From an uncultured Gammaproteobacteria bacterium (GTDB lineage Bacteria > Patescibacteriota > Patescibacteriia > UBA9570 > XYC2-FULL-38-9), in the NCBI GenBank assembly GCA_964344485.1, contig CAYFNF010000003.1, positions 148,467-212,466 of the forward strand: 64,000 nucleotides of DNA, read 5' to 3'. The notes under the pieces are model-generated. The model made no database searches and was not told the DNA's origin. It saw only the letters and a program-made list of their open reading frames with translations. Positions within the stretch are counted from its first letter, which is position 1. Each line of letters starts with the position of its first letter. A program made the position numbers and the translations under genes. Positions 1 to 64,000 of the stretch are shown here, one piece after another.

Positions 1-111
1 GCCCAGGAATGTATTCTCGGCAAGCGAAAAATTAACATCCTCTAATACTGGGTGCCCAGTGCTATAGGAGAACTGCACGTCTTGTATGGATACAATTTCT
101 TTAGATGTCAT
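1..111 (-). CDS. ABC transporter ATP-binding protein, N-terminal fragment (gene runs off window start)
   Basis: Minus-strand ATG at 111-109 opens MTSKEIVSIQDVQFSYSTGHPVLEDVNFSLAENTFLG. This is the usual region preceding the Walker A motif of ABC ATPases. The frame is open to position 1. Confidence 0.5.
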   Translation of the reverse strand, partial: MTSKEIVSIQDVQFSYSTGHPVLEDVNFSLAENTFLG

Positions 112-161
112 GGTAAATAGTATAGCACGTCTGGAAGAGTTGTGGCTCAGCGTGCAGGAGG

Positions 162-791
162 TTACTTCTTTTTTGCGGGTATGTTGTAGGTATAAACTTT
201 GTTGCGTAGTTTCTCTAGCTTCATCATCTGTTTTGGCGTGAGTTTCTCAAAGTATCGTCGGAATGGACGAATGGCATTACTGTGAGTGACCACCAACACA
301 TTCACTTGCTCTCGCCGCATATATTTTTCAAGATCCTTAATAAATGAATATACCCGCTTTTCAACTTGTTTCATGCTCTCTCCGCCTGGAGGTGGCACAT
401 CATAGGAACGGTGATAGATCGGAAATATCTCTGGATGCTCTCGCGCATACTTATCCTTATTCTTCTTAGTGAGCTTCCCATAATCTCGCTCGATAATCCG
501 TGGATCAACCAATACAGGTGTGTCTGGATGATGCTTAAGGATGAGCTTGCACGTATGCTTGGTTCTGACGAGTGGGGAGTGAAACGCCACATCGATTTTT
601 TTTGCTTGCAATTTCTTAGCCAATGCTTTTGCTTGTTTCACACCATTGGGTGTCAGGCGTAAATTAGACCAACCAGAAAAAAAGCGACGCTTATTATGAA
701 ACGACTCTGTATGCGTTACTACATATAGTTTGTGGTTCTTGTTGTTTGCGCGCATAGTTGTTCTTTTTTTACTCATACTAATATAAGGCAA
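162..791 (-). CDS. Histidine phosphatase superfamily protein (phosphoglycerate mutase-like)
   Basis: 209-aa ORF. LYVVTHTES..FSGWSN..LTPNGVKQAKALAKKL aligns with the RHGES..F.GW.D..L...G..QA core, and the C-terminal VLVVTHSNAIRPF is the second His motif. The RHG Arg and Gly are both Thr here (THT). The start could also be M6 or M13. Confidence 0.65.
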   Translation of the reverse strand: MPYISMSKKRTTMRANNKNHKLYVVTHTESFHNKRRFFSGWSNLRLTPNGVKQAKALAKKLQAKKIDVAFHSPLVRTKHTCKLILKHHPDTPVLVDPRIIERDYGKLTKKNKDKYAREHPEIFPIYHRSYDVPPPGGESMKQVEKRVYSFIKDLEKYMRREQVNVLVVTHSNAIRPFRRYFEKLTPKQMMKLEKLRNKVYTYNIPAKKK

Positions 792-1248
792 ACGGGCCTG
801 CTAATCGGATGTCGCCCGAGCTAATTCCATCAACAATGTAGTATTGGTCATTGCAGATAACTGCATAGCGGAACACCCATACCCCGTCTTCAACAGATCC
901 TTGGTAGAATCGAAAGAACTCCCGTTGCTCTGCTTCAATTTCTGGTTCCTGGCACTCGAATGAAGGGTTCATACCAATGAGGTTCTGCGTCAATACAATA
1001 CCATCTTCATAGTAACCGGTCATATCAACACCAACAAATCGATCTTCAGGTATCTGTTCACGCTGCGACGTATAGGAAAAAAAGCTATGCACAGAACTCT
1101 TCCACCAAAGGACACTGCTAGTTAGTACCACCGCGAGAAAAAACACAAGAATCAACACCGCCCACAGTTTTGGGTGGCTACTCTGATCTGGGTCAGTAGG
1201 TATTTCGCTGTTAACGTGAGGCTGGTGGTTCATAATTAATCGATCCAA
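778..1248 (-). CDS. Hypothetical membrane-anchored protein
   Basis: 156-aa ORF with one TM segment (LWAVLILVFFLAVVLTSSVLWW). It overlaps both neighbouring genes by a few nt, an operon-style arrangement. No recognisable domain. Confidence 0.5.
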   Translation of the reverse strand: MDRLIMNHQPHVNSEIPTDPDQSSHPKLWAVLILVFFLAVVLTSSVLWWKSSVHSFFSYTSQREQIPEDRFVGVDMTGYYEDGIVLTQNLIGMNPSFECQEPEIEAEQREFFRFYQGSVEDGVWVFRYAVICNDQYYIVDGISSGDIRLAGPFALY

Positions 1249-1484
1249 TATTTAAGGTCTCCGAGCTCATCGTCTTCTTCATCGTCATCGTCAGTGAGAA
1301 TCTCTTGCACTCGACCGACCTGCCCGCTTTCTAGACGAACTTTGATACCGCGCGGATGCACTGCTTTACTAGTGAGAATATCCTTCACAATCCCGTGCGT
1401 TCTCTTGCCTGTTCGCTGGTCTTTTTTTAGTACGATCTCCACTTCATCACCAGCAGAGATATCTTGTCGTTGTGTGCCGTCCAT
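1236..1484 (-). CDS. YwbE family small protein (DUF2196)
   Basis: The 82-aa ORF contains EVEIVLKKDQRTGKRTHGIVKDILTSKAVHPRGIKVRLESGQVGRVQEI. This closely follows the conserved YwbE core and is followed by an acidic tail. Confidence 0.75.
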   Translation of the reverse strand: MDGTQRQDISAGDEVEIVLKKDQRTGKRTHGIVKDILTSKAVHPRGIKVRLESGQVGRVQEILTDDDDEEDDELGDLKYWID

Positions 1485-1575
1485 ATCCTGATCATACTGG
1501 ATTTAAGTGAAAATGCAAACGGTTTTGCTGTTATTATCGCTCGCTCACAGTCGCGGTTTGTGATACAATTCTTTC

Positions 1576-2040
1576 ATGAACCAATATATGAACATTGCGG
1601 TTAAAGAGGCGTTTCAAGGTATTCGTGCTGGACACGGAGGGCCGTTTGGAGCAGTAATTGTCTGTAATGGAGAAGTGATAGCACAGGACCATAACCGCGT
1701 GTTAGAAAGCAACGATCCATCAGCGCACGCAGAGATGTTAGTCATTCGACAAGCTGCGCAGAAACTAAATCGCTATGACCTCTCAGACTGTGAGCTCTAC
1801 GCTTCGTGCGAACCGTGCCCGATGTGTTTTGCAGTTATACACTGGGCGAAAATCACACAATGTTACTACGGCTGCACACGAGAAGACGCTGCACGCTCAC
1901 AGTTTGATGACAAGTACTTATACGATGTGATAAAAGGCACTACTACAGAACTGCGCGTGACCATGGAGCAGATGGACCATGACGCCTGCATCAAGCCGTT
2001 CCAAGAGTGGGACCAGATGGAAGATCGGGAGCAGTATTAA
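1576..2040 (+). CDS. guaD: Guanine deaminase (CDA-fold, GuaD-type)
   Basis: 154 aa. The GGPFGAVIV, DPSAHAEM and CEPCPMC zinc motifs plus the C-terminal FDDKYLYDVI follow the Bacillus GuaD layout rather than TadA (which has VPVGAV). An extended -10 box TGATACAAT at 1561-1569 lies 6 nt before the ATG. Confidence 0.75.
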   Translation: MNQYMNIAVKEAFQGIRAGHGGPFGAVIVCNGEVIAQDHNRVLESNDPSAHAEMLVIRQAAQKLNRYDLSDCELYASCEPCPMCFAVIHWAKITQCYYGCTREDAARSQFDDKYLYDVIKGTTTELRVTMEQMDHDACIKPFQEWDQMEDREQY

Positions 2041-2132
2041 GTGAAGAACACTTTTAGAAAATGGTCGTAGCGAGACTTGAAAGGGAACGTATAGCGCAAA
2101 GGCACTTTTTATATATTATTACGAATGACCGC

Positions 2133-2651
2133 TTAACACTCCACGAGCTTGCTGTAAGTGGATCCAGTATGCGTAATATGTGATTCGTATAAGGCAATTT
2201 TTTGTGCAGTCATCTCCCATTCCACGTCCTGATGAAATGCAGAGTAATCGTATCCAGGTTGCAGCGGTTTTGTACAGCGCCCTAATGTGATGTGCGGTTT
2301 TAAGCTGCGGTGACTAGGTTTATCGAGTGCTTCTTCTACTAGCTCTTTCATTGCATAGATCTCTGGTGTTGCTGTGCCCGTTGCCCAGAGCAACCGAGGG
2401 TTACGGGGTGTTGGACCGAATTCAACAGCAGTAAAACGCAACGCGCAGGGCTGTACGGCTCCACGAATCTGCTCCATCATACTCACTACTTCTAACTCTT
2501 CGCGCTCCTCCCACGGTGGAATCAGCGTAATATGAAGATCACTGCTTCGTAACCAGCGCACTGGTAGGCTGGAAACATTTTTTTCCCACTCAACAATTTG
2601 TTGTTCTAAGTCTGATGATATCGGAATCCCGACAAATAATCGTTTTTGCAT
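2133..2651 (-). CDS. thpR: RNA 2',3'-cyclic phosphodiesterase / 2'-5' RNA ligase family (2H phosphoesterase)
   Basis: 172 aa with the two H-x-T-x motifs of the 2H family (LHITLIPP and PHITLGR) at the expected spacing. Confidence 0.8.
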   Translation of the reverse strand: MQKRLFVGIPISSDLEQQIVEWEKNVSSLPVRWLRSSDLHITLIPPWEEREELEVVSMMEQIRGAVQPCALRFTAVEFGPTPRNPRLLWATGTATPEIYAMKELVEEALDKPSHRSLKPHITLGRCTKPLQPGYDYSAFHQDVEWEMTAQKIALYESHITHTGSTYSKLVEC

Positions 2652-2663
2652 GACTGTATATTA

Positions 2664-3467
2664 TTACACAGCGATGTCTCGTTTCTGGAATACCCACGCT
2701 CCTATTATCGTACACACGACGGCTGCGATAGAAAAAACTACGAGAGAAGTGAAGTTAAATTCATTCTGTGTCATCGCAGCAGCATGATCGTAATAGTAGA
2801 AGAACGAGATGTACTGTAAGTTTTCTGCTTTTTCAATAAGCGCCGCAGCGATATTGGCAACGTACATGAGAAACAGAATCGCCCCACAAAACATATACGC
2901 TCGACTGCGTTCTGAAGAGATCGCAGAGAACATACTTGCCATACTAAACACCGCCCAACCGAGTAACATGGAAAGCGCTGCGATCTTTACATGGGGCCCA
3001 ATATGATACTCCACACCATGAAACTGAACAAAGAGAATCACTGAAAACACCGATGCATTGACGAACACTGCTATGGCTACTAGCCCCGCGATGTAGCGTC
3101 CGAAATATAATCGTAGTCGCGATATAGGTTTTGCTAGGATATGCTCAATGGTCCCTTTCTCTACTTCACGCGCAAGTGTTGCTCCAGCAAATGAAACCAC
3201 GAAGAAGATCACCATCAGCGGCATAATGATGCTGTAATTCTCAACATCCAGGAAATTCTCCAGCGTTTCAAAACTGATGTCCTCAATGTCAAACATCTTC
3301 ATCATCGCTTCTGGGTAGTTCTCGACCATCTTTTGAAACTCCTCAGCTTGATCTAGAAACGAAGGATAGATCGCAACAAACATCCAGGTAAACAACATGC
3401 CAGCAAAACAGTAGGCCAGGATGGATGTCTTTTTATCTATGAGGGTTCTGATGATTATTTGAAACAT
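2664..3467 (-). CDS. ABC-2 type transporter permease
   Basis: 267-aa polytopic membrane ORF with about 6 TM segments. Its start lies 1 nt after the stop of the upstream ABC ATPase gene. Confidence 0.7.
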   Translation of the reverse strand: MFQIIIRTLIDKKTSILAYCFAGMLFTWMFVAIYPSFLDQAEEFQKMVENYPEAMMKMFDIEDISFETLENFLDVENYSIIMPLMVIFFVVSFAGATLAREVEKGTIEHILAKPISRLRLYFGRYIAGLVAIAVFVNASVFSVILFVQFHGVEYHIGPHVKIAALSMLLGWAVFSMASMFSAISSERSRAYMFCGAILFLMYVANIAAALIEKAENLQYISFFYYYDHAAAMTQNEFNFTSLVVFSIAAVVCTIIGAWVFQKRDIAV

Positions 3468-3468
3468 A

Positions 3469-4338
3469 CTAGGAATAGAATTCTAAGAATATATCTTCAA
3501 GATTTGCGTGAGTAATTTCCACATCATCGAATTGATAGTTGCATAGTTTGTCTAGGAGCGGATTGATGTCGCCTTTTACTGTCATCTCTAAACCATTAGT
3601 GATCTGTTGAACAGATGAAATGCCGTCACCCTGAAAGTCGCTTTGTGGTAGCTCTTGTTTTGAAAACAAACGCACCGTGTACATGAGCTTCTCTTTAATG
3701 GACGAAACACTTTCCACCGCCACCATCTTGCCTTGCTTTATTATTCCAATGCGGTCGCAGACACGTTCGACCTCCCGTAAGTTATGCGACGACATAAAGA
3801 TGGTCGCGCCGCGTGCACGTGCTTCTTCCAATAAGTCGTATACTTCGTTTTGCAGTATTGGATCCAGGGCGTTTGTGGGTTCGTCAAATATCAAGACATC
3901 GGGTTCGTTCATCATGGCTAAAATAATGCCGAGCTTCTGCCTGTTACCAGACGAGAGTTTCTTTGCTTTCAGGGACGTATCGAAGTCTAAACGTTTCACT
4001 AGCTGATCTGCGACATTGGTTTTGCCGTTCAGTTTACTGAAGAAATCTATATGTGTTTTACCCGTCCATTTATCGTAGAGCCGTACTGTACCCGAGAGGT
4101 AACCGACCTGATGCTTTAATGCAACAGATTCTTTTTGAGCGTTTTTATCAAGGATAGATATCTCTCCTTTAGTTGGACGGATATAATCCATCATACAGCG
4201 AATGGTAGTGGTCTTCCCTGCTCCGTTCGGACCAAGGAATCCGAAGATCTCTCCTTTTTCTACTTGAAAAGAGATACCGTCGACAGCTTTAATTTTGCCG
4301 AAGTGCTTATGAAGATCTGATAGTGATATAACGCTCAT
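3469..4338 (-). CDS. ABC transporter ATP-binding protein
   Basis: Walker A GPNGAGKTT, signature LSSGNRQK, Walker B VLIFDEPT, H-loop SSHN. A TATAGT box at 4348-4353 lies 9 nt upstream of the ATG. Confidence 0.9.
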   Translation of the reverse strand: MSVISLSDLHKHFGKIKAVDGISFQVEKGEIFGFLGPNGAGKTTTIRCMMDYIRPTKGEISILDKNAQKESVALKHQVGYLSGTVRLYDKWTGKTHIDFFSKLNGKTNVADQLVKRLDFDTSLKAKKLSSGNRQKLGIILAMMNEPDVLIFDEPTNALDPILQNEVYDLLEEARARGATIFMSSHNLREVERVCDRIGIIKQGKMVAVESVSSIKEKLMYTVRLFSKQELPQSDFQGDGISSVQQITNGLEMTVKGDINPLLDKLCNYQFDDVEITHANLEDIFLEFYS

Positions 4339-4389
4339 ACTGTGGGTACTATAACAAAAAAATGAATTAAAAAAAAGGGCGATCTGGAA

Positions 4390-4896
4390 CTACACGGTGT
4401 CGCGGAAGGTCTCTTGCGGCTGATCGATCCACGGGCACTCACCGCTGGCGTCTGTTGCCACGAACTGCGCGTGGACGTCCGGTTCGACCGTTGAGGTCTG
4501 CTTGTGCCACAGGACAGCGAGCGTGATCTCGTCGCGTGGGATACTCTCCCAGTCAGCAAGCCACTGCAGGGTGCGTTCCGTGGTCAGACCCGAGTCCGTC
4601 AGGTCATCGACCAGAATCACTCCAGCGCGCCGAAGCGGTTTGGCTGAAGTGAGGTCGCGGCTGAGCATGACCTCGCGCTGCTTCTGGTCCCCGTCCGGGT
4701 AGCTGGAGACCGAGAGCACGGCCAGCGGAAGACCGAGCGTACGAGCGATCAGCTCACCGGGCAGCATGCCGCCCTTGGCGATGCAGATCACCTGCTGGAA
4801 CTCGATTCCGCTCTCGCGAAGCTTCCGGATCAGGGTCCGGACCAGCTCGAAGTATGCGTCCCAGGTCACGTGTATTCGCGGGTGTTCGTCTGACAT
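4390..4896 (-). CDS. gpt: Xanthine-guanine phosphoribosyltransferase-like PRTase (high-GC island A)
   Basis: IHVTWDAYFELVRTLIRKL, ICIAKGGMLPGELIARTLGLP, SVSSY, PRPP motif VILVDDLTDSGLT and PWIDQP parallel E. coli Gpt block by block. GGAGGA lies 10 nt upstream of the ATG at 4896; the ORF-track start at 4914 is an alternative. Line 4441-4500 has 39/60 G+C. Confidence 0.75.
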   Translation of the reverse strand: MSDEHPRIHVTWDAYFELVRTLIRKLRESGIEFQQVICIAKGGMLPGELIARTLGLPLAVLSVSSYPDGDQKQREVMLSRDLTSAKPLRRAGVILVDDLTDSGLTTERTLQWLADWESIPRDEITLAVLWHKQTSTVEPDVHAQFVATDASGECPWIDQPQETFRDTV

Positions 4897-4975
4897 GATG
4901 GTTCCGTCCTCCAATTAGTTTTGCCCGTTTCTATTGTACAACAAAAACAGTTTTTTTAGTATGTAGGGCTATAAA

Positions 4976-5893
4976 TTAATTTACCGTATAATCTGCGAAC
5001 TCGGGCTCTCGGATGAATTCAACATGAGCCAGGTTGCCGACTCCTGTTTCCTGGTCCTGACGAATCATGCGCTCTAGATGTGGAATAATGCTCTCTGGAT
5101 AAAAACGAATCGCGCTTAAACTATTTCTCAGCACATCGGATAAACGCACAGTTGCGTTTCCGGTCTCTTGAAAAGAAGGATCAATATGCTGGATTAATTG
5201 TTCGAGTAAACCGCGGAGGTGAGCCTCTGCTCGTCGCATGTTTTCCACTTCATCGTCTCGTAATTGTATTTTTCCACTATGTATCAATTCCATAATATGA
5301 CTGGAAAGAACACCGAATAGATGTGGATTCTCCATTTCAAGTTTATAGTAGCGATGAGATCCACCTTGTTCATCAGTAACCAAGAACTGTATTTCATCCA
5401 TAGGGTACTCTCTGACTCCTGCTTTGCTCATCAAGTTTGGCATTGCGAGAACACGATCCTGGTCCCCAATGCTTGCAGTGAGCTCTTTGACTAGTCGATC
5501 AATCTCAGGAGCAGAACGATCCAATACAGTTGTGCGGTCCCCAGAATACTCCGTGCCAGGTTGTTCTCGTTGAATGACAAGCTTTCGATCAAGCACCGCG
5601 TTGTTCACCGTACGCCCAACAAAGTAATCTACTTGTGTTCTATCCAACGTACGTAGTAAGCTCGTGCGGTTATAACGCTTTCCTAGTGTTGGTGTTCGTA
5701 GCTGATCATACGTACCTTGCGAGAACTCCCGTTGCGGTTCACGTGTGAGTAAATGCTGTAGGTATCGCTCGGAACGTTCGACTGTTTGTCCTTCTTTTAG
5801 TTTCTCTTCTCTCAACCGCGCAACAAAACCTGGATCATCGCGTAAGCGCGGATCTTGCCATCCTCCCCTTTGATATAACGGCCTACCTGGCAT
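4976..5893 (-). CDS. Hypothetical protein (305 aa)
   Basis: Long ORF of backbone composition with no signal peptide or TM segment and no domain I recognise. A TATAAT box at 5900-5905 lies 6 nt upstream of the ATG. Confidence 0.55.
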   Translation of the reverse strand: MPGRPLYQRGGWQDPRLRDDPGFVARLREEKLKEGQTVERSERYLQHLLTREPQREFSQGTYDQLRTPTLGKRYNRTSLLRTLDRTQVDYFVGRTVNNAVLDRKLVIQREQPGTEYSGDRTTVLDRSAPEIDRLVKELTASIGDQDRVLAMPNLMSKAGVREYPMDEIQFLVTDEQGGSHRYYKLEMENPHLFGVLSSHIMELIHSGKIQLRDDEVENMRRAEAHLRGLLEQLIQHIDPSFQETGNATVRLSDVLRNSLSAIRFYPESIIPHLERMIRQDQETGVGNLAHVEFIREPEFADYTVN

Positions 5894-5943
5894 TGTTGTA
5901 TTATACTACTATCTGTCTCTATTCTGGGTCTGAATTACTGCTT

Positions 5944-5980
5944 TGTCAATATTGACAGCTTTTACTACGTGATATATAGT
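5944..5980 (+). promoter_or_regulatory. Sigma70-like promoter TTGACA-17-TATAGT, with its -35 inside a 14-bp palindrome
   Basis: TTGACA at 5952-5957, a 17-nt spacer, and TATAGT at 5975-5980. TGTCAATATTGACA (5944-5957) is a perfect palindrome that places a second TTGACA on the minus strand. Confidence 0.5.
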
Positions 5981-5989
5981 ACTCGCAAC

Positions 5990-6040
5990 ATGAAGAACCA
6001 CGTATACAACGCTACAGTAACAACTACCCACCTTATGTGA
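5990..6040 (+). other. Mini-ORF (16 codons, MKNHVYNATVTTTHLM) or small RNA within a promoter-terminator unit
   Basis: The ATG is 9 nt after the TATAGT box, the same leaderless geometry as real genes here. There is no SD. The unit is followed by the terminator at 6070-6092. Confidence 0.3.
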
Positions 6041-6069
6041 GGCGTTGTTTAGTTTGTATCAATACCCTA

Positions 6070-6092
6070 GCGCCTCACTCGAGGCGCTTTTT
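6070..6092 (+). terminator. Intrinsic terminator
   Basis: GCGCCTC-ACTC-GAGGCGC (7-bp GC-rich stem) followed by TTTTT. Confidence 0.65.
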
Positions 6093-6107
6093 GATTATTT
6101 ATTCATT

Positions 6108-6235
6108 ATGAACTTTCTCTTTTTTCAATCAACTACTACACCGTTATTGCTCTTCTTCCTCACTGGAACAGTGCCGTAATTAGTGTTGTGTAGTTGAAAG
6201 GAAGAAGAGCGCGGTCCGAATGGGCCGTGTTTTTG
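6108..6235 (+). promoter_or_regulatory. Structured leader upstream of the carboxylate-amine ligase gene: mini-ORF, long-range helix, inner hairpin and a second terminator
   Basis: A 23-codon ORF spans 6108-6179 (MNFLFFQSTTTPLLLFFLTGTVP). A perfect 12-bp inverted repeat pairs GCTCTTCTTCCT (6149-6160) with AGGAAGAAGAGC (6199-6210). An inner hairpin CACTG-GAA-CAGTG lies at 6161-6173. CAACTAC (6130-6136) is complementary to GTAGTTG (6190-6196). Terminator CGCGGTCC-GAAT-GGGCCGTG plus TTTTT lies at 6210-6235. Confidence 0.45.
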
Positions 6236-6263
6236 TTCTTTTGAATGTAAAGGAGGAATTCCA

Positions 6264-7232
6264 ATGTATGGAATTGAAGCAGAGTATCTGATGACGAGTC
6301 ATCGCATCCAAGATGTGCTCAAGCTGCAGCTCCCGGGCGTGACCGCCGAGTTCTTCGACTTCATGGTCGAGATCATCACGGATCCGCACGCGCGTGCACG
6401 TCAGGCTGTGGACCAGCTGGAGCGTCGGGTGCAAAGAATGCGTCGACGAGGTGTGGAGCTCGAGCAGTGGGCGTCCTTCCCGGACCGAGTTCAGCCGATT
6501 ACGTTCACGGACGTGGTCGCAGACAGCCCGTACTACCGCTGGGTCTATGACCAAGCGTGTAGATTCACGGGTCATGAGCCGCTGGACCTGCACCATGTGG
6601 GCATGCACCTGAACTACTCGTGCTCGGACATGAGCGAAAACGAGCTGGTGCACGCGGTGAACTGGTGTCGGTGCATGAACTTCTTGTTCATCCTGTTCTC
6701 AGCAAACTCACCGTTCCAGAATGGGCAGTCCTGCGGGCTACTGTCACGACGGTCATATCAGTACCCCAACCGATACGACGTCCCGCTGTGGGAAAGCGCC
6801 GTCGCGTTCAAGCGCTGGATCCAGGAGCAAGAAGCGTTGTATCGCATCTACCCTGGAAAAGGTCGCTGCTGGATGACGGTCTGCCCGCGCTTAGAGGATA
6901 ATGATTTCCGCAAACCGATTCAACGGATCGAACTGCGATCGTTAGACTCAGGCACCAATGTCCGCTTCGGTGTTGTGCACGGGTGCTGCAAGCTACTCGA
7001 GCGCATTGTCTTGCGCGCACGCCAAGGAGCGCCCCTGCCAGCGCAACTGAACGAACTGCAGCACAACGATCGAGAGGTCTCGCGGCTCGGAGCAAGCGCA
7101 TGGGTACGCTTGAATGGGCAAGAGTTCTGCGTGCAGCAGCTCGCTGAACAATGGGCAGCGGGTATCGACACGCTGGAGCAGATATTAACGCACGGATGCG
7201 CAGCACAATCGTCCTTGCGCTACTGCGTTTAA
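6264..7232 (+). CDS. Carboxylate-amine ligase, glutamate-cysteine ligase family 2 (YbdK-like) (high-GC island B)
   Basis: The N-terminal YGIEAEYLM and EFFDFMVEIITDP..ARQAVDQLERRV follow the GCS2 pattern (G-x-E-x-E, then E...E..T.P with a helical region). At 322 aa it is shorter than typical YbdK. AAAGGAGG lies 7 nt upstream of the ATG. Line 6361-6420 has 38/60 G+C. Confidence 0.65.
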   Translation: MYGIEAEYLMTSHRIQDVLKLQLPGVTAEFFDFMVEIITDPHARARQAVDQLERRVQRMRRRGVELEQWASFPDRVQPITFTDVVADSPYYRWVYDQACRFTGHEPLDLHHVGMHLNYSCSDMSENELVHAVNWCRCMNFLFILFSANSPFQNGQSCGLLSRRSYQYPNRYDVPLWESAVAFKRWIQEQEALYRIYPGKGRCWMTVCPRLEDNDFRKPIQRIELRSLDSGTNVRFGVVHGCCKLLERIVLRARQGAPLPAQLNELQHNDREVSRLGASAWVRLNGQEFCVQQLAEQWAAGIDTLEQILTHGCAAQSSLRYCV

Positions 7233-7327
7233 CTCTCTGCAACACAAAGAGAACATGGTCTAGTATGAGCCACACATCATACTTTTTTTCTTTCTTCTAA
7301 ACTGCGCCTACGAATAATAAAACGGTA

Positions 7328-8551
7328 TTATTTCATTCTGAACTTCTTCCATGGGCTCCACTTGCTCCACCCAGCATCATTGCCGCATCGCACTCTGAAA
7401 CGATAGTACTGTTTACTCTTCACGAATTTCTTTGACTTTTTCAGAAATTTTGAATTAGTAGTAAGTCCTTTAAACTTTTTCACAGATGTAAATTTCCCGT
7501 TTGCTTTCTTTTTTTGTAACACTGCTTGATAGGTATCGGCATTTGCTTTCGCTTTCCACCACAACTTTGCTGACTTCTTCTTTTTCTTTTTCACTTTCAG
7601 ATGCTTCTTTTTCTTGATCTTGCTTGGTGCAGTGAGTTCATTAATTGTAAAATTTGCTAATGCATAATCTTCTGCTGAATCTGCTGCGCCATCAGTGGTC
7701 ATAGCAACACTATGCGCTCCGGCAATCCCAGCAACAGCATCACTGATCAATAAATCATACGCATCTTCATTACTTTTAGCTACGTCGGTAAGGACCTCAC
7801 AACTGAGTACAGAATTCTGACTGAGGTCATACGTTAAAATCTCATCTAAAGTGCCTTTAGAATTGTCTATAGTTGCATCAGTTAGATCCCACCCTGATTC
7901 ACTAGGCGATTTATTCTCTGCAACAAACACAATGCTTAGCTCTTCTCCGCTAGATAATCCACGGCTAAGCGTAAAATAGAGTTCTAGATCCAGTGTAGAG
8001 CCGGCGGTTGCCTCAGTTGGAGAAACTGATAACGAACCTACGGCATTTCCAAGGCCTTGGATGGACACAGTATCATCAGTCATGGTTGCATTCGCACTTT
8101 CACTCAGAGGCTGCGTTGTAACTCCAAAGCGAATTGACGTTGCCTCATCAGGATTCACCGCATCTGCTAGGGTGACGGTATACTTGTCTGCGGGGAGTTT
8201 TGCGGATAACGTTAATACAGTGCCCCTGCCATCAAGCACTGGTGAAAAAATAAAATTGGAGTTGCCAATAGATCCCTCTGATGAAGGAACCACATTTTGT
8301 AAATTTACATACTCCGGACCGTCGTCTTCTGTAGAGAAAATTGAGATAGTTGAACCGCTGGGTAGATCTACGTTAGTAGTGACGGCGATAGTATACGTCT
8401 CGGTTTCCCCAGCAATAGAAGCTGTTGGTGCAGCGGATACTTCTGATATATTTGCATCTTCCGTTCCTTGCATGCTAAATGCTTGCGCAGATGATGGCGC
8501 GTACACCAGGACTGCTGCGATAGCGAGTGTAAGCAAGATTGTTTTTTTCAT
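7328..8551 (-). CDS. Secreted surface protein with a poly-lysine linker and a C-terminal fibronectin type III-like domain
   Basis: Signal peptide MKKTILLTLAIAAVLVYAPSSAQA. The body is S/T/D/E-rich. The linker is KIKKKKHLKVKKKKKKSAK. The FN3-like end is LWWKAKANADTYQ...YYRFRVRCGNDAGWSKWSPW. Confidence 0.7.
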   Translation of the reverse strand: MKKTILLTLAIAAVLVYAPSSAQAFSMQGTEDANISEVSAAPTASIAGETETYTIAVTTNVDLPSGSTISIFSTEDDGPEYVNLQNVVPSSEGSIGNSNFIFSPVLDGRGTVLTLSAKLPADKYTVTLADAVNPDEATSIRFGVTTQPLSESANATMTDDTVSIQGLGNAVGSLSVSPTEATAGSTLDLELYFTLSRGLSSGEELSIVFVAENKSPSESGWDLTDATIDNSKGTLDEILTYDLSQNSVLSCEVLTDVAKSNEDAYDLLISDAVAGIAGAHSVAMTTDGAADSAEDYALANFTINELTAPSKIKKKKHLKVKKKKKKSAKLWWKAKANADTYQAVLQKKKANGKFTSVKKFKGLTTNSKFLKKSKKFVKSKQYYRFRVRCGNDAGWSKWSPWKKFRMK

Positions 8552-8612
8552 ATGTATTCTTTATTGATTAAGTGTATAGTATAACAGAAAGCAATGCTTA
8601 AAAAAAGCTGCG

Positions 8613-9020
8613 CTATTTCATATTATACGATGCCTGGAGCCAGGATAATAATTCTTTATTAATGTCTTTCTTGCTTTTCAAATCAAGACAGATTTTATAG
8701 CTCTTTGCGGACAAAGGAACTACAGCTTTTATTCTTTGCTTGGCGATCTTCTGACTATAAATAAACCGGATCTCTAATCGGTCTTTTTTTGGTAGCGCTG
8801 CGAGAAAATCGAATGTGCCGAATAGGTGTACGCAACAAGGAATGGAAATAATCTTGCACTTTCCAATTTTACTGTTTATCTCCTTTACCAAATAATTAAA
8901 AAGCTCTTGGGCCACTGTTTTGTTCTTGAAATGCTCTTTGACATCTAGTCTTTGGCAGGTGTGTGGTTGTTTCGCTCTACGAAAAATACGTTCGCATTTA
9001 GGGCAGGTCCACATAAACAA
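8613..9020 (-). CDS. DUF5655-like small protein
   Basis: The N-terminal CPKCERIF..AKQPHTC followed by an alpha/beta region (FDFLAALPKKDRLEIRF) resembles the DUF5655 family layout. The start may be M3. Confidence 0.5.
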   Translation of the reverse strand: MFMWTCPKCERIFRRAKQPHTCQRLDVKEHFKNKTVAQELFNYLVKEINSKIGKCKIISIPCCVHLFGTFDFLAALPKKDRLEIRFIYSQKIAKQRIKAVVPLSAKSYKICLDLKSKKDINKELLSWLQASYNMK

Positions 9021-9070
9021 TTGCTCGTTTTACGGATTATTATTCTCAGTATATCATTTTTGTGCCATAT

Positions 9071-9091
9071 AAAAAACAGGGCGAGTCCCTG
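9071..9091 (-). terminator. Intrinsic terminator downstream of tRNA-Asn (hairpin usable on both strands)
   Basis: CAGGG-ACTCG-CCCTG followed by TTTTTT on the minus strand. Confidence 0.6.
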
Positions 9092-9101
9092 CTTTTATCT
9101 G

Positions 9102-9173
9102 CTCCGGGGGTGAGATTCGAACTCACGACCAATCGGTTAACAGCCGACTGCTCTACCACTGAGCTACCCCGGA
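9102..9173 (-). tRNA. tRNA-Asn (anticodon GTT)
   Basis: A 72-nt cloverleaf parsed by hand: TCCGGGG/TA/GCTC-AGTGGTA-GAGC/A/GTCGG-CTGTTAA-CCGAT/TGGTC/GTGAG-TTCGAAT-CTCAC/CCCCGGA/G. No CCA is encoded. Confidence 0.9.
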
Positions 9174-9240
9174 ATAATTCCTTTCTAAAAGAACACGGAC
9201 ATGAGTATATCGTACTCTTTTTTAAACGTCAATAGACTCT

Positions 9241-9915
9241 CTATTCGTCTTCGGATGCTGCTACTTCTTCTTTATACTCATCCAAAGTAATGCATGTTTG
9301 GTTTGCCCGGTCCCAACACTTACCTTCTCCACATGCGCAGTCATCAGTAGACCCTTGCCCACAGGTTAACCCTTCACCGCTGGCAATAGCTTCTTCTCGC
9401 GCTACCTGTGTTGCACAAGTGCCGGTGCATGTGGTGGGGTACTCAATCCAATCCCCGCCTTCAGCATTACATGCAGCAGCTTCTTCCTTGTCATGCTCTT
9501 TTGGGATTACGGTAAAATCCACAGGCGCTTCCTCTTCAACTGGTTCATCCGGCGTCTCAATTGCCATCTTGTACTCTTCCATTGTCATACAAGCTTCATG
9601 AATATCGTTCCAGCATAGGTTGTTACCGCAATCACAAGATACCCTCTCGGAAAACCCACATATAGGGTCATTTGTTTCGTTGAACACCGCTTCTCTGCAC
9701 GTATCAGTACAGCCAGAAAACAGTTCCCACGAACCTCCTGAATCTACACATCCTTCTATTTGGTCCCTGGTGGCGGTACCGCCTTTTTCTGCTTGCTTTA
9801 TCGCGTACGAAGTTGAGTTGTAATAGATGAAAAGACCGATAAAAACCAATGCTGATATTGCAAAAACAGTTATGACAGTAGCTATCAATATCACATCCAA
9901 TGGAGGGCGCTTCAT
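9241..9915 (-). CDS. Membrane-anchored extracellular protein with two 8-Cys modules
   Basis: N-terminal TM anchor (VILIATVITVFAISALVFIGLFIY). Two homologous modules follow the pattern C..GG.W......C...C....C..C.CG...CW....C.t.-EYK, separated by an acidic linker. Confidence 0.65.
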   Translation of the reverse strand: MKRPPLDVILIATVITVFAISALVFIGLFIYYNSTSYAIKQAEKGGTATRDQIEGCVDSGGSWELFSGCTDTCREAVFNETNDPICGFSERVSCDCGNNLCWNDIHEACMTMEEYKMAIETPDEPVEEEAPVDFTVIPKEHDKEEAAACNAEGGDWIEYPTTCTGTCATQVAREEAIASGEGLTCGQGSTDDCACGEGKCWDRANQTCITLDEYKEEVAASEDE

Positions 9916-9925
9916 ACCGTTCTTT

Positions 9926-11320
<1,395 letters not shown>

Positions 11321-11323
11321 ACG

Positions 11324-13114
11324 TTATCCTAACTTTCGTAAAGATTCCGTGAGTACACGAAATTCTTCTGAAAGCTGCTCGATCGTAGCATTATCATTAC
11401 TTTGTTCAGCTGTTGCAAGATCCTGTTCGATCTTCTTCAGCTGTCGTTGTATGCGAAATCGCTCTAAGCTTTCTAATAGAGTGAGCAGTTCTTGTTGTAT
11501 TTCTCTTGTTTCACGCTCACTATAGAGCTCTTCTCCGATGAGTTGAAGTTGCTGCCATTTGGATGACAATTGTGATGATTCAAACTCAACTGCATCTGGA
11601 GAAAAAGTACCTGCTTGATTATAATGGGATTCTATTTTTTTGTAAAGGTCTTGGAGTTCAGGGTCATGAATCGTATCTGACCGGACTTTCTCAGCAATCG
11701 CTGTAAATTCATCAGGTTTTACAGTAATTAGGGCAAGTAATCGCTCGACAGTCATATATTCCCGGTTGGGTTTTACTGTTTTTTGTGGTGTTTCTGTTGC
11801 ATCGCCCTTTGAGCCTCGCGCTTGGCTTTTTTGTTGTTTCTTGTTCATACTGCCTATCTTCTCTTGTAGTACGTCTGGGGTTACATCCAGAACCTCAGCG
11901 AGTTTTTTTACATAATGTGTTTGCTCAATTCTATCAGGGAACAGCGCAAGCATGGGCAGAAGCTCTTGTGCTGCCTTTTTCTTGTGATGCACATTGGTGA
12001 GATCAAGTGGCTCTAGAACAGAATCAAATGCATACTCCATGAACGGTTTTGCGTTTACAGCTCGATCGCGGAACTCTTGCGGGTCTTTCTTGATTAGATC
12101 GTCTGGATCTTGGCCTGGCGGAAGAATAAGGACTTTGATATTCATTCCTTGCTGGATCGCGAGCTGCATTCCTCGCCATGCAGCAGAGAGTCCTGCGGTG
12201 TCAGCGTCGAACGCTAAAATCACATTCGCAGAGTAGCGCTTGAGTAAACGGACCTGCTCTTCAGTGAGCGCGGTCCCGGATGCAGAGACCACGTTGCGGA
12301 ATTTCGCTTGATACGCAGTGATCACATCGGTGTAGCCTTCTACAATAACGGTCGCGTCCATCTTCTGAATATACTTCTTTGCCAAATGCAATCCATACAG
12401 TACTGCGCTCTTGTTATAAACCGGGGTCTGCGGAGAATTAATATACTTTGCTTCTTTCTCTTCTGGATTTAACGTGCGTCCGCCGAATCCAATGATGTTT
12501 CCATGTGCATTGTGAATAGGAAATAGTAACCGGCCACGAAATCGGTCGTAATACCCGCCGGTTTTCTCTGACGGCACAATCAGTCCGCTGCGTTCAATCT
12601 CCTTCTCTTTATAACCGTTCTTTTTTAAGTGATTCATCAACGCGTCCCATGAGTCCAAGCTGTAGCCGATCTGAAACAACTCAACCGTCTCTTTTTGAAT
12701 TCCCCGGTCAGTAATATACCTTCGAGCGTTCTCTGCTTCTTGTGCGTTTTGTAGCTGTGCTTGAAAGAAAGAATTTGCTTCTTTGAGGCAGTCCAGGAGA
12801 CGTGTCTTTTCATTATGTTCTCTTGGATTTGTTGGTCGTAACTCCACATTTGCTTTCTGTGCAAGAATACGCAATGCTTCTGCGAATTCTATAGATTCAA
12901 TCTCTTGGACGAACGTAAAGAGGTCGCCACCCTTGCCACATCCAAAACAGTGGAACATCTGCTTGGGTTCAGAGACCATAAAACTCGGTGTTTTCTCATT
13001 ATGGAATGGGCACCGTGCTTTGTGATTTGCGCCTGCTTTTTTTAGTGAAACGTACTCTTGGACTACGTCCACTATGTTCAAGCGTTCTTTGATCTCCTCG
13101 ACTGGTGTAGGCAT
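11324..13114 (-). CDS. dnaG: DNA primase
   Basis: Zinc ribbon CPFHNEKTPSF...CFGCGKGGD, RNA polymerase core, and TOPRIM motifs VIVEGYTDV and AFDADTAG. 596 aa. Confidence 0.95.
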   Translation of the reverse strand: MPTPVEEIKERLNIVDVVQEYVSLKKAGANHKARCPFHNEKTPSFMVSEPKQMFHCFGCGKGGDLFTFVQEIESIEFAEALRILAQKANVELRPTNPREHNEKTRLLDCLKEANSFFQAQLQNAQEAENARRYITDRGIQKETVELFQIGYSLDSWDALMNHLKKNGYKEKEIERSGLIVPSEKTGGYYDRFRGRLLFPIHNAHGNIIGFGGRTLNPEEKEAKYINSPQTPVYNKSAVLYGLHLAKKYIQKMDATVIVEGYTDVITAYQAKFRNVVSASGTALTEEQVRLLKRYSANVILAFDADTAGLSAAWRGMQLAIQQGMNIKVLILPPGQDPDDLIKKDPQEFRDRAVNAKPFMEYAFDSVLEPLDLTNVHHKKKAAQELLPMLALFPDRIEQTHYVKKLAEVLDVTPDVLQEKIGSMNKKQQKSQARGSKGDATETPQKTVKPNREYMTVERLLALITVKPDEFTAIAEKVRSDTIHDPELQDLYKKIESHYNQAGTFSPDAVEFESSQLSSKWQQLQLIGEELYSERETREIQQELLTLLESLERFRIQRQLKKIEQDLATAEQSNDNATIEQLSEEFRVLTESLRKLG

Positions 13115-13133
13115 ATCAGTACATAGACACTAC

Positions 13134-13160
13134 CAGAAAAACCGCTGTATTGACAAGCGG
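13134..13160 (-). terminator. Intrinsic terminator after the 13197-13892 gene
   Basis: CCGCT-TGTCAATAC-AGCGG followed by TTTTT on the minus strand. Confidence 0.45.
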
Positions 13161-13196
13161 CTTTATGAGGACAGATTGGGGATTTCCGGAAATATA

Positions 13197-13892
13197 TTAT
13201 GCAATTTTTGTGCCAAGTACCTTCTTTATTAGCACCGCACCATACATGATTGCGGTCATGATGGCCAATAGAATTGCGGCGATACTCAGAGCAAAAGCAA
13301 CAAATGAATTAATACCAGCGAGCTGAGGGATAAACACTGATGCAAGAATATATAGCACAAGAATTACTGCAACATTCTTAATGTCTTGTTTGGACGGAGC
13401 GAACGTTGCTAGGACGTTAATGAGACAAAACAGATAGACCCAGAACTTCCATGTGGCTAGCGCTGCCCACTGAAAGAACAGTGCTGGATGAATCATGCTT
13501 TTTACCAGTGTATACGTTGCGCTCCAGTCGCTATTCATTGCCACACGCATGAGCTCTTTGAAATCCATCCATGTTAGAGAGAAATACCAAAATGAAAGCA
13601 CTATCAAAAGTACGGTACCGACAAACAGCGGTGCTAAAGAGATGATGAATGCTCCAAGCAACGGAATGGGTGACTTTCCATGACGCACATGACCTTCTTG
13701 CCACCCGACTTTAAACTCAGATACAGGTGCGCGCATGAGCTTACATCCAATATAATGTGATGCTTCATGCACAAATACGCCCGGCCATAGCAGCCAACGA
13801 AAGATCTTGAGCCGCAACAACTGCAAATTGAAGAAGTAGCTCACTACCTCTATTCCGATGAACAAACTGACGACGATAATAAGAGGAATCAT
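13197..13892 (-). CDS. Polytopic membrane protein with an HExxH motif (putative membrane metallopeptidase-like)
   Basis: 231 aa with about 6 TM segments. VFVHEASHYIGC lies next to TM2. Confidence 0.55.
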   Translation of the reverse strand: MIPLIIVVSLFIGIEVVSYFFNLQLLRLKIFRWLLWPGVFVHEASHYIGCKLMRAPVSEFKVGWQEGHVRHGKSPIPLLGAFIISLAPLFVGTVLLIVLSFWYFSLTWMDFKELMRVAMNSDWSATYTLVKSMIHPALFFQWAALATWKFWVYLFCLINVLATFAPSKQDIKNVAVILVLYILASVFIPQLAGINSFVAFALSIAAILLAIMTAIMYGAVLIKKVLGTKIA

Positions 13893-13896
13893 ATGT

Positions 13897-14469
13897 TTAG
13901 AATCCTAATTCATCAGCGATTTCTTGCATGGCAGCAATCGCGAGTGTGAAGAACTCGCTGCGCTCTAGTCCTGTTTTCTCTATATCGTTTATTAAATCTC
14001 GATTCACCTTAGCTGCAAAAGACTTATCTTTGAATTTCTTCGTAATGGACTTCGCTTTTACTCCTTCCAACTTCTTATCTGGACGCATTAAGGTGTACGC
14101 AACGATAAGACCAGTCAAGTTCTCAGCTGCTGATAGGCAATAATCAAGCTTGGATTCGCGCGCTACTTTAGTGTATTCCTCATTATGAGAGAGAATCGCT
14201 TGCTTCATCTCATCCGGAATCGCAAGTCCAGCGTCAGTCAATATTTGAATAGTCGTCGGCCCGTGCGCATCAGCATTGTTCTCGCCAGTTTGTTCAAAAT
14301 CTAGATCATGCAGCAAGCCAGTCACACCCCAGAACTCTTCATCCTCTTCAAAGTGCTTTGCGAGCGCGCGCATAATGACCTCGGTCTCACGTGAATGCTT
14401 GAGCATGAAATCTTCTTTCAAGTGCTCTGTAAGAAGGTCCTGTGCTTGTTCGATCGTTGGATAATTCAT
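13897..14469 (-). CDS. HD domain-containing hydrolase
   Basis: H...HD signature (LKHSRE...GLLHDLD). The start is set at M25 of the ORF-track model (MNYPTIEQ) because the upstream 24 codons would run into tRNA-Ser. Confidence 0.7.
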   Translation of the reverse strand: MNYPTIEQAQDLLTEHLKEDFMLKHSRETEVIMRALAKHFEEDEEFWGVTGLLHDLDFEQTGENNADAHGPTTIQILTDAGLAIPDEMKQAILSHNEEYTKVARESKLDYCLSAAENLTGLIVAYTLMRPDKKLEGVKAKSITKKFKDKSFAAKVNRDLINDIEKTGLERSEFFTLAIAAMQEIADELGF

Positions 14470-14488
14470 AGTTATTTTGCTAATGATG

Positions 14489-14573
14489 CGGTGGGAATGG
14501 GATTTGAACCCATGGTACATTTCTGCACACACGCACTCCAAGCGTGCGCCTTAAACCACTCGGCCATCCCACC
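14489..14573 (-). tRNA. tRNA-Ser (anticodon GGA)
   Basis: An 85-nt class II tRNA: GGTGGGA/TG/GCC-GAGTGGTTTAA-GGC/G/CACGC-TTGGAGT-GCGTG/long variable arm/ATGGG-TTCAAAT-CCCAT/TCCCACC/G. Confidence 0.9.
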
Positions 14574-14670
14574 ATATATTGTTTCAGTCCGCGTGCCAGG
14601 TCAGCCGACCAGAGCAAAGGACGCCTCTGTACAATAAAAGGCTTTGATTGTCCAGTCAAGCGCTGAGAAG

Positions 14671-17600
14671 CTATTCACTAGCCTGTTCCGCGCTTGGAAG
14701 CACAAATTCCATAATCGCGGCTCTCCTATATGTGTTGTAATCACTCAGCTTTCCACCGAATGAATCACTATATTGATATTCGTTCTGTGTACGTGCAATA
14801 TACATATCTCGCTCCTCTCCTTTGTTCTCTTCAGTATCTCCGCGAACAGTTGCACCGCGACGCGCCGCTTCTTCATAGAATGCTTGTAACGCCTGTTCGC
14901 ACCATACATGTGGAGTGATGGACACACTCGCTCCACAACTCTCTGCTTTATTAAATGCGAGCTGAGCAAATGCTTGATAGACACGCGGATGATCGATGGT
15001 TTTGTATGCAGGTTCAAGGAATAGTGTCGGATGCTCACCTTCTGTATTAGTTTCTCGAATCTGAGTAATACGCTCTACACATCGCAGTAGTATCTCGCCT
15101 TCTTCACCGCGTACATTAATTCCTTTTTTATTTGCATCCACAACATACGACAATAAGCATTCGTTGTATGCACCGCGCTTCCAGCTCTGGCACGTTTCAG
15201 ATGGTTCGGTTCCTAGTCTAATCATGCGTAATTCATCATCAAACTCCTCAGCTGTGACCGTTCCAACTTCGCTGACCGTGAATGGACGGTATAGCTGGTT
15301 CACGTCCGACGCGACTTGATGAAGACTCGCTGCTTCGCACTGCTGTTGCAAGCGCATGGCCATTCGCAGGACTGCACCACGTTCCAGAGGAGTGGCAGTA
15401 AGCTGCTCTCTGACTGCAGCGAGTTGGCGGGCGATCGCTGTAACTGCATCATCATCCGTGCGATCTGCGGTGAACTCTGCAAAATGTGCATCTGCATCAT
15501 CGAGCAGCCCGAGTGCAGCGGAACGTTGCTGCTCTAATAAGTCCTGCTCTTCATCTGAACGCTCTACTTGCACAGCGTCTTCGGTCTCAATCCAATGTTC
15601 ACGCTGATCACCTAGGAAACCAATCTGATCTTCTGCGCACTCATGCGTATATTTCCAAGAGGCAAAATCTCCCACTACATGATGTTCAATCACGCTACGC
15701 AACGCCTCGACTGGATCATCAACTTTCTTTGCTTCAAATGAGAGCAATAGGGTAGTACTCATATCTAGGAAGCCTGAACGATCATGCGCATCAATATTAT
15801 CTGCAATCGCATGACCGATCTCTGCGCTCACTCCGAGACGATCAGTAAGTACCGTAGCAACTCGGTCTCTGTAGTGTTCAGTTGGGCCAACCAATCCAGT
15901 TAATTCTTGCTCTTCTTTTATCAGTGCTCGTCGTCTGGTGCGAATTGCTTTACGTGTAGGTGGATCCAATCTCGGTAGAATCAATTCGATATTAGCAAGC
16001 GCTGCGCGAATTGCCTCTAAACGTTCAGTTGGATCATAGTCATACTCCATGCATCCAAACCGTTCTAGCATTTCAAACGAACGAAACATCTCTCGAACAC
16101 GTCGTGGATCATCACGTGTATCACGGTAACGCTGCATCATATCCTGAAGAACAGCAGCTCCTTGTTCACCTTGTGCTCGCATACGCAGGAATCCTTGCAA
16201 CAGAATACCCCTACTTTGATGAGATCTCCGTACTTTCTTGTGCGCCAAGAGCCGGCGAAAATTATCCATTGCATCCCCTTCTTCCTGTCCAATTGCTTCT
16301 TGCCCTATTTGTTCCATAAACTCAGGGTTAGCAGCGAGCGCAGCAGTTAAACCATGTATAGTCCACCACGGCGTCATGTCTCTGGCTTCTAGTACTCTAC
16401 GCTCTACTTCTTCGCGCTGTCGAAGTAGTATTCCGACAGAAGTACCATCCGGTAACAGCCCGGCCACAAATGCACTGCGCTCAGGCATGTCCATAAAGCT
16501 AAACATCTCTGGTACTTCAGTGTCAGAGAACAGATCTGCGAGTTGAGCGCGCGCTACAAAGAACTCGCCTTTTGACAGCAAACGAGTCCGTCCATATACA
16601 TCACTTGTTTCTTGATAGAGTACAGAATCTTCATCTACCATCTGTGCGATTAATGCACGTTCAATGCCAGGCATCGCTTCTAAATGCGCGCGTCCTTCCT
16701 CTGACTGAGCCAATCGTCTAATAATAGAAAATATCAGCACCGTGGTATGACCGGATCCAGCATAGAAGATATGCTCTAATAGCGGCTCGATAGCTTTAGG
16801 ATTTCCTAGTTTTCCTAGGTCCATCGCTGCATCTGTACCGTGGCCAGATTCGCGTCCACCTGGACGAATCATATCCCGCATCAGAGTTTCAATGAGAAAC
16901 TCTTCGAACTCTTCGAACTCTTCATCAGTCGCAATAGCTGCGACTTCAGGGTCGTCACGTAATAGACGTATGCGCTGTGTTCCACGTAGAATTTTTATCA
17001 GCTCATCATTGTTCCCGACATGTTGAATTGCGTCATCACGCAACGATCTACGTTGATGTTTAATAGCTGCGGTAGGGCGATCGTACGGTACAACTTCACG
17101 GTTAAAGTCACGATGCGCTCGCCAGTCAGCAAACAAACGCAAGAGATTCCTGGTTTGTTGGTTTGGATTCTCCCAGTTCGATCGGTCGATATCGCTGGGT
17201 GCCCACTCTACAGCCCTTCTCAGCTCTCTGTCTCTATCGTGCAGCATCATAAATCGATCACCAGGGCGGCGCGGAAATTCATCAGTAAGTGCACGGCCAG
17301 CTCTATCCTCCCATCCATTAAAGGTCTGCACTCGCTCACCACCGATGCGCAGATCATCTGGGTGCCTGCTATTACCATCATTCGTCAGTAGCGCGACGAC
17401 CGCTTGTTCCCACTGTCTGATCTGCGGTTCAAGGCCAGGATGCCTCTCTAATAGCTCATCCACAATTGGTTGAATATGCATTTCTCGTAACCGAGCATTA
17501 ATACGATCATGCAGCTCTGTACTCCCCGCAAGGGCATAGAGCTGCTCCTGTTGCTCGACGATCTCGGCTGTACGCTGCTGTGCTTCAGCATACAACCGAT

Positions 17601-18210
17601 CATCAATCACTTCTCTTGCACTCTCTCGTGCTGAACCCAAACTACGACGTCCTTGTCGCGATGAAACACCCTGGTCTGTTTGCAGATCTGCAACTGCTTC
17701 ACGAATGAGCTCCACAATGCGTTCATGTGCTTGCAATTGCGCTACTGCACGTTTGTGTGCTCTACTACATGTTCTGACCAACCAATGTGCTCCTGATAAC
17801 TGACGGGTACGAGCCTGCATCGCTCCGCTTATAACTGCAAGATTGCTTTCAAACGTACGTTCAAACGGCAATTCCACCACAGTAACGTCATACATGCTTA
17901 AGGTGTCAAGTGCTATCTCCTCCCATTCTGTTAAGAATTGAGCGTACTCCTGCTCTATTGCCTGCAATTCCTGTTCGAGCGCTTCTAGGCTTGCTTCAAG
18001 GTGCGCGTTCATTTCATCGTAACTCTCGCCTTGGAATACTTCACGTGCAGCAAGTAGTTCTTCTACACGCTGAGCCACTCCTTCTATGCGTTGCTGCACC
18101 CCTTGAAATCGTTCAAGCATAGCTCTGCCACGTTCAACAAACTGCTCATGATGTTCATGGTACTGAGCCTCTATTGGTGTTTGGTGATTTTCGCGAATAG
18201 GTGCATTCAT
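14671..18210 (-). CDS. Giant hypothetical protein (1179 aa), acidic and helical, with no signal peptide
   Basis: Uninterrupted ORF whose ATG lies 4 nt after the stop of the 1849-aa gene. The only hint is one HEAT/PBS-lyase-like stretch (DLGKLGNPKAIEPLLEHI). No TM segments. Confidence 0.75.
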   Translation of the reverse strand: MNAPIRENHQTPIEAQYHEHHEQFVERGRAMLERFQGVQQRIEGVAQRVEELLAAREVFQGESYDEMNAHLEASLEALEQELQAIEQEYAQFLTEWEEIALDTLSMYDVTVVELPFERTFESNLAVISGAMQARTRQLSGAHWLVRTCSRAHKRAVAQLQAHERIVELIREAVADLQTDQGVSSRQGRRSLGSARESAREVIDDRLYAEAQQRTAEIVEQQEQLYALAGSTELHDRINARLREMHIQPIVDELLERHPGLEPQIRQWEQAVVALLTNDGNSRHPDDLRIGGERVQTFNGWEDRAGRALTDEFPRRPGDRFMMLHDRDRELRRAVEWAPSDIDRSNWENPNQQTRNLLRLFADWRAHRDFNREVVPYDRPTAAIKHQRRSLRDDAIQHVGNNDELIKILRGTQRIRLLRDDPEVAAIATDEEFEEFEEFLIETLMRDMIRPGGRESGHGTDAAMDLGKLGNPKAIEPLLEHIFYAGSGHTTVLIFSIIRRLAQSEEGRAHLEAMPGIERALIAQMVDEDSVLYQETSDVYGRTRLLSKGEFFVARAQLADLFSDTEVPEMFSFMDMPERSAFVAGLLPDGTSVGILLRQREEVERRVLEARDMTPWWTIHGLTAALAANPEFMEQIGQEAIGQEEGDAMDNFRRLLAHKKVRRSHQSRGILLQGFLRMRAQGEQGAAVLQDMMQRYRDTRDDPRRVREMFRSFEMLERFGCMEYDYDPTERLEAIRAALANIELILPRLDPPTRKAIRTRRRALIKEEQELTGLVGPTEHYRDRVATVLTDRLGVSAEIGHAIADNIDAHDRSGFLDMSTTLLLSFEAKKVDDPVEALRSVIEHHVVGDFASWKYTHECAEDQIGFLGDQREHWIETEDAVQVERSDEEQDLLEQQRSAALGLLDDADAHFAEFTADRTDDDAVTAIARQLAAVREQLTATPLERGAVLRMAMRLQQQCEAASLHQVASDVNQLYRPFTVSEVGTVTAEEFDDELRMIRLGTEPSETCQSWKRGAYNECLLSYVVDANKKGINVRGEEGEILLRCVERITQIRETNTEGEHPTLFLEPAYKTIDHPRVYQAFAQLAFNKAESCGASVSITPHVWCEQALQAFYEEAARRGATVRGDTEENKGEERDMYIARTQNEYQYSDSFGGKLSDYNTYRRAAIMEFVLPSAEQASE

Positions 18211-18214
18211 ATAT

Positions 18215-21200
18215 TTATGTTGTTATCCTACCATATCCCATTACTGTTGGAAGTAGTCTCATTGGGCTAATATCTCGATATCGTGTCTTGCCTGGTTCCC
18301 CGGTTGGCTCTTCCATGCGAGCAAGATACGCCCCGGTTGCTAGAGACTTCATAAATTTCTCGAACCCTTCATGGATTGCGCGTCCTCCTTCAGAGATAAT
18401 CATCAATACCTCTTTATACTTCTCACCGGTTTCCAAGGTGCCTGACACCACCGCAGCAACACGTTCTAACTGTTCTGCTTCAACATCAGGCACAAACGTG
18501 CGAATTCCCTCTTGCACTAACGCCGGGTTCTGGAATTGTGCGAGCATGCCTAAGAATATCTTCTTAATGCTATCAATCTCTGTTTGCGCGATCTCGCCCG
18601 CGCTTCCAAGGTCCAGCTCTCCGAGTTCACCATCTGGCGTGACCACCCAATTTCCTGGGTGCGGATCTGCTTGAAATCGTCCTTTCACGAATATTTGATA
18701 CATGAGCGCGTCAAACGCTTGTACGTGGATATCTTCTAATCGACCGACGAGACCTTCATACGCAGTCATTTCATCTGGCTGCAAGTCGTATTTCGCTTGA
18801 AAATCTGCCAAGGTGCGTCGCCCCATTGCTACGTCAGTTAATTCTCGTAACGACAACCCTCGAATCTCCTCTTCTAATATATGTTCTTCACTGTGATCTA
18901 GGATCTCTGCAATGCGCACCGGGAACAGACGCGCCATAGCTGCTTGTGGGTAGTCTTCCATAGCCGCAGCCACTGCTTCATGATTCCGTACTTCTTCTTG
19001 GAAGTTTGCCTCATCACGTAACCAACGACCGATACGATCTTCCAAACCATCAGGTACAGTAAAATCTGCTTCGCGAAGATTTCCCATAATCCTATTCAGT
19101 ACCCGAAGGTCTTCCCCGAGATGCTTTGCAATAGATGGTCTTCGCACTTTTGCAATCACACGCTGTCCGTCTTCTCTAGTCGCACGATAGACTTGTTTAA
19201 TTGACGCAGCAGAGATTCGTCTGTCCATAGAAACCAGCCGATGTGGATGGCCTTCTTCAAACTGTCCCACTGCTCCCATCATGTGCATGCTGGCAGTACG
19301 GTGGAACGTTTTTGCGTTCTGTTGGAGCTTGCGCAATTCCTCGGCGATGTCATCAGGGAGCAACGGGGTACCGTCCGCGTTCTTTTCTTCAGCTAAGACT
19401 TGGCCTGCTTTAATACCGACTGGCCCGACCGCTTCTAGTAATCCACGCAGGCGTTCTCCAATTGTAGAGTCTCCTTGTCCGCGTAGTACTTCCATCATCT
19501 CGATGTAGACTTTTGCACGTCGGAATGGACCGTACTCTTGTAATGCAGTTGTAAAGATCACTCGTACTGCTTCTCTTCCTCTCTCTCCCAGTGCTTCTGC
19601 TGCTTCAGGTGGAAAGACTCGCTCAAACGATCGATCAATAAATTCTTGGAATATCGCTTCGTCTTCTTCTTCGCGCGGGTCCATGACACCGTTCTCTCCA
19701 AAGAGCAAACGGATATAGGTCTCTTCGCGTTCCTGTGGAGTGGCTGCAAAGAGTAGGTCTGGCATGTCTTCCACTGAGCACTCATTATGTCCACCGAATG
19801 CACGTAATATGCGCGGAGGTTGATCAGTCTCTCCGATAGTCCATAATACAAATTCTTTTCTGTCTTCACGGTTTAAATATGCTAAAACCGAATTGATTTT
19901 CTCTACTGTAGATTGTTGTGATAGTTCTGCGTCCTCGGTGGTGCGTCGTTGTACATCAAAAAGACGGCGTGTGATTTCCCGTGCTTGTGGAGGAGTGCGG
20001 ACTACGCCAGTATCTCCAAGTTGCAATAGCGCTTCACCCCGTACATGTGATGCGTGTGGGTAGAGCTCACTGATACGATCCAATTCGCTCGCAAAGGTCT
20101 CTTCCCCTGTTGCAAGGTGTTCTCGGAATAATGAATTCGCTCTTCGTGACCAAAGCTGCTGATGCGCTTGATCTGCAAACAGTGGAATGGTTCGTTGATA
20201 AAACGTATATAGTTCATGTGCAACATCTGGCTGAATCTCGTTCCCTTCTGGTGCAACAACTTCGTGTCCGTTCGTAGTAAGGCCACGCTCTTGTAGTAAT
20301 GCTGTTTCTATGGCGCCTAATAATTCATCACGATAATTCGTCACCTCTGGAATGAGTTCTTGAACGCGGTCCACTCTTCCAACTGCGGGGATCGAGGGAT
20401 CCGCTGGTAATTGAGTGTAGTCTATATAGAACTCTAGTGCATTGTACCGCTCTGAGTATTTGCGGTCCCCTCGGAATATCGTAGTAAAGCTCGGCGCAGA
20501 AGGATCATACGCTGCAGCATCAGATTCGATATTACGGGGGATCAACTCACTAGTGCTTTTTGAATAATGCGACTCTCGATCTATCGGGTGATAACGTTGA
20601 ACGAATCCACTCTCCACCACCTCATCTGGAAGCGCTCCTGGATGATACACTCGAAAGATGTCGCGAAGCTGCGTATCACGTGTGGAAACTGGAACAAACT
20701 GCGTTATAGCTGCAACACTCTCATCTTCTGATCGCTCATCTGGTTCCACATGCCATCTGCCCCATTGCCATATAATGCCGTGCGCTTCTAGTGCTCGTTG
20801 CATAATTGAATATGTAACCCCGCGATCAATACGATCCACGCCCCATTCTCCACTTCTATCTTCGGCTTGTTTGCATTTCCCTTCTATCTCTACGCAATAC
20901 CGTGCGAGCTCTTCTAGCTCTGGCTGAGTGAGTGCATCAAATGCTGCTTGTAAATCTGCAGCGTGTGGTGAAACGCTGGTATCAAAATTAATCGCGCCGT
21001 CTCGCAGCACTCTCTTCAGCGGCGCAACGATGGAATCGCCTGGATTAAGCACCATATACAACCGAACATACTCAATAGACAGCGAAATGCTATAGATAGC
21101 AGCTGCTTTATCGCGCTCTGTATAATCCTCAACTTCACGTCTGTCGATACAGTCGCTATCCCACTTCGGTACCACATCAAGTGCTGCCTCTAAAAAGTCT

Positions 21201-23764
21201 AACTGCTCTTGCTCTGACATACGTGCTCGTCGCTCTGCATCATTCCATGCTCCTCGAATGTGCGTCCATATTACTGAGGGATCTTCTCCTTCTAGAAAGC
21301 GGAGCATCTCTGCAGGTGGAACAGAATCAGAACATGATGATATAATCGCATCCAGAAACTCTTGTCGAGCTCGTTTAGATTCATACGTCACTGCAGGGTA
21401 TAGATGAAGTATCGGTGCGGCTCGCTCAACTAAGTCATCGTATGATGCTATCCCGACTTCATGCAACAATCCAACTAACTCAGCTTGATGCAGAGAAGCA
21501 ACTTCAGCATGGGAAACCTGTAAAATACTATGCATCTGTTCTAGGCGTTCTTGAGGGGTGAGTGTTTGAAACCCTTCTCTCTCAGCTCGTGCTTGGATCG
21601 CACGAGTTACCACGTGCTCCCATAATACATAGATAGCATCAGCACCGCGGAGAGGTGCGTCAAATCCTGTTTCTTCTAAAAATAATTCGTTCGCTGAGGG
21701 TCTCGCTTCTATAGCTGGTTGTGGAAAGTGGCGTAACCACTGTTCACACTCCTGTTGTGAAAGTGTTGCAACAAAACCTTCAAGTTCCGCGGGTTGATAT
21801 CCTCTTGCAGATAACTTCATGGCGAGTTCAGCAACCAACTGTCCAAGTGTAGCGGCGTGCTCTGCTGAAAGTAATGCGCGACCCTCTGCGCTAGTAGTAT
21901 ACCGCTGTGCAAACCGCTGAGCGAGTTCCGGAAGTATACGATCAACAGTAGGAGAAGGAATGGTCCGTGGTTCTAAGGCTGGCATGGATTCTCCTGTGGC
22001 AATTGCTTGTCCTAACGCGGCAAGCGCTTCATTGTCATCACTATCAAACGCGTTTCGCGCTTCCATCATGAGAACTTGCCTGATGACTGCTACTCTTCCC
22101 TCTGGAGTTGAGACATCATCTGCTCTACGTAACTCTTCAGGTAGATAATGCTCTCTTGTGAGGTCGACTGTTAAGACACCTTGAGTGAGTTTGTCCAGCT
22201 GCATCTTCCAATTGCGTGCTTGGTCATGAAAAAATGGGGTACTGCTTTCACTGCAGAGAGTCATAAGCTCTTCAGGCTCTGCTGCACGCACTTGCTCTTT
22301 TACTGCATCATTATATTCATATCCGTCTTCTTTCGGCCCGTCGATATCTGCGTTAGAAATAAGCGTGTCTAGCGTGTCAGCGGACACACCATCAACTACT
22401 GCTTCTAGCTGTGCACGAAGATGCTGTACTTTACGTTGTAGTTCAATACGTGCTGCAAGCTTTGCTGCTTTTTCATGATCGTCCGGGTCTTCATCAGCAG
22501 CTGCTTGCGCTTGTGGAATTTGCTCACTGAGAAACCGTAGTGTTTCATCATATGCTTTGATTACTTCCGCGCGTTGCCGCTGCAGTCGCGTGTGCAGCGA
22601 TCGTTCAAATTTCTCTTCGTCATACGGCCCTTCCTCTACTTGTGCCCCAAAATCAAATTCTCTATCCATATATCGAGAGAGTTTATCCGGTGCTACCGAA
22701 GCCCTTGCCAAATACTCTGCTCTTCCTTCAGAGTAATGGTAACCGTAATATGCGGCATGTAGTGCATTGAGCACTTCTGCAAAATTGTGAAGCACAATCC
22801 TCTGTGCATAGTGTTTTCGCATTCGCTCCTGCTCTGCTGCGTGATGAAATAACGCGTGACGATCTAATACAAAAGCAGCAACACCAACTTCAACCGCATC
22901 ATGAAAACTCTCAGCTTGAGCGATCATGTCTTCAATATGGTCTAAACCCTCAGCACGGTACAATCGCGTGCCAGGTCGGCCGGGTGGTTCATCGATAAAT
23001 GCACGTTGCACTTCTGCTGGAACAACGGTCGGCTCTTTTTCAATATTCGGTAGCCAGGTGTCTGGGCTCTCCACTAACTCCACGAGCTCTCTATATCTAT
23101 CAGCGGATCGAGGGTGGGATGTTCCAATAGGCAGATCATTCGATAGGCTTAATAGAAACTGGATAGCTGCTAATCCCTCACGTGGATTATATCCAGCTTG
23201 TGCAAGTGCGATCAGTCCACCACGGTCAGCGTCGTATTCCGCATTCAAGCGGCGCTGCTTCTCATCGTGATCTGGATAGTCTTCATGAACGACGCCTTCT
23301 TCAGTATGCTGATCAATATGTGTACTTTCATGCGCTGCCACCATAGCGATCATGTCTTCGGTCATTGGTCGACCGTGTCGTTCGCACCAGCGCCCAAGTT
23401 CTCGCAGCAATCCCATGTATGTGTAGACGTGCGCGTGCCCGCTTACGACAAACGCATTAATTCCGGGTGAATCAATTGCAACCACATCAGTGGCGGGAAT
23501 CGATAACTGCCGCTCAATTCTTGCTTGAATGCGTGCCAGCATCTCTTTTCGCGGATCATCATCATCTAGAATTCCAAAACGCTGCTCCAATTGATAGAGC
23601 ATTCGTCGTAAATACGCTTCTGTTTGGTCTTGCCTACTTTGTGCTTCTGCAAGCCCAATTATTTCTACTCTTGGCGGTTCATCATGATCAACTTCAGGAA
23701 CTTCAGCAATTGAACGTGCTGGTCGTGGTAGTCTGGATTCTGATGCTGCAGCGTGTGAGTTCAT
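18215..23764 (-). CDS. Giant fusion protein (1849 aa): N-terminal M48-like zinc peptidase motifs and a C-terminal UbiB/ABC1-type atypical kinase domain
   Basis: The N-terminus has SPGINAFVVSG...MIAMVAAHESTHID (HExxH at 23318-23332) and EYDADRGGLIALAQAGYNP, the M48 pattern. The C-terminus has AASIKQVYRATREDGQRVIAKVRRPSI and FQADPHPGNWVV (about 18650-18676), the ABC1/UbiB signatures. A TATAAT box at 23770-23775 lies 5 nt upstream of the ATG. Confidence 0.8.
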   Translation of the reverse strand: MNSHAAASESRLPRPARSIAEVPEVDHDEPPRVEIIGLAEAQSRQDQTEAYLRRMLYQLEQRFGILDDDDPRKEMLARIQARIERQLSIPATDVVAIDSPGINAFVVSGHAHVYTYMGLLRELGRWCERHGRPMTEDMIAMVAAHESTHIDQHTEEGVVHEDYPDHDEKQRRLNAEYDADRGGLIALAQAGYNPREGLAAIQFLLSLSNDLPIGTSHPRSADRYRELVELVESPDTWLPNIEKEPTVVPAEVQRAFIDEPPGRPGTRLYRAEGLDHIEDMIAQAESFHDAVEVGVAAFVLDRHALFHHAAEQERMRKHYAQRIVLHNFAEVLNALHAAYYGYHYSEGRAEYLARASVAPDKLSRYMDREFDFGAQVEEGPYDEEKFERSLHTRLQRQRAEVIKAYDETLRFLSEQIPQAQAAADEDPDDHEKAAKLAARIELQRKVQHLRAQLEAVVDGVSADTLDTLISNADIDGPKEDGYEYNDAVKEQVRAAEPEELMTLCSESSTPFFHDQARNWKMQLDKLTQGVLTVDLTREHYLPEELRRADDVSTPEGRVAVIRQVLMMEARNAFDSDDNEALAALGQAIATGESMPALEPRTIPSPTVDRILPELAQRFAQRYTTSAEGRALLSAEHAATLGQLVAELAMKLSARGYQPAELEGFVATLSQQECEQWLRHFPQPAIEARPSANELFLEETGFDAPLRGADAIYVLWEHVVTRAIQARAEREGFQTLTPQERLEQMHSILQVSHAEVASLHQAELVGLLHEVGIASYDDLVERAAPILHLYPAVTYESKRARQEFLDAIISSCSDSVPPAEMLRFLEGEDPSVIWTHIRGAWNDAERRARMSEQEQLDFLEAALDVVPKWDSDCIDRREVEDYTERDKAAAIYSISLSIEYVRLYMVLNPGDSIVAPLKRVLRDGAINFDTSVSPHAADLQAAFDALTQPELEELARYCVEIEGKCKQAEDRSGEWGVDRIDRGVTYSIMQRALEAHGIIWQWGRWHVEPDERSEDESVAAITQFVPVSTRDTQLRDIFRVYHPGALPDEVVESGFVQRYHPIDRESHYSKSTSELIPRNIESDAAAYDPSAPSFTTIFRGDRKYSERYNALEFYIDYTQLPADPSIPAVGRVDRVQELIPEVTNYRDELLGAIETALLQERGLTTNGHEVVAPEGNEIQPDVAHELYTFYQRTIPLFADQAHQQLWSRRANSLFREHLATGEETFASELDRISELYPHASHVRGEALLQLGDTGVVRTPPQAREITRRLFDVQRRTTEDAELSQQSTVEKINSVLAYLNREDRKEFVLWTIGETDQPPRILRAFGGHNECSVEDMPDLLFAATPQEREETYIRLLFGENGVMDPREEEDEAIFQEFIDRSFERVFPPEAAEALGERGREAVRVIFTTALQEYGPFRRAKVYIEMMEVLRGQGDSTIGERLRGLLEAVGPVGIKAGQVLAEEKNADGTPLLPDDIAEELRKLQQNAKTFHRTASMHMMGAVGQFEEGHPHRLVSMDRRISAASIKQVYRATREDGQRVIAKVRRPSIAKHLGEDLRVLNRIMGNLREADFTVPDGLEDRIGRWLRDEANFQEEVRNHEAVAAAMEDYPQAAMARLFPVRIAEILDHSEEHILEEEIRGLSLRELTDVAMGRRTLADFQAKYDLQPDEMTAYEGLVGRLEDIHVQAFDALMYQIFVKGRFQADPHPGNWVVTPDGELGELDLGSAGEIAQTEIDSIKKIFLGMLAQFQNPALVQEGIRTFVPDVEAEQLERVAAVVSGTLETGEKYKEVLMIISEGGRAIHEGFEKFMKSLATGAYLARMEEPTGEPGKTRYRDISPMRLLPTVMGYGRITT

Positions 23765-23832
23765 GTATGATTATAACAAATAAAAATATCACAAAATAGT
23801 GAAAAAGTCAATGGAATCCTCCAATACAATCA

Positions 23833-26800
23833 TTATGCAGCAGCAGCTGGCGGCTCGGGTTGCTGACGATGTCGATGATGGCTGAACCATGCTATACCAA
23901 CTAAGAATATAATGACGATTCCAATGTTAATCATCACCAGCATGGTGGTGCTTGAGAGGCGATTCTTCTCTTCAATCACAAACCGCGTGATCTCGACCTG
24001 GTCAGATTTCACACCGTTTACTTCGGTTTGAGCAAAAACGACGTGATCTCCTTCACCGAGCAACTCTGCTGGAACCGTAATACTCCATTTACCGTTGGTG
24101 TCTACTTGCGCGACTTTTACTAATGGGTCTGAATAGATCGTCAGAATTGCCACAGCAGACATCTCTCTATACTGCTCAGCAATCTCTCCGGAGATAGTAA
24201 TCTCGTTCTTCTGTTCTTCGACTGTGCCGCCGAATAATCGTCTTGTTGCATCAATAATATCCCACTGCTGAACTTGCGTATAGGTGACGGTCCCATCATC
24301 TGATACCGTCGGTTCGATTGTAGTGCTATCTTGCTGGAACTCTATATCCGCAGTGTCTTGCAGCTGTCCAGTCTCGGTGGTCTGCAATTCTTCTCTTTGC
24401 TGCTTGGTCAGCGGCACGACTTCATCTGTATATGTATACGGATTCTCTGGCGGTTGTTTGACTCCATCCTCAGCATATTGTGTTTTTATTAGCTCTTCAA
24501 ATTTCTTTACGTTCACTACAACCACATCTGGAAGGCCGGTGTCGGTTGAACCCCCTTGGATTGGGTTGGTGCCGTACTTCACTTCATCACTATCTGATAC
24601 GCCGTCGTCATCAGAATCCGTGTCTGTTGGGTCAGAACCCAAATCCACTTCGTCGGAATCGCTTACCCCATCTTGATCTGAGTCCGCGTCTTCTGGATCA
24701 GTACCTAGCTCTTTCTCTTGTTCATCAGTCAGGCCGTCTCCGTCACTATCGGTCTCAGCTGGCTCGGTGTCAGTTCCTTGGTCAGGGCCTGGGTCTGTGC
24801 CCTGGCTCGGATCGCCGGTGTCAGTGTCTGGAGTATCAGTAGAAGGAGTTTCTTGAGGGGTGGCAGGGGCTACGGGTACGCTCACAGGAGCACTTACTGG
24901 TGCTGACACAGTAAAGGTGATTTCATTCGAAGTAGTCTCTGGATAGCCAGCTTGTTCAGAAGTGACAGCGTATGCAGTATGCGTGCCTGTAGATAGTGCA
25001 GATGGACGACATGCAACAGAGCTGGTCTCTCCACCACCAGTTGCAGTAGTATCGCAAATTCTCTGCCCATCAACATAGATTTGGGTATAAGCACCAGTAC
25101 GTGCTAATAGAGTAATCCATGGTCGGTTATATGATGTCTGCGCGTCCACCACAACTTGTTGCATCACTGCTGCAGGGTATGGGGTTGCGCGTACAATAGT
25201 CTGTGGAGTAAATACCTTTATCACAGTATCTTTTTTCGTATTCACGACCTTTACCTTGATCGCATTCGCTCCAATTGATAGTGCGGTGGTTGGTGTGCCC
25301 TGATATGAAATCACTGGACCAGTGTCGCTGGTAATAGCAGCAGTTCCGCTCAACGTACCGTTTACGAACAGTTGTACTGCAACATCATCCACTGAGATAT
25401 TTCCGATATAGACGTTACCGAAAAAGACCGGGTTCTTACTAAACGTCACATTCGAAGTCAATTTACTTCGCTCCTCTTTTGGATAGATATGAAATCGATC
25501 TGACACTACAGAAGATCCGACCGTATACCGGACACTGGATGTCTTTCCCACATTCCCTTTCTTATCTTCGATATTTGCCTCAGACGTATGTTTGTCGTAA
25601 TTCTTCTGGATCTGCGAATCTACCTCCCATTCTCCTTGCGCGTCTGTGGTGTCAGAACCGTCTAACTCACCTTCGGTATATACAGAAACTTCAGACTCTG
25701 TTTCAGCAGTTCCACTAAATGAAACGTATTGGTTGTAAACAATGTCATTTTGTTCTGGCTCTTCGATTACTGCTGCAGGCGGGCCGATTGAGAAACTCGC
25801 GGTCTTCTCCCACTCTGTGGAGCTGGATCTACTAGCGGTCTTCACTTTTGTGTACAGCTCCCAGAGTCCGCGCTTCAGTGTAAACTCTGTTTCTGCTGTG
25901 CCGTTACTGCCGACCTGTTCTTCATTGATCTTCTCTGCGCCGTTCTTTACGCGCACAAATTTAAACACCACCCACTGGCCAGTGGTTCCGGTTGCTGATA
26001 GCTCTACCTTCAGACGACCGGTATCCTCCTGTGCACTCAGTCGATGTACGCTCGAAGGATCACTTCGCAACTGCTCTCCATTTACTGTTAGTGCGGTGGG
26101 TAACAGTGATGACGCTGATCCTTCCTGTGTAGTGAATGAGTCTACTGAAGAGTTCGATGTATTACTACTCGCATCCGCGCTCACTACCTGATAGTAATAT
26201 GTAGTGCTGCTTAAAAGCCCTGATACAGTCACTGAATGGCTCTTTGTTAATCCACTAGTTGTTTGTGACTGCGGAATTTGCTCAGTCTTTCCATATCGTA
26301 CTTGTGATGTTGCTTTTTCATTCGTGGTCCAAGTAATAACCGCGGATGTAGAACGGCGAGTGACTTGAATATCTGAAATAGTGGGCGCCGAAAGGTCTCC
26401 AGTATCTGTGGTTGGGATTACTGACCCTGAAGTAAACTGAGATGTATTGTTTGATGAGTCTGTTAGCGTTGCAGTGACTTTATAGTTAGAAGCATATGAT
26501 TCTAGAGTGCTCTTGGGAACATCAACGCTCCATGTTAAACTCGTGACCGCTGCTTCTGTTATATAGACCTCGCCTTCATTATTCCGGTCTACAAAGACCT
26601 CCACTGTTCCGTCACTAGATGCAGTACCCGAGACAGTGTATGTATCTCCTTGCAAAGAAATTGCACTGATCACTGGGGTAGCAAGCCCCTCATTTGCTCC
26701 ATCAATTAGATTAATTCCACTTGAGGAGTTGTTATAGATAGAATTCTGTGTTACTAAATTGTATTTAGTTCCACTTTGAGAGATGTTCAATCCATCTGCA

Positions 26801-29202
26801 TAGGCGTTAGTAACTATGTTGCCCGGTCCAATGGTGTTGCTCTGACTAGTATTGGAGAGTGTTACTGCGTTCCACTGACACGGAAGCGGATCACCGTTTG
26901 TATCGATGCCGATCCTGTTTGATGAGAGAGTATTGTTTGAAGAGTCAGCAAATACCACACAGCGGTCTATATTGCCGATCACATTATCACTAATGGTGTT
27001 CCCAGTGCTGTTCGCTCGAATGATAATTCCATATACGTCATCCTGAGTAACAGGTTTCGTGATACCAATCCTATTACTGGAAATCACATTATTAATTCCA
27101 CCTTGCATTAGAATGTTCATGACATTGCCCGCAATAGTGTTGCTACCATTGATAGTGTTAGAACTGCCAGTGAGTTCAAGGCCGACAGCATTCTGCATCA
27201 CCGTTTGTTTACTCACTGCGAGGCCAATAGTATTCCCAGTGGCGGTGTTACTGTCTCCTTCAATCCATAACCCCACGCCGCTATGGTTAGAGATGAAATT
27301 CGTAGATATAGAATTACTATCGCTTTCAGTATCAATCACAAGACCGTTTGTGGTGTTTCCGATATTCGTATCACTTGCAGATACACCGATGTAGTTATCT
27401 GAGAGTGTGTTTGAATCAGAGGAATAGATAGCAATGCCCGATTCATTAAAACCAATGACATTAGATTGCGATGTTCCAATTCTACTATTTGATACTCCAG
27501 TAAATAGAATTCCGGTTCCAGTGTTCCCTCGATCGACTAGTGAAGCGTTGGTTCCAATATAATTACCCTCTATCGCTAGCTGAGAGATGTTTCCTGCGCT
27601 GCTATTTGCCTCAATACCATTTGATAGATTTCCAGAGATAGTATTCTTCGAAATCGATACCGCATTCGCGCTAATGGCAATAGAGATGCCATCCTCACCA
27701 TTCGAAACCGCTGCTCCACTTGAATCCAATCCAATAGTATTCTCAGTTATTGTGACATCGCTATCGTTTTCCAAGTAAATCCCATTTGCATCATTTCCTG
27801 AAATCACGTTATTCGGACCAATCGTTGTGTCTGCCCCACCAAAGATTCCGTCAGTATTTGGAATGGCTGTTCCAGAACTGTTTAATCCAATATAGTTCCC
27901 GGTGATTGTTCCAGTGCTCTGGTTCACTACTACCCCTGACTGGGTATTACCTGCAATAGTGTTGTTCGAAAGTGTATTCGCTCCTTGAAATGTTACACCG
28001 TTATTATTTTCAACTGCGCTCGTGCCGTTACTATCTACTCCGATATTATTCTTATTCACCGTGTTCCCAGATGTAGTTGCTTCTAAGAAGATACCTGACT
28101 TTGTATTGCCTGAAATTGTATTGCCAACGATCGTGTTATTGTTTCCGGTTACTCGAATACCTGAATCCCCATTAGTGGATTTTGTGGAACCGTCTGCAGT
28201 TATACCTATATAGTTCAAACCGATAGTACTGCTACTGCCTCGCAATTCAATTCCGTTGCTCGTATTTCCAGAGATGATATTGCGGAACGCTTGGTTGCTG
28301 CTATCTCCAATAGTGATGCCAGATACCGTCGCTGCTATATTAACTCCGTTTATCCCATTAGCGGTGATAGTGTTAGAACGCAATACATTAGTATTTGAAT
28401 TCTCGATAAAATTCACTCCCTGCTCAGAATTATTCGATATCGAGTTACCGGTTACCGTGGTGCTGGTTGCAGTGCCCCCAAAATAGATTCCGTTACGATT
28501 GCCTTTGATTGTGTTGCCTGAAATGGCATTATTACTCGATGCGACCTGAATGCCTTCACCCCCTGCAAAGCCTTCTATCGTGAAATTTGATATCTGACAA
28601 TTATCCGCTCGGATAGCTAGCCCATCATTATCTTGAGCTGCTGACAGCGCGCTCCCTTCAATGCCAACTCTGTTATCCCCATCGATTATAAGTTCATCAG
28701 TAATCGCGGGTAGCACACTTGAGGTTACTGCTATCTTTCCGTTTAATGAACTATTGAAACTGATCACGTCAGCACCAAGACTCGCGTTTGCATCGAGTAT
28801 AGCTTGCCGCAAAGATCCCGCACCGCTGTCATTCAAGTTTGACACAGTGAAATTAGCAGCATACGCGACTTTGATCTGATTCACCGGTAGCACTACAGAT
28901 GAAATTGCATACAAGAGAATAACCACTGCAACAAAGAACGCGGTGACTAACCCGCTGCGTAGTCGTATCTTTTTTCTGCGACTGTGATGCTCATGATACG
29001 AAAAACCCCAGATCCCTTTATGGTCTTGGTCATATAATGTACAGAATGTGTGCTGAGGTGGATAGAAAATGATATAGAAATATTCGTACAGCACGTATGC
29101 TATATATAGTGGAACGAGCGCAATGCCTAAAAGGACACGAATAATGAACGGTCGGGGTTTGGCTTGTACGTAGCACTCAATATGATTGATGGTTTTTTTC
29201 AT
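23833..29202 (-). CDS. Giant cell-surface protein (1789 aa): parallel beta-helix repeats, FN3, Ig-like regions, TSP3-type Ca-binding repeats and a C-terminal TM anchor
   Basis: The N-terminus has hydrophobic anchors. About 750 aa of (I/V)xGNxIxxN repeats (SGNTISGN, IAGNT...) match the NosD/CASH beta-helix type. The FN3-like stretch is APTISDIQVTRRSTSAVITWTTNEKATSQVRYG. The TSP3 repeats read DSDGDGLTDEQE, DSDQDGVSDSDE and DSDDDGVSDSDE. The C-terminal TM is MLVMINIGIVIIFLVGIAWF. Confidence 0.85.
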   Translation of the reverse strand: MKKTINHIECYVQAKPRPFIIRVLLGIALVPLYIAYVLYEYFYIIFYPPQHTFCTLYDQDHKGIWGFSYHEHHSRRKKIRLRSGLVTAFFVAVVILLYAISSVVLPVNQIKVAYAANFTVSNLNDSGAGSLRQAILDANASLGADVISFNSSLNGKIAVTSSVLPAITDELIIDGDNRVGIEGSALSAAQDNDGLAIRADNCQISNFTIEGFAGGEGIQVASSNNAISGNTIKGNRNGIYFGGTATSTTVTGNSISNNSEQGVNFIENSNTNVLRSNTITANGINGVNIAATVSGITIGDSSNQAFRNIISGNTSNGIELRGSSSTIGLNYIGITADGSTKSTNGDSGIRVTGNNNTIVGNTISGNTKSGIFLEATTSGNTVNKNNIGVDSNGTSAVENNNGVTFQGANTLSNNTIAGNTQSGVVVNQSTGTITGNYIGLNSSGTAIPNTDGIFGGADTTIGPNNVISGNDANGIYLENDSDVTITENTIGLDSSGAAVSNGEDGISIAISANAVSISKNTISGNLSNGIEANSSAGNISQLAIEGNYIGTNASLVDRGNTGTGILFTGVSNSRIGTSQSNVIGFNESGIAIYSSDSNTLSDNYIGVSASDTNIGNTTNGLVIDTESDSNSISTNFISNHSGVGLWIEGDSNTATGNTIGLAVSKQTVMQNAVGLELTGSSNTINGSNTIAGNVMNILMQGGINNVISSNRIGITKPVTQDDVYGIIIRANSTGNTISDNVIGNIDRCVVFADSSNNTLSSNRIGIDTNGDPLPCQWNAVTLSNTSQSNTIGPGNIVTNAYADGLNISQSGTKYNLVTQNSIYNNSSSGINLIDGANEGLATPVISAISLQGDTYTVSGTASSDGTVEVFVDRNNEGEVYITEAAVTSLTWSVDVPKSTLESYASNYKVTATLTDSSNNTSQFTSGSVIPTTDTGDLSAPTISDIQVTRRSTSAVITWTTNEKATSQVRYGKTEQIPQSQTTSGLTKSHSVTVSGLLSSTTYYYQVVSADASSNTSNSSVDSFTTQEGSASSLLPTALTVNGEQLRSDPSSVHRLSAQEDTGRLKVELSATGTTGQWVVFKFVRVKNGAEKINEEQVGSNGTAETEFTLKRGLWELYTKVKTASRSSSTEWEKTASFSIGPPAAVIEEPEQNDIVYNQYVSFSGTAETESEVSVYTEGELDGSDTTDAQGEWEVDSQIQKNYDKHTSEANIEDKKGNVGKTSSVRYTVGSSVVSDRFHIYPKEERSKLTSNVTFSKNPVFFGNVYIGNISVDDVAVQLFVNGTLSGTAAITSDTGPVISYQGTPTTALSIGANAIKVKVVNTKKDTVIKVFTPQTIVRATPYPAAVMQQVVVDAQTSYNRPWITLLARTGAYTQIYVDGQRICDTTATGGGETSSVACRPSALSTGTHTAYAVTSEQAGYPETTSNEITFTVSAPVSAPVSVPVAPATPQETPSTDTPDTDTGDPSQGTDPGPDQGTDTEPAETDSDGDGLTDEQEKELGTDPEDADSDQDGVSDSDEVDLGSDPTDTDSDDDGVSDSDEVKYGTNPIQGGSTDTGLPDVVVVNVKKFEELIKTQYAEDGVKQPPENPYTYTDEVVPLTKQQREELQTTETGQLQDTADIEFQQDSTTIEPTVSDDGTVTYTQVQQWDIIDATRRLFGGTVEEQKNEITISGEIAEQYREMSAVAILTIYSDPLVKVAQVDTNGKWSITVPAELLGEGDHVVFAQTEVNGVKSDQVEITRFVIEEKNRLSSTTMLVMINIGIVIIFLVGIAWFSHHRHRQQPEPPAAAA
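24582..24750 (-). repeat. Three thrombospondin type-3-like acidic calcium-binding repeats (coding)
   Basis: The DxDxDGxxDxxE motif is repeated three times in the translated sequence of the giant surface protein. Confidence 0.6.
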
Positions 29203-29317
29203 ATCTCAGGATAACAAAAAGGCCTTCTCCTCAATAAAAAGCCTTTATTTTTCTATTCAATGAATGCATATACTATTGTCTGGTTTTGTTTTTGTTTTTG
29301 AACTGACTACATATAGA

Positions 29318-29346
29318 ATTTTAACATTTTTAAGATTGTTTGTCAA
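29318..29346 (-). promoter_or_regulatory. Sigma70-like promoter TTGACA-17-TAAAAT for the giant surface-protein gene
   Basis: Minus-strand TTGACA at 29346-29341, a 17-nt spacer, and TAAAAT at 29323-29318. It lies about 110 nt upstream of the ATG at 29202. Confidence 0.45.
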
Positions 29347-29465
29347 ACAATAAAATCCGGGAAAAAGCGGGTTTTGCTGTCCGCAGGATACAAAAAAAGC
29401 CAGGGACCCACGATCGGGTGTGGCGTTAGCTCAGGAACGGGTGACGCGGTGCTGCGTCGGTCCGG

Positions 29466-29759
29466 CTACGCGCTGGGCGCGTCGCTGGCCAGGGCCAGCA
29501 GGCCGTCCGGCATGACCGCGGCGAGCGTACCGAGGTGGCCGACGCCGTTGGCGCCGCTCGAGCCGTTCCCGGGCTCGTTGGACTGCGCGTCCTGGTCGGC
29601 GGTACCGCCGTCGCTGCTGCCGTCGTCGTCCGGGCTCTTCCTCTGGCTGCTGCCGGGCAGGCCGTCCGCCTCGCCACGTCGGGCGAGCTGGGCCGTGAGG
29701 TTCTGTGAGCCACCGACTCCGCGGTGCAGGGGGCAGGCGTTCCGTCGTCTCTGCGTCAT
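29466..29759 (-). CDS. Small G/S/D-rich, probably disordered protein (97 aa) (high-GC island C)
   Basis: GAGGAG lies 5 nt upstream of the ATG. Third codon positions in this frame are almost all G/C, which picks this frame over four overlapping alternatives. Line 29521-29580 has 45/60 G+C. No recognisable domain. Confidence 0.5.
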   Translation of the reverse strand: MTQRRRNACPLHRGVGGSQNLTAQLARRGEADGLPGSSQRKSPDDDGSSDGGTADQDAQSNEPGNGSSGANGVGHLGTLAAVMPDGLLALASDAPSA

Positions 29760-29793
29760 CTCTTCTCCTCGTCAGTTCGACGTTCGCGCAGGC

Positions 29794-29875
29794 GTTGGGC
29801 AGGAGCCCAACTAAAAGCATCGAGTTGCCTCGAGCTTAACGCAAGAACTCTACACGAAAGTCTAATATTTGTCAA
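29794..29875 (-). promoter_or_regulatory. Promoter TTGACA-17-TAGAGT plus a 5'-UTR hairpin for the island C gene
   Basis: Minus-strand TTGACA at 29875-29870 and TAGAGT at 29852-29847. A perfect 7-bp hairpin GTTGGGC-TCCT-GCCCAAC lies at 29811-29794, within the ~85-nt leader. Confidence 0.45.
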
Positions 29876-29883
29876 GAGTAGAC

Positions 29884-29908
29884 TAGAAAACAGGGTTATT
29901 CGCCCTGT
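29884..29908 (-). terminator. Intrinsic terminator after ppsA
   Basis: ACAGGG-CGAATAA-CCCTGT followed by TTTTC on the minus strand. Confidence 0.6.
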
Positions 29909-29929
29909 TGCTAGTTTTTCTCCTTGTTT

Positions 29930-32374
29930 TTAGCTCTTATTCTTCAACTCTTTTTCATGCTGCGCAATCATCACCGAAGTCTTTACAACTGTGTCAGGAT
30001 TCAATGAAATAGAATCAATTCCTTTGTCGACTAAGAACTCTGCGATCTCTGGAAAGTCTGATGGTGCTTGTCCACAGATCCCGATCTTCTTCCCTTCTTC
30101 ATGAGCATAGCGAATCACTCGTTCAAGGATAATCGTAACCGCAAGATTCCGTTCGTCATACAGATGAGCAACTAATCCAGAGTCACGGTCCAACCCAAGC
30201 AGCAGTTGTGTCAGATCATTGGTCCCGATAGAGTATCCATCAAATATCTTTAAGAACTCTTTTGCGAGAATCACATTCGCTGGTATCTCACACATCATGT
30301 AGATCTCTAATCCATTCTCTCCTTGTTTCAGTCCGTTCTCTGCCATGATCTGTACTACCTTCTTCCCTTCCTCTGGTGTACGACAGAACGGGATCATAGC
30401 CTTCATATTCGTGAGCCCCATCTCATTGCGTACTCGTTTAAACGCCTCGCACTCTAACGCAAACGCTTCTTTATACTTCTCGGAGTAGTACCGTGACGCA
30501 CCACGCCATCCGATCATGGGGTTTTCCTCATGTGGCTCAAATTGCTTTCCTCCAATTAAGTTCGCGTACTCATTGGACTTGAAATCAGACATGCGCACGA
30601 TCACATCATGCGGATAAAACGCTGCACAGATCTTTCCCACTCCTTCTGCGAGCTTCTCAACAAAGTATTCGGTCTTGTCTTTATACCCAGCGGTTAATTC
30701 CTCTATCTGTTCCTTTACTTCACTGTCTTCAAGCTCATTAAAACGCAGCAATGCTAATGGATGTATCTTGATATAGTCCAAAATGATCAGTTCTTCACGT
30801 GCGAGTCCTACTCCCTGATTCGGAATTTGCGCAAAGTCGAATACGCGCGACGGGTCCGCTACAATCATCATCATCTGTGTTTCGGGCAGTTCCATACCAG
30901 AGATGTCAGTTTCATCTATACGAAACGGTAATTCGCCTTCATAGATAAACCCTCTCTCACCTTCTGCACACGAGACCGTCACGGTATCACCAGAATGCAA
31001 CGTGGTCGTAGCTTCTCCGGTGCCGACAATAGCCGGAATGCCGAGCTCACGAGAGACAATAGCAGCATGGGATGTTCTGCCTCCGGAGTTAGTTACAATC
31101 CCAGAGGCGATCTTCATAATCGGCTCCCAATCAGGGTCTGTTATTTCAGTCACAAGTATCTGTCCTTTTTGAAATCGGTGGATCTCAGACGCGTTTTTAA
31201 TGACATTTACTTCACCAGTACCGATCTTTGCGCCAACTGCGACTCCTTCCAACAACACCTTGCCCTTCTCTTCTAATACATACTCTCTGATCACATTCTT
31301 GTCTGTTTGTGACTGCACGGTCTCTGGACGCGCTTGCACAATGTATAACTCTCCGGTCCCACCATCTTTGGCCCATTCAATATCCATGGCTTTTTCATAG
31401 TGCTCCTCAATCTGCATGGCCCAGTGTGCGAGTGTAAGAATCTCCTCATTTGTCAGAACGAACTGTTGTTGCTCTTCTTCTGGAACCTGCACTTCTTTGA
31501 CCGCGCCTCCTAATGAGACCTCTGCTTCAGCTGCATAGACCATCTTATACTGCTTGGACCCAAGTTTTTTCTCAATAATCGGAGAGTTGGTAAATGCGAT
31601 CTTGCCCTGCTTCTCTACAGCGCCCTGCTTGAGCGCGGGCTTGAATACAATGAACTCATCTGGGTCAACCTTTCCTTGAACCACCATCTCGCCTAGCCCC
31701 CACGTAGCGTTGATCACCACCGCGTTCTCAAATCCAGACTCGGGGTCAATAGAGAACATCACTCCAGAGCATGCAGTGTCTGATCGCACCATCTTCTGGA
31801 TACCAACCGAAAGTGCAATCGTAAAGTGATCAAAGTTCTTGTCTTCACGGTATGAGATCGCGCGGTTAGTAAACAGTGACGCAATACAGCGCCTAGTGGC
31901 TTCTAGTACTTCGTGTGCTCCTTGTACATGTAAAAAAGTCTCTTGCTGTCCAGCGAATGACGCGTCCGGCAAGTCCTCAGCAGTTGCAGAGGACCGAACC
32001 GCGACATCCACATACTCTTCTCCATCTTTTTTGCTCAGTTCAGCATACGCTTGCTCCACTGCCTGCTCTAACTCATTCGGAAAATCTGCCTTCAAAATCG
32101 TCTCGCGTACTTTATGCCCTCGTTCCGTCAGGTTCTTCATGTCTGTAGTGTCTAAATCCGAAAGAATCTCCTTAATAGTATCTCGAATACCGGCTTGATC
32201 AATAAAGAAATTATACGCGTGCGCGGTCAGAGCAAATCCATTTGGAACTCGAATCCCTTTTTCAGCCAAGTTTTGATACATTTCGCCGAGCGAAGCGTTC
32301 TTACCGCCGACATACGGCACGTCCTCGATGCTTAAGTCGTTGAACCAAAGTATATATTCTTGGTCTTTGCTCAT
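29930..32374 (-). CDS. ppsA: Phosphoenolpyruvate synthase (pyruvate, water dikinase)
   Basis: The N-terminus has an ATP-grasp fold. The phosphohistidine motif is GGRTSHAAIVSRELGIPA and the C-terminal PEP-utilising motif is SIGTNDLTQ. The start is set at MSKDQEYILWF (32374) because the ORF-track start at 32413 lies inside the pyk terminator hairpin. Confidence 0.9.
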   Translation of the reverse strand: MSKDQEYILWFNDLSIEDVPYVGGKNASLGEMYQNLAEKGIRVPNGFALTAHAYNFFIDQAGIRDTIKEILSDLDTTDMKNLTERGHKVRETILKADFPNELEQAVEQAYAELSKKDGEEYVDVAVRSSATAEDLPDASFAGQQETFLHVQGAHEVLEATRRCIASLFTNRAISYREDKNFDHFTIALSVGIQKMVRSDTACSGVMFSIDPESGFENAVVINATWGLGEMVVQGKVDPDEFIVFKPALKQGAVEKQGKIAFTNSPIIEKKLGSKQYKMVYAAEAEVSLGGAVKEVQVPEEEQQQFVLTNEEILTLAHWAMQIEEHYEKAMDIEWAKDGGTGELYIVQARPETVQSQTDKNVIREYVLEEKGKVLLEGVAVGAKIGTGEVNVIKNASEIHRFQKGQILVTEITDPDWEPIMKIASGIVTNSGGRTSHAAIVSRELGIPAIVGTGEATTTLHSGDTVTVSCAEGERGFIYEGELPFRIDETDISGMELPETQMMMIVADPSRVFDFAQIPNQGVGLAREELIILDYIKIHPLALLRFNELEDSEVKEQIEELTAGYKDKTEYFVEKLAEGVGKICAAFYPHDVIVRMSDFKSNEYANLIGGKQFEPHEENPMIGWRGASRYYSEKYKEAFALECEAFKRVRNEMGLTNMKAMIPFCRTPEEGKKVVQIMAENGLKQGENGLEIYMMCEIPANVILAKEFLKIFDGYSIGTNDLTQLLLGLDRDSGLVAHLYDERNLAVTIILERVIRYAHEEGKKIGICGQAPSDFPEIAEFLVDKGIDSISLNPDTVVKTSVMIAQHEKELKNKS

Positions 32375-32391
32375 AGGGGTGTGTTTATATG

Positions 32392-32413
32392 AAAAATGTG
32401 GCGGTTGCCACAT
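32392..32413 (-). terminator. Intrinsic terminator after pyk
   Basis: ATGTGGC-AACC-GCCACAT followed by TTTTT on the minus strand. Confidence 0.6.
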
Positions 32414-32447
32414 ACTAGAGTATCATATTTCGAACGATCTATAAACT

Positions 32448-33866
32448 TTAAATTTCGACTGCTTCTGCCAGTGCCAGGTCCCGTTTAATGAATCCGCTGA
32501 CAGTAACAATATAATCGCCTTTTTTTGCCATCTTTGCTTTCACGATCTCTCGGCGGGCTTTTTGGATAAAGTCTTTTCGGTCTTTAGGTCTGTTGATTTT
32601 GATTCCTTTACACCCCCAGATAAGTGCGAGCTGTCGAAGCACTTGATCGTCATCCGTGAACACCACAATCTCTGCTTTTTGCGGCCGCAGTTGTGAAATC
32701 ATGGTAGCGGTATGTCCGGTTCTACTGAGAATAGCGATTGCTTTTGCGCCGATAGCTTCAGCTAGATGCACAGTAGAGTGCGCGACTCCAATGGCTTTCG
32801 TTTTCTTGCGTCTGTCAAAGATATCATCAGAAAGATCATCAAATGCAGACTGTTCGATCTTGCGTGCAATACTGGACATGGTGCGTACTGCTTGTACCGG
32901 GAACTTCCCAGTCGCGGATTCTGCGGAGAGCATGATGGCATCGGTATGGTCGATAATTGCGTTTGCCACATCAGCTGCTTCAGCACGGGTCGGTCGAGGG
33001 TTTCTGGTCATAGACTCTAGCATCTGCGTTGCTACAATTACTGGCTTTCCTTCGGTAAGTGCTTTTGCCACCATCTTTTTCTGCAGTAGTGGAATCTCTG
33101 CTGGACCGAGCTCTACACCTAAGTCACCGCGCGCTACCATAATACCGTCCACTGCTTTTAATATCTTATCATAGTTCTTCACTGCTTCCGCGCGTTCGAT
33201 TTTTGCAATGATCTTAATTGGCCGTGACTTTGGAATGAGCTTTCGCAGCTGCTTAATGTCTTTGTCGTCTTTGACAAAAGAGAGTGCAACGTAGTCCACT
33301 CCTTGCTTAATGCCAAACTTGAGATCTTTCTTGTCTTTTGCAGTAATCACATCTGCCTCAATAGTAACACCTGGAGCGTTCACTCCCTTATGGGAGTACA
33401 CAGTCTCGCCTTGTACCACGCGGCAGAAGATCTTTTTATCCGTAATCTTCTGAATCTTCAAATCAATAATACCGTCTTGGATATAGATGTGTCCGCCTGG
33501 CTTTACAAACTGATAGAGCTCTTCGTATTGGATTGGTATTGGAATACGACCTAGCTCCTCGTGCTGCTCAAACTCTTGTTGAGAGAGAAGGATAACGTAG
33601 TCTCCATTGCGGATTTCAATACCTTCGGGCGGTACATCTCCAGTGCGAATACGTGGCCCTTGCAGGTCTTGAAGTAGTGCAATCGGTTCTTTCTCTTCTT
33701 TTGCTGCAGTACGTATGGTTTTTATTAGTTTGGCGTGGTCTTCATAGCTCCCATGAGAGAAATTCAAGCGCGCGACGTTCATTCCAGCCGAGATCATTTT
33801 GCGCAACTGTGTTTTCGAATCAGAGGATGGACCGATGGTACAGACAATTTTTGTATTCTTCTTCAT
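32448..33866 (-). CDS. pyk: Pyruvate kinase
   Basis: KIVCTIGPSS, NFSHGS, MVARGDLGVE and ATQMLESM. 472 aa. An extended -10 box TGATATAAT ends 6 nt upstream of the ATG (TATAAT at 33878-33873). Confidence 0.95.
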   Translation of the reverse strand: MKKNTKIVCTIGPSSDSKTQLRKMISAGMNVARLNFSHGSYEDHAKLIKTIRTAAKEEKEPIALLQDLQGPRIRTGDVPPEGIEIRNGDYVILLSQQEFEQHEELGRIPIPIQYEELYQFVKPGGHIYIQDGIIDLKIQKITDKKIFCRVVQGETVYSHKGVNAPGVTIEADVITAKDKKDLKFGIKQGVDYVALSFVKDDKDIKQLRKLIPKSRPIKIIAKIERAEAVKNYDKILKAVDGIMVARGDLGVELGPAEIPLLQKKMVAKALTEGKPVIVATQMLESMTRNPRPTRAEAADVANAIIDHTDAIMLSAESATGKFPVQAVRTMSSIARKIEQSAFDDLSDDIFDRRKKTKAIGVAHSTVHLAEAIGAKAIAILSRTGHTATMISQLRPQKAEIVVFTDDDQVLRQLALIWGCKGIKINRPKDRKDFIQKARREIVKAKMAKKGDYIVTVSGFIKRDLALAEAVEI

Positions 33867-33878
33867 GTACGTATTATA

Positions 33879-34313
33879 TCATATTGAACAATAAAAAAAA
33901 GCTGCTGTTGCAGGTACTGACCAGGCTGCGGCTACGCGGGTGAGTGCGAGTCTGTCACGTCGCAGAACTCGTTCCGGTACCTCCAGGGCAGTGAGCTGCC
34001 CCGCGGTGTAGCGCTGCCAGATGATGAGCTGATCCAGGTGCGTTCCCGGGATGCTGCTGAGCGCAGCGTTGGTGCGGCGCACAGCCGTGAGCACGGTCAT
34101 GGGAGGTGCACCGTTGGCAGATGCCTCGGTTCCGCTGGCCACGTAGATGCGGCCCTCTCCACGTACCTCGTCCAGCTCCTCGCTGGTGAAGCCCCCGCCC
34201 AGTGAATCGGGCTTGAAGACCTGGAGGCTCCCGATCTCCACCACCAGCCTGAGCGCGGTCTCGCTGGCGTACAGCACGTGCGTCGGCGTTCCAGAAGTTG
34301 TGTTGCAGTTCAT
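33879..34313 (-). CDS. Unknown soluble protein (144 aa), possibly 3'-truncated or fused (high-GC island D)
   Basis: The ATG at 34313 has GGAG 8 nt upstream. A candidate promoter TTGCAT-17-TATACC lies at 34396-34368. High GC ends near 33901, and the last ~7 codons (..FFYCSI) read through a T8 run into AT-rich host DNA, stopping inside the pyk -10 region. Line 34141-34200 has 41/60 G+C. Confidence 0.5.
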   Translation of the reverse strand: MNCNTTSGTPTHVLYASETALRLVVEIGSLQVFKPDSLGGGFTSEELDEVRGEGRIYVASGTEASANGAPPMTVLTAVRRTNAALSSIPGTHLDQLIIWQRYTAGQLTALEVPERVLRRDRLALTRVAAAWSVPATAAFFYCSI

Positions 34314-34442
34314 ACGTTCGCTCCAGCACTGTCCTTTCAATGCAGCTATGGGTGTTCCCACCAACAGGGTATACCATAGCAGGAATAAATATGCAAACCA
34401 CTCTCATACGTCACACTATATAAGACATGATATGAAAACTGC

Positions 34443-34471
34443 TTGACTGTAACACCAAAACTACCTATTAT
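34443..34471 (+). promoter_or_regulatory. Promoter TTGACT-17-TATTAT for the island E gene, divergent from the island D promoter
   Basis: TTGACT at 34443-34448, a 17-nt spacer, and TATTAT at 34466-34471. Confidence 0.45.
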
Positions 34472-34523
34472 CAGGGACGGAATAGTCTTTGTCGCCGTAT
34501 GAACCTGTTGGAATGGAGGTGTT

Positions 34524-34856
34524 TTGAGCGCCGCAGCCCACGACCGAGACTTCCCGCGTACGCGAGGTGAACCCGTCGAGACCGATGACGATGTCCGTGT
34601 CGCACTGCAACGACTCGAAGCCATCCCCGCACTGGAAGGTGCAGTGGCAACGATCGTGGCCTGGTGCTTCGTGGCCTTCGCGGTCAAGGAAGGATGGTGG
34701 CACGCCATCCTGATCTTCACCCTCGTGGGATGCGTGATCGCGTCTCTGGCGTGTATCGTCCACCGGGCCGACCTGAACCGGAAGTACATCCGGTCGTTCC
34801 TGTTCTTCTTCCTGGTCTGGCCACTGGTGATGACGGTCAAGGTCAAGAGCTTCTGA
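34524..34856 (+). CDS. Small polytopic membrane protein (110 aa, 2-3 TM) (high-GC island E)
   Basis: TTG start with GGAGG 4 nt upstream. The N-terminus is acidic and is followed by the hydrophobic segments AVATIVAWCFVAFAV, AILIFTLVGCVIASLACIV and FLFFFLVWPLVM. Line 34621-34680 has 39/60 G+C. Confidence 0.5.
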   Translation: MSAAAHDRDFPRTRGEPVETDDDVRVALQRLEAIPALEGAVATIVAWCFVAFAVKEGWWHAILIFTLVGCVIASLACIVHRADLNRKYIRSFLFFFLVWPLVMTVKVKSF

Positions 34857-34926
34857 TCACGGTACGCGGTTTTTTTATACTATTGCATTTTTTCGCGTTA
34901 ATCGCGTTTATTTCTATAAACAGCAC

Positions 34927-34954
34927 TTGATTTTTTCATTTCTCTCTGTATACT
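34927..34954 (+). promoter_or_regulatory. Promoter TTGATT-16-TATACT for the island F gene
   Basis: TTGATT at 34927-34932 and TATACT at 34949-34954. Confidence 0.4.
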
Positions 34955-34989
34955 AGGGGCGCACCTTTTTACTGCGAGGGGAGATAGGA

Positions 34990-35340
34990 GTGCACCCAGA
35001 GGAGCGGGAAGCCGCTCAGGCCCAATTCAGCATCGAATCATCGCGACAGCATGCCATCATGGCGATCGCGGTGCTGGGAAGCATCGCCTTTCACGGCGTC
35101 TTCCTGCCGGTTGTCTGGATCTTCTTCGGAATGTTCATTGCAGTTGGAGCAGACATCGCCCTGTGCATTCTGGCCGCCCTGGTGTGCCAGAACTGCGTCA
35201 AGGTCGTCCGCATACCTCGTCATGCGGGCATACTGCTCACGCTGTCGTACTTCCCGGAGTTCCTGGTCTGGGCTGCAATGTGGCCGATGATGGTCACTGC
35301 TGCGAAGATCCACTTCAGTCGAATGTCACCTCCCCCTTGA
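34990..35340 (+). CDS. Small polytopic membrane protein (116 aa, 3-4 TM) (high-GC island F)
   Basis: GTG start preceded by GGGGAGATAGGA. Hydrophobic segments are AIMAIAVLGSIAFHGVFLPVVWIFFGMFIAV, ADIALCILAALV and LVWAAMWPMMV. Line 35161-35220 has 37/60 G+C. Confidence 0.5.
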   Translation: MHPEEREAAQAQFSIESSRQHAIMAIAVLGSIAFHGVFLPVVWIFFGMFIAVGADIALCILAALVCQNCVKVVRIPRHAGILLTLSYFPEFLVWAAMWPMMVTAAKIHFSRMSPPP

Positions 35341-35371
35341 GGCGACACGCAGCAACTTTTTCTACAACAAC

Positions 35372-35394
35372 GCCCGGTATAACACCGGGCTTTT
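35372..35394 (+). terminator. Intrinsic terminator after the island F gene
   Basis: GCCCGGT-ATAAC-ACCGGGC followed by TTTT. Confidence 0.65.
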
Positions 35395-35421
35395 ATAGTT
35401 GTGTTTTACTGCTATTCAGCG

Positions 35422-35985
35422 TTACGCTGTCGCACGTTCTACATACTCTCCAGTCTCTGTATTTATACGTACTTTATCGCCTTTATTAATGAAGAGCGGA
35501 ACGGAGAGTTCGTAGTCTGTCTCTACTTTTACCTTTTTTGTGACGTTTGATGCTGAGTCTCCTTTAATGCCTGGAGGTGATTGCACCACTTCCAGAACTA
35601 CTTTTGGAGGAAGAGAGATGCTCACTGGCTTCTCTTCATAGTACATCACGTCTACATCTTCGCCTTCTTTCACGAAGTTCACGTTGTCGCCTACTGCATC
35701 GTTATCAAGAGTGAACTGTTCATACGTTTCATTATCCATGAACGTTAAGCCGTCCTCGTCCTTGTATTGATAGTTAGCTTTCTTGTTCTGTAGATGCGCT
35801 GGTTCAATAGAGTCACTCTGCTGGAATGTATTGTCCAATACTTGTCCGGAGATCAGATTCTTCATCTTTACACGCAACACTGCAGCGCTTCGTGCTTGCT
35901 TTGAGTGCTCAGCTTTGACTACTTGGTACGGTGCTCCCTCATACGAAATAACCTTCCCTACTTTAATGTCGGATATTGATAGCAT
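35422..35985 (-). CDS. efp: Elongation factor P
   Basis: 187 aa. The N-terminal KOW-like region is DIKVGKVISYEGAPYQVVKAEH. OB domains follow, ending ...GDKVRINTETGEYVERA. Confidence 0.9.
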   Translation of the reverse strand: MLSISDIKVGKVISYEGAPYQVVKAEHSKQARSAAVLRVKMKNLISGQVLDNTFQQSDSIEPAHLQNKKANYQYKDEDGLTFMDNETYEQFTLDNDAVGDNVNFVKEGEDVDVMYYEEKPVSISLPPKVVLEVVQSPPGIKGDSASNVTKKVKVETDYELSVPLFINKGDKVRINTETGEYVERATA

Positions 35986-35995
35986 ATCTCTTGAA

Positions 35996-36235
35996 TTACT
36001 TCTGTTCGTTTGTATACGGAATCAGTGCCATGTATCGTGCTCGCTTTACTGATTTTGCGAGTTGACGTTGGTGCTTAGCACATGCTCCCATTCTCTTTCT
36101 TGGAAGGATCTTCTGATAGTTCGATGTGAACTTCTGAAGAACATTGATATTCTTGTAGTCGATCTCTGGAATGTTATTTACGCAGAAAAAGCAGAAGCGT
36201 TCTTGTTTTTGGTCTCGTTTTTTATGTGGTCTCAT
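35996..36235 (-). CDS. rpsR: 30S ribosomal protein S18
   Basis: CFFCVNNIPEIDYKNINVLQKFTS...KILPRKRMGACAKHQRQLAKSVKRARYMALIPY. Confidence 0.95.
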   Translation of the reverse strand: MRPHKKRDQKQERFCFFCVNNIPEIDYKNINVLQKFTSNYQKILPRKRMGACAKHQRQLAKSVKRARYMALIPYTNEQK

Positions 36236-36247
36236 AGTCTGTCTTGA

Positions 36248-36700
36248 TTAAAAAGGAATATCTTCTACTGAGATGGTCTCTTCATCGCTTGCTGGTTCTG
36301 GTGGTGGGGGTGTCTGTCCGTCATCCTGCTCTTTTGCTGGTGCATCTGAAGCAGCTGCTGGAGCAGCATCTCCCTTGCTTCCTAGCATGATCATATTATC
36401 AGCCACAATCTCAGTACGGTATCGCTTAGTGCCAGATTGGTCGTCCCATGATCTGGTCTGCAGATGTCCTTCAAGATAAATTTGACGCCCCTTCTTTAGG
36501 TACTGCGCGCAGATCTCAGCAAGTCGTCTCCAGGCAACGATATTATGAAACTCAGTTTTTGATTGCATCTCTCCGCTCTTGTCTTTCCATTGTCGGTTGG
36601 TGGCAAGTGAGAATGTGGTGACTGTTTGACCAGAAGGAATGGTTCGTGATTCTGGATCTCGGGTGAGTCTCCCGATGATCATTACTTTGTTTAAATCCAT
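36248..36700 (-). CDS. ssb: Single-stranded DNA-binding protein
   Basis: The OB fold begins [36 protein letters not shown]. The tail is acidic or P/A-rich and ends in DIPF. The start is set at M8 of the ORF-track model, downstream of the rpsF stop. Confidence 0.9.
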
Positions 36701-36710
36701 ACGTGTGTAA

Positions 36711-37376
36711 TTAAATGTCAAAGTCGTTACTTAGTAGTTTGTCGATCTCATCATCCAGATCCTCAATAGATCGAGTCTCTTTTGGTTTCTCCTCTGTTGC
36801 TGTGTCTTTCACTGGCACAGCTTTCTTTACCTTCTTCTCTGGTGCGCTCTTGGTGGTAGTGGTTGCAGTTGCAACGGTCTTTGCGGCCGGCTTCTTTGTT
36901 GCTGCTTTCTTCTCCTCTTCTTCCGCACGTTGTTCTTCTTGCGCTTTCATATATCGCTCTTGTTTACGTGCATCGATCTTCTTTTGAATGCGCTCTTCCT
37001 CTGCGAGTTCTTCAGCTGTCTTCTCCCGCTTCTTGATAATGAGAAAGCGAGTCACCTTCTTATGAATACGAAGCTTCTCTTGCAATAGAGCAAGTTGTGA
37101 CTTCAAGAGATTAAACTCTGCCACGAAGTAGACACCACTACGTGAACCTTCTACCGTGTATGCGAGTGTACGGCTTCCAAGTGATTCGTCGAGTGTGATC
37201 TCTCCGTTAAAAGAAGTAATTGCGGATTTCACTTCTTCAAATACTGGCTCAGCTTGATCAGCGGTGAGCCCGCCCCCAACTAGCACCAATATTTCGTAGT
37301 GCTCCTTGAGCTCTTCTTTTTTCGGGAAGTCAAAAACCTCCCCCTGTTGCTCTTGCGCAACGTCTTGGTCTTGCAT
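36711..37376 (-). CDS. rpsF: 30S ribosomal protein S6 with an acidic N-terminal and a long K/E/A-rich C-terminal extension
   Basis: The S6 core reads HYEILVLV...[31 protein letters not shown]. It is embedded in a 221-aa ORF, whereas typical S6 is about 100-130 aa. The gene order is rpsF-ssb-rpsR. Confidence 0.85.
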
Positions 37377-37545
37377 ATGTTGTTGAATTTACGATACTGT
37401 TTCGCTCACCATCATCCATGGTTGATACCAGTGGGCGATGAGCATGGGCCGCTTATACCAAATCTTCTATTCGGCACGACAAGCGGGAAACAATATGCTA
37501 TTGATTAAGCCTCAGGAGATTACCATGTGAGGGGCGATGTGTCAA
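37377..37545 (-). promoter_or_regulatory. Promoter TTGACA-17-TAATCT plus a ~130-nt structured rpsF leader
   Basis: Minus-strand TTGACA at 37545-37540 and TAATCT at 37522-37517. The leader contains the helices CCGCTT/AAGCGG and GCTCATC/GGTGAGC. Confidence 0.4.
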
Positions 37546-37561
37546 GAAATGACAGGCAGTG

Positions 37562-37582
37562 AAAAAAACGCTAATATTAGCG
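37562..37582 (-). terminator. Intrinsic terminator after the 996-aa gene
   Basis: CGCTA-ATAT-TAGCG followed by a T7 run on the minus strand. Confidence 0.55.
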
Positions 37583-37601
37583 CTTTAATTAAGTTTTTTC
37601 G

Positions 37602-40544
37602 TTACCAATCACACGTGGACAACGTTGCGGTTGCCTGTAAATTACCCGACGAATCAATATAGATACAGTGTAATTGACTGTCTTGCCCGTATATATACAA
37701 CCCTCTGCTCACATGAGTAGCATCATGCCCGAATCCTGATCCAGTTGCTCGTCTCGTCAACTCTCCGCCAATATGCATGGTCCACATATACGTAGCATCA
37801 AATACTATGCCCCCTGGAATCTGGCCAGGAATCATACCAATGCCTTTAGCGGTTTCTTTCGAAATATCAAATATTGCCGTACCGTACCCTCCGGCTCCGC
37901 CACCACCTGCAAAAATAATCCAGATGTTAGCTCCATCAAACGCGACATCTACTGGCTTAGTTAGTCCTGTTGATGCGAGACTAAAGGTTCGGAAGTTGTT
38001 GGTCTTAGTATGCAGTTGAATTAATTCATTATTTGCTGCACTAGCAATCCAGAGATACTGTCCGTCATACGCCATCCGTTCTAACGACCCAGCTTCAAAC
38101 CCTGATATGACTGTATCCACTGCCATGGTGTCAATATTAATCTTAATCACCTGACCATTCGGTTTATCAATAGCCCAAATAAAACCATTAGCAAAGATCA
38201 TATCGATAATACGACCAAACCCACCTGCGACCACTTGAAAATTACTACCACCCCAATTCACATACCCAATCTGGCCCGCAACATTCCCTGCCCATATGCG
38301 AGCGTATTGATCATGTGTGGAACTCACTGGCTGCCCAAGTCCAGAAATAGTCGTCGTTGTTGCCGTATCATCTCGTAGTTGCACTTTTTTAATCTGATTG
38401 CTTGAACACAATATATAGATAGTTTCATCACGCAGCACCATGGTACGACAAGTGATCTCAGTAAAGTCATAATCCAATACTTTTCTCTTATCCACTGCGT
38501 TGTATCGATAGAGCCAGTCACCGGTAAGCACCCATACATCAGATCCATCAAACAACATGTCATCTACATTATTAGAAGTTCCTAGGCTCGTATTTCCTGC
38601 ATCCACATATGCATTCTGGTAGATACCGTCCCCGGAGTTTTCATTTGGATAGAACTGCCCGCCGATGAACTCTGCCTCACCTATAACCATGCCGGTATTT
38701 GCATGTAGTGCTAAGCCGAATTCATCCACTTTAATAATGACTCCTGATCCTTTATTCGACATATCCACCTGTATACCAGTTGCTGTCTCACCGCCTGCTT
38801 CGACACGTATACCGTATTTATCCGTTGTTGATGTTGTTGTATGAGTGTTTTGCGCGAGAAGTGCTGTAGAATTAGACCCATCAGACGTAAACCACCCACC
38901 GTATCCAGCAGTAGCAAACGTGGATGTGCCTACGACTCCGGCCCCTCCGCTTCCTGTCGAGGATCCAAATACCGCGTGTTCATTCACACTGATAGCATGA
39001 ACTGCTGTGTTATCAGTGGAATAGCCGAACACACCATGCTCGGTGTCACCGGTACCGATTACTGCTGATCCGTCAGCCACAATTGCCGTGACTGTTGCTG
39101 GGTCGATGTTATGAACGGTTGAAACTATACCGTAGCCTGGGCTTGAAGTGCTCACTGCTGTATTCTTCACTGTCAACACAATATCATTCTGCAACTGATC
39201 TTCCATATAGACCTTTGCAGTAAAATTTCCTGAGTAGGTTGGCCCACCAAGATACGCACAATTCGATGTCTGGTTACACATCACACCTCCATAATACGTC
39301 GTAGCATCCGCGGAGTTTGCGTATAACCCGTAATTTAACTCACTATGTGCAACAACTCCCATGTCTGAATTACCAGCACCATATACTCCTGCCCCACCTG
39401 CGGTGGATTCAGCATACCCAACCACACCGTAGGTTGAATCACTTAGTCCGAGCACTCCTTCACTTCCAGAGGTCGGGAACGACGCAGCTGGTACAGGTAC
39501 TGAACCCGAAACTGACCCTGAATCTGAACGTAATCCAATACCTCCAGCGGTATTACTGACCAGCACTGAAGCGTCTGGACTAGTTACGGCACTAGAAAAA
39601 GTTCCTGCAGGTCCTGTTCCTGTACTTGATGCTACTCCAGTTGCACCGGTTGTTCCTTTGACATTTACTCCTGTATGCGCTCCATCAACAAACACCTCTA
39701 ATGCATCAGCGACAGTAATAGGCGCAGCGCCGTCACCAATAGCCGCGGGGCCTTGAATAAATGCTGCATGGCTGGGATTTCCTAAGTCTGTATAATGGCC
39801 AGATGTCGTATTTTCTGCGTGCACTGCTACACCAGTATCAGAAGTAGTATACACTCCATCCGCGCCGCTCGTACCAACCGCGTATATACCTTTATAAGAG
39901 CCGTCGACATACACGGATAGACCGTCTGCAGTAGTAATCGGTGTGCTCCCTGAACCTATAGCTCCAGGGCCGCTTAAGTACGCAGCATGCGCAGGTGTAC
40001 TGAGATCGATAGAATATGATGATGTGGTGTTATTTGCAAAGATTGCTGGCGCTGAACCAGAAGCAGTAATTACCGACATGCCTGGACCGGCTCCGTCTTG
40101 TTGAATCTGAACTCCATTCACCCATGAATTCGTCACCACAGCAATGGCATTAGTTCCAGAGTCTTGGTGGTCGATATTTAACGACTCTCCTGAGGTGGTT
40201 ATAATTGCTATCTCCCCGTTGCCTGTACCAATAGATGGATCAATAAATAGATCTACTGCGGTTGCAGCTTGCTGTACAGCCAAGGTATTTTCCAACACCG
40301 TAGTTCCAACCACTGTTAATGAATCACCGAGTGTGAGTGGGCCTGCTTTGGTTTGCGCTGCAGTAGAGAGGTTAATTGGTGCTGAAACATTGCAAGATGC
40401 GTGTGTTGGCCCGTCTACATCAGGGTCACATGTAGGCTGATTCCAGGCTGCACGCGCATAAGGCGCAACAAGAAACATACAGAGAGAAATAACAAAAAAA
40501 CCAGTGAAATACTGCGAAAATCGTGTTATAAACTCTGTTTTCAT
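37602..40544 (-). CDS. Large secreted protein (~980 aa): tail-fibre-like N-terminus, G/S/T/A-rich repeats and a C-terminal beta-propeller-like repeat region
   Basis: Signal/anchor FFVISLCMFLVAPYARA followed by AWNQPTCDP...APINLSTAAQTKAGPLTLG. The centre has repeated blocks (...SGHYTDLGNPSHAAFIQGPAAIGDGAAPITVADALEVFVDG... and a near-copy). The C-terminus has DG..(L/I/V)W(I/V) propeller-type repeats. The start is set at M17 because the first 16 codons overlap the divergent promoter of the 40605 gene. Confidence 0.75.
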   Translation of the reverse strand: MKTEFITRFSQYFTGFFVISLCMFLVAPYARAAWNQPTCDPDVDGPTHASCNVSAPINLSTAAQTKAGPLTLGDSLTVVGTTVLENTLAVQQAATAVDLFIDPSIGTGNGEIAIITTSGESLNIDHQDSGTNAIAVVTNSWVNGVQIQQDGAGPGMSVITASGSAPAIFANNTTSSYSIDLSTPAHAAYLSGPGAIGSGSTPITTADGLSVYVDGSYKGIYAVGTSGADGVYTTSDTGVAVHAENTTSGHYTDLGNPSHAAFIQGPAAIGDGAAPITVADALEVFVDGAHTGVNVKGTTGATGVASSTGTGPAGTFSSAVTSPDASVLVSNTAGGIGLRSDSGSVSGSVPVPAASFPTSGSEGVLGLSDSTYGVVGYAESTAGGAGVYGAGNSDMGVVAHSELNYGLYANSADATTYYGGVMCNQTSNCAYLGGPTYSGNFTAKVYMEDQLQNDIVLTVKNTAVSTSSPGYGIVSTVHNIDPATVTAIVADGSAVIGTGDTEHGVFGYSTDNTAVHAISVNEHAVFGSSTGSGGAGVVGTSTFATAGYGGWFTSDGSNSTALLAQNTHTTTSTTDKYGIRVEAGGETATGIQVDMSNKGSGVIIKVDEFGLALHANTGMVIGEAEFIGGQFYPNENSGDGIYQNAYVDAGNTSLGTSNNVDDMLFDGSDVWVLTGDWLYRYNAVDKRKVLDYDFTEITCRTMVLRDETIYILCSSNQIKKVQLRDDTATTTTISGLGQPVSSTHDQYARIWAGNVAGQIGYVNWGGSNFQVVAGGFGRIIDMIFANGFIWAIDKPNGQVIKINIDTMAVDTVISGFEAGSLERMAYDGQYLWIASAANNELIQLHTKTNNFRTFSLASTGLTKPVDVAFDGANIWIIFAGGGGAGGYGTAIFDISKETAKGIGMIPGQIPGGIVFDATYMWTMHIGGELTRRATGSGFGHDATHVSRGLYIYGQDSQLHCIYIDSSGNLQATATLSTCDW

Positions 40545-40549
40545 TTCGT

Positions 40550-40578
40550 TGACGGTTAGGCCATTTTTAGTATATAAT
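40550..40578 (+). promoter_or_regulatory. Candidate promoter TTGACG-(17/18)-TATAAT for the 40605 gene
   Basis: TTGACG at 40550-40555 and TATAAT at 40573-40578, about 26 nt upstream of the ATG. Confidence 0.35.
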
Positions 40579-40604
40579 ATCAACACATTCATCGCAATAG
40601 CACT

Positions 40605-41096
40605 ATGGCATCATCTCGTTCATTCAGTCACTCATTTACCTCTGTTCTTCTATTTATCCTGGCAGCAGGCTGTGTTGTAATCATTGCTGCATTTACCTAT
40701 TTTTTACTAAGCAATACTAACAACCACACCGCATCTGAACAGAACACTGCTGCACCAAATAGCAATATAGCAGCTTCTGTAGAAGTTGAGTCCGTTCCGC
40801 AGCAGCAACAGGTCCGTGGGACGGTTTCAGAGGTCCAGGACAGTGAATTCTCTATTACTGTTGATGCGGAGTCTTCTAAAACTCGCACAGTGAATATTCT
40901 ATACTCTGATAATACGGTGGTCACTGAATACGACACCACTACACCGCCAGTACCAGGTTCTCAACCAGAAGAACCGTATACTGAAACAGACGTCACCTCA
41001 ATTACCGCAGGTTCCATTGTTGTGGTGCAAAGCGCAGAAGTCATAGCAGCAGACGCAACTACGGTTCAAGCCCAAGATATAATAATTTTAAAATAA
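40605..41096 (+). CDS. Hypothetical membrane-anchored protein
   Basis: 163 aa with one N-terminal TM segment (LLFILAAGCVVIIAAFTYFLL). The remainder is predicted to be extracytoplasmic. Confidence 0.55.
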   Translation: MASSRSFSHSFTSVLLFILAAGCVVIIAAFTYFLLSNTNNHTASEQNTAAPNSNIAASVEVESVPQQQQVRGTVSEVQDSEFSITVDAESSKTRTVNILYSDNTVVTEYDTTTPPVPGSQPEEPYTETDVTSITAGSIVVVQSAEVIAADATTVQAQDIIILK

Positions 41097-41113
41097 TTAA
41101 TTAACACTATTGT

Positions 41114-41677
41114 ATGATTATTTTCGGAATTATCGCCGCTGTAGTGGTAGTCATCGGCCTCTGGCTGATTCTCACATACAACGGCTTAATCCGATCACGC
41201 AATCAAGTTGATGAAGCGTGGTCAGATATTGACGTTCAATTAAAACGTCGGTATGACCTTATCCCAAACTTAATCGAAACCTGTAAGGGATATGCAAAAC
41301 ATGAGAACGAAACGTTCCAACAGGTAACAGAAGCTCGAGCTAATGCAATTAAAGCTGAACAAGCTGGCGACACCAAGAAACTCGGGGAAGCAGAGAACAT
41401 GCTGACCGGCGCATTGAAGAGCCTGTTTGCTGTTGCTGAGAACTACCCAGAATTGAAAGCAAATGAAAACTTTCTTCAATTGCAGGATGAACTCTCAGAC
41501 ACCGAGAACAAGATCCAGGCATCACGTCGTTTCTACAACGGAAATGTTCGAGACTTCAACACCAAGGTTCAAGTGTTCCCAACCAACTTAATTGCCGGAA
41601 TGCTCGGATTCAAGGACTATGAATTCTTCGAGATTGGAGAAGAGGAAGAACGAGAAAATCCACAAGTAAAATTCTAG
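41114..41677 (+). CDS. lemA: LemA family protein
   Basis: N-terminal TM segment followed by YNGLIRSRNQVDEAWSDIDVQLKRRYDLIPNL...ENYPELKANENFLQLQDEL...RRFYN. Confidence 0.9.
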   Translation: MIIFGIIAAVVVVIGLWLILTYNGLIRSRNQVDEAWSDIDVQLKRRYDLIPNLIETCKGYAKHENETFQQVTEARANAIKAEQAGDTKKLGEAENMLTGALKSLFAVAENYPELKANENFLQLQDELSDTENKIQASRRFYNGNVRDFNTKVQVFPTNLIAGMLGFKDYEFFEIGEEEERENPQVKF

Positions 41678-41726
41678 CAGCCTTTTGCGCGCAACAACGC
41701 GTGTTTGAGCTACCCTTCATACCTCT

Positions 41727-42662
41727 ATGACGGTCTATCAACAGATTTCTAAAAATAAGAGGCGCACTATTGTATTGATGATGATCTTTATTGCGTTCAT
41801 TCTTGGTTTAGGGTATGTGCTTGCTGAGTACTACGCCGGTGTTGGTTATATTGGTTTAGTGTACGCTGCAATCCTCTCGTTAGTCATGACAACGGTAAGT
41901 TACTTCGGTGGAGACAAAGCTGCGTTGCTAACATCAGGCGCAAAGGAGATCGCAAAAGATGATAACCCATACGTCTGGCGCATGGTAGAGAACCTCTGCA
42001 TCACTTCAGGCTTGCCTATGCCACGAGTTTATATCATCAATGATCCAGTGATGAATGCATTTGCTACAGGCCGAAAACCAGAGAAGTCTTCTATTGCACT
42101 AACAACCGGGCTAATTGAAAACCTCGAGAATGAAGAGCTAGAAGGAGTCATCGCACACGAACTCTCTCATATACAGAACTACGACACTCGATTAATGATG
42201 GTAGTGGTAGTGTTGGTTGGAGTGTTAGCGTTAATGGCAGACTGGATGTGGCGGTTCCATTTCTTCAGTGGTAACCGACGAGGTGGAGGACGTCGCGGTG
42301 GCGGTGGATTCCAGATTGAACTGATCTTTGCGATTGTCGGTGTGGCATTAATCATCCTCTCCCCAGTCATTGCCGAGCTGATTAAACTCGCGATATCGAG
42401 AAAGCGTGAGTACTTAGCAGATGCGTCTGCAGTGTTGATGACTCGATACTCTGAAGGATTAGCAGGGGCATTAGAAAAGATCGCTAAGCAAGACGGAAAA
42501 ATGCTGCGCGCGAACCATGCAACCGCACATCTGTATATCGCTAATCCATTTGGAGCAAAAGCAAAGAAATGGCTCACTCGTCTCTGGTCCACGCATCCGC
42601 CAATAGAAGATCGTATCGCAAAATTGCGAGATATGGGCGGATCTCCGCAAATTGAGGTATAA
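41727..42662 (+). CDS. htpX: M48 family zinc metalloprotease HtpX
   Basis: NAFATG..., HELSHIQNYD and four TM segments. There is a G/R-rich insert (GNRRGGGRRGGGG). It follows lemA, a common pairing. Confidence 0.9.
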   Translation: MTVYQQISKNKRRTIVLMMIFIAFILGLGYVLAEYYAGVGYIGLVYAAILSLVMTTVSYFGGDKAALLTSGAKEIAKDDNPYVWRMVENLCITSGLPMPRVYIINDPVMNAFATGRKPEKSSIALTTGLIENLENEELEGVIAHELSHIQNYDTRLMMVVVVLVGVLALMADWMWRFHFFSGNRRGGGRRGGGGFQIELIFAIVGVALIILSPVIAELIKLAISRKREYLADASAVLMTRYSEGLAGALEKIAKQDGKMLRANHATAHLYIANPFGAKAKKWLTRLWSTHPPIEDRIAKLRDMGGSPQIEV

Positions 42663-42692
42663 TAGAAATACAAATATATAACCCATATATCT

Positions 42693-43487
42693 ATGGCAAA
42701 AACAAATGTTCATCAACAGGTCATTGCAATAAGCAAAAGCTATCACGATAGCATAGAAATCTACACAAAACACTTCTTAAAACTCATGGGAGTAGTGCTG
42801 ATTCCTAACCTATTAACGTATTTTCTGATTATTTCATTGAAGGCTTCTGTGGTCTCCTCTATTGCAAAACTTGGAGCGCTCGAGTTCTTTTCGTTCACAA
42901 ATATTAACTTTATTGTTTCGCTACTATTAATTCTCACCATTGTTATTGTGCAAGCACTGGGTGTAATTGCTTTAACGTATATGGTGGTACATCGAGAACG
43001 AGTCGCGGTGTTGACCGCGTTTGAACACTCCCTAGAGTTCTTCTGGAGATTTATCGGTCTGGCAATAGTCCTCATGGTTATCACTGGAATTGGTTTACTG
43101 CTGGGGTTCCTATTAGTAATCCTTATTGGCAGTCCGCTAGCAAGCTATTCACTCACTGCACTGGAATATACCTTTGACTGGCTGATGTTGATACCAGTAA
43201 TAATCAGCGCAATCATTACCACCTTCTTTGTCTTTGCTAGTTATAGCATTGTTGATAAGAATCAGAGCATTACTAAAGGTCTGCAACACAGCTTTACATT
43301 AGTGCGAGGACACTTTATCCCTGTTGCCATTCGCGTACTGCTGATCTATATCATCACCTCACTACTGTTCTTCGGAATTCAGTTTATTCCTCATATCGGA
43401 AACATTGTTTCTGTTATCCTGGTTGCTCCGTTCTCAGTGGTCTACCTCTACATTCTCTATAACGACTTAGTAAAATTTAAATCCTAA
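42693..43487 (+). CDS. Polytopic membrane protein, function unknown
   Basis: 264 aa with about 6 TM segments and no diagnostic motif. Confidence 0.55.
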   Translation: MAKTNVHQQVIAISKSYHDSIEIYTKHFLKLMGVVLIPNLLTYFLIISLKASVVSSIAKLGALEFFSFTNINFIVSLLLILTIVIVQALGVIALTYMVVHRERVAVLTAFEHSLEFFWRFIGLAIVLMVITGIGLLLGFLLVILIGSPLASYSLTALEYTFDWLMLIPVIISAIITTFFVFASYSIVDKNQSITKGLQHSFTLVRGHFIPVAIRVLLIYIITSLLFFGIQFIPHIGNIVSVILVAPFSVVYLYILYNDLVKFKS

Positions 43488-43496
43488 CCTGTTTCT

Positions 43497-46076
43497 TTGT
43501 TCATGCAACTTGACCTACTCGACAAATTCACTTCTCATCTTCGCGGCGCACTTTCTCGGTCCATTGACCTTGCATGGCAATTACAACAAGAATCCATACC
43601 TCCGCTGTTTTTACTTATCTCAATAGCAGAACAACAAGGGAGTATTGGTTCTGACCTGCTCAAACGATATAACATATCCATGAAGACACTAGCAGAGTAT
43701 CTCTCTGAGCACGGTGAACAGTTCGCGCCGACTGTTTTACAGGAGCTCACAAAGTCAAAAAAACCATTTGTATTCCTGTGGCCAGAGTTTTCTTCTAAGA
43801 CAAAGGATTTAATTGAGCACGCAGCACTGACAGCGTACGATTATGAACATCAACATATTGGAACAGAGCATCTGCTGTTTGCGGTGTTGGACCAACAGGA
43901 TGAGGATGTTCAGCAGGTTCTTGCTCAGTCCAAAACCTCCTCGCAGAAGATCATTGGGGATTTAAAGAAAATACTGGAACAGAACACAGCAGCTGCACAA
44001 GTAGAAGCCGCGTTCACTAAAGCAGATAAAGCAGACCCAGACGACCAAATTGGTGTTGCTACTGCAGAGCTTTCCGCAGAAGAGGTGTCTGAGACTCCAG
44101 CGCTTGATTACTTTGGTATTGATCTTACTAGTACTGCGCAACAGGAGCAGCTTGATCCAGTGATTGGACGTGAAGATGAGATTGAGCGTGTTATACATAT
44201 CCTCTCTCGGCGCACTAAGAATAATCCAGTGTTAATCGGTGAACCAGGTGTTGGGAAAACAGCTATTGCAGAAGGCTTAGCCAAGCATATTGTAGACGGG
44301 AAAGTACCGGACATTCTACTTCACAAACGAATCATCTGCTTGGATTTAAGCTTGGTCCTCGCAGGCACTATGTATCGCGGTGAATTCGAATCGCGGTTAA
44401 AACAAGTAATTGAAGAGCTCAAAAGCCACCCTGATATTATTCTGTTTATTGATGAAATACACATGATTGTTGGAGCCGGAGGAGTGCAAGGTGGAAATAT
44501 GGATGCAGCAAATATCTTAAAGCCAGCGTTAGCAAAAGGGCTGATCCGTTGTATTGGAGCGACCACATCAGATGAATACCGCAAGCATATTGAAAACGAC
44601 CCTGCGCTTGAACGCAGGTTCCAACCTGTAGTGGTAGAAGAACCAACCATGGAGCAAACAGTAGATATCCTAAAAGGACTACGCAGCTACTATGAAACCT
44701 ATCACCACATTCGCATTCCAGATGCAGTGATTGAATCTGCAGTACAGTGGTCTACACGATATCAGCCGGATAAACACCAGCCGGATAAAACTATTGATTT
44801 AATTGATGAAGCTGGAGCAAAAGTGCACTCCAAACGCTCGGTTCCTGAATCTATGCGTGAACTGGACCGCTGCACACGCTTACTCTCCTCTCTGCGAAAA
44901 AAGAAAGAACTCGCTGCACAAGCAGAACGATTCTCTCTTGCGGTTGATATAAAGAAGCAAGAAGGAGTAATCGTGAAAAAGATGAAAGAGCTGCAAAAAC
45001 AGGTCCGTGCGTTAAAGATCCCTGCTACAGCGCTAACTGCAGATGATATTGCACAAGTACTCTCCTCAGCTACGAGCATCCCAGTTGACCACATTCGTGC
45101 GACCGGCAAGGAACGGTACGCAACGTTGGAGACAGAGATGAAGAAGTGCATCTTTGGGCAGGATGAAGCTATTGAGAAGGTCTGCTCGGTGATTAAGCGT
45201 TCGTACGCTGGACTTGCTTCTCCAAATCGTCCGTTAGGCAGCTTCATGCTGCTTGGGCCATCAGGCGTCGGAAAGACTGAATTAGCAAAAGTACTCGCAG
45301 AGAAGAATTTTGGACACCGAGATAACGTGATCCGCGTGGATATGTCTGAATTCTCTGAGAGTTTTACTGTGTCAAAGTTGATTGGTGCTCCAGCGGGATA
45401 TGTAGGGTATAACGACGGTGTGAAAATCTCCGACCATATTCGCCGCCGCCCGTACTCTGTAGTACTCTTTGATGAAATTGAGAAAGCACACCCGGATATA
45501 TTTAATATCTTGTTACAAGTTCTGGATGAAGGACGACTTACGGACTCTTCTGGACGTGAGCTTAACTTCCGCAATGCAATTGTGATCTTTACTTCGAATA
45601 TTGGAATCGATCTACTGAACCGACAAGCTGCAATTGGGTTTTCTACCGAAGAAGAGCAACCGGAAGAGTACCTCTCTCAAGAAGAGATTGAAGCGACGAT
45701 CACCCAAGAGCTGCAGCAACAGTATCCGCAGGAGTTCTTGAATCGCATCGATCATATTATGGTCTTCAGCTCCTTAACGCAAAAGAGCATGGAGAAAATT
45801 GTACAAGCACAATTCAAAGAGATTCAAGTGCGGTGCAAAGAAAAAGGTATATCGCTTCGACTTCTTCCGACTGCTAAACGCCACCTTGCAACTCAGAGCT
45901 ATGATCCGCAACAAGGAGCACGGTTGGTACGAAAAACACTCTCAGACTTGATCGAAGACCCATTAGCTGATAAGCTATTAACCAAGAAGTTCCGACCTGG
46001 AAATACTGTAGCAGTCAAGTTGAAAAAAGATGCGATTGTACTAGAACAGCAGAAGGACACCAAGAAAAAGAAGTAG
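43497..46076 (+). CDS. clpC: AAA+ Clp ATPase, ClpC type
   Basis: Clp N-domain repeats. D1 has Walker [10 protein letters not shown], and D2 has GPSGVGKTE and sensor motifs. The middle domain is short (~55 aa). The IGF tripeptide (AAIGFS) is typical of ClpP-docking Clp ATPases. The start may be the ATG at 43503. Confidence 0.85.
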
Positions 46077-46119
46077 TGCGGTCAGAACAGCAATAGAGCT
46101 CTTTCCTAAAGAATCATCA

Positions 46120-46144
46120 CCACCCATAACGGGTGGTTTTATTT
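46120..46144 (+). terminator. Intrinsic terminator after clpC
   Basis: CCACCC-ATAAC-GGGTGG followed by TTTTATTT. Confidence 0.6.
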
Positions 46145-46822
46145 ATGAACATCTTCAAACAACTCTCAAGTAGTATTCTCGACGCACTCTTTCCTCGCCG
46201 CTGCGTTGGGTGTGGTTGTTATGATACGTGGGCATGTGCTTCTTGCGTTCAGGAGCACCGTAATGTGGAATGCTTAGATCTACTCACAGCAGACGCTCAG
46301 AGTGCTGCAACATCTATTATCACTATTGGTCTATATAGTAATCCGTTCTGGAGAGAGTTAGTGCAGTTGTTAAAGTTTCATAACGTTCGATCACTCAGTG
46401 AAGCGTTGACACAAGAGCTAGCAGCGACGCTATGGCACTATATGCAACAACAAACACACCCACAGCAACCGACTGTGCTCGTGCCGATTCCGTTACATAA
46501 GAGACGTCTGCGAGAACGTGGATTCAATCAAGCGACGGTGGTTGCGGAGCGACTCTCTGATCATACGGACTGGCCAGTTCTCGAGCAGTTGCTGTTGAGA
46601 ACTCACTACACTCCATCTCAGACCACTCTCTCTCACGAGGAGCGCGAACAAAACATTGCACACGCATTTTCGTACACCTCCGCTGAACTATCGCTGCACG
46701 GTGTTCATGTCATTTTGGTAGATGATGTTGTGACTACCGGCTCCACCGCGTTGGAAGCAGCACAAACACTGCAGGAGCTTGAACCTGCTTCTGTACATAT
46801 CGTTGCTATTGCTCGAGGGTAA
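46145..46822 (+). CDS. comF: ComF family protein (phosphoribosyltransferase domain)
   Basis: The N-terminus has a 4-Cys motif (CVGCG....CASC) and the C-terminus has the PRTase motif VILVDDVVTTGST. The ATG at 46145 is preferred over the GTG at 46133, which lies inside the clpC terminator. Confidence 0.8.
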   Translation: MNIFKQLSSSILDALFPRRCVGCGCYDTWACASCVQEHRNVECLDLLTADAQSAATSIITIGLYSNPFWRELVQLLKFHNVRSLSEALTQELAATLWHYMQQQTHPQQPTVLVPIPLHKRRLRERGFNQATVVAERLSDHTDWPVLEQLLLRTHYTPSQTTLSHEEREQNIAHAFSYTSAELSLHGVHVILVDDVVTTGSTALEAAQTLQELEPASVHIVAIARG

Positions 46823-46825
46823 GTG

Positions 46826-46899
46826 TGTCCCCGGCACGATTTGAACGTGCGACCTCCGGTACCGCAAACCGACGCTCTATCCAACTGAGCTACGGGGAC
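46826..46899 (-). tRNA. tRNA-Arg (anticodon GCG)
   Basis: A 74-nt cloverleaf: GTCCCCG/TA/GCTC-AGTTGGATA-GAGC/G/TCGGT-TTGCGGT-ACCGG/AGGTC/GCACG-TTCAAAT-CGTGC/CGGGGAC/A. Confidence 0.85.
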
Positions 46900-46980
46900 A
46901 GATTGTGTACAGCAATGAACATGCTGCAGTAACAAATGGTAAATAAAAAAAGCGTATTCGTCAATAGCTTTGTGCGTGGA

Positions 46981-47523
46981 TTATAACTTGAACATGCGGA
47001 TTGCAGTATCTCCGGCTGACTCCTCTTCTCTCTCAAGATCTTCATCGAGAAAATCCAGAAGCATCTTTCGTAAGGTGACTGGATTCTTGTCTCGCAGTGG
47101 AATCGAAAATTCTCCGCGTAGAATAGTATTTTTTGGTTTTATATAGAGCTGCTTAATTAACGGTGGTTCATAAATAACAGCAAATGACTCGATCTCACGA
47201 TAGATATAGAATCTATCACCAATCTGTACGCCGGTTTCATATATCACAAACGGTAGAATTGCAGGGTCGGAACGATGGTGTGTAAAAACAATCAACGCAA
47301 TGAGTAGAATGATTAGTGCAAACAAGAAATTACCATCTGCAATTGCATAGATCAGCAGACCACCTCCGATGAGGATGGCAAAGAAATACCAAATCGGTCC
47401 ACGTTCGTGTTTTTCATACTCTGGGAACTCCCATTGTTCTAGGACGCTTCCACGTTCAATGGGGTTTACCCCCATGCGAATGGACCGCTCTCGGTCTTCA
47501 TCTGTAAGGATTCTTTCTGGCAT
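46981..47523 (-). CDS. Hypothetical membrane protein
   Basis: 180 aa with two adjacent TM segments (WYFFAILIGGGLLIYAI, FLFALIILLIALIVF) followed by a soluble C-terminal domain. Confidence 0.55.
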   Translation of the reverse strand: MPERILTDEDRERSIRMGVNPIERGSVLEQWEFPEYEKHERGPIWYFFAILIGGGLLIYAIADGNFLFALIILLIALIVFTHHRSDPAILPFVIYETGVQIGDRFYIYREIESFAVIYEPPLIKQLYIKPKNTILRGEFSIPLRDKNPVTLRKMLLDFLDEDLEREEESAGDTAIRMFKL

Positions 47524-47594
47524 ACATACGTATTATAGCATTTTTTTTATCGAATGAAAAGGGGATATTTCAACTGTTTTTTACTAGATTTTTA

Positions 47595-47622
47595 TTGACT
47601 TTTTTAAAAAAATCGTTATAGT
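47595..47622 (+). promoter_or_regulatory. Promoter TTGACT-16-TATAGT upstream of the RNA gene cluster
   Basis: TTGACT at 47595-47600 and TATAGT at 47617-47622, about 32 nt upstream of the 129-nt element. Confidence 0.45.
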
Positions 47623-47654
47623 TAGTAGCGCACGTTTCAGTTTGAGTGATATAT

Positions 47655-47783
47655 GGAGAGGTAGCTGAGTGGGTTCGAGCGGGCAATAAGTGAATGCATT
47701 TCTGCATTCACGGCCGCGAGAACGGGCGAACGATGCTGCAAAGCAGCCGTGAGTCCCGGATGAAAGCGATGAAATACCTCTCT
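47655..47783 (+). ncRNA. Unassigned structured RNA candidate or degenerate tRNA-Ser-like element (129 nt)
   Basis: The 5' end GGAGAGG/TA/GCT-GAGTGGGTTCG-AGC/G copies the acceptor and D-arm of the two downstream tRNA-Ser genes. The 3' end TACCTCTCT pairs with the 5' end. The ~95-nt interior has no anticodon arm or T-arm but contains perfect hairpins: GTGAATGCA-TTTC-TGCATTCAC (47690-47711) and GCTGC-AAA-GCAGC (47735-47747). Confidence 0.35.
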
Positions 47784-47811
47784 TGGCTTCATTTCAATAT
47801 AGTTCTAACTT

Positions 47812-47903
47812 GGAGAGGTGGCTGAGTGGTTGAAAGCGACGGATTGCTAATCCGTTATATCGGTATTTAGCCGGTATCGAGGGTTCAAATCCCTCCCTCT
47901 CCG
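47812..47903 (+). tRNA. tRNA-Ser (anticodon GCT)
   Basis: A 92-nt class II tRNA: GGAGAGG/TG/GCT-GAGTGGTTGAA-AGC/G/ACGGA-TTGCTAA-TCCGT/23-nt variable arm/GAGGG-TTCAAAT-CCCTC/CCTCTCC/G. Confidence 0.9.
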
Positions 47904-47927
47904 CAGGACCGATTTTTTTGTACGTCT

Positions 47928-48014
47928 GGAGAGATGACAGAGCGGTCGAATGTGACGGTCTTGAAAACCGTTGGGCCTTCACGGGTCCCGTGGGTTCGAA
48001 TCCCACTCTCTCCG
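47928..48014 (+). tRNA. tRNA-Ser (anticodon TGA)
   Basis: An 87-nt class II tRNA: GGAGAGA/TG/ACA-GAGCGGTCGAA-TGT/G/ACGGT-CTTGAAA-ACCGT/18-nt variable arm/GTGGG-TTCGAAT-CCCAC/TCTCTCC/G. Confidence 0.9.
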
Positions 48015-48015
48015 C

Positions 48016-48399
48016 ATGACCATACCTTTTCTTATTTCTAACATAACAATTGTCCTCCTCTTTGTCGGACACTTGTACTATGGAGATAAAGAAATAAAAC
48101 GAATTGAACCAAGGGATTCATCTGTTAATCAAGGTCTTTGGACATTGGCACGAGTTGCATGGCACTGGGTATCTTGGGACTTATTGTTCATTGCGATACT
48201 CATGGCCTTAGTAAATTTTACAGGTGTTTTTTCAGGGAATGAAGCTATTGTACAAAAAATTATCGCGGTTTACATCATTGGAGTTTCCGTCTCTTGGACA
48301 ATCACCACTTGTATATCTCGGCCATGCGAGAAAAAATTCGTTATGTTTATTCCTGCTGCGCTGATTATTCTGAGTATAGGCATACTGGCTTTTTTCTAA
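48016..48399 (+). CDS. Hypothetical membrane protein (127 aa)
   Basis: The ATG at 48016 comes immediately after the tRNA, and the ORF-track start at 47971 would overlap the tRNA. Four hydrophobic segments. Confidence 0.4.
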   Translation: MTIPFLISNITIVLLFVGHLYYGDKEIKRIEPRDSSVNQGLWTLARVAWHWVSWDLLFIAILMALVNFTGVFSGNEAIVQKIIAVYIIGVSVSWTITTCISRPCEKKFVMFIPAALIILSIGILAFF

Positions 48400-48417
48400 A
48401 AATTTGCGAGAGCTACT

Positions 48418-49128
48418 ATGGAACAACACCTCCACATTCCAACAGATGACGGGCATCAGATATATGGAGTATTGAACGGTGGCAGCGAGGAAAAGCTCAT
48501 CATCTTTGTGCATGGTCTTACAGGAAACATGAATGAGCATCAGTTCTATAATGCTGCTCGATTCTTTCCTGAGCACGGTTTTTCGACGTTTCGTTTTAAT
48601 CTCTACTCTGGAAAAGGAGATGCACGCACTCTTACTGACTGTTCACTCGATACTCATGTGCAGGACCTCAATGCAGTTATTGCTTACTTCACTGACAGTT
48701 ACCAATATCTTTATCTTGTGGGCCATAGTTTCGGTGGGCCAGCTATTCTTTATACGGATACGAAATCAGTCACATCAATTGTGCTATGGGATCCGTCATA
48801 TGATCCACTGGCATATCTCGGGGATGAAATCCAGTATAACGAACAGTTAGGACAATATATCCTCTCTTGGGAAAATGAATATATCATCTCCTCTGAGATG
48901 TATGACAGCTGGAAACAGTGCGGAGAAAAACTATTAGCACTCTTTTCTACACCCACTAAGATCATCTGTGCTGGACAGGATGTGTTATACAAAGACTGGA
49001 AAAACAATAGTGCTCATCTCCCTCCAGAAACAGAGCTCGCTCTGATTAAAGACGCAGGCCACTGTTTTGATGAGGAGGGAGCTGAAGAACAACTCTTTCA
49101 AGAAACCCTTAATTGGTTCACCTTATAA
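48418..49128 (+). CDS. Alpha/beta hydrolase fold protein
   Basis: Nucleophile elbow GHSFGG, an upstream oxyanion region (IIFVHGLTGN) and a C-terminal DAGHCF His motif. Confidence 0.75.
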   Translation: MEQHLHIPTDDGHQIYGVLNGGSEEKLIIFVHGLTGNMNEHQFYNAARFFPEHGFSTFRFNLYSGKGDARTLTDCSLDTHVQDLNAVIAYFTDSYQYLYLVGHSFGGPAILYTDTKSVTSIVLWDPSYDPLAYLGDEIQYNEQLGQYILSWENEYIISSEMYDSWKQCGEKLLALFSTPTKIICAGQDVLYKDWKNNSAHLPPETELALIKDAGHCFDEEGAEEQLFQETLNWFTL

Positions 49129-49133
49129 CACAT

Positions 49134-49523
49134 ATGAAACAAGCACTCGCAGTATTACTCGCAGGAGCATGGATAACACTCTCGGAATTCATTCGTAACG
49201 AATTCTTGCTAAAAAGCTACTGGACGGACCACTATAATACACTGAGCCTAACCTTTGAAACGCTTCCACTCAATGGTGTATTGTGGTTCATATGGAGCCT
49301 GATCTTTGCGTTTATAGTCATGAAGCTGTTGCAAAACAACTCTTTAAAAGAAACTCTCATTATTTCCTGGCTCGCTGCGTTTGTGATGATGTGGATCACG
49401 ATCTACAACCTTCAAGTGCTCCCTCTCCCGCTACTGTTATTTGCAGTTCCATGGAGTATACTGGAAGTACTGATCGCAATAATAATAGTTCAAACCATAT
49501 GCGAAAAACTCAAAAGGAATTAG
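49134..49523 (+). CDS. Hypothetical membrane protein (129 aa)
   Basis: Four TM segments. The ATG at 49134 is preferred over the TTG at 49113, which overlaps the preceding gene. Confidence 0.5.
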   Translation: MKQALAVLLAGAWITLSEFIRNEFLLKSYWTDHYNTLSLTFETLPLNGVLWFIWSLIFAFIVMKLLQNNSLKETLIISWLAAFVMMWITIYNLQVLPLPLLLFAVPWSILEVLIAIIIVQTICEKLKRN

Positions 49524-49882
49524 TATCCATCTATAAACGCTTGAAAAAGATACTGAAGCAATACGAAGATCCACTCAAACCTAAAATGGATCTGGATAGC
49601 AAATACGACCTCTGGTCTTTTAAAGAAGTAGAGATTGCAGGTAGAACAAGAGATGAAGTCTACTTTGCAGGCATCATCATTCAAAGCTCTTACGTTGGGT
49701 TCTACTTCATGCCAGTGTATACTGACAAAACACTGAAAGAAGTGTTCAAACCGGAATTATTAGGGTTGTTAAAGGGGAAATCGTGTTTTCATATCAAATC
49801 CCTGGACGCGAAGTTAGAGAAGGAAATTGAGCAAGCAGTAAAAAAGGGCTATCAGCTCTATAAAAAAAGAGGCTGGGTATAA
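49499..49882 (+). CDS. Small soluble protein, DUF1801-like
   Basis: The start is set at M73 of the ORF-track model (MRKTQKELVSIYKRLKKIL...). YFAGIIIQSSYVGFYFMPVY...GKSCFHIK resembles the YdhG/DUF1801 layout. The upstream part of the track ORF overlaps the previous membrane gene in another frame. Confidence 0.45.
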   Translation: MRKTQKELVSIYKRLKKILKQYEDPLKPKMDLDSKYDLWSFKEVEIAGRTRDEVYFAGIIIQSSYVGFYFMPVYTDKTLKEVFKPELLGLLKGKSCFHIKSLDAKLEKEIEQAVKKGYQLYKKRGWV

Positions 49883-49914
49883 CACCAGCTATATAATTCT
49901 ATAGACATACAACT

Positions 49915-50097
49915 ATGGGTAAAAAAATACATGACAGCGGACCGTCAGGAGCAATCTATGGCCTTGGTTTAATCGGAGCATTGGTCTACTACATTGCACA
50001 TGCTTCTGGTTTCTGGGTCGGAGTACTCGGAGTGCTGAAAGCGCTGGTCTGGCCAGCATTTGTGGTCTATGACCTGATGAAGTTTCTGAACATGTAA
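49915..50097 (+). CDS. Small membrane protein (60 aa)
   Basis: Two hydrophobic helices (IYGLGLIGALVYYIA, VGVLGVLKALVWPAFVV). A TATAGA box lies 9 nt upstream of the ATG, and the gene is followed by a terminator. Confidence 0.5.
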   Translation: MGKKIHDSGPSGAIYGLGLIGALVYYIAHASGFWVGVLGVLKALVWPAFVVYDLMKFLNM

Positions 50098-50103
50098 ACA
50101 AAT

Positions 50104-50137
50104 AAAAAAACTTGCAGCGCTTTCGCTCAAGTTTTTT
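50104..50137. terminator. Bidirectional intrinsic terminator between convergent genes
   Basis: An A-run, then CTTG(C)AGCG-CTTT-CGCTCAAG, then a T-run. Confidence 0.6.
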
Positions 50138-50142
50138 ATTCT

Positions 50143-51105
50143 CTATTCAGCTAACCATGCGAGCTGGTTATAGTACCCTGGATGCACTTGCTCCATGCAT
50201 GATCCTTCGGTCCGAAGAAAGTGCCGGAGCGCTTCTTTATCGTCTTCTGTTCTGGGAGTATATTCAAAGTGCTGAAAGTGATCTACTTGTCCATTAAAGA
50301 TAAAACTGCGAGCATGACGAAGTAGCTGAAGCGTTTCATCAGATGCTTTCCCATATACTGAAAGTTGTTGCATATACGCTTCAGCGAAATGCTTTGGGAT
50401 CTCTCTTTTTGCTGGGCCTTCACTCCATCGGGGGTTTACTGAACCGATATTCCGCTGCGGTATGGTTTCTGTGCCAAATGAATCATATGGACCAAGATCT
50501 CTATGAGTAATCGGCACAGTGACCCTTGCGTCTCCAACGTGAGAATACGCTAAAGCATGCCCGCGCATTGGCCACATGACGCCAGAATCAACTCCCATTT
50601 GTTGTGTTACGTACGCATAAAACGCTGCTCCAGTATCACACTCTAGAATTGAATACATACCATCTTGGCCGGTAGCGCCTGTTACTGCATCAAATCCATC
50701 TGGGTGTAAGTACTCTATTGTTGCATTTGGTGTTGGACCTCGATCAATATGCTGGTAACCAAAACGCAAGAATCCAGAGCTACGAAATGCTTCGTAGTTC
50801 ATCTTTGCAACCATGTAGGAACGAAAATTCTCTTCAGTCGGTTCTACCTCGTGGTCCTTGCAGAAATTCATAAACTGCTCTTGTTGAATCGGTAACTTCA
50901 TTAACTTCAGCACCTCTTCACGAGCGGCTGCAGTAAAATCACGAATTTCAATGGTCTCGACTGCGTGTTGCTCAGCTGTGCGCATTAATTCTCCAGCAGT
51001 TGCTTTGGGCGCAATTGCAGCAGCGCCAAGAAGCGACCCTGCAAGCTGTAAAAACTTTCTTCTATCCGGACCACTACGGCCGGGTCCTGAATCTCGTCTT
51101 TTCAT
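50143..51105 (-). CDS. Secreted hypothetical protein with a twin-arginine-like signal peptide
   Basis: The N-terminal DRRKFLQLAGSLLGAAAIAPKATA matches the (S/T)RRxFL Tat consensus. No domain is recognised in the 320-aa body. Confidence 0.6.
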   Translation of the reverse strand: MKRRDSGPGRSGPDRRKFLQLAGSLLGAAAIAPKATAGELMRTAEQHAVETIEIRDFTAAAREEVLKLMKLPIQQEQFMNFCKDHEVEPTEENFRSYMVAKMNYEAFRSSGFLRFGYQHIDRGPTPNATIEYLHPDGFDAVTGATGQDGMYSILECDTGAAFYAYVTQQMGVDSGVMWPMRGHALAYSHVGDARVTVPITHRDLGPYDSFGTETIPQRNIGSVNPRWSEGPAKREIPKHFAEAYMQQLSVYGKASDETLQLLRHARSFIFNGQVDHFQHFEYTPRTEDDKEALRHFLRTEGSCMEQVHPGYYNQLAWLAE

Positions 51106-51209
51106 ATAGTGATTTTAACATATTTGGCAAAAAAAATCAAGTCCTACACATAAATCCCCTTTTTTTTGATATAATAGAATCAGTATAAAAAACAATTAAA
51201 TAAAACACT

Positions 51210-52427
51210 ATGGTTGATCGAATCACCAAGGTCACGCGCACTGGGTACGGATCGCGTGTGGGCCAGTCTATTGGCGGCGTTCTTATTGGACTGCTGCTAT
51301 TTGTCGCGTCGTTCGTTGTGCTCTACTGGAACGAAGGCCGGCAAGACATGTCTCTGATTGCAGCAACTGCAACTGAGATTGAAGCAGAGACAGCAAACCA
51401 AGACGCTTCATTGGATGGAACGCTCGTTTCTCTCACCGGAACACTTTCCACCGATGAAACACTTGGCGATGACTTTCTTGTTGCTGGCGACTATATCGCT
51501 GTCAAACGAACTGTCGAGATGTATGCATGGGAAGAGTCCACGTCCAGCGAAACGCACACAGAGACTGGTGGTTCTGAGACAACCGAAACTACATACGAGT
51601 ACGACACAGTATGGACAGAGACACCTGCTGACTCAGATGACTTTGAGTACTCAGGGAGTTACTATAATCCAACTAAGGAGATTGAAAGCGTCACAAAAAC
51701 TGTTACTGACGCAAAAGTAGGTGTATATGCTGTAGATGCAGACGATGCAGAACTGCCAGGTTTTGATGAGGTATCACTTTCAGAAGACAACACGTATATC
51801 CTAGATACAGCTGCTGACCTCTATTGGGAAGATCCGCTATACGACACCTATTATGAATACGGGGATCAAGCACTATCTAGTTCATACATCTACATTGGAT
51901 ACGGCACATTAGATAACCCAACGGTCGGAGACTATCGTATCAGCTACTCCGTGCTACCAGCTGGTGAAGATGTGACGGCATTCGGAGAACTAGATGGAAC
52001 AAAAGTAGCAAGCTACACAGATGAAGACGGTAACACCTTATATCGCTTGTTTGACGGCTCTCGTGAAGAAGCAATTGCAACACTACACACCGAACATGTG
52101 ACTTCTACATGGATCTTACGTGTAGTTGGATTCTTCATGATGTGGATTGGACTCGCAGCTGTGTTTGGGCCAGTAAGCACGGTACTCTCCTTTATTCCAT
52201 TCCTTGGCAAGCTCAGCAAGAGTTTAATCGGGGTAGTAGCATTTGTCGTAGCGCTTGTACTGTCAGTGCTTACCATTGTTATCTCCATGATCCTACACAG
52301 CGTTGTCGCACTGATTATTATCGGTATTCTCGTACTTGCTGGAGTCGTGCTCATTGTTATGGGATATAAGAAAAAGAAAGGTGAAACTCCACCTGCATCC
52401 CCTCCATCTCCGGAGCCTACTCAATAA
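51210..52427 (+). CDS. TMEM43/DUF1625 family membrane protein
   Basis: The N-terminus reads ..SRVGQSIGGVLIGLLLFVASFVVLYWNEGR (the WNEGR signature after TM1). A large acidic loop is followed by three C-terminal TM segments. Confidence 0.6.
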   Translation: MVDRITKVTRTGYGSRVGQSIGGVLIGLLLFVASFVVLYWNEGRQDMSLIAATATEIEAETANQDASLDGTLVSLTGTLSTDETLGDDFLVAGDYIAVKRTVEMYAWEESTSSETHTETGGSETTETTYEYDTVWTETPADSDDFEYSGSYYNPTKEIESVTKTVTDAKVGVYAVDADDAELPGFDEVSLSEDNTYILDTAADLYWEDPLYDTYYEYGDQALSSSYIYIGYGTLDNPTVGDYRISYSVLPAGEDVTAFGELDGTKVASYTDEDGNTLYRLFDGSREEAIATLHTEHVTSTWILRVVGFFMMWIGLAAVFGPVSTVLSFIPFLGKLSKSLIGVVAFVVALVLSVLTIVISMILHSVVALIIIGILVLAGVVLIVMGYKKKKGETPPASPPSPEPTQ

Positions 52428-52436
52428 ATAGATTCA

Positions 52437-53138
52437 ATGAATTGTACAATTGATCAACAACTGTTTACGCAGTTCCCGTCTTTGAATATCGGCATTCTGG
52501 TTGTGCGTGGAATTGATAATGCTGGTACATCCGAGGAAGTGGCGCAGCTGTTGCGTGAACAAGAAACACGAATTAAAGCACAACATAACCTGGAAACACT
52601 ATCCGAACAGCCCCAGATTCATGCGTGGAGAGAGGCGTATCGATGGTTTGGTGCAAAGCCTAAGAAATATCGATGCTCTGTTGAAAATCTCTATCGCATG
52701 GTGCTAGAAGATGTAGAGCTGCGACACATCAACAAGCTGGTTGATATCTATAATGTCATGTCGCTCAAGCACATGGTACCGGTTGGGGGAGATGACTTGG
52801 ATAAGATTGACGGTGGCTTGACGTTAACCGTGGCAACAGGAGATGAACCGTTTACGCAATTAAACGCCGAAAAAACTACACACCCCAAAGAGGGCGAAGT
52901 GGTCTACAGGGACGACAAAGAAGTGCTCTGCCGCCGATGGAACTGGAGAGAGTGTGATAAATCCAAAATGACAGAACAGACCACGAACGCACTATTAGTT
53001 GTTGAAGCGCTCCCGCCAACAACCGAACAAGACCTTCAAACAGCAATACAAGACCTTCAATCTCTTGCCCAGCAGTACTGCGGTGGTACAAGTGAAATAC
53101 ATATATTAAATAGCGCAACTCCGAGCTGCGCTATTTAA
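52437..53138 (+). CDS. B3/B4 tRNA-binding domain-containing protein
   Basis: HAWREAYRWFGAKPKKYRCSVENLYRMV...INKLVDIYNVMSLKHMVPVGGDDLDKI follows the B3/4 (PheT-like) stand-alone domain pattern. Confidence 0.65.
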   Translation: MNCTIDQQLFTQFPSLNIGILVVRGIDNAGTSEEVAQLLREQETRIKAQHNLETLSEQPQIHAWREAYRWFGAKPKKYRCSVENLYRMVLEDVELRHINKLVDIYNVMSLKHMVPVGGDDLDKIDGGLTLTVATGDEPFTQLNAEKTTHPKEGEVVYRDDKEVLCRRWNWRECDKSKMTEQTTNALLVVEALPPTTEQDLQTAIQDLQSLAQQYCGGTSEIHILNSATPSCAI

Positions 53139-53161
53139 AGAGAACTTGATATCAGAACTAA

Positions 53162-54031
53162 CTACCGCATCTTCTTGTTCTTTTGCGCACGTAATGCGAG
53201 TATTTCGTCGTACACTTGTTTGCTATACCCTTCTAGATCGTCCTCAGTTCGATACTCAGTAATATGCGGGCTAATAAACGCCTTGTCTTTCTTTAAGTAG
53301 AATCGCTTCGCACCAATAGCGTCCAGTATCACCTGTGTTGGTTCAAGAGTAATCAGCTCCCTCCCCCATTTCATTTTATCTAAGTCATAGATTATTGAGA
53401 GTGCTATCACGATAATTGGCGGGAATGTTAATACAATTGTTTTATACAAGAAGTGCGAGGTGTCCAAGAAAAGCGTTGAAAGAAAAATCACAATTGAGAG
53501 CGCGATCAGGATGAGCCACTCAGTAAAGAATAAACGCTCGCGGTAGAGTGTGTTCATTTTAATAGTAGATTGCGTATAGGTATTATGGCTGATCATCATG
53601 TACTCAAAATACAGCTCGTCTTTCTTTTGATTAATATCTACTAACTCAAACGTTTTAGCTACATCGTTATAGTACGGCTCTTCGAACTGACCTTCATCCC
53701 AAAGAATAGACTCATCAGCAATTGCACTCATCTCCATACGCTTTTTAAACTCTTTCTCAAACTTCGGGTTCTTTAGATAGAAGTATTCTGCACGACGGAC
53801 TAAATTCATACCAGAAGCTGATCGGTCTCCTTGCAGTGAACGGATCTCTGTATAGCGAGTCCAGAGCTCTGAGATAAAAAATCCAACCAGTAATCCAAAT
53901 AGGATACTGGAGATGCTCAGGATTACCCCGATGATTTCAATATCTGCGCTTGGGAACCCAAAACCGAACTTAATAATCGCAATAACAATCATTGTTACAG
54001 CGATAAGTATAATGGTTCTCCAGTTCTTCAT
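53162..54031 (-). CDS. Hypothetical membrane protein
   Basis: 289 aa with two N-terminal and two C-terminal TM segments flanking a soluble region. Confidence 0.55.
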   Translation of the reverse strand: MKNWRTIILIAVTMIVIAIIKFGFGFPSADIEIIGVILSISSILFGLLVGFFISELWTRYTEIRSLQGDRSASGMNLVRRAEYFYLKNPKFEKEFKKRMEMSAIADESILWDEGQFEEPYYNDVAKTFELVDINQKKDELYFEYMMISHNTYTQSTIKMNTLYRERLFFTEWLILIALSIVIFLSTLFLDTSHFLYKTIVLTFPPIIVIALSIIYDLDKMKWGRELITLEPTQVILDAIGAKRFYLKKDKAFISPHITEYRTEDDLEGYSKQVYDEILALRAQKNKKMR

Positions 54032-54035
54032 AGTG

Positions 54036-54725
54036 TTATTTGTAATGCTTATTGAGTAGTTTTAGAACTTTCTTTCCAACACGCTTACCAGAGTTCGACT
54101 TCGGATGCCCGTCATACGGATCAGAGACATATTTCCGCTTCATATACCAGTGTTTTGGTCCTGTAAGCTGATAGAATAACCGGAATGAGTCTAAATTATC
54201 ACCGTTGTAATCTGAGATGTAGCGTTTTTTCAACCACTTATCAAACTTCTTTGCGCGCTTGGCGTTTGCTTTGCTGGTCATCTGTCTTGGTAGTGGAGGT
54301 GTAGACCACGGGATAAATAGCACATCTGGATGCGCTTGAAATATATCGTACAGTTTTCGATACTCCTTTTTATACTCGTTCAACTGTGCCTTGGATGAAA
54401 TATCACTATTTGGATAACATGATTTAAACATCAAGACGTCTGGAGTACCAATAATATCCCAAGAATCTGGATCAGAGAGCTGATCATGCCAGTCATTATA
54501 ATCTGTCGCTCCATCCCACCACGGTGCGCGCAGGTCGTATCCGTTGTTTTCTAGCTTGGTTTTCATGCCTCCGTCACGATAGATCTCTCCAGTAGAGTGA
54601 TGGATAAAAAAGACCTCTACATCAGCGGCTTCGCCCGCAAACGGGAAACAAAAAAACGCGCAGGAGATGAGCGTTGTTGTTAATCCAATGCCAATAATTC
54701 TCATATTGTTTGCGTTACTTATCAC
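54036..54725 (-). CDS. Secreted hypothetical protein
   Basis: 229 aa with an N-terminal signal/anchor (GIGLTTTLISCAFFCFPFAGEA). No diagnostic motif. Confidence 0.55.
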   Translation of the reverse strand: MISNANNMRIIGIGLTTTLISCAFFCFPFAGEAADVEVFFIHHSTGEIYRDGGMKTKLENNGYDLRAPWWDGATDYNDWHDQLSDPDSWDIIGTPDVLMFKSCYPNSDISSKAQLNEYKKEYRKLYDIFQAHPDVLFIPWSTPPLPRQMTSKANAKRAKKFDKWLKKRYISDYNGDNLDSFRLFYQLTGPKHWYMKRKYVSDPYDGHPKSNSGKRVGKKVLKLLNKHYK

Positions 54726-54898
54726 TTAGTATTATATACTTTTTCCATGCGCAGAACAATGTTTTACTTTTTTAGTACAGCATGTTACAGTGCTCGTATG
54801 ATATTCATCAATGCACAATATACCGCCTGTTCATGTTCTCTTGAGTACGCCTCGAGGGATTTGTGTTTGTGTTAACTAGAACTATCAAACTTCTCCTT

Positions 54899-54918
54899 GG
54901 GGCTCGGCCCCGTTTTTT
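54899..54918 (+). terminator. Terminator-like hairpin 20 nt upstream of the cysK start (possible attenuator)
   Basis: GGGGC-TCG-GCCCC followed by G and TTTTTT. Confidence 0.45.
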
Positions 54919-54937
54919 AATTAATAAAACAACTACT

Positions 54938-55825
54938 ATGAATACTACACTACTACACACCGTTGGAAATACCCCGCTCATTCAGTTGCACCATATTGTA
55001 CCGAACCCGCGGGTGCGATTACTTGCGAAGCTTGAAGGGCAAAATCCCGGCGGATCAATAAAGGACCGCGTCGCACTGTTTATGGTCGAGCAAGCAGAGT
55101 CGCGGAGGGAGCTACTTACTGGAAAAACCATTATTGAAGCCACGAGTGGAAATATGGGCATTGCGCTAGCACTCGTTGGTGCTCAGAAGAGATATCCTGT
55201 CCACATCGTCATGTCTGAGGGTATGAGCCAAGAACGCAGGAAGATGTTACGTGCTCTGGATGCTAAATTAACATTAACACCCGCTCTTCAAGGGACACAA
55301 GGTGCGATCGAACATGTCCATCAGTTACTTGCTGATGCACCAGATCAATACTGGTTCGCCGACCAATTTAATAATCCGGATAATGCTCGCGCTCACCATG
55401 ATTGGACTGCTGGAGAATTACTCGAGCAGGAGCCTGATATCGATGTACTCATTGCAGGTCTGGGAACTACCGGAACCATGATGGGCATGGCTGAGCGGTT
55501 TAGAACTGACTCGCCACATACGCAGCTCATTGGTGTCGTACCTCCGCCTGGATACGCTGTTCAAGGCCTACAACATCCGGAGCAGGACTTCTCTGGTCGA
55601 CTGTTTGACCGAGAATTACTTGATCAGCAGCTTCAAATCTCCGCGAAAGATGCGTATGAAACCGCACGACTGATTGCCAGAAAAGAAGGGTTATTTGTAG
55701 GCATGAGCTCCGGTGCTGCAATTGCTGCAGCGCTAGAATACAGCAAAACATTGGATTCTGGCACGATTGTGGTTATAATACCTGATAGAGGGGAGAAATA
55801 CTTAAGTACTTCATTATATCAATAA
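54938..55825 (+). CDS. cysK: Cysteine synthase (O-acetylserine sulfhydrylase), PLP-dependent
   Basis: GNTPLIQL, the PLP-lysine motif NPGGSIKDR, and TSGNMGIALA. The start is set at MNTTLLHTVGNTPL (M26 of the track ORF). Confidence 0.85.
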   Translation: MNTTLLHTVGNTPLIQLHHIVPNPRVRLLAKLEGQNPGGSIKDRVALFMVEQAESRRELLTGKTIIEATSGNMGIALALVGAQKRYPVHIVMSEGMSQERRKMLRALDAKLTLTPALQGTQGAIEHVHQLLADAPDQYWFADQFNNPDNARAHHDWTAGELLEQEPDIDVLIAGLGTTGTMMGMAERFRTDSPHTQLIGVVPPPGYAVQGLQHPEQDFSGRLFDRELLDQQLQISAKDAYETARLIARKEGLFVGMSSGAAIAAALEYSKTLDSGTIVVIIPDRGEKYLSTSLYQ

Positions 55826-56431
55826 ATGAGCTCTCAATACCAAGATTTATTGAGCGAACTGACGGACTCGCTGTCACCGGAAGAGGCGTTTGTTCGTGTC
55901 TGTACATATGTAAGAGATATTCCATATCAATTCATTGGCAGCCGAGATATCGATAGCATGTTACAAGCAGGTGCTGGAACGTGCAATGCAAAACACATGT
56001 TGCTGCACGAGCTACTGAAAGGGCTGGGATATGAAACAGAGTATGTGATAGATGAGTTCCAGCTGACAGATTTGCTCGCAGGCATAAGCTCTTCTGATCC
56101 TCAGGTAGCACAGCTACGGCAAATGGCTACAGAGATTGAACCGTATTACCATACGTACCTGAAAGTGAAAAAGAATGAGGCCTGGATCTCTTTAGACGTC
56201 TCATTTGATACACCATTAGCTGTATACGGATTTCCTGTCGACCTAGATTGGGATGGAACCAGAGACATGCAATTATTTCACACGCCGCTCAAAACGACTG
56301 CTGTAGAAGGATCGCCGGATGCATTCAAAAAACAATTAGTTCAAAGAGAATCTCCTGAGAACAAAAAAAAGAGAAAAGAGTTCTTTCGTGTATTGAACTC
56401 ATTATTAGAATCATTCAGATCGTCATTATGA
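55826..56431 (+). CDS. Transglutaminase-like domain protein
   Basis: GAGTCNAKHMLLHELLKGLGYE resembles the catalytic-Cys region of transglutaminase-like cysteine peptidases. The gene starts directly after the cysK stop. Confidence 0.45.
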   Translation: MSSQYQDLLSELTDSLSPEEAFVRVCTYVRDIPYQFIGSRDIDSMLQAGAGTCNAKHMLLHELLKGLGYETEYVIDEFQLTDLLAGISSSDPQVAQLRQMATEIEPYYHTYLKVKKNEAWISLDVSFDTPLAVYGFPVDLDWDGTRDMQLFHTPLKTTAVEGSPDAFKKQLVQRESPENKKKRKEFFRVLNSLLESFRSSL

Positions 56432-56970
56432 ACAAAAAAGAAAAAATCGCATTTATTAAGGTCAGTGCATTTCTGATTGCAGTGTTAGTTATAGTATTGG
56501 TTGCCAGCTATGGACTGTTTACTGGGGTGACATTAAAGATCTCAAAACCCGTTTTTTCAGAAGCCCAGAGAGTGCTTAACCCCTCAATAGAGGTTGTAGA
56601 CTCTGCTGACCCAGTCATTAAAGTTGATTCAACAACTGAAACTGATGCAGTAAGTGCGGATATCATTACGGACTTTACTGCGCCTGACAGAAGTACTACA
56701 GAACGGACGTTGCGGACATTTTGGTGGGCAGCTCAGCAAGGTGACACTAAAACAGCGCTCACGTGCGTCGATCAAGACAAAGTATCACAAGGGAGAGATG
56801 GTCGAGATATTCATGAACATATCGACATCATTAAAGATATACCATTTGAAGAGTTCACGGTTGTTACCAGAGAACAAGGGGCATCAGTGCGCCTTCTAAC
56901 GTACTTTATGGACTATGACATGGAACAACAAGAAGATGGTAGTTGGGTCATCGTCTCTATTCATCCGTAA
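56428..56970 (+). CDS. Hypothetical membrane-anchored protein
   Basis: 180 aa with an N-terminal TM segment (VSAFLIAVLVIVLVASYGLF). A 4-nt ATGA overlap with the upstream gene. Confidence 0.55.
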   Translation: MNKKEKIAFIKVSAFLIAVLVIVLVASYGLFTGVTLKISKPVFSEAQRVLNPSIEVVDSADPVIKVDSTTETDAVSADIITDFTAPDRSTTERTLRTFWWAAQQGDTKTALTCVDQDKVSQGRDGRDIHEHIDIIKDIPFEEFTVVTREQGASVRLLTYFMDYDMEQQEDGSWVIVSIHP

Positions 56971-57028
56971 ATCGTACTAATACGGTTCTCGCCTTTCCAG
57001 AACACGTGTAAACTTTTATAATACGTGT

Positions 57029-59071
57029 ATGTCTGCATCCACACCACTATCACAGTTACACGGAGTCGGGCCTTCAATAATGAAGCGTTTGAAAGTTCTT
57101 GGCATTACCACCACACATGATTTAATGTGGCACTTTCCACGTCAGTATGAGGACCGTTCACTCATGACTGATATTATTGACGTAGAACCGGATAGCAAAG
57201 TGACTATCCACGGCACGATTGAAAAAATACAGTCACGTCAGTCGTGGAAACGTCGTATCAACCTCACTGAAGCAACTGTTACTGATACTACAGGATCTAT
57301 AAAAGCGATCTGGTTTAACCAGCCGTACGTAGCAAACACACTAAAAAAGGGGGATACAGTACAGCTCTCTGGTCAAGTAAAGAAAACCAAGTACGGAACG
57401 TCTCTGCAGAGCCCGGTCTATGAGAAAGTATTTGAAGAAAAAGATACGACGCATACTGGGCGCATTGTTCCAAAGTACTCCCTGACAAAGGGTGTAACGC
57501 AAAAGCAACTTCGGTATTTTATGAAGCAGGCGCTGGAAATAGAACTCCCGGTTGAGGATTACGTCCCTGAAGAGATACTACAGGAGTACGAATTATTTCC
57601 TTTAGCTGATGCACTGCAACATATTCACTTCCCCACTTCTGAGCAGGACTTTCTTCAAGCAAAACAACGATGTGACTTCGACTCACTCTATATCATTCAG
57701 CTCTATGCGCAGCTCCTGCGTCAAGAGTTGCAATCTCAGCAAGCCTCCAGTATCGAGTTCCAGGAACGTGCGATAAAACACTTTGTTGACGAGCTCCCGT
57801 TTACGTTAACCAATGCACAAAAGAAAGCATCATGGGCCATTCTACAGGATGTAGAGAAACAGACCCCGATGAACCGGCTGCTTATTGGAGATGTTGGATC
57901 AGGAAAAACCATAGTGGCAGCGATCGCGATGTTGAATGCAGTTTTAAATGGCGCGCAAGCTGCGCTCATGGCGCCAACAGAGATTCTAGCAAAACAGCAC
58001 TATCAGACACTACAAGAAGTATTTGACACAAAGAACATCACGATTGAATTGCTCACTGGTTCTACAAAAAACGGACCAAAGCAACAACAGCTTGAAGGGT
58101 GTGCGTCTGATATCGTTGTCGGTACACACGCGTTAATTCAAGAGAGCGTCACGTTTAACAATTTAGGTCTAGCTATAGTGGATGAGCAACATCGGTTTGG
58201 GGTAGAACAACGAAAAGCGCTGAAATACCAGTCTGGGGATGAAAAAACTGCGCCGCATCTGCTGTCCATGACCGCCACCCCGATTCCACGAACATTAGCG
58301 CTAGCATTATACGGAGACTTAGACCTCTCTATTATTGATGAACTACCGACAGGTAGAAAGCCAGTCACTACGAATCTTGTTCCCCCAAACAAGCGAGAGG
58401 ATGCATATGGATTTATCCGGGAACACCTCGACCGCGGAGAGCAGTGTTTTGTGGTCTGCCCTCTGATTGATCCTTCGGATACGCTGGAAGTCAAAGCTGT
58501 CACCACAGAGTATGAACACTTGTGCAACGAAGTGTTTCCTGAGTACCAGTTAGAGATTCTACACGGAAAGATTCAGCCACAGGAGAAAGATGATATCATG
58601 CAACGCATGCGTAATAAGGAGATCGACATCTTGGTCTCCACATCTGTTATTGAAGTTGGAGTAGATATTCCGAATGCGACAATTATCGTAATTGAAGGTG
58701 CGGACAGATTTGGATTAGCACAACTACATCAATTCCGTGGTCGAGTCGGTCGTTCTGATACACAGTCATACTGCTTGCTCTTCTCCGAATCAGATAATGA
58801 ACAGACTATTAAACGGCTACAGGTACTGACGAACACCTATGATGGATTCAAGCTTGCAGAACAAGACTTACAGCTGCGTGGAGCTGGAGAGTTCTTTGGT
58901 AAAAATCAGACCGGGTTCTCCCCATTAGCAATGCTTGCGTACCAGCAGCCACAATTACTAAACAGTGCTCGCTCAGCAGCAAAACAAACACTAGCGAAGG
59001 ATTATATCTCTTCCACGCCATTGCTAAAAAAGAAAATCACTGAATTTACAAAAAGCATCCACTTAGAGTGA
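57029..59071 (+). CDS. recG: ATP-dependent DNA helicase RecG
   Basis: Wedge/OB N-terminus, GDVGSGKT, DEQHRFG, MTATPIPRT and QLHQFRGRVGR. A TATAAT box at 57017-57022 lies 6 nt upstream of the ATG. Confidence 0.95.
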   Translation: MSASTPLSQLHGVGPSIMKRLKVLGITTTHDLMWHFPRQYEDRSLMTDIIDVEPDSKVTIHGTIEKIQSRQSWKRRINLTEATVTDTTGSIKAIWFNQPYVANTLKKGDTVQLSGQVKKTKYGTSLQSPVYEKVFEEKDTTHTGRIVPKYSLTKGVTQKQLRYFMKQALEIELPVEDYVPEEILQEYELFPLADALQHIHFPTSEQDFLQAKQRCDFDSLYIIQLYAQLLRQELQSQQASSIEFQERAIKHFVDELPFTLTNAQKKASWAILQDVEKQTPMNRLLIGDVGSGKTIVAAIAMLNAVLNGAQAALMAPTEILAKQHYQTLQEVFDTKNITIELLTGSTKNGPKQQQLEGCASDIVVGTHALIQESVTFNNLGLAIVDEQHRFGVEQRKALKYQSGDEKTAPHLLSMTATPIPRTLALALYGDLDLSIIDELPTGRKPVTTNLVPPNKREDAYGFIREHLDRGEQCFVVCPLIDPSDTLEVKAVTTEYEHLCNEVFPEYQLEILHGKIQPQEKDDIMQRMRNKEIDILVSTSVIEVGVDIPNATIIVIEGADRFGLAQLHQFRGRVGRSDTQSYCLLFSESDNEQTIKRLQVLTNTYDGFKLAEQDLQLRGAGEFFGKNQTGFSPLAMLAYQQPQLLNSARSAAKQTLAKDYISSTPLLKKKITEFTKSIHLE

Positions 59072-59094
59072 ATGCTTTGAATAATACTATACCT

Positions 59095-60081
59095 TTAATA
59101 TGAACAGCCGTGCCCGGTCCATTCGTAGTGCATGTAGTCTTTTACACTGCTCCAATCTCCGCCCCACATAAACCCTTCATTCTTAAACGCATTGATTAAC
59201 CAATCTGGATAGTCACAAGCGTCTGTTCCAGTAGTAGCGTTGTAGTTTGCACACATATCTGAGGAGAATTTCTCAGTGGTGTAACACGACATGGTTTTTT
59301 TACAGTTTGGATTGTTGCTCCAATTCACATCAATAGCAAAGCCGAATGAGTGATTACTGTAACACGAGGGATTGTTTACGTTTTGACGCCAGGCCCATGT
59401 TCCCGTATGACCAAATTCAATATCATATTGAGATGACGGGTGACCGTAATTATATGCAGCTATGGTTGCAAATGCATTTTCAAACGCGAGCTGTGCATCT
59501 TTATGGACTGCAAGTGTTTTTGCATGGTCGTCCACTCCATCATCAACCGTAATGCGCACTAAGTAATTTGTGTCCACGTAATCCTTATCAAATAAATTCT
59601 CATACTTTCCTGCTAGGCAGGTCTGCATACCACTTGTACAGTTGCTAGGATCACCATCTGCCATAAATGACAGTTCTGGTACGTCAATATCTCCATAGAT
59701 AGTAAATGTTGGACTGATCATATTAATGATAGTCCACGAAAGAAGTGCGATAACCAAACCGATCAGTGCATTCGTAATACGATCCTTCCCTTCGGATACT
59801 TTCTCTTTATTTCCAGCTGCTAGCGCCCATTGCGCACCACCAAAGATTATCATCCCTACTGCAACAATCGCGATACCGCTCACCAAGAACTGGTACATTG
59901 CAGCAAGATAGTTTGGCAGATACGGTTCAGTAATATTCTGCAGTACTCCAAGGCCAACTTCTAGTTTGATCACCGCCGCTGAGACTACCATAGGAAACGC
60001 TCCACAAAAAGCCATCACAGTCGTCAGTATTCTCCGCGGAGTGAAGCGAATTGATGATGTGTGTATTGTTTTTCGAGACAT
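59095..60081 (-). CDS. Pilin-like (TrbC/VirB2-type two-helix) N-terminal module fused to an M15 family peptidoglycan peptidase domain
   Basis: The N-terminus has a signal sequence followed by YLAAMYQFLVSGIAIVAVGMIIFGGAQWALAAGNKEKVSEGKDRITNALIGLVIALLSWTIINMI. The C-terminus has SNHSFGFAIDVN (S-x-H-x-x-G-x-A-x-D) and GGDWSSVKDYMHYEW (D-x-x-H), the M15 zinc peptidase motifs. Confidence 0.7.
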   Translation of the reverse strand: MSRKTIHTSSIRFTPRRILTTVMAFCGAFPMVVSAAVIKLEVGLGVLQNITEPYLPNYLAAMYQFLVSGIAIVAVGMIIFGGAQWALAAGNKEKVSEGKDRITNALIGLVIALLSWTIINMISPTFTIYGDIDVPELSFMADGDPSNCTSGMQTCLAGKYENLFDKDYVDTNYLVRITVDDGVDDHAKTLAVHKDAQLAFENAFATIAAYNYGHPSSQYDIEFGHTGTWAWRQNVNNPSCYSNHSFGFAIDVNWSNNPNCKKTMSCYTTEKFSSDMCANYNATTGTDACDYPDWLINAFKNEGFMWGGDWSSVKDYMHYEWTGHGCSY

Positions 60082-60162
60082 GTAAAATCTCTAATCAAAT
60101 AGTGTCAATACTATTGTACAAGAAAATAGCAAAAAGTCAATCTACAATCCTCCTACACTCCC

Positions 60163-60909
60163 TTATCCCTCTTGCTGAATTTTTTCGATCTCCTGCTCTA
60201 CTAACACGCGCATCTCTTCAATCGTCTTCTCTCCAGTAACAAAAGTATCATTAATGAAGTACGATGGGGCTGAGTCAATCTGCAATGTCTTTGCAATATA
60301 GTATCCTTGTACAACGAGTTGCTTTTTTGATGTACCTGAGACGCACTCAGAAAACGTTTCAGTGTCTAAACCAATATCTTCAGCAATGGAGACCCAAGGA
60401 TTCAGAATAAACTGGTCTTGATCAAAGAATAGGAGATCATGGTACGCCCAAAAAGAATCCTGGTCTTGTGCGCAGCGTGCTGCCATAGCAGCGGTCTCAG
60501 AATTTTCATGTAATCGTGGAATTGGAAAGTCCTTCCACACATGCAAAACATCATTCGGATACTCTTGAACAATCTGCTCTATAATCGGGGACATGCGTTT
60601 ACACGCTTCACATTCAAAATCACCAAATTCAACGATAGTTACTGTTGGGCTCGCTGCGCCGCGCTGCGGATCAGTTGTTAATGGTCTGGGTGTGCTATCA
60701 CTCCCGTCAATTCCAGAGGGTACTTGAGTAATCAGCGGGTCGTACGGCATGGCACTGCCGGAGACCACCTCTCCATTGGTCGCGGTCTCAGTCCCTTGAT
60801 CAATATCTGACGCAGCATGATTTGTTACTGTAGCGCTTGCAACAAATAAAATGGCGATACAAACAGCACCGAGAACAAATATAAGAACTGCGCGGTTTTT
60901 CTTTTCCAT
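60163..60909 (-). CDS. DsbA-like thiol:disulfide oxidoreductase (membrane-anchored)
   Basis: An N-terminal TM segment and a thioredoxin fold with a CxxC active site (FGDFECEACKR). Confidence 0.75.
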   Translation of the reverse strand: MEKKNRAVLIFVLGAVCIAILFVASATVTNHAASDIDQGTETATNGEVVSGSAMPYDPLITQVPSGIDGSDSTPRPLTTDPQRGAASPTVTIVEFGDFECEACKRMSPIIEQIVQEYPNDVLHVWKDFPIPRLHENSETAAMAARCAQDQDSFWAYHDLLFFDQDQFILNPWVSIAEDIGLDTETFSECVSGTSKKQLVVQGYYIAKTLQIDSAPSYFINDTFVTGEKTIEEMRVLVEQEIEKIQQEG

Positions 60910-60912
60910 ATG

Positions 60913-62151
60913 TTACTCTAATTCAATCTTAATTAAGCTGCCAGTGGTGGAGTCTTTAAAATAGAGCGTCTCTTCATCGTCGGACACGACCATATAATCG
61001 ACCGAATATGACGCTGTTCCATTTTCATCCACTGGAGTTGCTAGCTTAGTTTTAATTCCGGTGCTCAAATTAATCTTATAGATATCGTCCGCAACATCAT
61101 TCAGTAGTCGCGGTTCTAAACCGTATGCATCTACATCTTCTGCTGGGATGCCACAGTACGCGGTACCGCCATCACTACTGATCGTACATTTATCAGCAAA
61201 CGTATTAACGTTCAACTCTTTTCTATTTTTACCGATATCATCGCCATCCGAGTCCACAATCCATAGCGACGGTTTATAACCTGTACTACTGGAGTAGACG
61301 CTATAGAGTGCTTGCTTTCCGTCGGGTGTGTATTGATATTGCAGGCCCTTACCTTCAACAATGGTTCCTTTAAAGTTCTCTCCTTTTAATCCGATAAAAC
61401 CAAGTTCTTGCCTATTAAAATCAATAAACTCTGCCCAAGTAGCAGCGACTTTCCCAGTCGGAGACCACTCGACATTCACGCGATGTGCATTATTTCCAAG
61501 TGACTCTAACGTCCGTGCTGATGAGCCGTCAGGGCTGGACACTGCAAGTACTCGACGTTCTGGATCGATATGCATGTACTTGAATGCAATCTGATTTGAT
61601 GTCGGAGAGAAATCAAACTCTTCGTACTCCTTCGGTAGAGTGACTTGTGTATTTGAGTCCAGATCATAGTAGACATTAGTACCATCGGGAAATTCTAAGA
61701 TAGTTTCATTTGTTGTGTCTGCCCATGTGACTGTATCTACTGAGCTAAATCGGGCATCACTCAATGCGGTAACCTCACCGTCTGCATTTACTTTATAGAA
61801 CTTTCCGTCTTCTGCGTCATAGTAGCGCAGCGTACCATCTTTTGCTACTGACGGATCCTGTGCGTCTGTATCCGGAGTAAGAATGTCGGTTGCGGTATTT
61901 CCGCCTAACGCAACAGCGTCCACACCTGGAACAGTGGTGGTGGTATTGATGTTTGGCTCTGCGTTGTTTACATTCTCAAGTAACTCATTCACATTCGGGA
62001 GGCCGATATTAGCGTTGTTCACATTTTCATTGGTAACATCAGGCGGCGGTTGTCTAAAAAACACAATATACAGTAAATATGCAAGAGCGATCACTGTGAC
62101 CACAAAAAGTATGATCAACAGCGTTCTTTTTAATTTAGGGTTTAGTGCCAT
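60913..62151 (-). CDS. Membrane-anchored TolB-like beta-propeller protein
   Basis: An N-terminal TM segment and repeated PD40-like motifs (SSPDGSSARTL, WSPTGKVAATW, YTPDGKQALYSV, ISSDGGTAYC). Confidence 0.65.
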   Translation of the reverse strand: MALNPKLKRTLLIILFVVTVIALAYLLYIVFFRQPPPDVTNENVNNANIGLPNVNELLENVNNAEPNINTTTTVPGVDAVALGGNTATDILTPDTDAQDPSVAKDGTLRYYDAEDGKFYKVNADGEVTALSDARFSSVDTVTWADTTNETILEFPDGTNVYYDLDSNTQVTLPKEYEEFDFSPTSNQIAFKYMHIDPERRVLAVSSPDGSSARTLESLGNNAHRVNVEWSPTGKVAATWAEFIDFNRQELGFIGLKGENFKGTIVEGKGLQYQYTPDGKQALYSVYSSSTGYKPSLWIVDSDGDDIGKNRKELNVNTFADKCTISSDGGTAYCGIPAEDVDAYGLEPRLLNDVADDIYKINLSTGIKTKLATPVDENGTASYSVDYMVVSDDEETLYFKDSTTGSLIKIELE

Positions 62152-62171
62152 ATAAATACTATCTTAATAAT

Positions 62172-63317
62172 TTATACACATTTATGTTGCGAGCCGTCCC
62201 AGGTAGTACCAGGCGTACAGTCGTCACATTTATCGTCCGTACATCCTCTTCCAGGTCCTTGACACTGATAATCTGCAGTACATTCATCTCCTGGACTGCC
62301 GTCGAAACACTCATTCGCCCACTCAAATGAACAGTACATGAGCGGACTATCTCCTCCGTAACAATCTGTGTCCCCGTCGCACGAATCTCCTTCTGCTTTT
62401 GGAGTACAGGAACTGCTCACACACTTAAATCCAGAAATACAATCACTTGAGTTTACGCACGGAAGACTATCTGACCCATCACCAGTAATACAGAAATTCT
62501 CTACTGTATTACATATTCCTGACTTACAGACACTATCTGATGTACAATACGCACCTTCAGAACGATTATTCTGAGTCAAGCACTTCTTTGACGGGTCTCC
62601 TTCACAGACAAACCCGGTTTCACAGTCTGCTTCGCTCGCACAGAGCGTTCCAGAGGTAGCAGTCGTACAAACCCCAGGTGCAGACGGACTCCCGCCAGCA
62701 CACGTCATGGGTTCTATACAATTTTCATCGCGTTGACATGCTGCGCCTTCACCGTTCGTATTTGTTCCGGTTGGACGACAGACCGTTAACCCCTCACCTA
62801 CATTCACACACTCACAGCCTCCCACACAGTAACTCACGCTCGTACACGCTGATTCTGCTCCACCTGGACATTCGGTCCAGTCAGAGGTAGTACCGTCACC
62901 CGAAGCCGTAAATTCAATCCCTGTTGGACAGATATTACCGAAAATCACCATTCCATCACTAATAATGCTCATTATGGTATAAGACAGCAAAGCGAGCACC
63001 AGCCCGAGCAGTGCATTAGTAATACGTGACTTAGCTTCGTTTACTTTCTCTGAATTACCTGCAGCAAGTGCCCACTGTGCTCCACCGAACATAATCATAC
63101 CCACTGCAACAACAGCAATTGCTTGAATTAAAAACGTATACACTGCGGTAATGTACTCACCTAAGCTAATTACTTGTTCGAGAGTGCCAACTTGCACTTC
63201 TAACTTAATTGGACTGGTAATACAATCCTCTGCAAACGCAGGGAAAGCAGCGATAAACAGCCCAGTCATGACTGCGGCGAGTAATGGTATTCTTTTGTAG
63301 AGATAATGTTGTTTCAT
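62172..63317 (-). CDS. Pilin-like N-terminal module (paralog of 59095-60081) fused to an array of ~6 cysteine-knot repeats
   Basis: The N-terminus YITAVYTFLIQAIAVVAVGMIMFGGAQWALAAGNSEKVNEAKSRITNALLGLVLALLSYTIMSII is about 70% identical by eye to the other pilin-like module. The C-terminal ~210 aa hold repeated C-x5-7-C-x4-6-C-x5-9-C units (e.g. GTLCASEADCETGFVCEGDPSKKC, GAYCTSDSVCKSGICNTVENFC). Confidence 0.7.
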   Translation of the reverse strand: MKQHYLYKRIPLLAAVMTGLFIAAFPAFAEDCITSPIKLEVQVGTLEQVISLGEYITAVYTFLIQAIAVVAVGMIMFGGAQWALAAGNSEKVNEAKSRITNALLGLVLALLSYTIMSIISDGMVIFGNICPTGIEFTASGDGTTSDWTECPGGAESACTSVSYCVGGCECVNVGEGLTVCRPTGTNTNGEGAACQRDENCIEPMTCAGGSPSAPGVCTTATSGTLCASEADCETGFVCEGDPSKKCLTQNNRSEGAYCTSDSVCKSGICNTVENFCITGDGSDSLPCVNSSDCISGFKCVSSSCTPKAEGDSCDGDTDCYGGDSPLMYCSFEWANECFDGSPGDECTADYQCQGPGRGCTDDKCDDCTPGTTWDGSQHKCV

Positions 63318-63322
63318 ATGTT

Positions 63323-64000
63323 TTAAAAAATTGCACTAGCTATTTCATCAACTAAGGAGGTGACCCCTAGTTCTTGTAACGCAGACATGGCTTCTTGTAG
63401 ACGTCCCCAATTCCATGGGGTCATCAGAGCAACAGCTGCGCTAACAATGACTAGAGCGAAAATATATTGAGCAGCCATGGAGATGAATATCAGGAACTCT
63501 GTAAATAATAGTAGAACGAACAGAGCTTTTTGCGCCATGTCCGGCTCTTCAAACATCTTTGTAGATTTTAGGAACTGAGAGATAAAGCCCAGTACTGGGA
63601 TCTCTGGTAGTAGATAGTATCCGAAAAAATGTAGATGAATGTAAATTAGTGTTGATGGATCACAGCAACAGAGATCTTCGGGTAGAGCAATAAACATCTC
63701 CCATAACCACATGCGACTTCCTGGCTTTGCCATACTCGATGCATCTGCAGCAGCTCCAGCTGCATCTGCAGCGCCTCCAGCTGCATCTGCTGCACCGCCA
63801 GCGCCTTTTGCTCCTTGCTTGTCTTTTCCGAGTTGAGATGCTGCTCCAGCGCCTGCTGCAAGTCCAGCTCCAGCAACAGCGCCTGCTCCGGCTCCTACTG
63901 GTCCAGCAGCGGCTCCAGCGCCTGCTCCGGCTGCGGCAGCTCCACCAGCTCCAGCAGCGGCTCCTGCTCCAGCGCCTGCTCCGGCTGCGCCTGCACCCGC
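63323..64000 (-). CDS. Membrane protein with a Gly/Ala-rich N-terminal low-complexity region (5' end beyond the window)
   Basis: The frame of the 63323-63733 ORF stays open upstream to position 64000. It encodes AGAGAAGAGAGAGAAAGAGG...AADAAGGAADAAGAAADASS before the MAKPGSRMW... part, which contains TM segments. Confidence 0.55.
   Translation of the reverse strand, partial: AGAGAAGAGAGAGAAAGAGGAAAAGAGAGAAAGPVGAGAGAVAGAGLAAGAGAASQLGKDKQGAKGAGGAADAAGGAADAAGAAADASSMAKPGSRMWLWEMFIALPEDLCCCDPSTLIYIHLHFFGYYLLPEIPVLGFISQFLKSTKMFEEPDMAQKALFVLLLFTEFLIFISMAAQYIFALVIVSAAVALMTPWNWGRLQEAMSALQELGVTSLVDEIASAIF
63740..64000 (-). repeat. Coding low-complexity GC-rich repeat (GCx/GGx codons, Gly/Ala tract)
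   Basis: Degenerate reiteration of gctccagc/gcctgctcc/ggctgc units on the plus strand. Confidence 0.7.

Follow-up and report, generated by a model that had tools for sequence, protein, structure and literature searches.

In a Saccharibacteria-like (CPR/Patescibacteria) genome, the native genes lack Shine-Dalgarno (SD) motifs and many of them have a predicted leaderless start, while six GC-rich ORFs (A to F) carry an SD. We analyzed a 64-kb window, the whole stretch of DNA under study, taken from a contig whose length is at least 301 kb, and our sample consisted of its 46 native genes (Table 1). The explanation that we favor, and consider probable, is that native genes start in three SD-independent modes, that SDs recruit ribosomes on the GC-rich ORFs, and that the anti-SD is probably active.

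Table 1. Positions, strands, and start-region elements of the features discussed in the text (window coordinates)
Feature	Positions	Strand	Elements
82-aa gene	1482..1519	-	TTTGCA-17-TATGAT, box 1491-1496, 6-nt gap, ATG 1484
guaD-like deaminase gene	1561..1578	+	TGaTACAAT 1561-1569, 6-nt gap, ATG 1576; Pfam dCMP_cyt_deam_1
172-aa gene	2649..2668	-	TGtAATAAT (2660-2665), 8-nt gap, ATG 2651; weakest of the 11 cases
ABC ATPase gene	4336..4356	-	TGtTATAGT (4348-4353), 9-nt gap, ATG 4338
305-aa gene	5891..5905	-	TATAAT (5900-5905), 6-nt gap, ATG 5893
M48-ABC1 giant gene (1,849 aa, 18215-23764)	23762..23811	-	TGtTATAAT (23770-23775), 5-nt gap, ATG 23764
PEP synthase gene (ppsA)	32411..32427	-	TATGAT (32422-32427), 8-nt gap, ATG 32413
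Pyruvate kinase gene (pyk)	33864..33881	-	TGaTATAAT (box 33873-33878), 6-nt gap, ATG 33866
180-aa gene	47521..47560	-	TTTTCA-17-TGcTATAAT (47532-47537), 8-nt gap, ATG 47523
320-aa gene	51103..51140	-	TTGATT-17-TGtTAAAAT (51112-51117), 6-nt gap, ATG 51105
recG	56994..57031	+	TTTCCA-17-TATAAT (57017-57022), 6-nt gap, ATG 57029
60-aa membrane gene	49892..49917	+	exact TATAAT 49892-49897, gap 17; TATAGA 49900-49905, gap 9
Native gene, short SD-less leader	8549..8583	-	TGtTATACT, 26-nt gap, ATG 8551
Native gene, short SD-less leader	40573..40607	+	TTGACG-18-TATAAT, 26-nt gap, ATG 40605
Native gene, short SD-less leader	42658..42695	+	TATAAT, 29-nt A-rich gap, ATG 42693
Native gene, short SD-less leader	51170..51212	+	TGaTATAAT, 34-nt A-rich gap, ATG 51210
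Native gene, short SD-less leader	54702..54736	-	TATAAT, 26-nt gap, ATG 54704
Native gene, short SD-less leader	60079..60118	-	TACAAT, 31-nt gap, ATG 60081
ORF A, phosphoribosyltransferase (PRTase), 63% GC	4390..4912	-	SD GGAGGA 4907-4912, 10-nt spacer, ATG 4896
Promoter and mini-ORF	5952..6040	+	TTGACA-17-TATAGT, 9-nt gap, 16-codon Thr-rich mini-ORF 5990-6040 (MKNHVYNATVTTTHLM)
Structured leader of GCS2-like gene	6069..6256	+	terminator hairpins 6069-6088, 6205-6234; second mini-ORF 6108-6179
ORF B, GCS2-like carboxylate-amine ligase, 58% GC	6249..7232	+	SD AAAGGAGG 6249-6256, 7-nt spacer, ATG 6264
ORF C, 97 aa, GC3 0.91	29466..29875	-	SD GAGGAG 29765-29770, 5-nt spacer, ATG 29759
ORF D, 144 aa	33879..34324	-	weak SD GGAG 34321-34324, 7-nt spacer, ATG 34313
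ORF E, 110 aa, membrane-like	34443..34856	+	SD GGAGG 34515-34519, 4-nt spacer, TTG 34524
ORF F, 116 aa, membrane-like	34927..35340	+	SD GGGGAG 34978-34983, 6-nt spacer, GTG 34990

The predicted lack of SDs at native starts is borne out by duplex energies with the anti-SD, which average −0.7 kcal/mol and reach −6 kcal/mol or lower at one of the 46 starts. Complementarity is lower than in random sequence, where the mean is −2.0 kcal/mol and 7% of sites reach that value. In contrast, all six GC-rich ORFs are SD-bearing, as had been claimed, with energies of −9.3, −11.7, −8.7, −5.6, −10.6, and −8.3 kcal/mol for ORFs A to F, five of them at or below −8.3; within the islands, 2.7% of positions reach −8 kcal/mol or lower. 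The SD of island D, taken alone, is not significant. The chosen start is the first or only one in five of the six ORFs. Among the 256 4-mers, GAGG shows the strongest depletion within the native ORFs (140 observed versus 254 expected; z = −12); in the depletion ranking of 1,008 5-mers, GGAGG and GAGGA come second and third, and CCTCC and CTCCT show no depletion. Confined to the sense strand, this effect suggests that the ribosome has probably kept a working anti-SD. Neither the window nor the fetched loci include the 16S 3′ end of the genome, and the case for the anti-SD is therefore indirect. In published surveys, anti-SD loss among CPR is confined to some Parcubacteria (PMC9297842), and a list of genomes lacking CCUCC includes no Saccharibacteria (PMC10783764 Table S4). 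Another mRNA-level cause could also produce GAGG depletion.

The SDs of the GC-rich ORFs might instead be unused leftovers of recent import from SD-using, GC-rich donors, and thus a mark of history and not of function. We regard this as unlikely, although several observations agree with it. The closest relatives of the PRTase outside this genome (51 to 54% identity) reside at native GC in SD-using genomes that are not CPR-like (L026, at 58% GC, and L033), ORFs C to F are orphans, the reading frame of ORF D extends into native AT-rich sequence like a decaying insert, and GC3 values of 0.70 to 0.91, versus about 0.42 in native genes, suggest little amelioration. Homolog searches for ORFs C to F returned no informative homologs, and the evidence that these ORFs are coding consists of their GC3 periodicity, promoters, and SDs. 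Against the leftover explanation, each island combines a native-type promoter with a correctly spaced SD: for ORF A, TACAAT 36 nt upstream, within AT-rich flank; TTGACA-17-TAGAGT at 29875-29847 (minus strand) for ORF C; TTGACT-17-TATTAT at 34443-34471 (plus strand) for ORF E; and TTGATT-16-TATACT at 34927-34954 (plus strand) for ORF F. Searches of the islands for an integrase, flanking repeats, and tRNA-site signatures found none, and the sense-strand-specific depletion of GAGG and GGAGG argues for an anti-SD in use.

The GCS2-like ligase gene also argues against leftovers. Its homologs, at 46 to 50% identity, occupy non-syntenic sites in four SD-poor, CPR-like contigs (L028, L030, L031, and L032). 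In all four, GC of the homolog exceeds that of the flanking genes by about 4 to 16 points (L028, 53% versus 33 to 43%; L030, 49% versus 39 to 47%; L031, 53% versus 46 to 50%; L032, 62% versus 48% in the native neighbor), and the SDs pair at −13.1, −11.8, −7.4, and −11.8 kcal/mol, respectively. A strong SD is missing from 4/4 flanking genes of native composition in L031 and L032 and from 13/14 in L028, and two of five flanking genes in L030 reach about −6.5 kcal/mol. A source genome with the GCS2-like gene at native composition was looked for, and none was found. With an SD and raised GC also present in these four SD-poor contigs, the SD of this gene is a persistent trait and not the debris of one transfer. 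The original prediction that the two initiation regimes track gene origin therefore holds in part: the PRTase relatives are consistent with transfer, but for the GCS2-like gene, the split follows gene class or a mobile cassette and not a single recent import. The leader of this gene is strongly folded (z = −5.2), with its SD paired in the minimum free energy structure. Translation of the mini-ORF at 5990, which had also been proposed, gains support from Thr-run mini-ORFs upstream of the homologous ligase gene at three of the four other loci.

Turning to the native starts, a match of at least 5/6 to TATAAT lies 5 to 9 nt before the first ATG of 11 of the 46 native genes in the window, compared with 49 of 2,175 other ATGs (2.3%; binomial P = 4.9e−9). 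About 40% of native transcription-unit heads have such a box. Tabulating −10-to-ATG distances across the window, a check that the original prediction had proposed for the whole genome, gave a peak at gaps of 5 to 9 nt with a sharp maximum at 6 nt, and an automatic ORF caller reproduces the peak (12/52). In 5,000 composition-preserving shuffles of the upstream regions, the mean was 2.3 genes and the maximum 9. A TGn extension accompanies 7 of the 11 boxes versus 38 of all 552 −10-like hexamers, defined by consensus match (6.9%; about ninefold enrichment), and several boxes have −35 partners at 16 to 18 nt. None of these ORFs has a start codon ahead of the ATG that follows the box. Of the 11 boxes, 10 are at unit heads (intergenic distance of at least 34 nt, divergent, or after island ORF D); the exception is the 2133-2651 gene, located 12 nt past its upstream gene.

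The hexamers and gaps originally listed for guaD, the ABC ATPase gene, the 305-aa gene, the M48-ABC1 gene, pyk, and recG are present in the sequence, and five box-bearing genes were added (1236-1484, 2133-2651, ppsA at 29930-32413, 46981-47523, and 50143-51105). The TATAGA listed for the 60-aa gene (49915-50097) is likewise present at its gap of 9 nt but makes a poor −10 box; since it lacks the conserved final T and an exact TATAAT lies at gap 17, a leader of about 10 nt is more likely. For the M48-ABC1 gene, the TATAAT at gap 5 is correct, and there is also an alternative promoter, TTGACT-17-TGaTATTTT at 23811-23783 (minus strand), which would give a leader of about 12 nt; the adhesin gene too has an alternative promoter upstream. 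The layout is conserved elsewhere: pyk orthologs in L014 to L016 (44 to 45% identity) retain TATAAT at gap 7, in a recG ortholog the box is TATACT, at gap 8, and L016, L028, and L021 display the same SD-poor pattern of leaderless starts plus short leaders. Streptococcus and Gracilibacter control loci, with an SD on 45 to 54% of their genes, have no peak at gap 5 to 9.

As a uniform rule, however, the leaderless layout did not stand. It describes many unit heads, but a roughly equal number of native genes are short leadered or operon coupled. Another 10 or so native genes have A/U-rich leaders of 17 to 27 nt without an SD, and operon-internal genes are spaced at −4 to +12 nt. Start regions are G-poor and weakly folded (−2.8 to −4.8 kcal/mol per 50 nt versus −6 to −8.7 in internal windows). 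The upstream regions are 74% A+T, and total promoter-like sites in the window do not exceed shuffled counts, both of which would suit a reading of the start-adjacent boxes as an AT-rich non-SD translation signal, or mere composition, with transcription in fact beginning farther upstream; non-SD upstream motifs are known from other phyla (GeneMarkS-2 group B; PMC6028130). We find this improbable in view of the shuffling result, the peak at 6 nt, the TGn enrichment, and the −35 partners. Moreover, a translation motif would be expected before all genes, yet tightly coupled internal genes lack the box, save 2133-2651.

That the pattern is an artefact, produced when GC-rich reads were chimerically assembled into a low-GC bin or when start codons were chosen wrongly, is hardly credible: the assembly is of metagenome type, its proteins are singletons, and the PRTase start differs in the NCBI annotation, but native sequence flanks the islands on both sides, a separate ENA contig carries an identical island C with its flanks, the GCS2 island occurs in five independent samples, and the alignments of the pyk, recG, PRTase, and GCS2 N termini to their homologs begin between residues 1 and 8.

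From the observed motifs, their spacing and statistics, and their conservation across genomes, we infer the following positions of transcription start and modes of ribosome recruitment. At one set of unit heads, a sigma-70-type, often TGn-extended −10 box would place the transcription start at the first base of the AUG or no more than about 3 nt away, and the ribosome and initiator tRNA would bind the 5′-terminal AUG of the leaderless mRNA directly. At a similar number of unit heads, the short SD-less leaders may act as unstructured entry sites. Operon-internal genes could restart by termination-reinitiation, because they begin so close to the preceding stop. On GC-rich ORFs, a native-type promoter would produce a longer, more structured leader, on which a canonical SD 4 to 10 nt upstream of the start would recruit the 30S subunit. 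For the GCS2-like cassette at least, SD and elevated GC are probably a stable trait that moves with it between genomes, linked to a putative leader-peptide/terminator control region with a base-paired SD.

In GeneMarkS-2 group C genomes (Actinobacteria and Deinococcus-Thermus), a Pribnow box lies 6 to 8 nt before the starts of first genes (PMC6028130), and 25 to 50% of units are leaderless in such genomes, among them Mycobacterium tuberculosis and Deinococcus deserti, which were studied by dRNA-seq (PMC6028130, PMC4007540, PMC3898074). The window resembles these genomes in the Pribnow box near first operon genes and in the predicted AUG at the transcript 5′ end. However, leadered genes of group C have an SD, whereas here no SD precedes the native genes that have leaders or lie inside operons, and SDs are confined to GC-rich ORFs. 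The window also belongs to another phylum, and our literature search for leaderless genes in Saccharibacteria found no report.

With Bacteroidetes-type group B genomes, the window shares mostly SD-less genes, A-rich unstructured starts, an apparently retained anti-SD, and a few strong SDs, although leaderless layout is no hallmark there. In Flavobacteria, bS21, bS18, and bS6 reportedly occlude the anti-SD, and rpsU is said to keep a strong SD; here, the SD-bearing set consists of GC-rich accessory ORFs and not of a ribosomal protein gene. The bS6 encoded here is unusually long (221 aa), which is only a lead toward anti-SD occlusion. SD-scarce CPR lineages likewise have few genes with SD pairing (PMC10783764; PMC9297842), but the published ones, namely some Parcubacteria, Absconditabacteria, Wolfebacteria, and Campbellbacteria, have mostly lost CCUCC (PMC10783764; PMC9297842), whereas in this genome there are indications that the anti-SD is in use.

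The GC-rich ORFs are similar to horizontally acquired islets in their sharp GC and GC3 contrast with the flanks and in the PRTase relatives in unrelated genomes. They differ in being single ORFs with recipient-type promoters and no integrase, repeat, or tRNA-site signatures, and the GCS2-like islet is found again in the same arrangement in distant genomes; the search for a source of native composition found none. The leader of this islet matches the Rfam Phe_leader family at 23.7 bits, far below the threshold of 55. Mycobacteria are said to use polycysteine leaderless small ORFs as attenuators. Like such leader peptides, the mini-ORF here begins 9 nt past a strong −10 box, favors a single amino acid (Thr runs), and is followed by terminator hairpins upstream of a candidate regulated gene; the codon specificity, however, is for Thr (and Phe), and the candidate target is the GC-rich ligase gene.

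A −10 box (at least 5 of 6 matches to TATAAT, with A2 and T6 required) ends 5 to 9 nt before the ATG in 11 of the 46 curated native genes, compared with 2.3% of 2175 other ATGs in the window (binomial test, P = 4.9e−9). When the upstream 60 nt were shuffled with composition preserved (5000 trials), the mean was 2.3 genes, and 11 were never attained. The gap between box and start codon has its mode at 6, which places the A of the ATG on the canonical transcription start, 7 nt past the box. The same peak is obtained when ORFs are called automatically from their first ATG (12 of 52 genes); control loci from Streptococcus and Gracilibacter are without it and have Shine-Dalgarno (SD) motifs on 45 to 54% of their genes. 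The hexamers and gaps quoted in the original prediction were all found in the sequence, each before the first start codon of its ORF, and to its six firm cases we add five: 1236-1484, 2133-2651, ppsA, 46981-47523, and 50143-51105. All 11 candidates start with ATG, in each case the first start of the ORF. The prediction had also listed TATAGA for a 60-aa gene, a hexamer that is missing the conserved T6; the exact TATAAT hexamer occurs instead at a gap of 17 nt. For the 1849-aa M48-ABC1 gene, a second possible promoter upstream would give a leader of ~12 nt.

Ten of the 11 boxes belong to the first genes of transcription units (intergenic distance of at least 34 nt, divergent orientation, or a position following island ORF D). 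The remaining box precedes 2133-2651, which begins 12 nt past the upstream gene; this gene excepted, tightly coupled internal genes have no −10 boxes. Because the boxes are, with this one exception, restricted to unit heads and missing from coupled internal genes, they are better explained as promoters than as a translation motif. The extended −10 element TGn accompanies 7 of the 11 boxes versus 38 of all 552 −10-like hexamers in the window (6.9%), and −35 partners at 16 to 18 nt occur for several boxes (1236, 46981, 50143, recG, and the mini-ORF at 5990). The arrangement also recurs in relatives: pyk orthologs in comparison loci L014-L016 (44 to 45% identity) retain TATAAT 7 nt before the start, and TATACT stands 8 nt before that of a Saccharibacteria recG ortholog. 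The pyk and recG starts are fixed, because the tblastn alignments start at residue 1. The box spacing and the SD-poor character of the native genes are confirmed and statistically robust within the window, and a leaderless or near-leaderless layout of the 11 genes is the most likely interpretation. Three of the leaderless-type promoters share the decamer TATAATACGT (pyk, 33869-33878; a 180-aa gene, 47528-47537; recG, 57017-57026), which may be a common discriminator or regulator site.

The window has 45.8% GC, ~50 protein genes, and 5 tRNAs, and Pfam agrees with the gene names originally proposed for bS6, bS18, the PALP/CysK-like protein, ClpC, M48/HtpX, LemA, the deaminase, the M48-ABC1 giant protein, and PEP synthase. 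The closest recG relatives are Candidatus Saccharibacteria/Saccharimonadales MAGs with only 41 to 43% identity, and the closest pyk relatives have 45%; scans of genome and metagenome contigs with recG and pyk queries returned no relative above 45% identity. The proteins of the window are singletons, all from one NCBI contig.

About 10 native genes form a second −10 peak, 25 to 34 nt upstream of the ATG, and have short leaders of 17 to 27 nt that are A/U-rich (9% G) and without an SD. Seventeen operon-internal genes begin −4 to +12 nt from the preceding gene, with one at +20. By our own rough count, ~40% of ~26 unit heads are leaderless-type and ~40% short-leader, the remainder including the adhesin-like gene. 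Start regions fold weakly in all native classes (−2.8 to −4.8 kcal/mol per 50 nt versus −6 to −8.7 in internal windows); this weak folding and an A/U-rich, G-poor composition are all that we observed near native starts.

Some 110 nt upstream of the 1789-aa adhesin-like gene (region 29203-29346) lies a promoter close to consensus, TTGACA-17-TGnTAAAAT (29346-29318), and a terminator-like hairpin of 11 bp (29246-29218) sits just before the ATG. This arrangement suggests an attenuated or riboswitch-like leader, for which there were no Rfam matches at the gathering threshold. A leaderless start via TATCCT was rejected for this gene in view of the far stronger promoter and the hairpin in the same ~110 nt. 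The divergent genes 37602-40592 (−) and 40605-41096 (+) are annotated 12 nt apart, and back-to-back overlapping promoters (TATATAAT / TATACT; window 40544-40607) fall inside codons 1 to 16 of the minus-strand ORF, which probably begins instead at the ATG at 40544 and would then have a 24-nt leader.

To score SD motifs, we used duplex energy against an assumed canonical 16S tail, ACCUCCUUU, rather than the genome's own. Native starts average −0.7 kcal/mol, with 1 of 46 at −6 or below, while random positions average −2.0 kcal/mol, with 7% at −6 or below. Native starts therefore carry less anti-SD complementarity than random positions. The single native case, GGTGG before 46145 (−6.6 kcal/mol), was rejected as an SD, being one arm (3′) of a terminator hairpin. 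The TAGGAT/AGGA motifs at 9926, 13197, and 14671 were also rejected as SDs: their −4.0 kcal/mol does not improve on background, and one lies 15 nt away. Upstream SD complementarity is mostly missing from relatives L016, L028, and L021 too, and other Saccharibacteria loci (L001 and L003) have SDs on 16 to 24% of their normal-GC genes.

The 16S gene is absent from the window, and its 3′ end is absent from all 33 comparison loci. Anti-SD activity was approached through k-mer depletion in 53.8 kb of native ORFs, evaluated by synonymous-codon shuffles. Among the 256 4-mers, GAGG is the most depleted (140 observed versus 254 expected, z = −12), and GGAGG and GAGGA rank second and third among 1008 5-mers. 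No depletion is seen for the reverse complements CCTCC and CTCCT. Avoidance of internal SDs on the sense strand only is what established work predicts for an active anti-SD. Since SD-like strings are avoided here on that strand only, we infer that the anti-SD of this genome is probably active. The depleted k-mers inside native ORFs (162-63733) also include the −10 fragments AAAT, CAAT, AATT, ACAAT, and AAAAT as well as T runs, a pattern that selection against spurious promoters and terminators inside genes could explain. Ribosomal protein bS6 (36711-37376) has 221 aa, with the S6 domain confined to residues 26-115 and extensions at both termini; enlarged bS6 is a known feature of CPR. Loss of the anti-SD within CPR has been reported for part of the Parcubacteria only (PMC9297842), and Saccharibacteria are missing from a list of genomes without CCUCC (PMC10783764 Table S4).

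An SD precedes every one of the six GC-rich ORFs, as originally predicted. The energies for A (PRTase), B (GCS2-like carboxylate-amine ligase), and the small ORFs C to F are −9.3, −11.7, −8.7, −5.6, −10.6, and −8.3 kcal/mol, with spacers of 10, 7, 5, 7, 4, and 6 nt, respectively; the SD of island D is weak and not significant by itself. Only 2.7% of island positions reach −8 kcal/mol. The predicted reading frames are those with the coding pattern GC3>GC1>GC2, and the chosen start is the first or only one of the ORF in five of six cases. The PRTase ATG is backed by homolog N-termini (MSDEHPRIH versus MSDQEAVRIH), while the NCBI start is a later GTG. For every island, a native-type promoter lies in the AT-rich flank, and the leader is longer, at 29 to 270 nt.

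These islands have 56 to 61% GC (ORFs up to ~74%) and GC3 of 0.70 to 0.91, compared with 46% and ~0.42 for the genome. An assembly artefact is unlikely: a separate ENA contig carries an identical copy of island C and its flanks, and the ligase islet was recovered from five datasets. In ENA, the same sequence is found under ERZ930068 / PRJEB17505. The islands resemble horizontally acquired ones in their sharp composition contrast with the flanks but differ in having no integrase or flanking repeats: we found no repeats flanking islands A to F and no integrase-like ORF in or beside them. The original prediction took the SD split to track gene origin. This may hold for the PRTase, whose relatives (51 to 54% identity) have native composition in unrelated, SD-using genomes (L026 and L033), as import would predict. 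No informative relatives were found for ORFs C to F: ORF D gave hits to nothing but a repeat in two giant proteins, ORF F gave none, and searches of ORFs C to F against Pfam and NCBIfam gave no family and one negligible DidA match. A further GC-rich stretch (62% GC, repetitive GCTGCAGATGCAGCTGGAG) occupies 63657-64000 at the window edge, directly upstream of gene 63323-63733, and is probably the 3′ end of a low-complexity ORF that continues beyond the window.

For the ligase, the origin reading needs revising, because the ligase cassette is conserved. The sole relatives found (46 to 50% identity) lie at non-syntenic positions in four other contigs from independent samples, and in 4 of 4 the ligase gene exceeds its flanking genes in GC and bears a strong SD, the weakest being that of L031. 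Flanking genes of native composition mostly have no strong SD, and several are leaderless-type or short-leader; as exceptions, two of five flanking genes in L030 reach about −6.5 kcal/mol, and one flanking gene there (47% GC) has almost the GC content of the ligase gene. No genome with the ligase gene at native composition was found among these relatives. The comparison indicates that SD and high GC are a persistent trait of the cassette or gene class, not debris of a single recent transfer.

Positions of the high-GC islands and of the ligase gene with its mini-ORF leader, with composition and SD energy of the ligase homologs
Feature	Locus	Positions	GC of ligase gene	GC of flanking genes	SD energy (kcal/mol)
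High-GC island in native sequence	window	4339-4952			
High-GC island in native sequence	window	6246-7276			
High-GC island in native sequence	window	29312-29890			
High-GC island in native sequence	window	33863-35402			
Ligase gene + mini-ORF leader	window	5952-7232			
Ligase gene + mini-ORF leader	L028	9705-10993	53%	33-43%	−13.1
Ligase gene	L030		49%	39-47%	−11.8
Ligase gene + mini-ORF leader	L031	538-1660	53%	46-50%	−7.4
Ligase gene + mini-ORF leader	L032	1106-2227	62%	48% (native neighbour)	−11.8

In L032, a second GC-rich ORF (775-1014; 62.5% GC, 79 aa) with the SD AGGAGG (−11.5 kcal/mol) and a TATACT promoter lies beside the GCS2 homolog, so GC-rich, SD-bearing mini-islands cluster elsewhere too. 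The neighbouring gene of native composition has a leaderless-type layout.

The leader of the ligase gene itself appears conserved in outline. The mini-ORF at 5990 begins 9 nt past TTGACA-17-TATAGT, an 11 of 12 match and the best promoter in a 20-kb scan, and encodes MKNHVYNATVTTTHLM. On its 3′ side follow a terminator hairpin, a second mini-ORF (MNFLFFQSTTTPLLLFFLTGTVP), a second terminator, and the ligase SD, the hairpins with T runs being at 6069-6088 and 6205-6234. In three of the four other contigs, the ligase homolog likewise follows terminator-like hairpins and mini-ORFs of 16 to 28 codons with Thr runs of TTT to TTTTTTT (two mini-ORFs in L028, one each in L031 and L032). The 290-nt leader is structured (z = −5.2, MFE fold), its SD being paired with the pyrimidine tract of the second mini-ORF, and it gives a full-length but sub-threshold match to Rfam Phe_leader (6104-6237). 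The Thr-run mini-ORFs, the terminators, and the structured leader support the original suggestion that the mini-ORF at 5990 is genuine. As in leader-peptide attenuators, a short ORF rich in one amino acid is followed by an intrinsic terminator before the gene. These features point to leader-peptide control, and the element resembles either a conserved attenuator of the leader-peptide type or a pair of precursor peptide and ligase; such control would account for the ligase gene needing a maskable SD.

Sequence logic and conservation together give good support to a mechanism in which native genes would be expressed from leaderless transcripts and by SD-independent initiation, and the GC-rich ORFs by SD-dependent initiation. 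We also conjecture, while considering it improbable, that a working anti-SD is avoided by native mRNAs and that SD-led initiation is reserved for a small GC-rich gene set persisting or moving as cassettes. Native mRNAs would evade the anti-SD via leaderless starts or A-rich leaders, with GAGG purged from their ORFs, and GC-rich genes would persist, or move between related genomes, as promoter-leader-SD-ORF cassettes, of which the GCS2-like ligase behind its leaderless Thr-run mini-ORFs would be an example. The bS21/rpsU circuit of Flavobacteria would be an analogue of such a two-channel translation system; a link to a subset of ribosomes, or to exchange with actinobacterial hosts of high GC content, is conceivable.

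Leaderless initiation is known mainly from Actinobacteria and Deinococcus and SD-independent initiation mainly from Bacteroidetes; both appear together in this ultrasmall CPR genome, with the classic SD limited to a few GC-rich genes. In Bacteroidetes-type (group B) genomes, a few genes, such as rpsU, retain strong SDs, and the window resembles these genomes in its SD-less, A-rich leaders and an anti-SD that is probably retained. In GeneMarkS-2 group C genomes (Actinobacteria and Deinococcus), leadered genes use SDs (PMC6028130). Their −10 box lies ~6 to 8 nt upstream of operon-first genes, a geometry that the window matches (gap 5 to 9, mode 6), whereas its leadered and internal native genes have no SD (1 of 46 at −6 kcal/mol or below). 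Published SD-scarce lineages of CPR mostly lack CCUCC. A literature search for leaderless or SD usage in Saccharibacteria and CPR found no direct report, and a TM7x transcriptome preprint is silent on UTRs and promoters; a 2025 study reports 188 transcription start sites from RNA-seq for Nanosynbacter lyticus (PMC12641261).

The findings bear on annotation, as gene prediction tuned to SDs will place starts wrongly in genomes like this one, and the NCBI start of the PRTase departs from the homolog-supported one. In a genome of this kind, a −10 box and an ATG may suffice for expression; for genetic tools in Saccharibacteria, TGnTATAAT placed 6 nt before the ATG may be enough, and an SD may yield a distinct level. 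Recurrence of the GC-rich, SD-bearing ligase cassette in distant genomes raises the questions of why its composition is not ameliorated and whether SD use is functionally partitioned.

Several observations concern the tRNAs. In region 47928-48018, the gene for tRNA-Ser(tga) ends at discriminator base 48014 without an encoded CCA, and the ATG of a 127-aa membrane ORF follows right behind it at 48016. Processing of the tRNA 3′ end would free an mRNA with a 1-nt leader for this ORF, producing a leaderless message by "tRNA punctuation." A second gene begins 18 nt past tRNA-Ser(gga) at 14488. Region 47595-47800 has a strong promoter, TTGACT-16-TATAGT, followed by ~150 nt whose 5′ end mimics tRNA-Ser (GGAGAGGTAGCTGAGTGG...). 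It gave no ARAGORN match and no Rfam match even at E ≤ 1 (Rfam scan of 47560-47830) and may be either a degenerate tRNA or a structured RNA that annotation has missed. The tRNA-Arg at 46825-46899 has the anticodon GCG; the usual bacterial tRNA-Arg is of the ACG (inosine) type.

Follow-up and report, generated by a model that had tools for sequence, protein, structure and literature searches.

Six gene-sized GC-rich islands in a Peribacteria-like chromosome, probably acquired recently from GC-richer sources

Composition and codon usage of the islands

The window analysed here, a 64,000-nt stretch of DNA, has a G+C content of 45.8%, and scanning revealed six ORF-sized islands of 57–74% G+C within it. 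In 90-nt windows, the stretches longer than 250 nt with more than 58% G+C were 4371–4910 (62%), 6301–7220 (59%), 29371–29820 (69%), 33901–34330 (64%) and 34491–35350 (57%, two ORFs), with no others. A maximal-scoring-segment scan delimited 4377–4882, 6323–7227, 29399–29808, 33901–34869 and 34956–35353 with scores of 17.6–59.8, compared with a top score of 14.8 in mononucleotide shuffles (28 kb). GC3 of islands 1–6 was 0.80, 0.70, 0.91, 0.70, 0.78 and 0.72, against 0.422 ± 0.040 (maximum 0.516) for 47 background ORFs (z = 6.9–12.2), and these six were the only GC/GC3 outliers among the 53 ORFs (z = 5–12). All six use CTG/CTC, CCG, ACC/ACG and GTC/GTG instead of the A/T-ending codons of the backbone. 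The original prediction had held that six high-GC ORF-sized stretches are present and that their bias reflects codon usage from a GC-richer source rather than low complexity. Sliding G+C, the segment scan and GC3 (0.70–0.91 against 0.42) bear out the former and GC3 with the codon-family switch the latter; its nine 60-nt hand counts of G+C all proved exact on recount.

The switch in composition falls near the ORF ends, from 59 nt inside to 67 nt outside, in agreement with the predicted 'tens of nt'. For islands 1, 2, 5 and 6, G+C at all three codon positions fits the equilibrium of genomes of 54–66% G+C, and position 3 gives 63% for island 4 and 73% for island 3; the regression constants are reportedly those of Lawrence and Ochman from 1997. 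GC3 did not lag behind GC1 or GC2 in the islands, so there was no sign of amelioration. A Shine–Dalgarno site was found at all six island ORFs and a promoter-like site upstream of five. The backbone pyruvate kinase had its best match in a Candidatus Peribacteria MAG, at only 46% identity.

A seventh GC-rich stretch lies at the window end (63747–64000, 68% G+C), within an Ala/Gly-rich ORF on the minus strand. It was rejected as a further island: its GC1/GC2/GC3 of 0.87/0.83/0.25 indicate a native ORF with backbone-like codons that is GC-rich through its amino acids.

Genes of the islands and their flanks

Island 1 (4390–4896, minus strand; 63% G+C) occupies a GC-rich segment at about 4377–4912, with a Shine–Dalgarno GGAGGA at about 4905–4910. 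Its 168-aa product matched Pfam PF00156 (65.5 bits), its family profile matched the purine phosphoribosyltransferases (PRTases) 4trb and 1vdm in the PDB, and the PRPP-loop motif VILVDDLTDSGLT could be read directly in the translation. These matches showed a predicted type-I purine-salvage PRTase of the 6-oxopurine type, as had been proposed from the letters. The same product, read from a GTG start, is in the public record. Its closest relatives are only 50–55% identical, and the names among them comprise one hypoxanthine PRTase, one xanthine PRTase and one 'hypothetical protein'. In other genomes this family clearly follows host composition: GC3 was 0.33–0.37 on contigs of 37% G+C and 0.74 on a contig of 58% G+C, where the nearest relative (54%) sits.

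Island 2 (6264–7232, plus strand; 58% G+C; GC-rich segment 6323–7227) encodes a 322-aa protein that is identical to one in the public record. It scored above the Pfam GCS2 cut-off (PF04107, 41.4 bits), and its AlphaFold model (pLDDT 87.4) had YbdK (1r8g) as top fold match in the PDB (E 8e-12, TM 0.68). The model showed a predicted YbdK-fold carboxylate-amine ligase, consistent with the GCS2-type ligase named in the original prediction. There was no sequence-level match in the PDB, and the protein fell far under every NCBIfam cut-off.

The 370 nt of AT-rich DNA upstream of the ligase contain a leader (5952–6263, plus strand) with putative tandem threonine attenuators. Scans placed a promoter-like site at 5952–5980, followed on the same strand by leader ORF 1, MKNHVYNATVTTTHLM (5990–6040), a terminator at 6069–6088, leader ORF 2, MNFLFFQSTTTPLLLFFLTGTVP (6108–6179), and a terminator at 6205–6234, with the ligase Shine–Dalgarno AAGGAGG on the 3′ side of the latter. 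Both short ORFs carry a Thr run; runs like these occurred in 0.6% of shuffles, and the leader folds had z = -3.5 and -5.7. No Rfam model matched above threshold, and Phe_leader matched 6104–6237 below it (23.7 bits). Upstream of the ligase homologues in L008, L018 and L019 there are likewise leader ORFs with Thr runs, and behind each of them lie a hairpin and a T-tract; visual inspection picked out an antiterminator pairing across the leader stop only in leader 1 of the window, L008 and L018. Scarcity of charged tRNA-Thr would probably stall the ribosome and, by attenuation, turn the ligase on. Since Thr leaders recur upstream of ligase homologues in three genomes, the AT-rich flank belongs to the gene unit. 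This flank may itself be imported, so that the switch in composition does not mark the edge of foreign DNA. The gene-exact look of the islands is thus partly an illusion: G+C does switch near the ORF ends, as had been described, but the AT-rich flank of the ligase is part of the unit.

Island 3 (29466–29759, minus strand; 74% G+C) is a 97-aa Gly/Ser/Asp-rich ORF with a GAGGAG Shine–Dalgarno and no match to protein families. Its GC-rich segment (about 29399–29812) also covers some 50 nt of 5′ UTR and, on the 3′ side, a hairpin with a T-run, and a promoter-like site lies in AT-rich DNA at 29875–29847 (minus strand). An independent ENA contig has exactly this ORF among its gene calls.

Island 4 encodes a 144-aa soluble ORF on the minus strand. 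A GC-rich ORF had been predicted here from about 33901 to 34313; the ORF is real but its end was misplaced, and it spans 33879–34313 (GC-rich segment 33903–34345), with the last eight codons and the stop in AT-rich DNA or a T-run. GC3 was 0.70–0.74 in this frame, no Pfam, NCBIfam, PHROG or PADLOC match was found, and a single-sequence model was uninformative (pLDDT 35). Island 5 (34524–34856, plus strand) encodes 110 aa with three predicted membrane helices, seen as three separate hydrophobic stretches in hydropathy analysis, from a TTG start with a GGAGG Shine–Dalgarno and a promoter-like TTGACT-17-TATTAT at 34443–34471 (plus strand). Island 6 (34990–35340, plus strand; GTG start) encodes a membrane protein of 116 aa, in which hydropathy analysis predicts two or three helices from one long hydrophobic stretch of 50 residues plus an overlapping window. 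It has a promoter-like TTGATT-16-TATACT at 34927–34954 (plus strand) and shares the terminator at 35372–35390 with the convergent efp gene. Islands 5 and 6 are weakly similar in the same C-terminal region (pairwise E 0.006). A search of these three ORFs against 1.84 billion representative proteins returned no relatives. Islands 4–6 may form one 1.5-kb unit.

Origin of the islands

The six islands are probably recently acquired, unameliorated genes of GC-richer sources in a Peribacteria-like chromosome of about 45% G+C, a member of the candidate phyla radiation (CPR). They would have been inserted into intergenic gaps from organisms or elements of about 55–73% G+C, with too little time since entry for their composition to drift to that of the recipient. 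At least four integration events are suggested (island 1; leader plus island 2; island 3; islands 4–6), each importing perhaps 1.5 kb or less. The repeated gene-sized acquisitions of the original prediction remain the best reading, with an event count that need not be six since islands 4–6 may be one unit. An imported unit would have brought its own AT-rich regulatory DNA, as for the ligase, or would sit behind a sigma-70-like promoter in the flank. The twelve junctions contained no integrase, tRNA target, direct repeat or common motif; because no repeats or recombinase were seen, integration was probably illegitimate. Deletion bias of a small genome may have removed the non-functional remainder. 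The PRTase would plausibly add purine salvage. The small ORFans of islands 4–6, of which one is soluble and two are membrane proteins, would be accessory genes, as would the 97-aa ORF. No donor was found in the search: the best relatives of the PRTase and the ligase, the two identifiable genes, were 46–55% identical and belong to uncultivated bacteria, which does not uphold the actinobacterial or host donor once proposed.

Besides the missing donor and the lack of integration features at the junctions, some observations sit awkwardly with acquisition. The lack of relatives of islands 4–6 is odd if the donors came from a well-sampled high-GC phylum, the six genes form a dense cluster within 31 kb with none in the following 29 kb, and Thr codons differ between the leader (ACA/ACT/ACC) and the ligase ORF (only ACG/ACC).

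Some or all of the genes, most plausibly the ligase, might instead be long-term residents of low-GC CPR genomes, with coding bodies maintained at high G+C by selection on mRNA or translation properties or by a biased process, for example GC-biased gene conversion during frequent recombination. On four further contigs the ligase homologue exceeds the adjacent genes in G+C (L008, 53% vs 36%; L017, 52% vs 35%; L019, 62% vs 48–51%; L010, 49% vs 40%), and across six of six loci the family is equal to or above its neighbours in G+C, never below. Under acquisition this pattern needs repeated one-way transfer. Furthermore, GC1 (56–71%) and GC2 (41–48%) of the family are steady in every host, gene and flank persist together, as shown by the conserved Thr leader, and mobility signatures are absent at the islands. 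However, no mechanism is known for a GC3 increase of 0.3 over exactly one ORF, and efp, rpsF, ssb and pyk are highly expressed yet have backbone GC3. The adaptation of the PRTase family to its hosts elsewhere also counts against such maintenance, as does the L018 ligase, whose G+C equals that of its neighbours, which a native home near 50% G+C would predict. In addition, the ligase family has only eight known members, and the word-based search favours relatives of similar composition. We consider this explanation unlikely.

Far less probable is assembly chimerism or bin contamination, whereby fragments from a GC-rich organism in the same community would have been joined into a low-GC contig. 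In its favour, the window comes from a metagenome assembly, and contig L016 breaks off within island 1, 16 nt from its 3′ end. Twelve misjoins would be needed, however, each of them in an intergenic gap and beside a start or stop codon. The MEGAHIT contigs (k127_*) of ENA run ERR2281803, a second assembly, matched the window at 28959–31381 (2 mismatches) and 4406–6651 (100%) and gave 4 of the 12 junctions base for base: both junctions of island 3, plus the 5′ ones of islands 1 and 2. A de Bruijn contig path through a junction implies reads with the junction k-mers. In addition, public protein sets of the 301,665-bp NCBI contig contain ORFs overlapping islands 1–5, and the island of the L008 ligase homologue is present in both the NCBI and the Logan assemblies. 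An assembly or construction artefact, which the original prediction had wanted excluded, is effectively excluded for most islands.

Finally, islands 3–6 are hardly credible as GC-rich structured RNA genes or non-coding elements: islands 4–6 have no relatives among the representative proteins, and for islands 3, 4 and 5 other frames were chosen in the public annotation, but we found strong three-base periodicity, GC3 of 0.70–0.91 in one frame, complete ORFs with Shine–Dalgarno sites, clear transmembrane-type hydrophobic stretches in the frames of islands 5 and 6, and no Rfam match at E < 1.

Comparison with known systems

The island 1 protein shares the type-I PRTase domain and PRPP loop with GpT-1 (4trb), the Pyrococcus enzyme 1vdm and E. 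coli Gpt, and its family profile matches this group at E 1e-7 to 1e-17. It differs in scoring below the NCBIfam cut-off for the xanthine PRTase equivalog (62 vs 138 bits), and a 6-oxopurine substrate is putative. The ligase has its fold in common with YbdK/GCS2 ligases (1r8g, 1tt4), but at 322 aa it is shorter than YbdK and shares about 15% identity with it; unlike these proteins at large, it falls into a small subfamily of its own, whose genes occur in a Thr-leader or M20-peptidase context.

Like the leaders of proteobacterial thr, phe and his operons, the ligase leader has a short ORF containing consecutive regulatory codons, a 1:2 hairpin in which these codons take part, an intrinsic terminator, and an antiterminator arm overlapping the leader stop codon. 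It differs in that it precedes a ligase gene and not a biosynthetic operon, occurs in CPR-like genomes and in tandem pairs, and has leader ORFs lacking obvious Shine–Dalgarno sites.

Classical genomic islands and integron cassettes likewise have atypical G+C and codon usage and carry accessory genes. However, the units found here are 0.4–1.5 kb compared with 10–200 kb for classical genomic islands, their orientation is mixed, and tRNA target, integrase, flanking direct repeat and attC-like motif are all absent.

Single-gene transfers are common in Patescibacteria (PMC12455944), and recent acquisition of the six islands resembles these MetaCHIP-type cases: lone foreign genes in small streamlined genomes, without mobile-element hallmarks and with donors often unrecovered. 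The islands differ in that the evidence is compositional and does not consist of donor–recipient pairs, that they seem unameliorated and lie unusually close together, with six ORFs inside 31 kb, and that three of the six (islands 4–6) are ORFans in the representative search. Collectively, acquisition of the islands was most likely an ordinary kind of event, here unusually dense and clean.

Six GC-rich reading frames in a low-GC backbone

The G+C content of the window was 45.8%, and a profile in 300-nt bins contained few bins above 55%, with the strong ones at the places where ORF-sized high-GC islands had originally been predicted. Stretches of more than 250 nt exceeding 58% G+C were found at 4371-4910, 6301-7220, 29371-29820, 33901-34330 and 34491-35350. 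A likelihood-ratio segment scan returned 4377-4882, 6323-7227, 29399-29808, 33901-34869 and 34956-35353 with scores of 17.6-59.8, compared with at most 14.8 in shuffled 28-kb sequence, and the segment ends fell between 59 nt inside and 67 nt outside the ends of ORFs. These ORFs are referred to as island 1 (4390-4896, -), island 2 (6264-7232, +), island 3 (29466-29759, -), island 4 (33879-34313, -), island 5 (34524-34856, +) and island 6 (34990-35340, +). Their G+C at third codon positions (GC3) was 0.70-0.91 against 0.422 ± 0.040 (maximum 0.516) in 47 background ORFs, giving z = 6.9-12.2, and their synonymous codon choice was unlike that of the background in every multi-codon family examined. 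The islands have the composition by which a horizontally acquired gene is defined. The profile, the segment scan and GC3 all bore out the predicted islands, and the nine G+C values counted by hand for that prediction were exact.

As a negative control we used an Ala/Gly-rich low-complexity ORF (AGAGAAGAGAG...) at 63747-64000 (-), which is truncated by the boundary of the window, and compared it with the signature of the islands. This ORF has 68% G+C and a GC3 of 0.25, so its GC-richness derives from its amino acids and its codons end in A/T as in the backbone. Short GC-rich patches also lie within the first (15246-15532) and third (24732-24891) of three consecutive giant ORFs of 1179, 1849 and 1789 aa at 14671-29202 (-), the last of which carries beta-helix/NosD, purple-acid-phosphatase-N and bacterial TSP3 repeats.

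Around the islands lie ordinary genes (ABC transporter, ppsA, pyk, efp, ssb and rpsF) together with genes for giant surface-type proteins. The best match of the pyruvate kinase was a Candidatus Peribacteria MAG at 46% identity, and a scan of species-representative genomes with this protein gave relatives of at most 46% identity, no shared neighbours and no syntenic sister genome. The backbone may be that of a Peribacteria-like CPR bacterium, a label that is weak because of this low identity and because no syntenic relative was recovered.

Occurrence of the islands in public assemblies

The proteins of islands 1 and 2 are present in the public protein collection on a single NCBI contig of 301,665 bp, for which exact look-ups also gave ORFs overlapping islands 3, 4 and 5. 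Exact look-ups in an ENA assembly revealed the 97-aa ORF of island 3 and a 305-aa ORF. One MEGAHIT contig of run ERR2281803 corresponded to 28959-31381 of the window with two mismatches, both outside island 3, and a second matched 4406-6651 at 100%, so that both junctions of island 3 and the 5' junctions of islands 1 and 2 are crossed. The original prediction had left room for a chimeric assembly or an artificial construct. Since a chimera would need twelve misjoins, each beside a start or stop codon, this is ruled out for practical purposes, with a second assembly backing four of the twelve junctions and the other eight being without such confirmation.

The second ENA contig ends at 4406, 16 nt inside the 3' end of the island 1 ORF and near the island junction; strain heterogeneity there could have split the assembly graph, or coverage may simply have been low. 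The 305-aa ORF (4976-5893, -) lies between islands 1 and 2, is recorded in NCBI and ENA alike and gave no family match; its GC3 of 0.38 is that of the backbone and its GC1 of 0.62 is unusually high.

Island 1 encodes a predicted phosphoribosyltransferase

The translation of island 1 scored 65.5 bits against PF00156 (cut-off 26.3) and contains the PRPP-binding loop motif VILVDDLTDSGLT, which identifies it as a predicted type-I phosphoribosyltransferase (PRTase). The family profile matched the archaeal purine PRTases 4trb and 1vdm as well as Escherichia coli Gpt; the score against the Gpt equivalog NCBIfam NF006613 was 62.1 bits, below the cut-off of 138. The protein called Gpt-like in the original prediction would accordingly be purine-PRTase-like, its score being too low to place it in Gpt proper. 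Within its family, GC3 was 0.33-0.37 for members on 37% G+C contigs and 0.74 for a member on a 58% G+C contig, the latter being the closest relative of the window protein (54%). The composition of the PRTase family tracks the host, as for ordinary genes. Source names were attached to just three of the seven relatives.

Islands 3 to 6 encode small proteins, three of them apparently misframed in the public record

Island 3 encodes a 97-aa Gly/Ser/Asp-rich protein and island 4 a soluble protein of 144 aa, and the products of islands 5 (110 aa) and 6 (116 aa), for which two to three membrane helices are predicted, are weakly alike in their C-terminal parts. A search of 1.84 billion representative proteins gave islands 4-6 no relative at E ≤ 0.001. 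Islands 3-6 gave no meaningful match in Pfam, NCBIfam, PHROGs or PADLOC, only noise-level matches in the defence-system library, and no Pfam match in their other reading frames. A single-sequence structure model of island 4 was uninformative (pLDDT 35). That islands 3-6 might be RNA genes was rejected, as Rfam gave no match at gathering (best E 2.8-4.4).

The frames used here were chosen because GC3 is periodic in them, because they form complete ORFs behind Shine-Dalgarno sites, and because of the hydropathy pattern. In the NCBI-derived set the GC3-supported frames of islands 3, 4 and 5 are absent, and off-frame ORFs are found at 29431-29820 (-, 129 aa), 33955-34407 (-, 150 aa) and 34664-34930 (+, 88 aa). 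The off-frame translations of islands 3 and 4 are rich in Arg, Gly, Ala and Pro, which is typical of the wrong frame in GC-rich DNA. It appears that gene calling trained on the host misframes foreign genes. The island 4 ORF runs eight codons into AT-rich DNA before its end, which suggests a break point within a gene for the imported fragment.

Island 2 belongs to a ligase family with recurrent GC excess

Island 2 scored 41.4 bits against PF04107 (GCS2; cut-off 21), and a model built from seven homologues (pLDDT 87.4) was closest in fold to YbdK (1r8g; TM 0.68, E 8e-12), in line with the original assignment of a GCS2-type ligase. No match was found in the PDB at the sequence level, and the score against the NCBIfam YbdK subfamily was 42.6 bits, below the cut-off of 176. 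By profile and modelled fold, island 2 is a predicted GCS2/YbdK-fold carboxylate-amine ligase.

When the ligase was compared with its neighbours, GC3 was 0.70 versus 0.45 in the window, 0.57 versus 0.24 in contig L008 (the same locus in two assemblies), 0.68 versus 0.48 in L019, 0.48 versus 0.41 in L010 and 0.56 versus 0.54 in L018, and in L017 the ligase had 52% G+C against 35% in the flank. At none of these six loci was the ligase GC-poorer than its neighbours. A metagenome scan with the ligase alignment returned a single 1.2-kb locus. A gene-specific force may hold the ligase ORF GC-rich, in a family of eight known members; we prefer to explain the recurrent excess by repeated one-way flow from donors of about 50-60% G+C.

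The ligase homologue in L019 adjoins a 79-aa ORF (775-1014, -) with 62.5% G+C and a GC3 of 0.78; the other genes of this contig have 48-51% G+C, so that here, too, one genome contains more than one small GC-rich ORF. The 79-aa protein showed no similarity to any island protein of the window. A threonyl-tRNA synthetase gene lies directly downstream of the ligase in L008, and in L010 and L017 the ligase instead follows an M20-type peptidase.

A putative threonine attenuator precedes the ligase

The AT-rich DNA upstream of the ligase (5952-6263) begins with a promoter-like site, TTGACA-17-TATAGT, at 5952-5980, followed by the short ORF MKNHVYNATVTTTHLM and a terminator, and then by a second short ORF, MNFLFFQSTTTPLLLFFLTGTVP, and its terminator. 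Ligase homologues of 46-50% identity in unrelated neighbourhoods are preceded by a similar short ORF with a run of Thr codons, then a hairpin and a T-tract. These leaders are MRNRRFTTTTLNFLFSR and MNLFILTTTTTTTNSPPV in L008 (9700-9925), MNNSPKKQLYTTTTTP in L018 (535-680) and MTYCGRYTTTTLLTRLPS in L019 (1100-1225), the window and L008 having them in tandem pairs. Thr runs were found at all four loci with a long upstream gap and in at most 1% of shuffles per locus, and only four ATG-initiated short ORFs with TTT exist in the whole window, two of them being the ligase leaders. Folding paired the Thr-codon run with a downstream segment ahead of the terminator, and five of the six leaders had z-scores between -3.5 and -5.7. 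In leader 1 of the window, the leader stop lies within GUGAGGCG, and this segment is complementary to the 5' arm of the terminator, CGCCUCAC, which is the classical antiterminator arrangement of leader-peptide attenuators. Of the Rfam models Thr_leader and Phe_leader, only Phe_leader matched (23.7 bits against a gathering threshold of 55, E 0.086), and the leader ORFs are without clear Shine-Dalgarno sites. By sequence and fold, the leader would be a putative Thr-responsive leader-peptide attenuator.

In all of these genomes the leaders had 31-46% G+C, and this was so even in L018, whose ligase ORF has the composition of its neighbours. The AT-rich leader and the GC-rich ligase ORF travel or persist together, and the boundary of the foreign DNA is therefore not marked by the change in composition at the end of the ORF. 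The AT-rich flanks had been predicted to be host-like and to carry regulatory signals. Such signals are present, since a Shine-Dalgarno site precedes every island ORF and the AT-rich flanks of five of the six contain a promoter-like site, but the ligase flank is a recurring Thr leader and not anonymous host DNA. At 5921-5980 two promoter-like sites stand back to back, one directed toward the 305-aa ORF and the other toward the ligase leader, with their -35 boxes within the near-palindrome TTGTCAATATTGACA.

Origin of the islands

The origin of the islands was approached through regressions of codon-position on genomic G+C, with constants attributed to Lawrence and Ochman (1997). With these constants, all three codon positions of islands 1, 2, 5 and 6 point to genomes of 54-66% G+C, and GC3 does not lag behind; position 3 points to 63% in island 4 and to 73% in island 3, and in the neighbouring genes positions 1 and 3 point to about 44-46%. 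Such values are characteristic of unameliorated DNA. By the same logic as for the ligase leader and ORF, islands 4-6 and their AT-rich spacers may represent one 1.5-kb import, so that at least four events are counted.

The relatives of the PRTase and the ligase are metagenomic proteins of 46-55% identity, mostly without a source name, and no donor is nameable at this distance. Actinobacteria are densely sampled in public data, and with relatives of only 46-55% the predicted actinobacterial donor is without support, although fast-evolving small genes may still be actinobacterial. Transfer from host to symbiont is likewise unsupported. Of the repeated gene-sized acquisition from high-GC donors that had been proposed, the transfer itself agrees with the compositional break, and it is the identity of the donor that is unsupported.

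Several other routes were weighed. An origin from phages or plasmids is unsupported, because viral-contig scans with the ligase, the PRTase and islands 3, 4 and 6 and phage and plasmid DNA searches with islands 4-6 were all empty, and plasmid or phage relatives of the PRTase reached at most 38% identity. A classical genomic island or integrative element was rejected: no integrase, recombinase or transposase ORF and no tRNA gene adjoins the islands (the tRNAs of the window lie only at 9.1, 14.5 and 46.8-48 kb), and the twelve junction flanks share no common motif, inverted repeat, direct repeat or target duplication. Nor was DNA similarity found between islands or between an island and the rest of the window, and a paralogue search was empty. 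Integron cassettes have a uniform orientation, attC and intI, whereas the islands have mixed orientations (-, +, -, -, +, +), no common 3' motif and no integrase, which rules them out.

Discussion

CPR genomes are tiny, and how they gain functions is debated. Horizontal transfer is, in our judgement, the likely best explanation of the islands. We consider it improbable that, instead of being a random draw of foreign DNA, they mark a regular route by which such reduced genomes gain single genes of sub-kilobase size, or that the ligase shows gene-specific compositional maintenance. One possibility for the former is the uptake and illegitimate integration of short DNA fragments from a GC-richer partner organism; for the latter, the ligase unit may keep its GC-rich coding body and AT-rich Thr-sensing leader in any low-GC genome. 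If either were true, composition would be a marker of an undescribed process of CPR gene flow or gene maintenance.

On the reading of horizontal transfer, a cluster of unameliorated single-gene imports that includes a putative purine-salvage enzyme is a clean natural case of gene gain with no mobile-element machinery. The composition switch at ORF ends is no delimiter of foreign DNA, because the imported regulatory DNA is itself AT-rich, and gene callers trained on the host misframe such genes, three of the islands being off-frame in the public record. These annotation errors, the recurrent ligase GC excess and the putative Thr attenuator before an uncharacterized ligase subfamily are modest additions. 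The attenuator offers a testable entry to the function of this GCS2-fold subfamily and would add CPR-like genomes to those with leader-peptide attenuation. The transfer of single genes into Patescibacteria has been described before (PMC12455944), and the islands would therefore be a further, unusually clean case of it.

Follow-up and report, generated by a model that had tools for sequence, protein, structure and literature searches.

Organization of the spacer upstream of the ligase gene

The window, that is, the entire 64-kb stretch of DNA analyzed here, contains a 370-nt spacer (5894-6263) that holds two tandem units, each consisting of a short open reading frame (ORF) with consecutive threonine codons and a terminator, ahead of a gene for a carboxylate-amine ligase. 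The elements follow one another in the order ORF 1 (..TVTTT..), terminator 1, ORF 2 (..STTT..), terminator 2, the AAGGAGG sequence and the ligase gene:

5921-5949, minus strand: divergent promoter-like site TTGACA-17 nt-CAGAAT (score 10/12), facing the gene for a 305-aa protein (4976-5893)
5944-5957, no strand assigned: perfect 14-bp palindrome TGTCAATATTGACA, two back-to-back TTGACA hexamers; read directly, with both hexamers scored as -35 boxes
5952-5980, plus strand: sigma-70-type promoter, TTGACA (5952-5957)-17 nt-TATAGT (5975-5980), score 11/12
5990-6040, plus strand: leader ORF 1, MKNHVYNATVTTTHLM, 16 codons, stop codon TGA at 6038-6040; predicted to be leaderless
6069-6092, plus strand: intrinsic terminator 1, AGCGCCTC-ACTC-GAGGCGCT followed by TTTT; the stem (6069-6088) has 8 pairs, 6 of them G-C, and a 4-nt loop
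6108-6179, plus strand: leader ORF 2, MNFLFFQSTTTPLLLFFLTGTVP, with its ATG after the U-tract of terminator 1
6205-6234, plus strand: intrinsic terminator 2 (terminator scan), AAGAGCGCGGTCC-GAAT-GGGCCGTGTTTTT, 13-pair stem and T-rich tail
6250-6256, plus strand: Shine-Dalgarno sequence AAGGAGG, 7 nt upstream of the ligase ATG (read directly)
6264-7232, plus strand: putative regulated gene, encoding a carboxylate-amine ligase of 322 aa with the GCS2/YbdK fold (Pfam GCS2; AlphaFold model)

Only four sites in the window, both strands considered, reach a promoter score of at least 11/12, compared to 1.2 +/- 0.8 in dinucleotide shuffles, and the promoter at 5952-5980 is one of them, in agreement with the first-pass annotation, which had ranked it among the best in the window. 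Promoter scoring of the window detected no further promoter-like site from position 5980 to the start of the ligase gene. The -10 box ends 9 nt upstream of the ATG at 5990 that opens the 16-codon ORF, as annotated originally, and this ORF lacks a Shine-Dalgarno sequence. Judging from the location of the promoter, transcription most likely starts at approximately 5987-5990, at the AUG or at most 3 nt from it, so ORF 1 would be translated as a leaderless message. The original suggestion of a leaderless ORF gains support from the homologous loci described below, 8 of 10 of which carry a TTGACA-17-TAnnnT promoter ending 8-13 nt upstream of the first ATG. A GTG in the same frame, at 5969, falls between the two promoter boxes and, for that reason, is not expected to be present on the transcript.

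The perfect palindrome around the -35 box, described previously, is indeed present. Its interpretation as a shared operator found no support, and a conserved operator was dropped from consideration, given that, at the promoters of the homologous loci, the -35 boxes do not lie within palindromes. It is possible that, in this window only, the palindrome consists of the back-to-back -35 hexamers of two divergent promoters.

The threonine codons of ORF 1 are ACA at 6014-6016 and ACA ACT ACC at 6020-6028 (codons 9, 11, 12 and 13). With three consecutive codons and one extra, this is the shortest threonine run in the set of units analyzed in this work. The GC-rich hairpin with five T's reported downstream of the ORF is there, with a trivial difference of 8 pairs in the stem rather than 7. 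The 109-nt RNA of unit 1 is more stably folded than its shuffled counterparts (z = -3.1), and the fold of the entire leader (5987-6265) exceeds the shuffles more strongly (z = -6.0).

In ORF 2, the codons ACT ACT ACA occupy positions 6132-6140 (codons 9-11); this ORF is not located at a transcript 5' end and also lacks a Shine-Dalgarno sequence. The encoded peptide is similar to the peptides of the second units in two homologous loci, MNLFILTTTTTTT (L002) and MNFYQLTTTTTT (L004). Translational coupling through a TTG-started frame that runs from just past the ORF 1 stop codon across terminator 1 to ORF 2 in the window, L002 and L013 was considered and dropped: the frame is absent in L004 and is therefore treated as a chance occurrence.

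The high-GC carboxylate-amine ligase annotated downstream is confirmed by a match to the Pfam GCS2 family (PF04107; 1.5e-10, 41.4 bits with a cut-off of 21), and its AlphaFold model (pLDDT 87) yields YbdK (1r8g) as the top Foldseek match (E = 8e-12, TM 0.68). The ligase shares the fold of the YbdK/GCS2 ligases (PDB 1r8g) and retains in its N-terminal part the GxEAEY motif, an invariant feature of the family, but, unlike YbdK itself, to which it is only about 15% identical, belongs to a discrete, very small subfamily, with just 10 cluster representatives at E<=1e-30 among 1.84 billion proteins. It falls outside the curated equivalogs (glutamate-cysteine ligase and the YbdK subfamily), the best NCBIfam match being TIGR02050 at 42.6 bits versus a cut-off of 176.4. 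An exact-sequence look-up returned no match for the ligase and a single identical metagenome contig for the 305-aa protein. A search for a plasmid or phage origin gave no DNA match. A defence-island reading of the surroundings was dropped as well: PADLOC labels the genes at 9926-11320 and 11324-13114 as MzaA-like and DRT reverse transcriptase, respectively, and the NCBIfam assignments are RpoD and DnaG.

Homologous loci and alternative pairings in the leader RNAs

We identified ten distinct loci that combine a homolog of the ligase (39-50% identity) with adequate upstream sequence (L002, L004, L005, L008, L009, which is cut by a contig end, L010, L011/12, L013/14, L015 and L016). In all ten, one or two short ORFs with 3 to 7 consecutive threonine codons are present, each followed by a terminator (called with the same tool as in the window for L004, L011 and L013, and by script for the other loci). 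The leader units precede either the ligase gene alone or a pair of genes for an M20 peptidase and the ligase, being located ahead of the peptidase in L004 and L011. The neighboring genes vary from locus to locus, and the 305-aa, 407-aa, PRTase, DUF5655 and 224-aa proteins of the window have no homologs in any other locus. One link to threonine in gene order comes from L002, where the ligase gene is directly followed by thrS (TIGR00418, 675 bits); no T-box was detected in the region upstream of this thrS.

The proteins encoded downstream of the leaders are poor in threonine (3.6% in the ligases and 1.5-1.7% in the M20 peptidases, compared to 5.2-7.1% in neighboring proteins; in the window, 3.1% in the ligase versus 7.1%), as is to be expected of proteins produced under threonine shortage. 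The GC content of the ligase ORF in the window is 0.57-0.59, against 0.39-0.46 in its surroundings, and in every locus sampled the module is compositionally foreign and GC-rich relative to the host genome. This recurrent GC excess of the ligase gene is worth attention in its own right.

In an alignment of the units, conservation is confined to the ATG, the ACN codons and the T-tract, and the mean column identity is 45%. All four threonine codons are in use (ACA 27, ACT 24, ACC 19 and ACG 7), indicating that the constraint acts on the codon rather than on an RNA motif. The covariation analysis recommended in the first-pass annotation yielded no consensus structure: RNAalifold predicted no pairs in a MAFFT alignment of 14 units, which are too divergent to share a structural register. 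Therefore, each unit was folded separately under constraints, with shuffled controls. The RNA was truncated before the 3' arm of the terminator, and 15 units were analyzed, including both units of the window, where the following elements were delineated:

6002-6031, plus strand: segment 1, which includes the threonine codons and pairs with 6037-6060 (anti-antiterminator) in the minimum-free-energy fold of 5987-6095
6037-6047, plus strand: segment 2, GUGAGGCGUUG, 5' strand of the antiterminator, overlapping the stop codon (constrained folds)
6068-6078, plus strand: segment 3, UAGCGCCUCAC, shared by the antiterminator (as its 3' strand) and terminator 1 (as its 5' arm) (constrained folds)
6148-6211, plus strand: candidate antiterminator 2, UGCUCUUCUU (6148-6157) with AAGAAGAGCG (6202-6211) (constrained folds)

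In this thermodynamic modeling, with the ribosome placed on the threonine run, the 15 units gain -3.9 to -18.1 kcal/mol from the pairing of the 5' arm of the terminator, a value equalled by only 0 to 7 of 200 shuffles. For 14 of the 15 units, the corresponding value with the ribosome at the stop codon is 0 to -3.3 kcal/mol. In the same proportion of units (14/15, the exception being unit 2 of the window), the segment at the stop codon is free when the ribosome is stalled and masked when it has reached the stop codon. Segment 2 starts between -12 and +5 nt from the stop codon in 11 of the 14 tabulated units and, additionally, in unit 2 of L011.

In unit 1 of the window, segments 2 and 3 form 11 pairs, with a ddG of -14.4 kcal/mol in the stalled state, matched by none of 200 shuffles, and of -2.8 with the ribosome at the stop codon. 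When the full-length RNA of unit 1 is folded at equilibrium, the terminator persists despite the ribosome mask. Equilibrium folding with ribosome masks is uninformative for this unit because the short-loop terminator always wins, and we replaced it with the co-transcriptional (truncated) analysis; the antiterminator of unit 1 is predicted to prevail only in this co-transcriptional picture, as in classical models of attenuation. In unit 2, the candidate antiterminator disrupts terminator 2 in its lower third alone and is not covered when the ribosome has reached the stop codon, its ddG being -13.4 with a stalled ribosome versus -8.8 with the ribosome at the stop codon; accordingly, the geometry of unit 2 is less canonical than that of unit 1.

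To gauge specificity, all ATG-initiated ORFs of 8-35 aa that contain a run of at least three identical amino acids, whichever the amino acid, and are followed by a terminator were collected from both strands of the 64-kb window. The two units described here are the sole matches. In the 152 kb of the other loci, threonine-run matches were found solely upstream of the ligase module, along with three unrelated background matches. For a stretch of 15-22 random codons, the probability of three or more consecutive threonine codons is about 2-3e-3.

A model of serial attenuation and its relation to known systems

We propose that two ribosome-mediated leader-peptide attenuators, of which the unit at 5952-6092 is the first, are arranged in tandem, sense the charging of tRNA-Thr and gate transcription of the ligase gene, a reading to which we assign a probability of about 85%. 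The anatomy of the leader is conserved and its alternative pairings recur from unit to unit; from these features, we predict the start and end points of the transcripts, the stalling of the ribosome and a response to threonine. Under this model, the transcript would begin at or near the AUG at 5990, and the 16-codon ORF would be read as a leaderless message. When charged tRNA-Thr is plentiful, the ribosome would reach the UGA at 6038-6040 and cover segment 2 (6037-6047), so that segment 3 (6068-6078) would pair with 6081-6088 to form the terminator, and an RNA of approximately 105 nt would be released. This terminated RNA is the expected main product under plentiful threonine and, in this narrow sense, corresponds to the short transcript of the first-pass annotation. 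When charged tRNA-Thr is scarce, the ribosome would stall at ACA-ACU-ACC (6020-6028), covering segment 1 and freeing segment 2; segments 2 and 3 would then form the 11-bp antiterminator, allowing the RNA polymerase to read through. If no ribosome is loaded, segments 1 and 2 would pair, and termination would ensue. The readthrough RNA would next encounter ORF 2, with its threonine codons at 6132-6140, and terminator 2 (6205-6234), such that the ligase, which has its own AAGGAGG site, would be translated only from transcripts that pass both checkpoints. Because the two checkpoints are arranged in series, basal expression is expected to be low and the response steep.

The enterobacterial leader thrL, which contains threonine and isoleucine codons and controls thrABC, is an obvious point of comparison. 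The leader in the window resembles thrL in the presence of a threonine-codon ORF, in the mutually exclusive terminator and antiterminator, the choice between which would be set by the position of the ribosome, and in the use of charged tRNA-Thr as the putative signal. Unlike thrL, however, it contains runs of threonine codons only, controls a YbdK-like ligase, with or without an M20 peptidase, rather than thrABC, starts with an ORF that is predicted to be leaderless, and is duplicated in tandem. The Rfam search proposed originally yielded nothing at threshold except tRNAs in either the window or the other loci. The Thr_leader model (RF00506; gathering threshold of 55 bits) had no match in the window at E<=10, and the sub-threshold matches, which amount to a weak resemblance to models of leader-peptide attenuators, were to Phe_leader (23.7 bits) at 6104-6237, that is, in unit 2, and to Phe_leader (30.1 bits) and Thr_leader (26.2 bits) in unit 2 of L002. 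The T-box covariance model had no matches in the window or in any of the loci.

Serial checkpoints in a single leader, which demand repeated readthrough, have precedents. The thrZ gene of Bacillus subtilis is preceded by three tandem T-box leaders that respond to uncharged tRNA-Thr, although in that case, the tRNA is recognized directly by the RNA, whereas the leader described here employs translated threonine codons. The Salmonella mgtCBR leader contains two short ORFs that sense different signals (PMC3641672). The leader-peptide attenuators of the trp, ilvB and leuS genes of Actinobacteria (PMC1262725) and of the ilv genes of Staphylococcus aureus, where the peptide is leucine-rich (PMC5794164), have the same architecture and the same inferred mechanism, but control recognized biosynthetic or aminoacyl-tRNA synthetase genes as opposed to an orphan ligase. 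In mycobacteria, leaderless short ORFs with polycysteine runs act as attenuators in which the stalled ribosome remodels the RNA and turns on the operon (Canestrari et al., bioRxiv 10.1101/834739). The features in common with these are a first cistron that, in the window, is predicted to be leaderless, a codon run for a single residue and the possibility that several loci share the same signal; the differences are that threonine takes the place of cysteine and that an intrinsic terminator with a U-tract is present. Sequestration of the downstream ribosome-binding site, of the mycobacterial type, was not found in the window, where the Shine-Dalgarno sequence of the ligase (6250-6256) lies 3' of the terminator hairpin.

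Alternative explanations and implications

The same attenuator could sense a drug, for example, an inhibitor of threonyl-tRNA synthetase (ThrRS), acting via uncharged tRNA-Thr, or an inhibitor of the peptidyl transferase that stalls the ribosome depending on the context of the nascent chain. Resistance or tolerance would then be the role of the ligase, alone or paired with the peptidase. Stalling by chloramphenicol and linezolid reportedly prefers a penultimate residue of Ala, Ser or Thr. Upstream ORFs that sense drugs through ribosome stalling are well documented (PMC12121999, PMC4335068), the regulated genes are not recognizable as threonine biosynthesis genes, thrS adjoins the ligase in L002, and the variable contexts and the foreign composition of the module in every locus are shared with many resistance genes. 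However, runs of 3 to 7 identical codons are typical of leaders that sense amino acids rather than of the known antibiotic-sensing leaders, and the low threonine content of the regulated proteins fits expression under limiting Thr-tRNA. Drug sensing thus appears unlikely, and its ThrRS-inhibitor version would differ from the threonine-charging model in the physiological trigger alone, the molecular mechanism being identical.

The first-pass annotation considered the unit to be a stand-alone transcription unit and listed a small RNA, a micropeptide, a leader peptide and a ligase substrate as options that could not be told apart from the sequence alone. Comparison of the homologous loci does tell them apart, with strong support for the leader peptide. 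If the Thr-rich peptides were precursor substrates of the ligase, with leaky terminators setting the ratio of precursor to enzyme, the location of short ORFs directly upstream of a ligase from the superfamily that includes the Pup ligase PafA would be accounted for, and terminators are common after precursor genes in clusters for ribosomal peptide natural products. Nevertheless, the ORFs lack Shine-Dalgarno sequences, only the threonine run is conserved while the peptides differ in their N-terminal 'leader' part, in their C-terminus and in length (13-27 aa), the ORFs of L004 and L011 precede the peptidase gene rather than the ligase, no transporter or maturation gene is conserved near the loci, and the antiterminator geometry linked to the stop codon is left unexplained, which makes this the least plausible of the explanations considered. 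A stand-alone gene whose RNA of about 105 nt or 16-residue peptide acts in trans, with the proximity of the ligase being incidental, would be compatible with the strong promoter, the strong terminator and the stability of the RNA fold (z = -3.1), but we consider it very improbable. In every homologous locus, the unit accompanies the ligase, alone or paired with the peptidase, and the arrangement of promoter, ORF and terminator travels with the ligase gene through unrelated genomic contexts; a second threonine unit follows (6108-6234), and the ligase has no promoter-like site of its own; neither the RNA sequence nor the peptide is conserved beyond the threonine run; and the ability of the region around the stop codon to pair with the terminator arm, detected in 14 of the 15 units, would serve no purpose in such a gene. 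Attenuator RNAs and peptides can acquire roles in trans, as exemplified by rnTrpL and peTrpL of Sinorhizobium meliloti (PMC7968998, PMC7298713), and by analogy, the terminated RNA or the peptide may have such a secondary role here as well.

Under the attenuation model, an apparent orphan small gene is re-annotated as a cis-regulatory leader. The mechanism is a textbook one, and the regulatory element in itself is therefore unsurprising. What draws attention is the strong conservation of a leader-peptide attenuator in front of a gene that is recognized as neither an amino acid biosynthesis gene nor an aminoacyl-tRNA synthetase gene, as well as the combination of a sensor ORF with predicted leaderless initiation and a serial arrangement of two sensors. 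Tentatively, and with somewhat less than even confidence, we suggest that the threonine-codon attenuators mark a hitherto unrecognized threonine-limitation module that consists of a rare YbdK-like ligase, with or without a PepT/ArgE-like M20 hydrolase, and performs threonine-related chemistry. If so, the module could salvage threonine, supply it by an alternative route, or offer protection under inhibition of ThrRS. The model leads to a testable prediction for an orphan ligase that has about 10 cluster representatives in a set of 1.84 billion proteins, namely, that scarcity of charged tRNA-Thr brings about its production. Should the module exist, the regulatory element would provide the first functional handle on this enzyme family.

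Tandem Thr-codon units ahead of the ligase gene

The 370-nt spacer that separates a divergently oriented 305-aa gene (start codon at 5893) from the ATG (6264) of a carboxylate-amine ligase gene contains two short ORFs with three consecutive Thr codons each, followed by terminators (units 1 and 2):

5990-6040, +, leader ORF 1, ATG 5990 to TGA 6038-6040, MKNHVYNATVTTTHLM
6069-6088, +, terminator 1, hairpin of 8 pairs (6 G-C), then a T run
6108-6179, +, leader ORF 2, past terminator 1, MNFLFFQSTTTPLLLFFLTGTVP
6205-6234, +, terminator 2, longer than terminator 1
6250-6256, +, ribosome-binding site AAGGAGG, between terminator 2 and the ligase start at 6264

The 16-codon ORF at 5990 and the GC-rich hairpin with its T run are all present as the first-pass annotation described them, as is the high-GC ligase downstream (ORF 6264-7232, with a Pfam GCS2 match). 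The description of the unit as stand-alone does not hold: the second Thr ORF and terminator follow it, and the scan found no further promoter-like site between 5980 and the ligase. The leader RNA (5987-6265) is strongly structured (z -6.0; unit 1 alone, -3.1). The peptide of ORF 2 has many Phe and Leu residues besides (MNFLFFQ...PLLLFFL) and could be responsive to more than one amino acid; it matches Phe_leader of Rfam weakly (6104-6237; 23.7 bits, E 0.075).

A scan for ATG-initiated ORFs, 8-35 residues long, in which any one amino acid occurs at least three times in succession and a terminator-like hairpin follows within 80 nt, returned only units 1 and 2 from both strands of the whole window. 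In 152 kb of other loci (both strands), Thr runs were returned only before the ligase module, against a background of three unrelated returns with Phe or His runs. At the base composition of the spacer, ~0.2-0.3% of random ORFs of such length would by chance contain three or more Thr codons in a row.

The promoter of unit 1 (TTGACA, 5952-5957; 17 nt; TATAGT, 5975-5980) scores 11/12 and is the top promoter-like site within 4000-9000; across both strands of the 64-kb window, four sites including this one reach that quality (1.2 +/- 0.8 in dinucleotide shuffles), in line with its earlier ranking among the best in the window. The perfect palindrome around the -35 box, TGTCAATATTGACA (5944-5957), is likewise as described, and its second TTGACA yields a minus-strand promoter-like site (10/12). 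The palindrome is not kept at the promoters of homologous loci, and the suggested shared operator gains no support; the palindrome probably reflects a divergent promoter at the window locus alone. A perfect TATAAT on the minus strand (5905 to 5900; site 5894-5905) ends 6 nt before the ATG of the 305-aa gene and provides an alternative to the scan-reported TTGACA-17-CAGAAT site; this gene may also be leaderless.

Conservation across homologous loci

The loci comprise the DNA of all ligase homologs from the protein searches that fell within the look-up caps, and each collection scan contributed one more. All loci with enough upstream DNA carry Thr-run ORFs, each followed by a terminator, ahead of the ligase module:

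L002, MRNRRFTTTTLNFLFSR and MNLFILTTTTTTTNSPPV
L004, MRNVRFTTTTTDTIFIG and MNFYQLTTTTTTASPP
L011/L012, MKYIVSTTTTTGTTLCG and MYIRIVTITTTTDPPT
L013/L014, MQYTRTSITTTTTSTPIPRS and MFSIHHSLLQTTTTTTTIGRGALLLGE
L005, MNNSPKKQLYTTTTTP
L015, MNNSVQQLQTTTTTQPEC
L008, MTYCGRYTTTTLLTRLPS
L010, MKSVFKTTTTKLP
L016, MKDLFRQTTTFSAPSD
L009, fragment only, truncated at the contig end

Promoter and terminator scans on L004, L011 and L013 independently confirmed the pattern. The neighboring genes are unrelated between loci (SMC and rpsP; fusA; glyS and an M16 peptidase; a translin-like gene; thrS), and homologs of the window's own neighbor genes are absent from all other loci. Conservation in an alignment of 14 units is confined to the ATG, the ACN codons and the T-tract. 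Thr is encoded by all four of its codons (27 ACA, 24 ACT, 19 ACC and 7 ACG), and the constraint therefore acts on decoding rather than on any RNA motif. Peptides of the first units are alike across loci (MRN/MK...), as are those of the second units (MNF/MNL...), and the tandem layout looks ancestral.

The promoter-to-ATG design is conserved as well. ATG 5990 lies 9 nt past the -10 box. In 8 of the 10 loci, a TAnnnT -10 box, set 17 nt downstream of a perfect TTGACA, ends 8-13 nt short of the first leader ATG (confirmed with the promoter scan in L004 and L011); no Shine-Dalgarno sequence precedes the first leader ATG in the loci, whereas the ligase genes do have one. Because of this recurrence, the earlier remark that ORF 1 is leaderless gains support, and the promoter-ATG distance supports a predicted leaderless start as a conserved design feature.

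In L004 and L011, from which this layout was read (the L007 sequence is too short to place leaders), an M20 peptidase gene shortly precedes the ligase and is itself preceded by the leaders. The called peptidase start in L011 (4730) falls in the terminator 1 loop, and the called gene takes in both the Thr leader ORF of the second unit (4755-4805) and the terminator after it; the true start is probably the in-frame ATG 4868. Additional hairpins, none with a Thr-codon ORF, lie between the Thr attenuator and the ligase start in L010 (181-340, with a second terminator-like stem at ~283-310) and L009 (86-150).

Alternative pairing and the proposed attenuation

In the free unit 1 RNA, 6037-6060 is paired to the Thr-codon region (6002-6031), and the terminator hairpin is present. 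Co-transcriptional folding was modeled by truncating each unit just before the terminator 3' arm and placing a 31-nt ribosome mask on the Thr run or the stop codon. With the mask on Thr, GUGAGGCGUUG (segment 2, 6037-6047, which overlaps the UGA) stays accessible and can join UAGCGCCUCAC (the terminator 5' arm, 6068-6078) in an antiterminator of 11 pairs and -14.4 kcal/mol (0 of 200 shuffles as good); with the mask at the stop codon, segment 2 is covered and its contribution drops to -2.8 kcal/mol. Of the 15 units, 14 show the same contrast (-3.9 to -18.1 stalled versus 0 to -3.3 kcal/mol at the stop codon), and 0-7 of 200 shuffles reach the strength of the antiterminator pairing. Segment 2 starts -12 to +5 nt from the stop codon in most units. 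In each locus, it matches a terminator sequence that differs from those elsewhere, a covariation at the level of structure. The exception is window unit 2, where helix 6148-6157:6202-6211 disrupts no more than the lower part of terminator 2 and stays accessible when a ribosome sits at the stop codon; in the model, this unit is a probable second, less canonical checkpoint.

In this model, a ribosome stalled on the Thr codons would leave segment 2 free to pair with the 5' arm of terminator 1; a ribosome at the stop codon would mask segment 2, and the antiterminator pairing would be largely lost; in free RNA, the Thr-codon region would hold 6037-6060 and terminator 1 would form. At equilibrium, the terminator always wins in full-length unit 1, and therefore this model, like classical attenuation, depends on the order of synthesis. 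The first-pass interpretation is thus partly right: among its options of small RNA, micropeptide, leader peptide and ligase substrate peptide, the comparative data favor the leader peptide, and a leaderless start is supported as well, but the stand-alone part does not hold. Judged by sequence, the element is a putative member of a well-known kind of regulator. It resembles enterobacterial thrL in predicted attenuator function, but does not belong to Rfam Thr_leader and, unlike thrL, does not precede thrABC. A functional analog is Bacillus subtilis thrZ, with three tandem T-boxes. Leader-peptide attenuators are known outside Proteobacteria (PMC1262725; PMC5794164), tandem attenuators are already on record (PMC3641672), and in mycobacteria, leaderless sensor ORFs with one-codon runs control translation, not termination (bioRxiv 10.1101/834739).

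Genomic surroundings and the downstream ligase

The 305-aa gene, 407-aa and 135-aa DUF5655 genes, all without family assignment, and the ligase module form a block (4976-9173) that adjoins tRNA-Asn (9101-9173, minus strand) just downstream of rpoD; the block may be a tRNA-associated variable island. The normal-GC 305-aa gene, which has no family match, separates the GC-rich ligase from a 174-aa phosphoribosyltransferase (4390-4914, minus strand; Pfam Pribosyltran, weak xanthine/hypoxanthine PRTase matches) with the highest GC (0.64) in the first 14 kb of the window. Strong PADLOC hits to MzaA and RT_UG29/RTasDnaG-like at 9926-13114 (minus strand) were rejected, the genes being housekeeping rpoD and dnaG; defense-system profiles can mislabel core genes via shared domains. 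A series of three very large ORFs occupies 14671-29202:

within 14671-29202, -, 1179-aa ORF, no family
within 14671-29202, -, 1849-aa ORF, M48 peptidase and ABC1 kinase-like domains
within 14671-29202, -, 1789-aa ORF, beta-helix/NosD and TSP3 repeats

The ligase gene is 4-17 GC points above its surroundings in all loci with flanking sequence (window, L002, L004, L005, L008, L009, L011, L013, L015 and L016), for example, 0.58 versus 0.46 in the window (GC3 0.70), 0.53 versus 0.37 in L002 and 0.61 versus 0.44 in L015. This recurrence makes recent transfer into the window genome alone too simple an account; the module may have been transferred repeatedly, or the bias may be intrinsic.

Relatives of the 322-aa ligase are few: a word-indexed search of 5.8 billion proteins yielded 7, then 15 proteins, and an exhaustive profile search against 1.84 billion cluster representatives left just 10 at E<=1e-30, beyond which scores fell sharply. 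The sequence scores far under all curated family cut-offs; the structures nearest to its AlphaFold model (pLDDT 87) are YbdK and, next, gamma-glutamylcysteine ligases, PafA/Dop and glutamine synthetases. Gene order offers a link to threonine in L002 only, where thrS directly follows the ligase. The 340-nt ligase-thrS spacer of this locus (8994-9332; MAG labeled 'uncultured Gammaproteobacteria' in its record) contains TTGACA, a T-box-core-like GGTGGAACCG and a terminator-like hairpin, with no Rfam T-box match even at E<=5. The Thr content of the ligases is 3.6% overall (3.1% in the window) and that of the M20 peptidases, predicted to be co-transcribed with them, 1.5-1.7%, compared to 5.2-7.1% in neighboring proteins, a composition that would fit proteins made during threonine shortage. 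A literature search returned no link between YbdK-like ligases and threonine or leader peptides, and the main value of the element is the functional hint that it provides for an orphan enzyme family.
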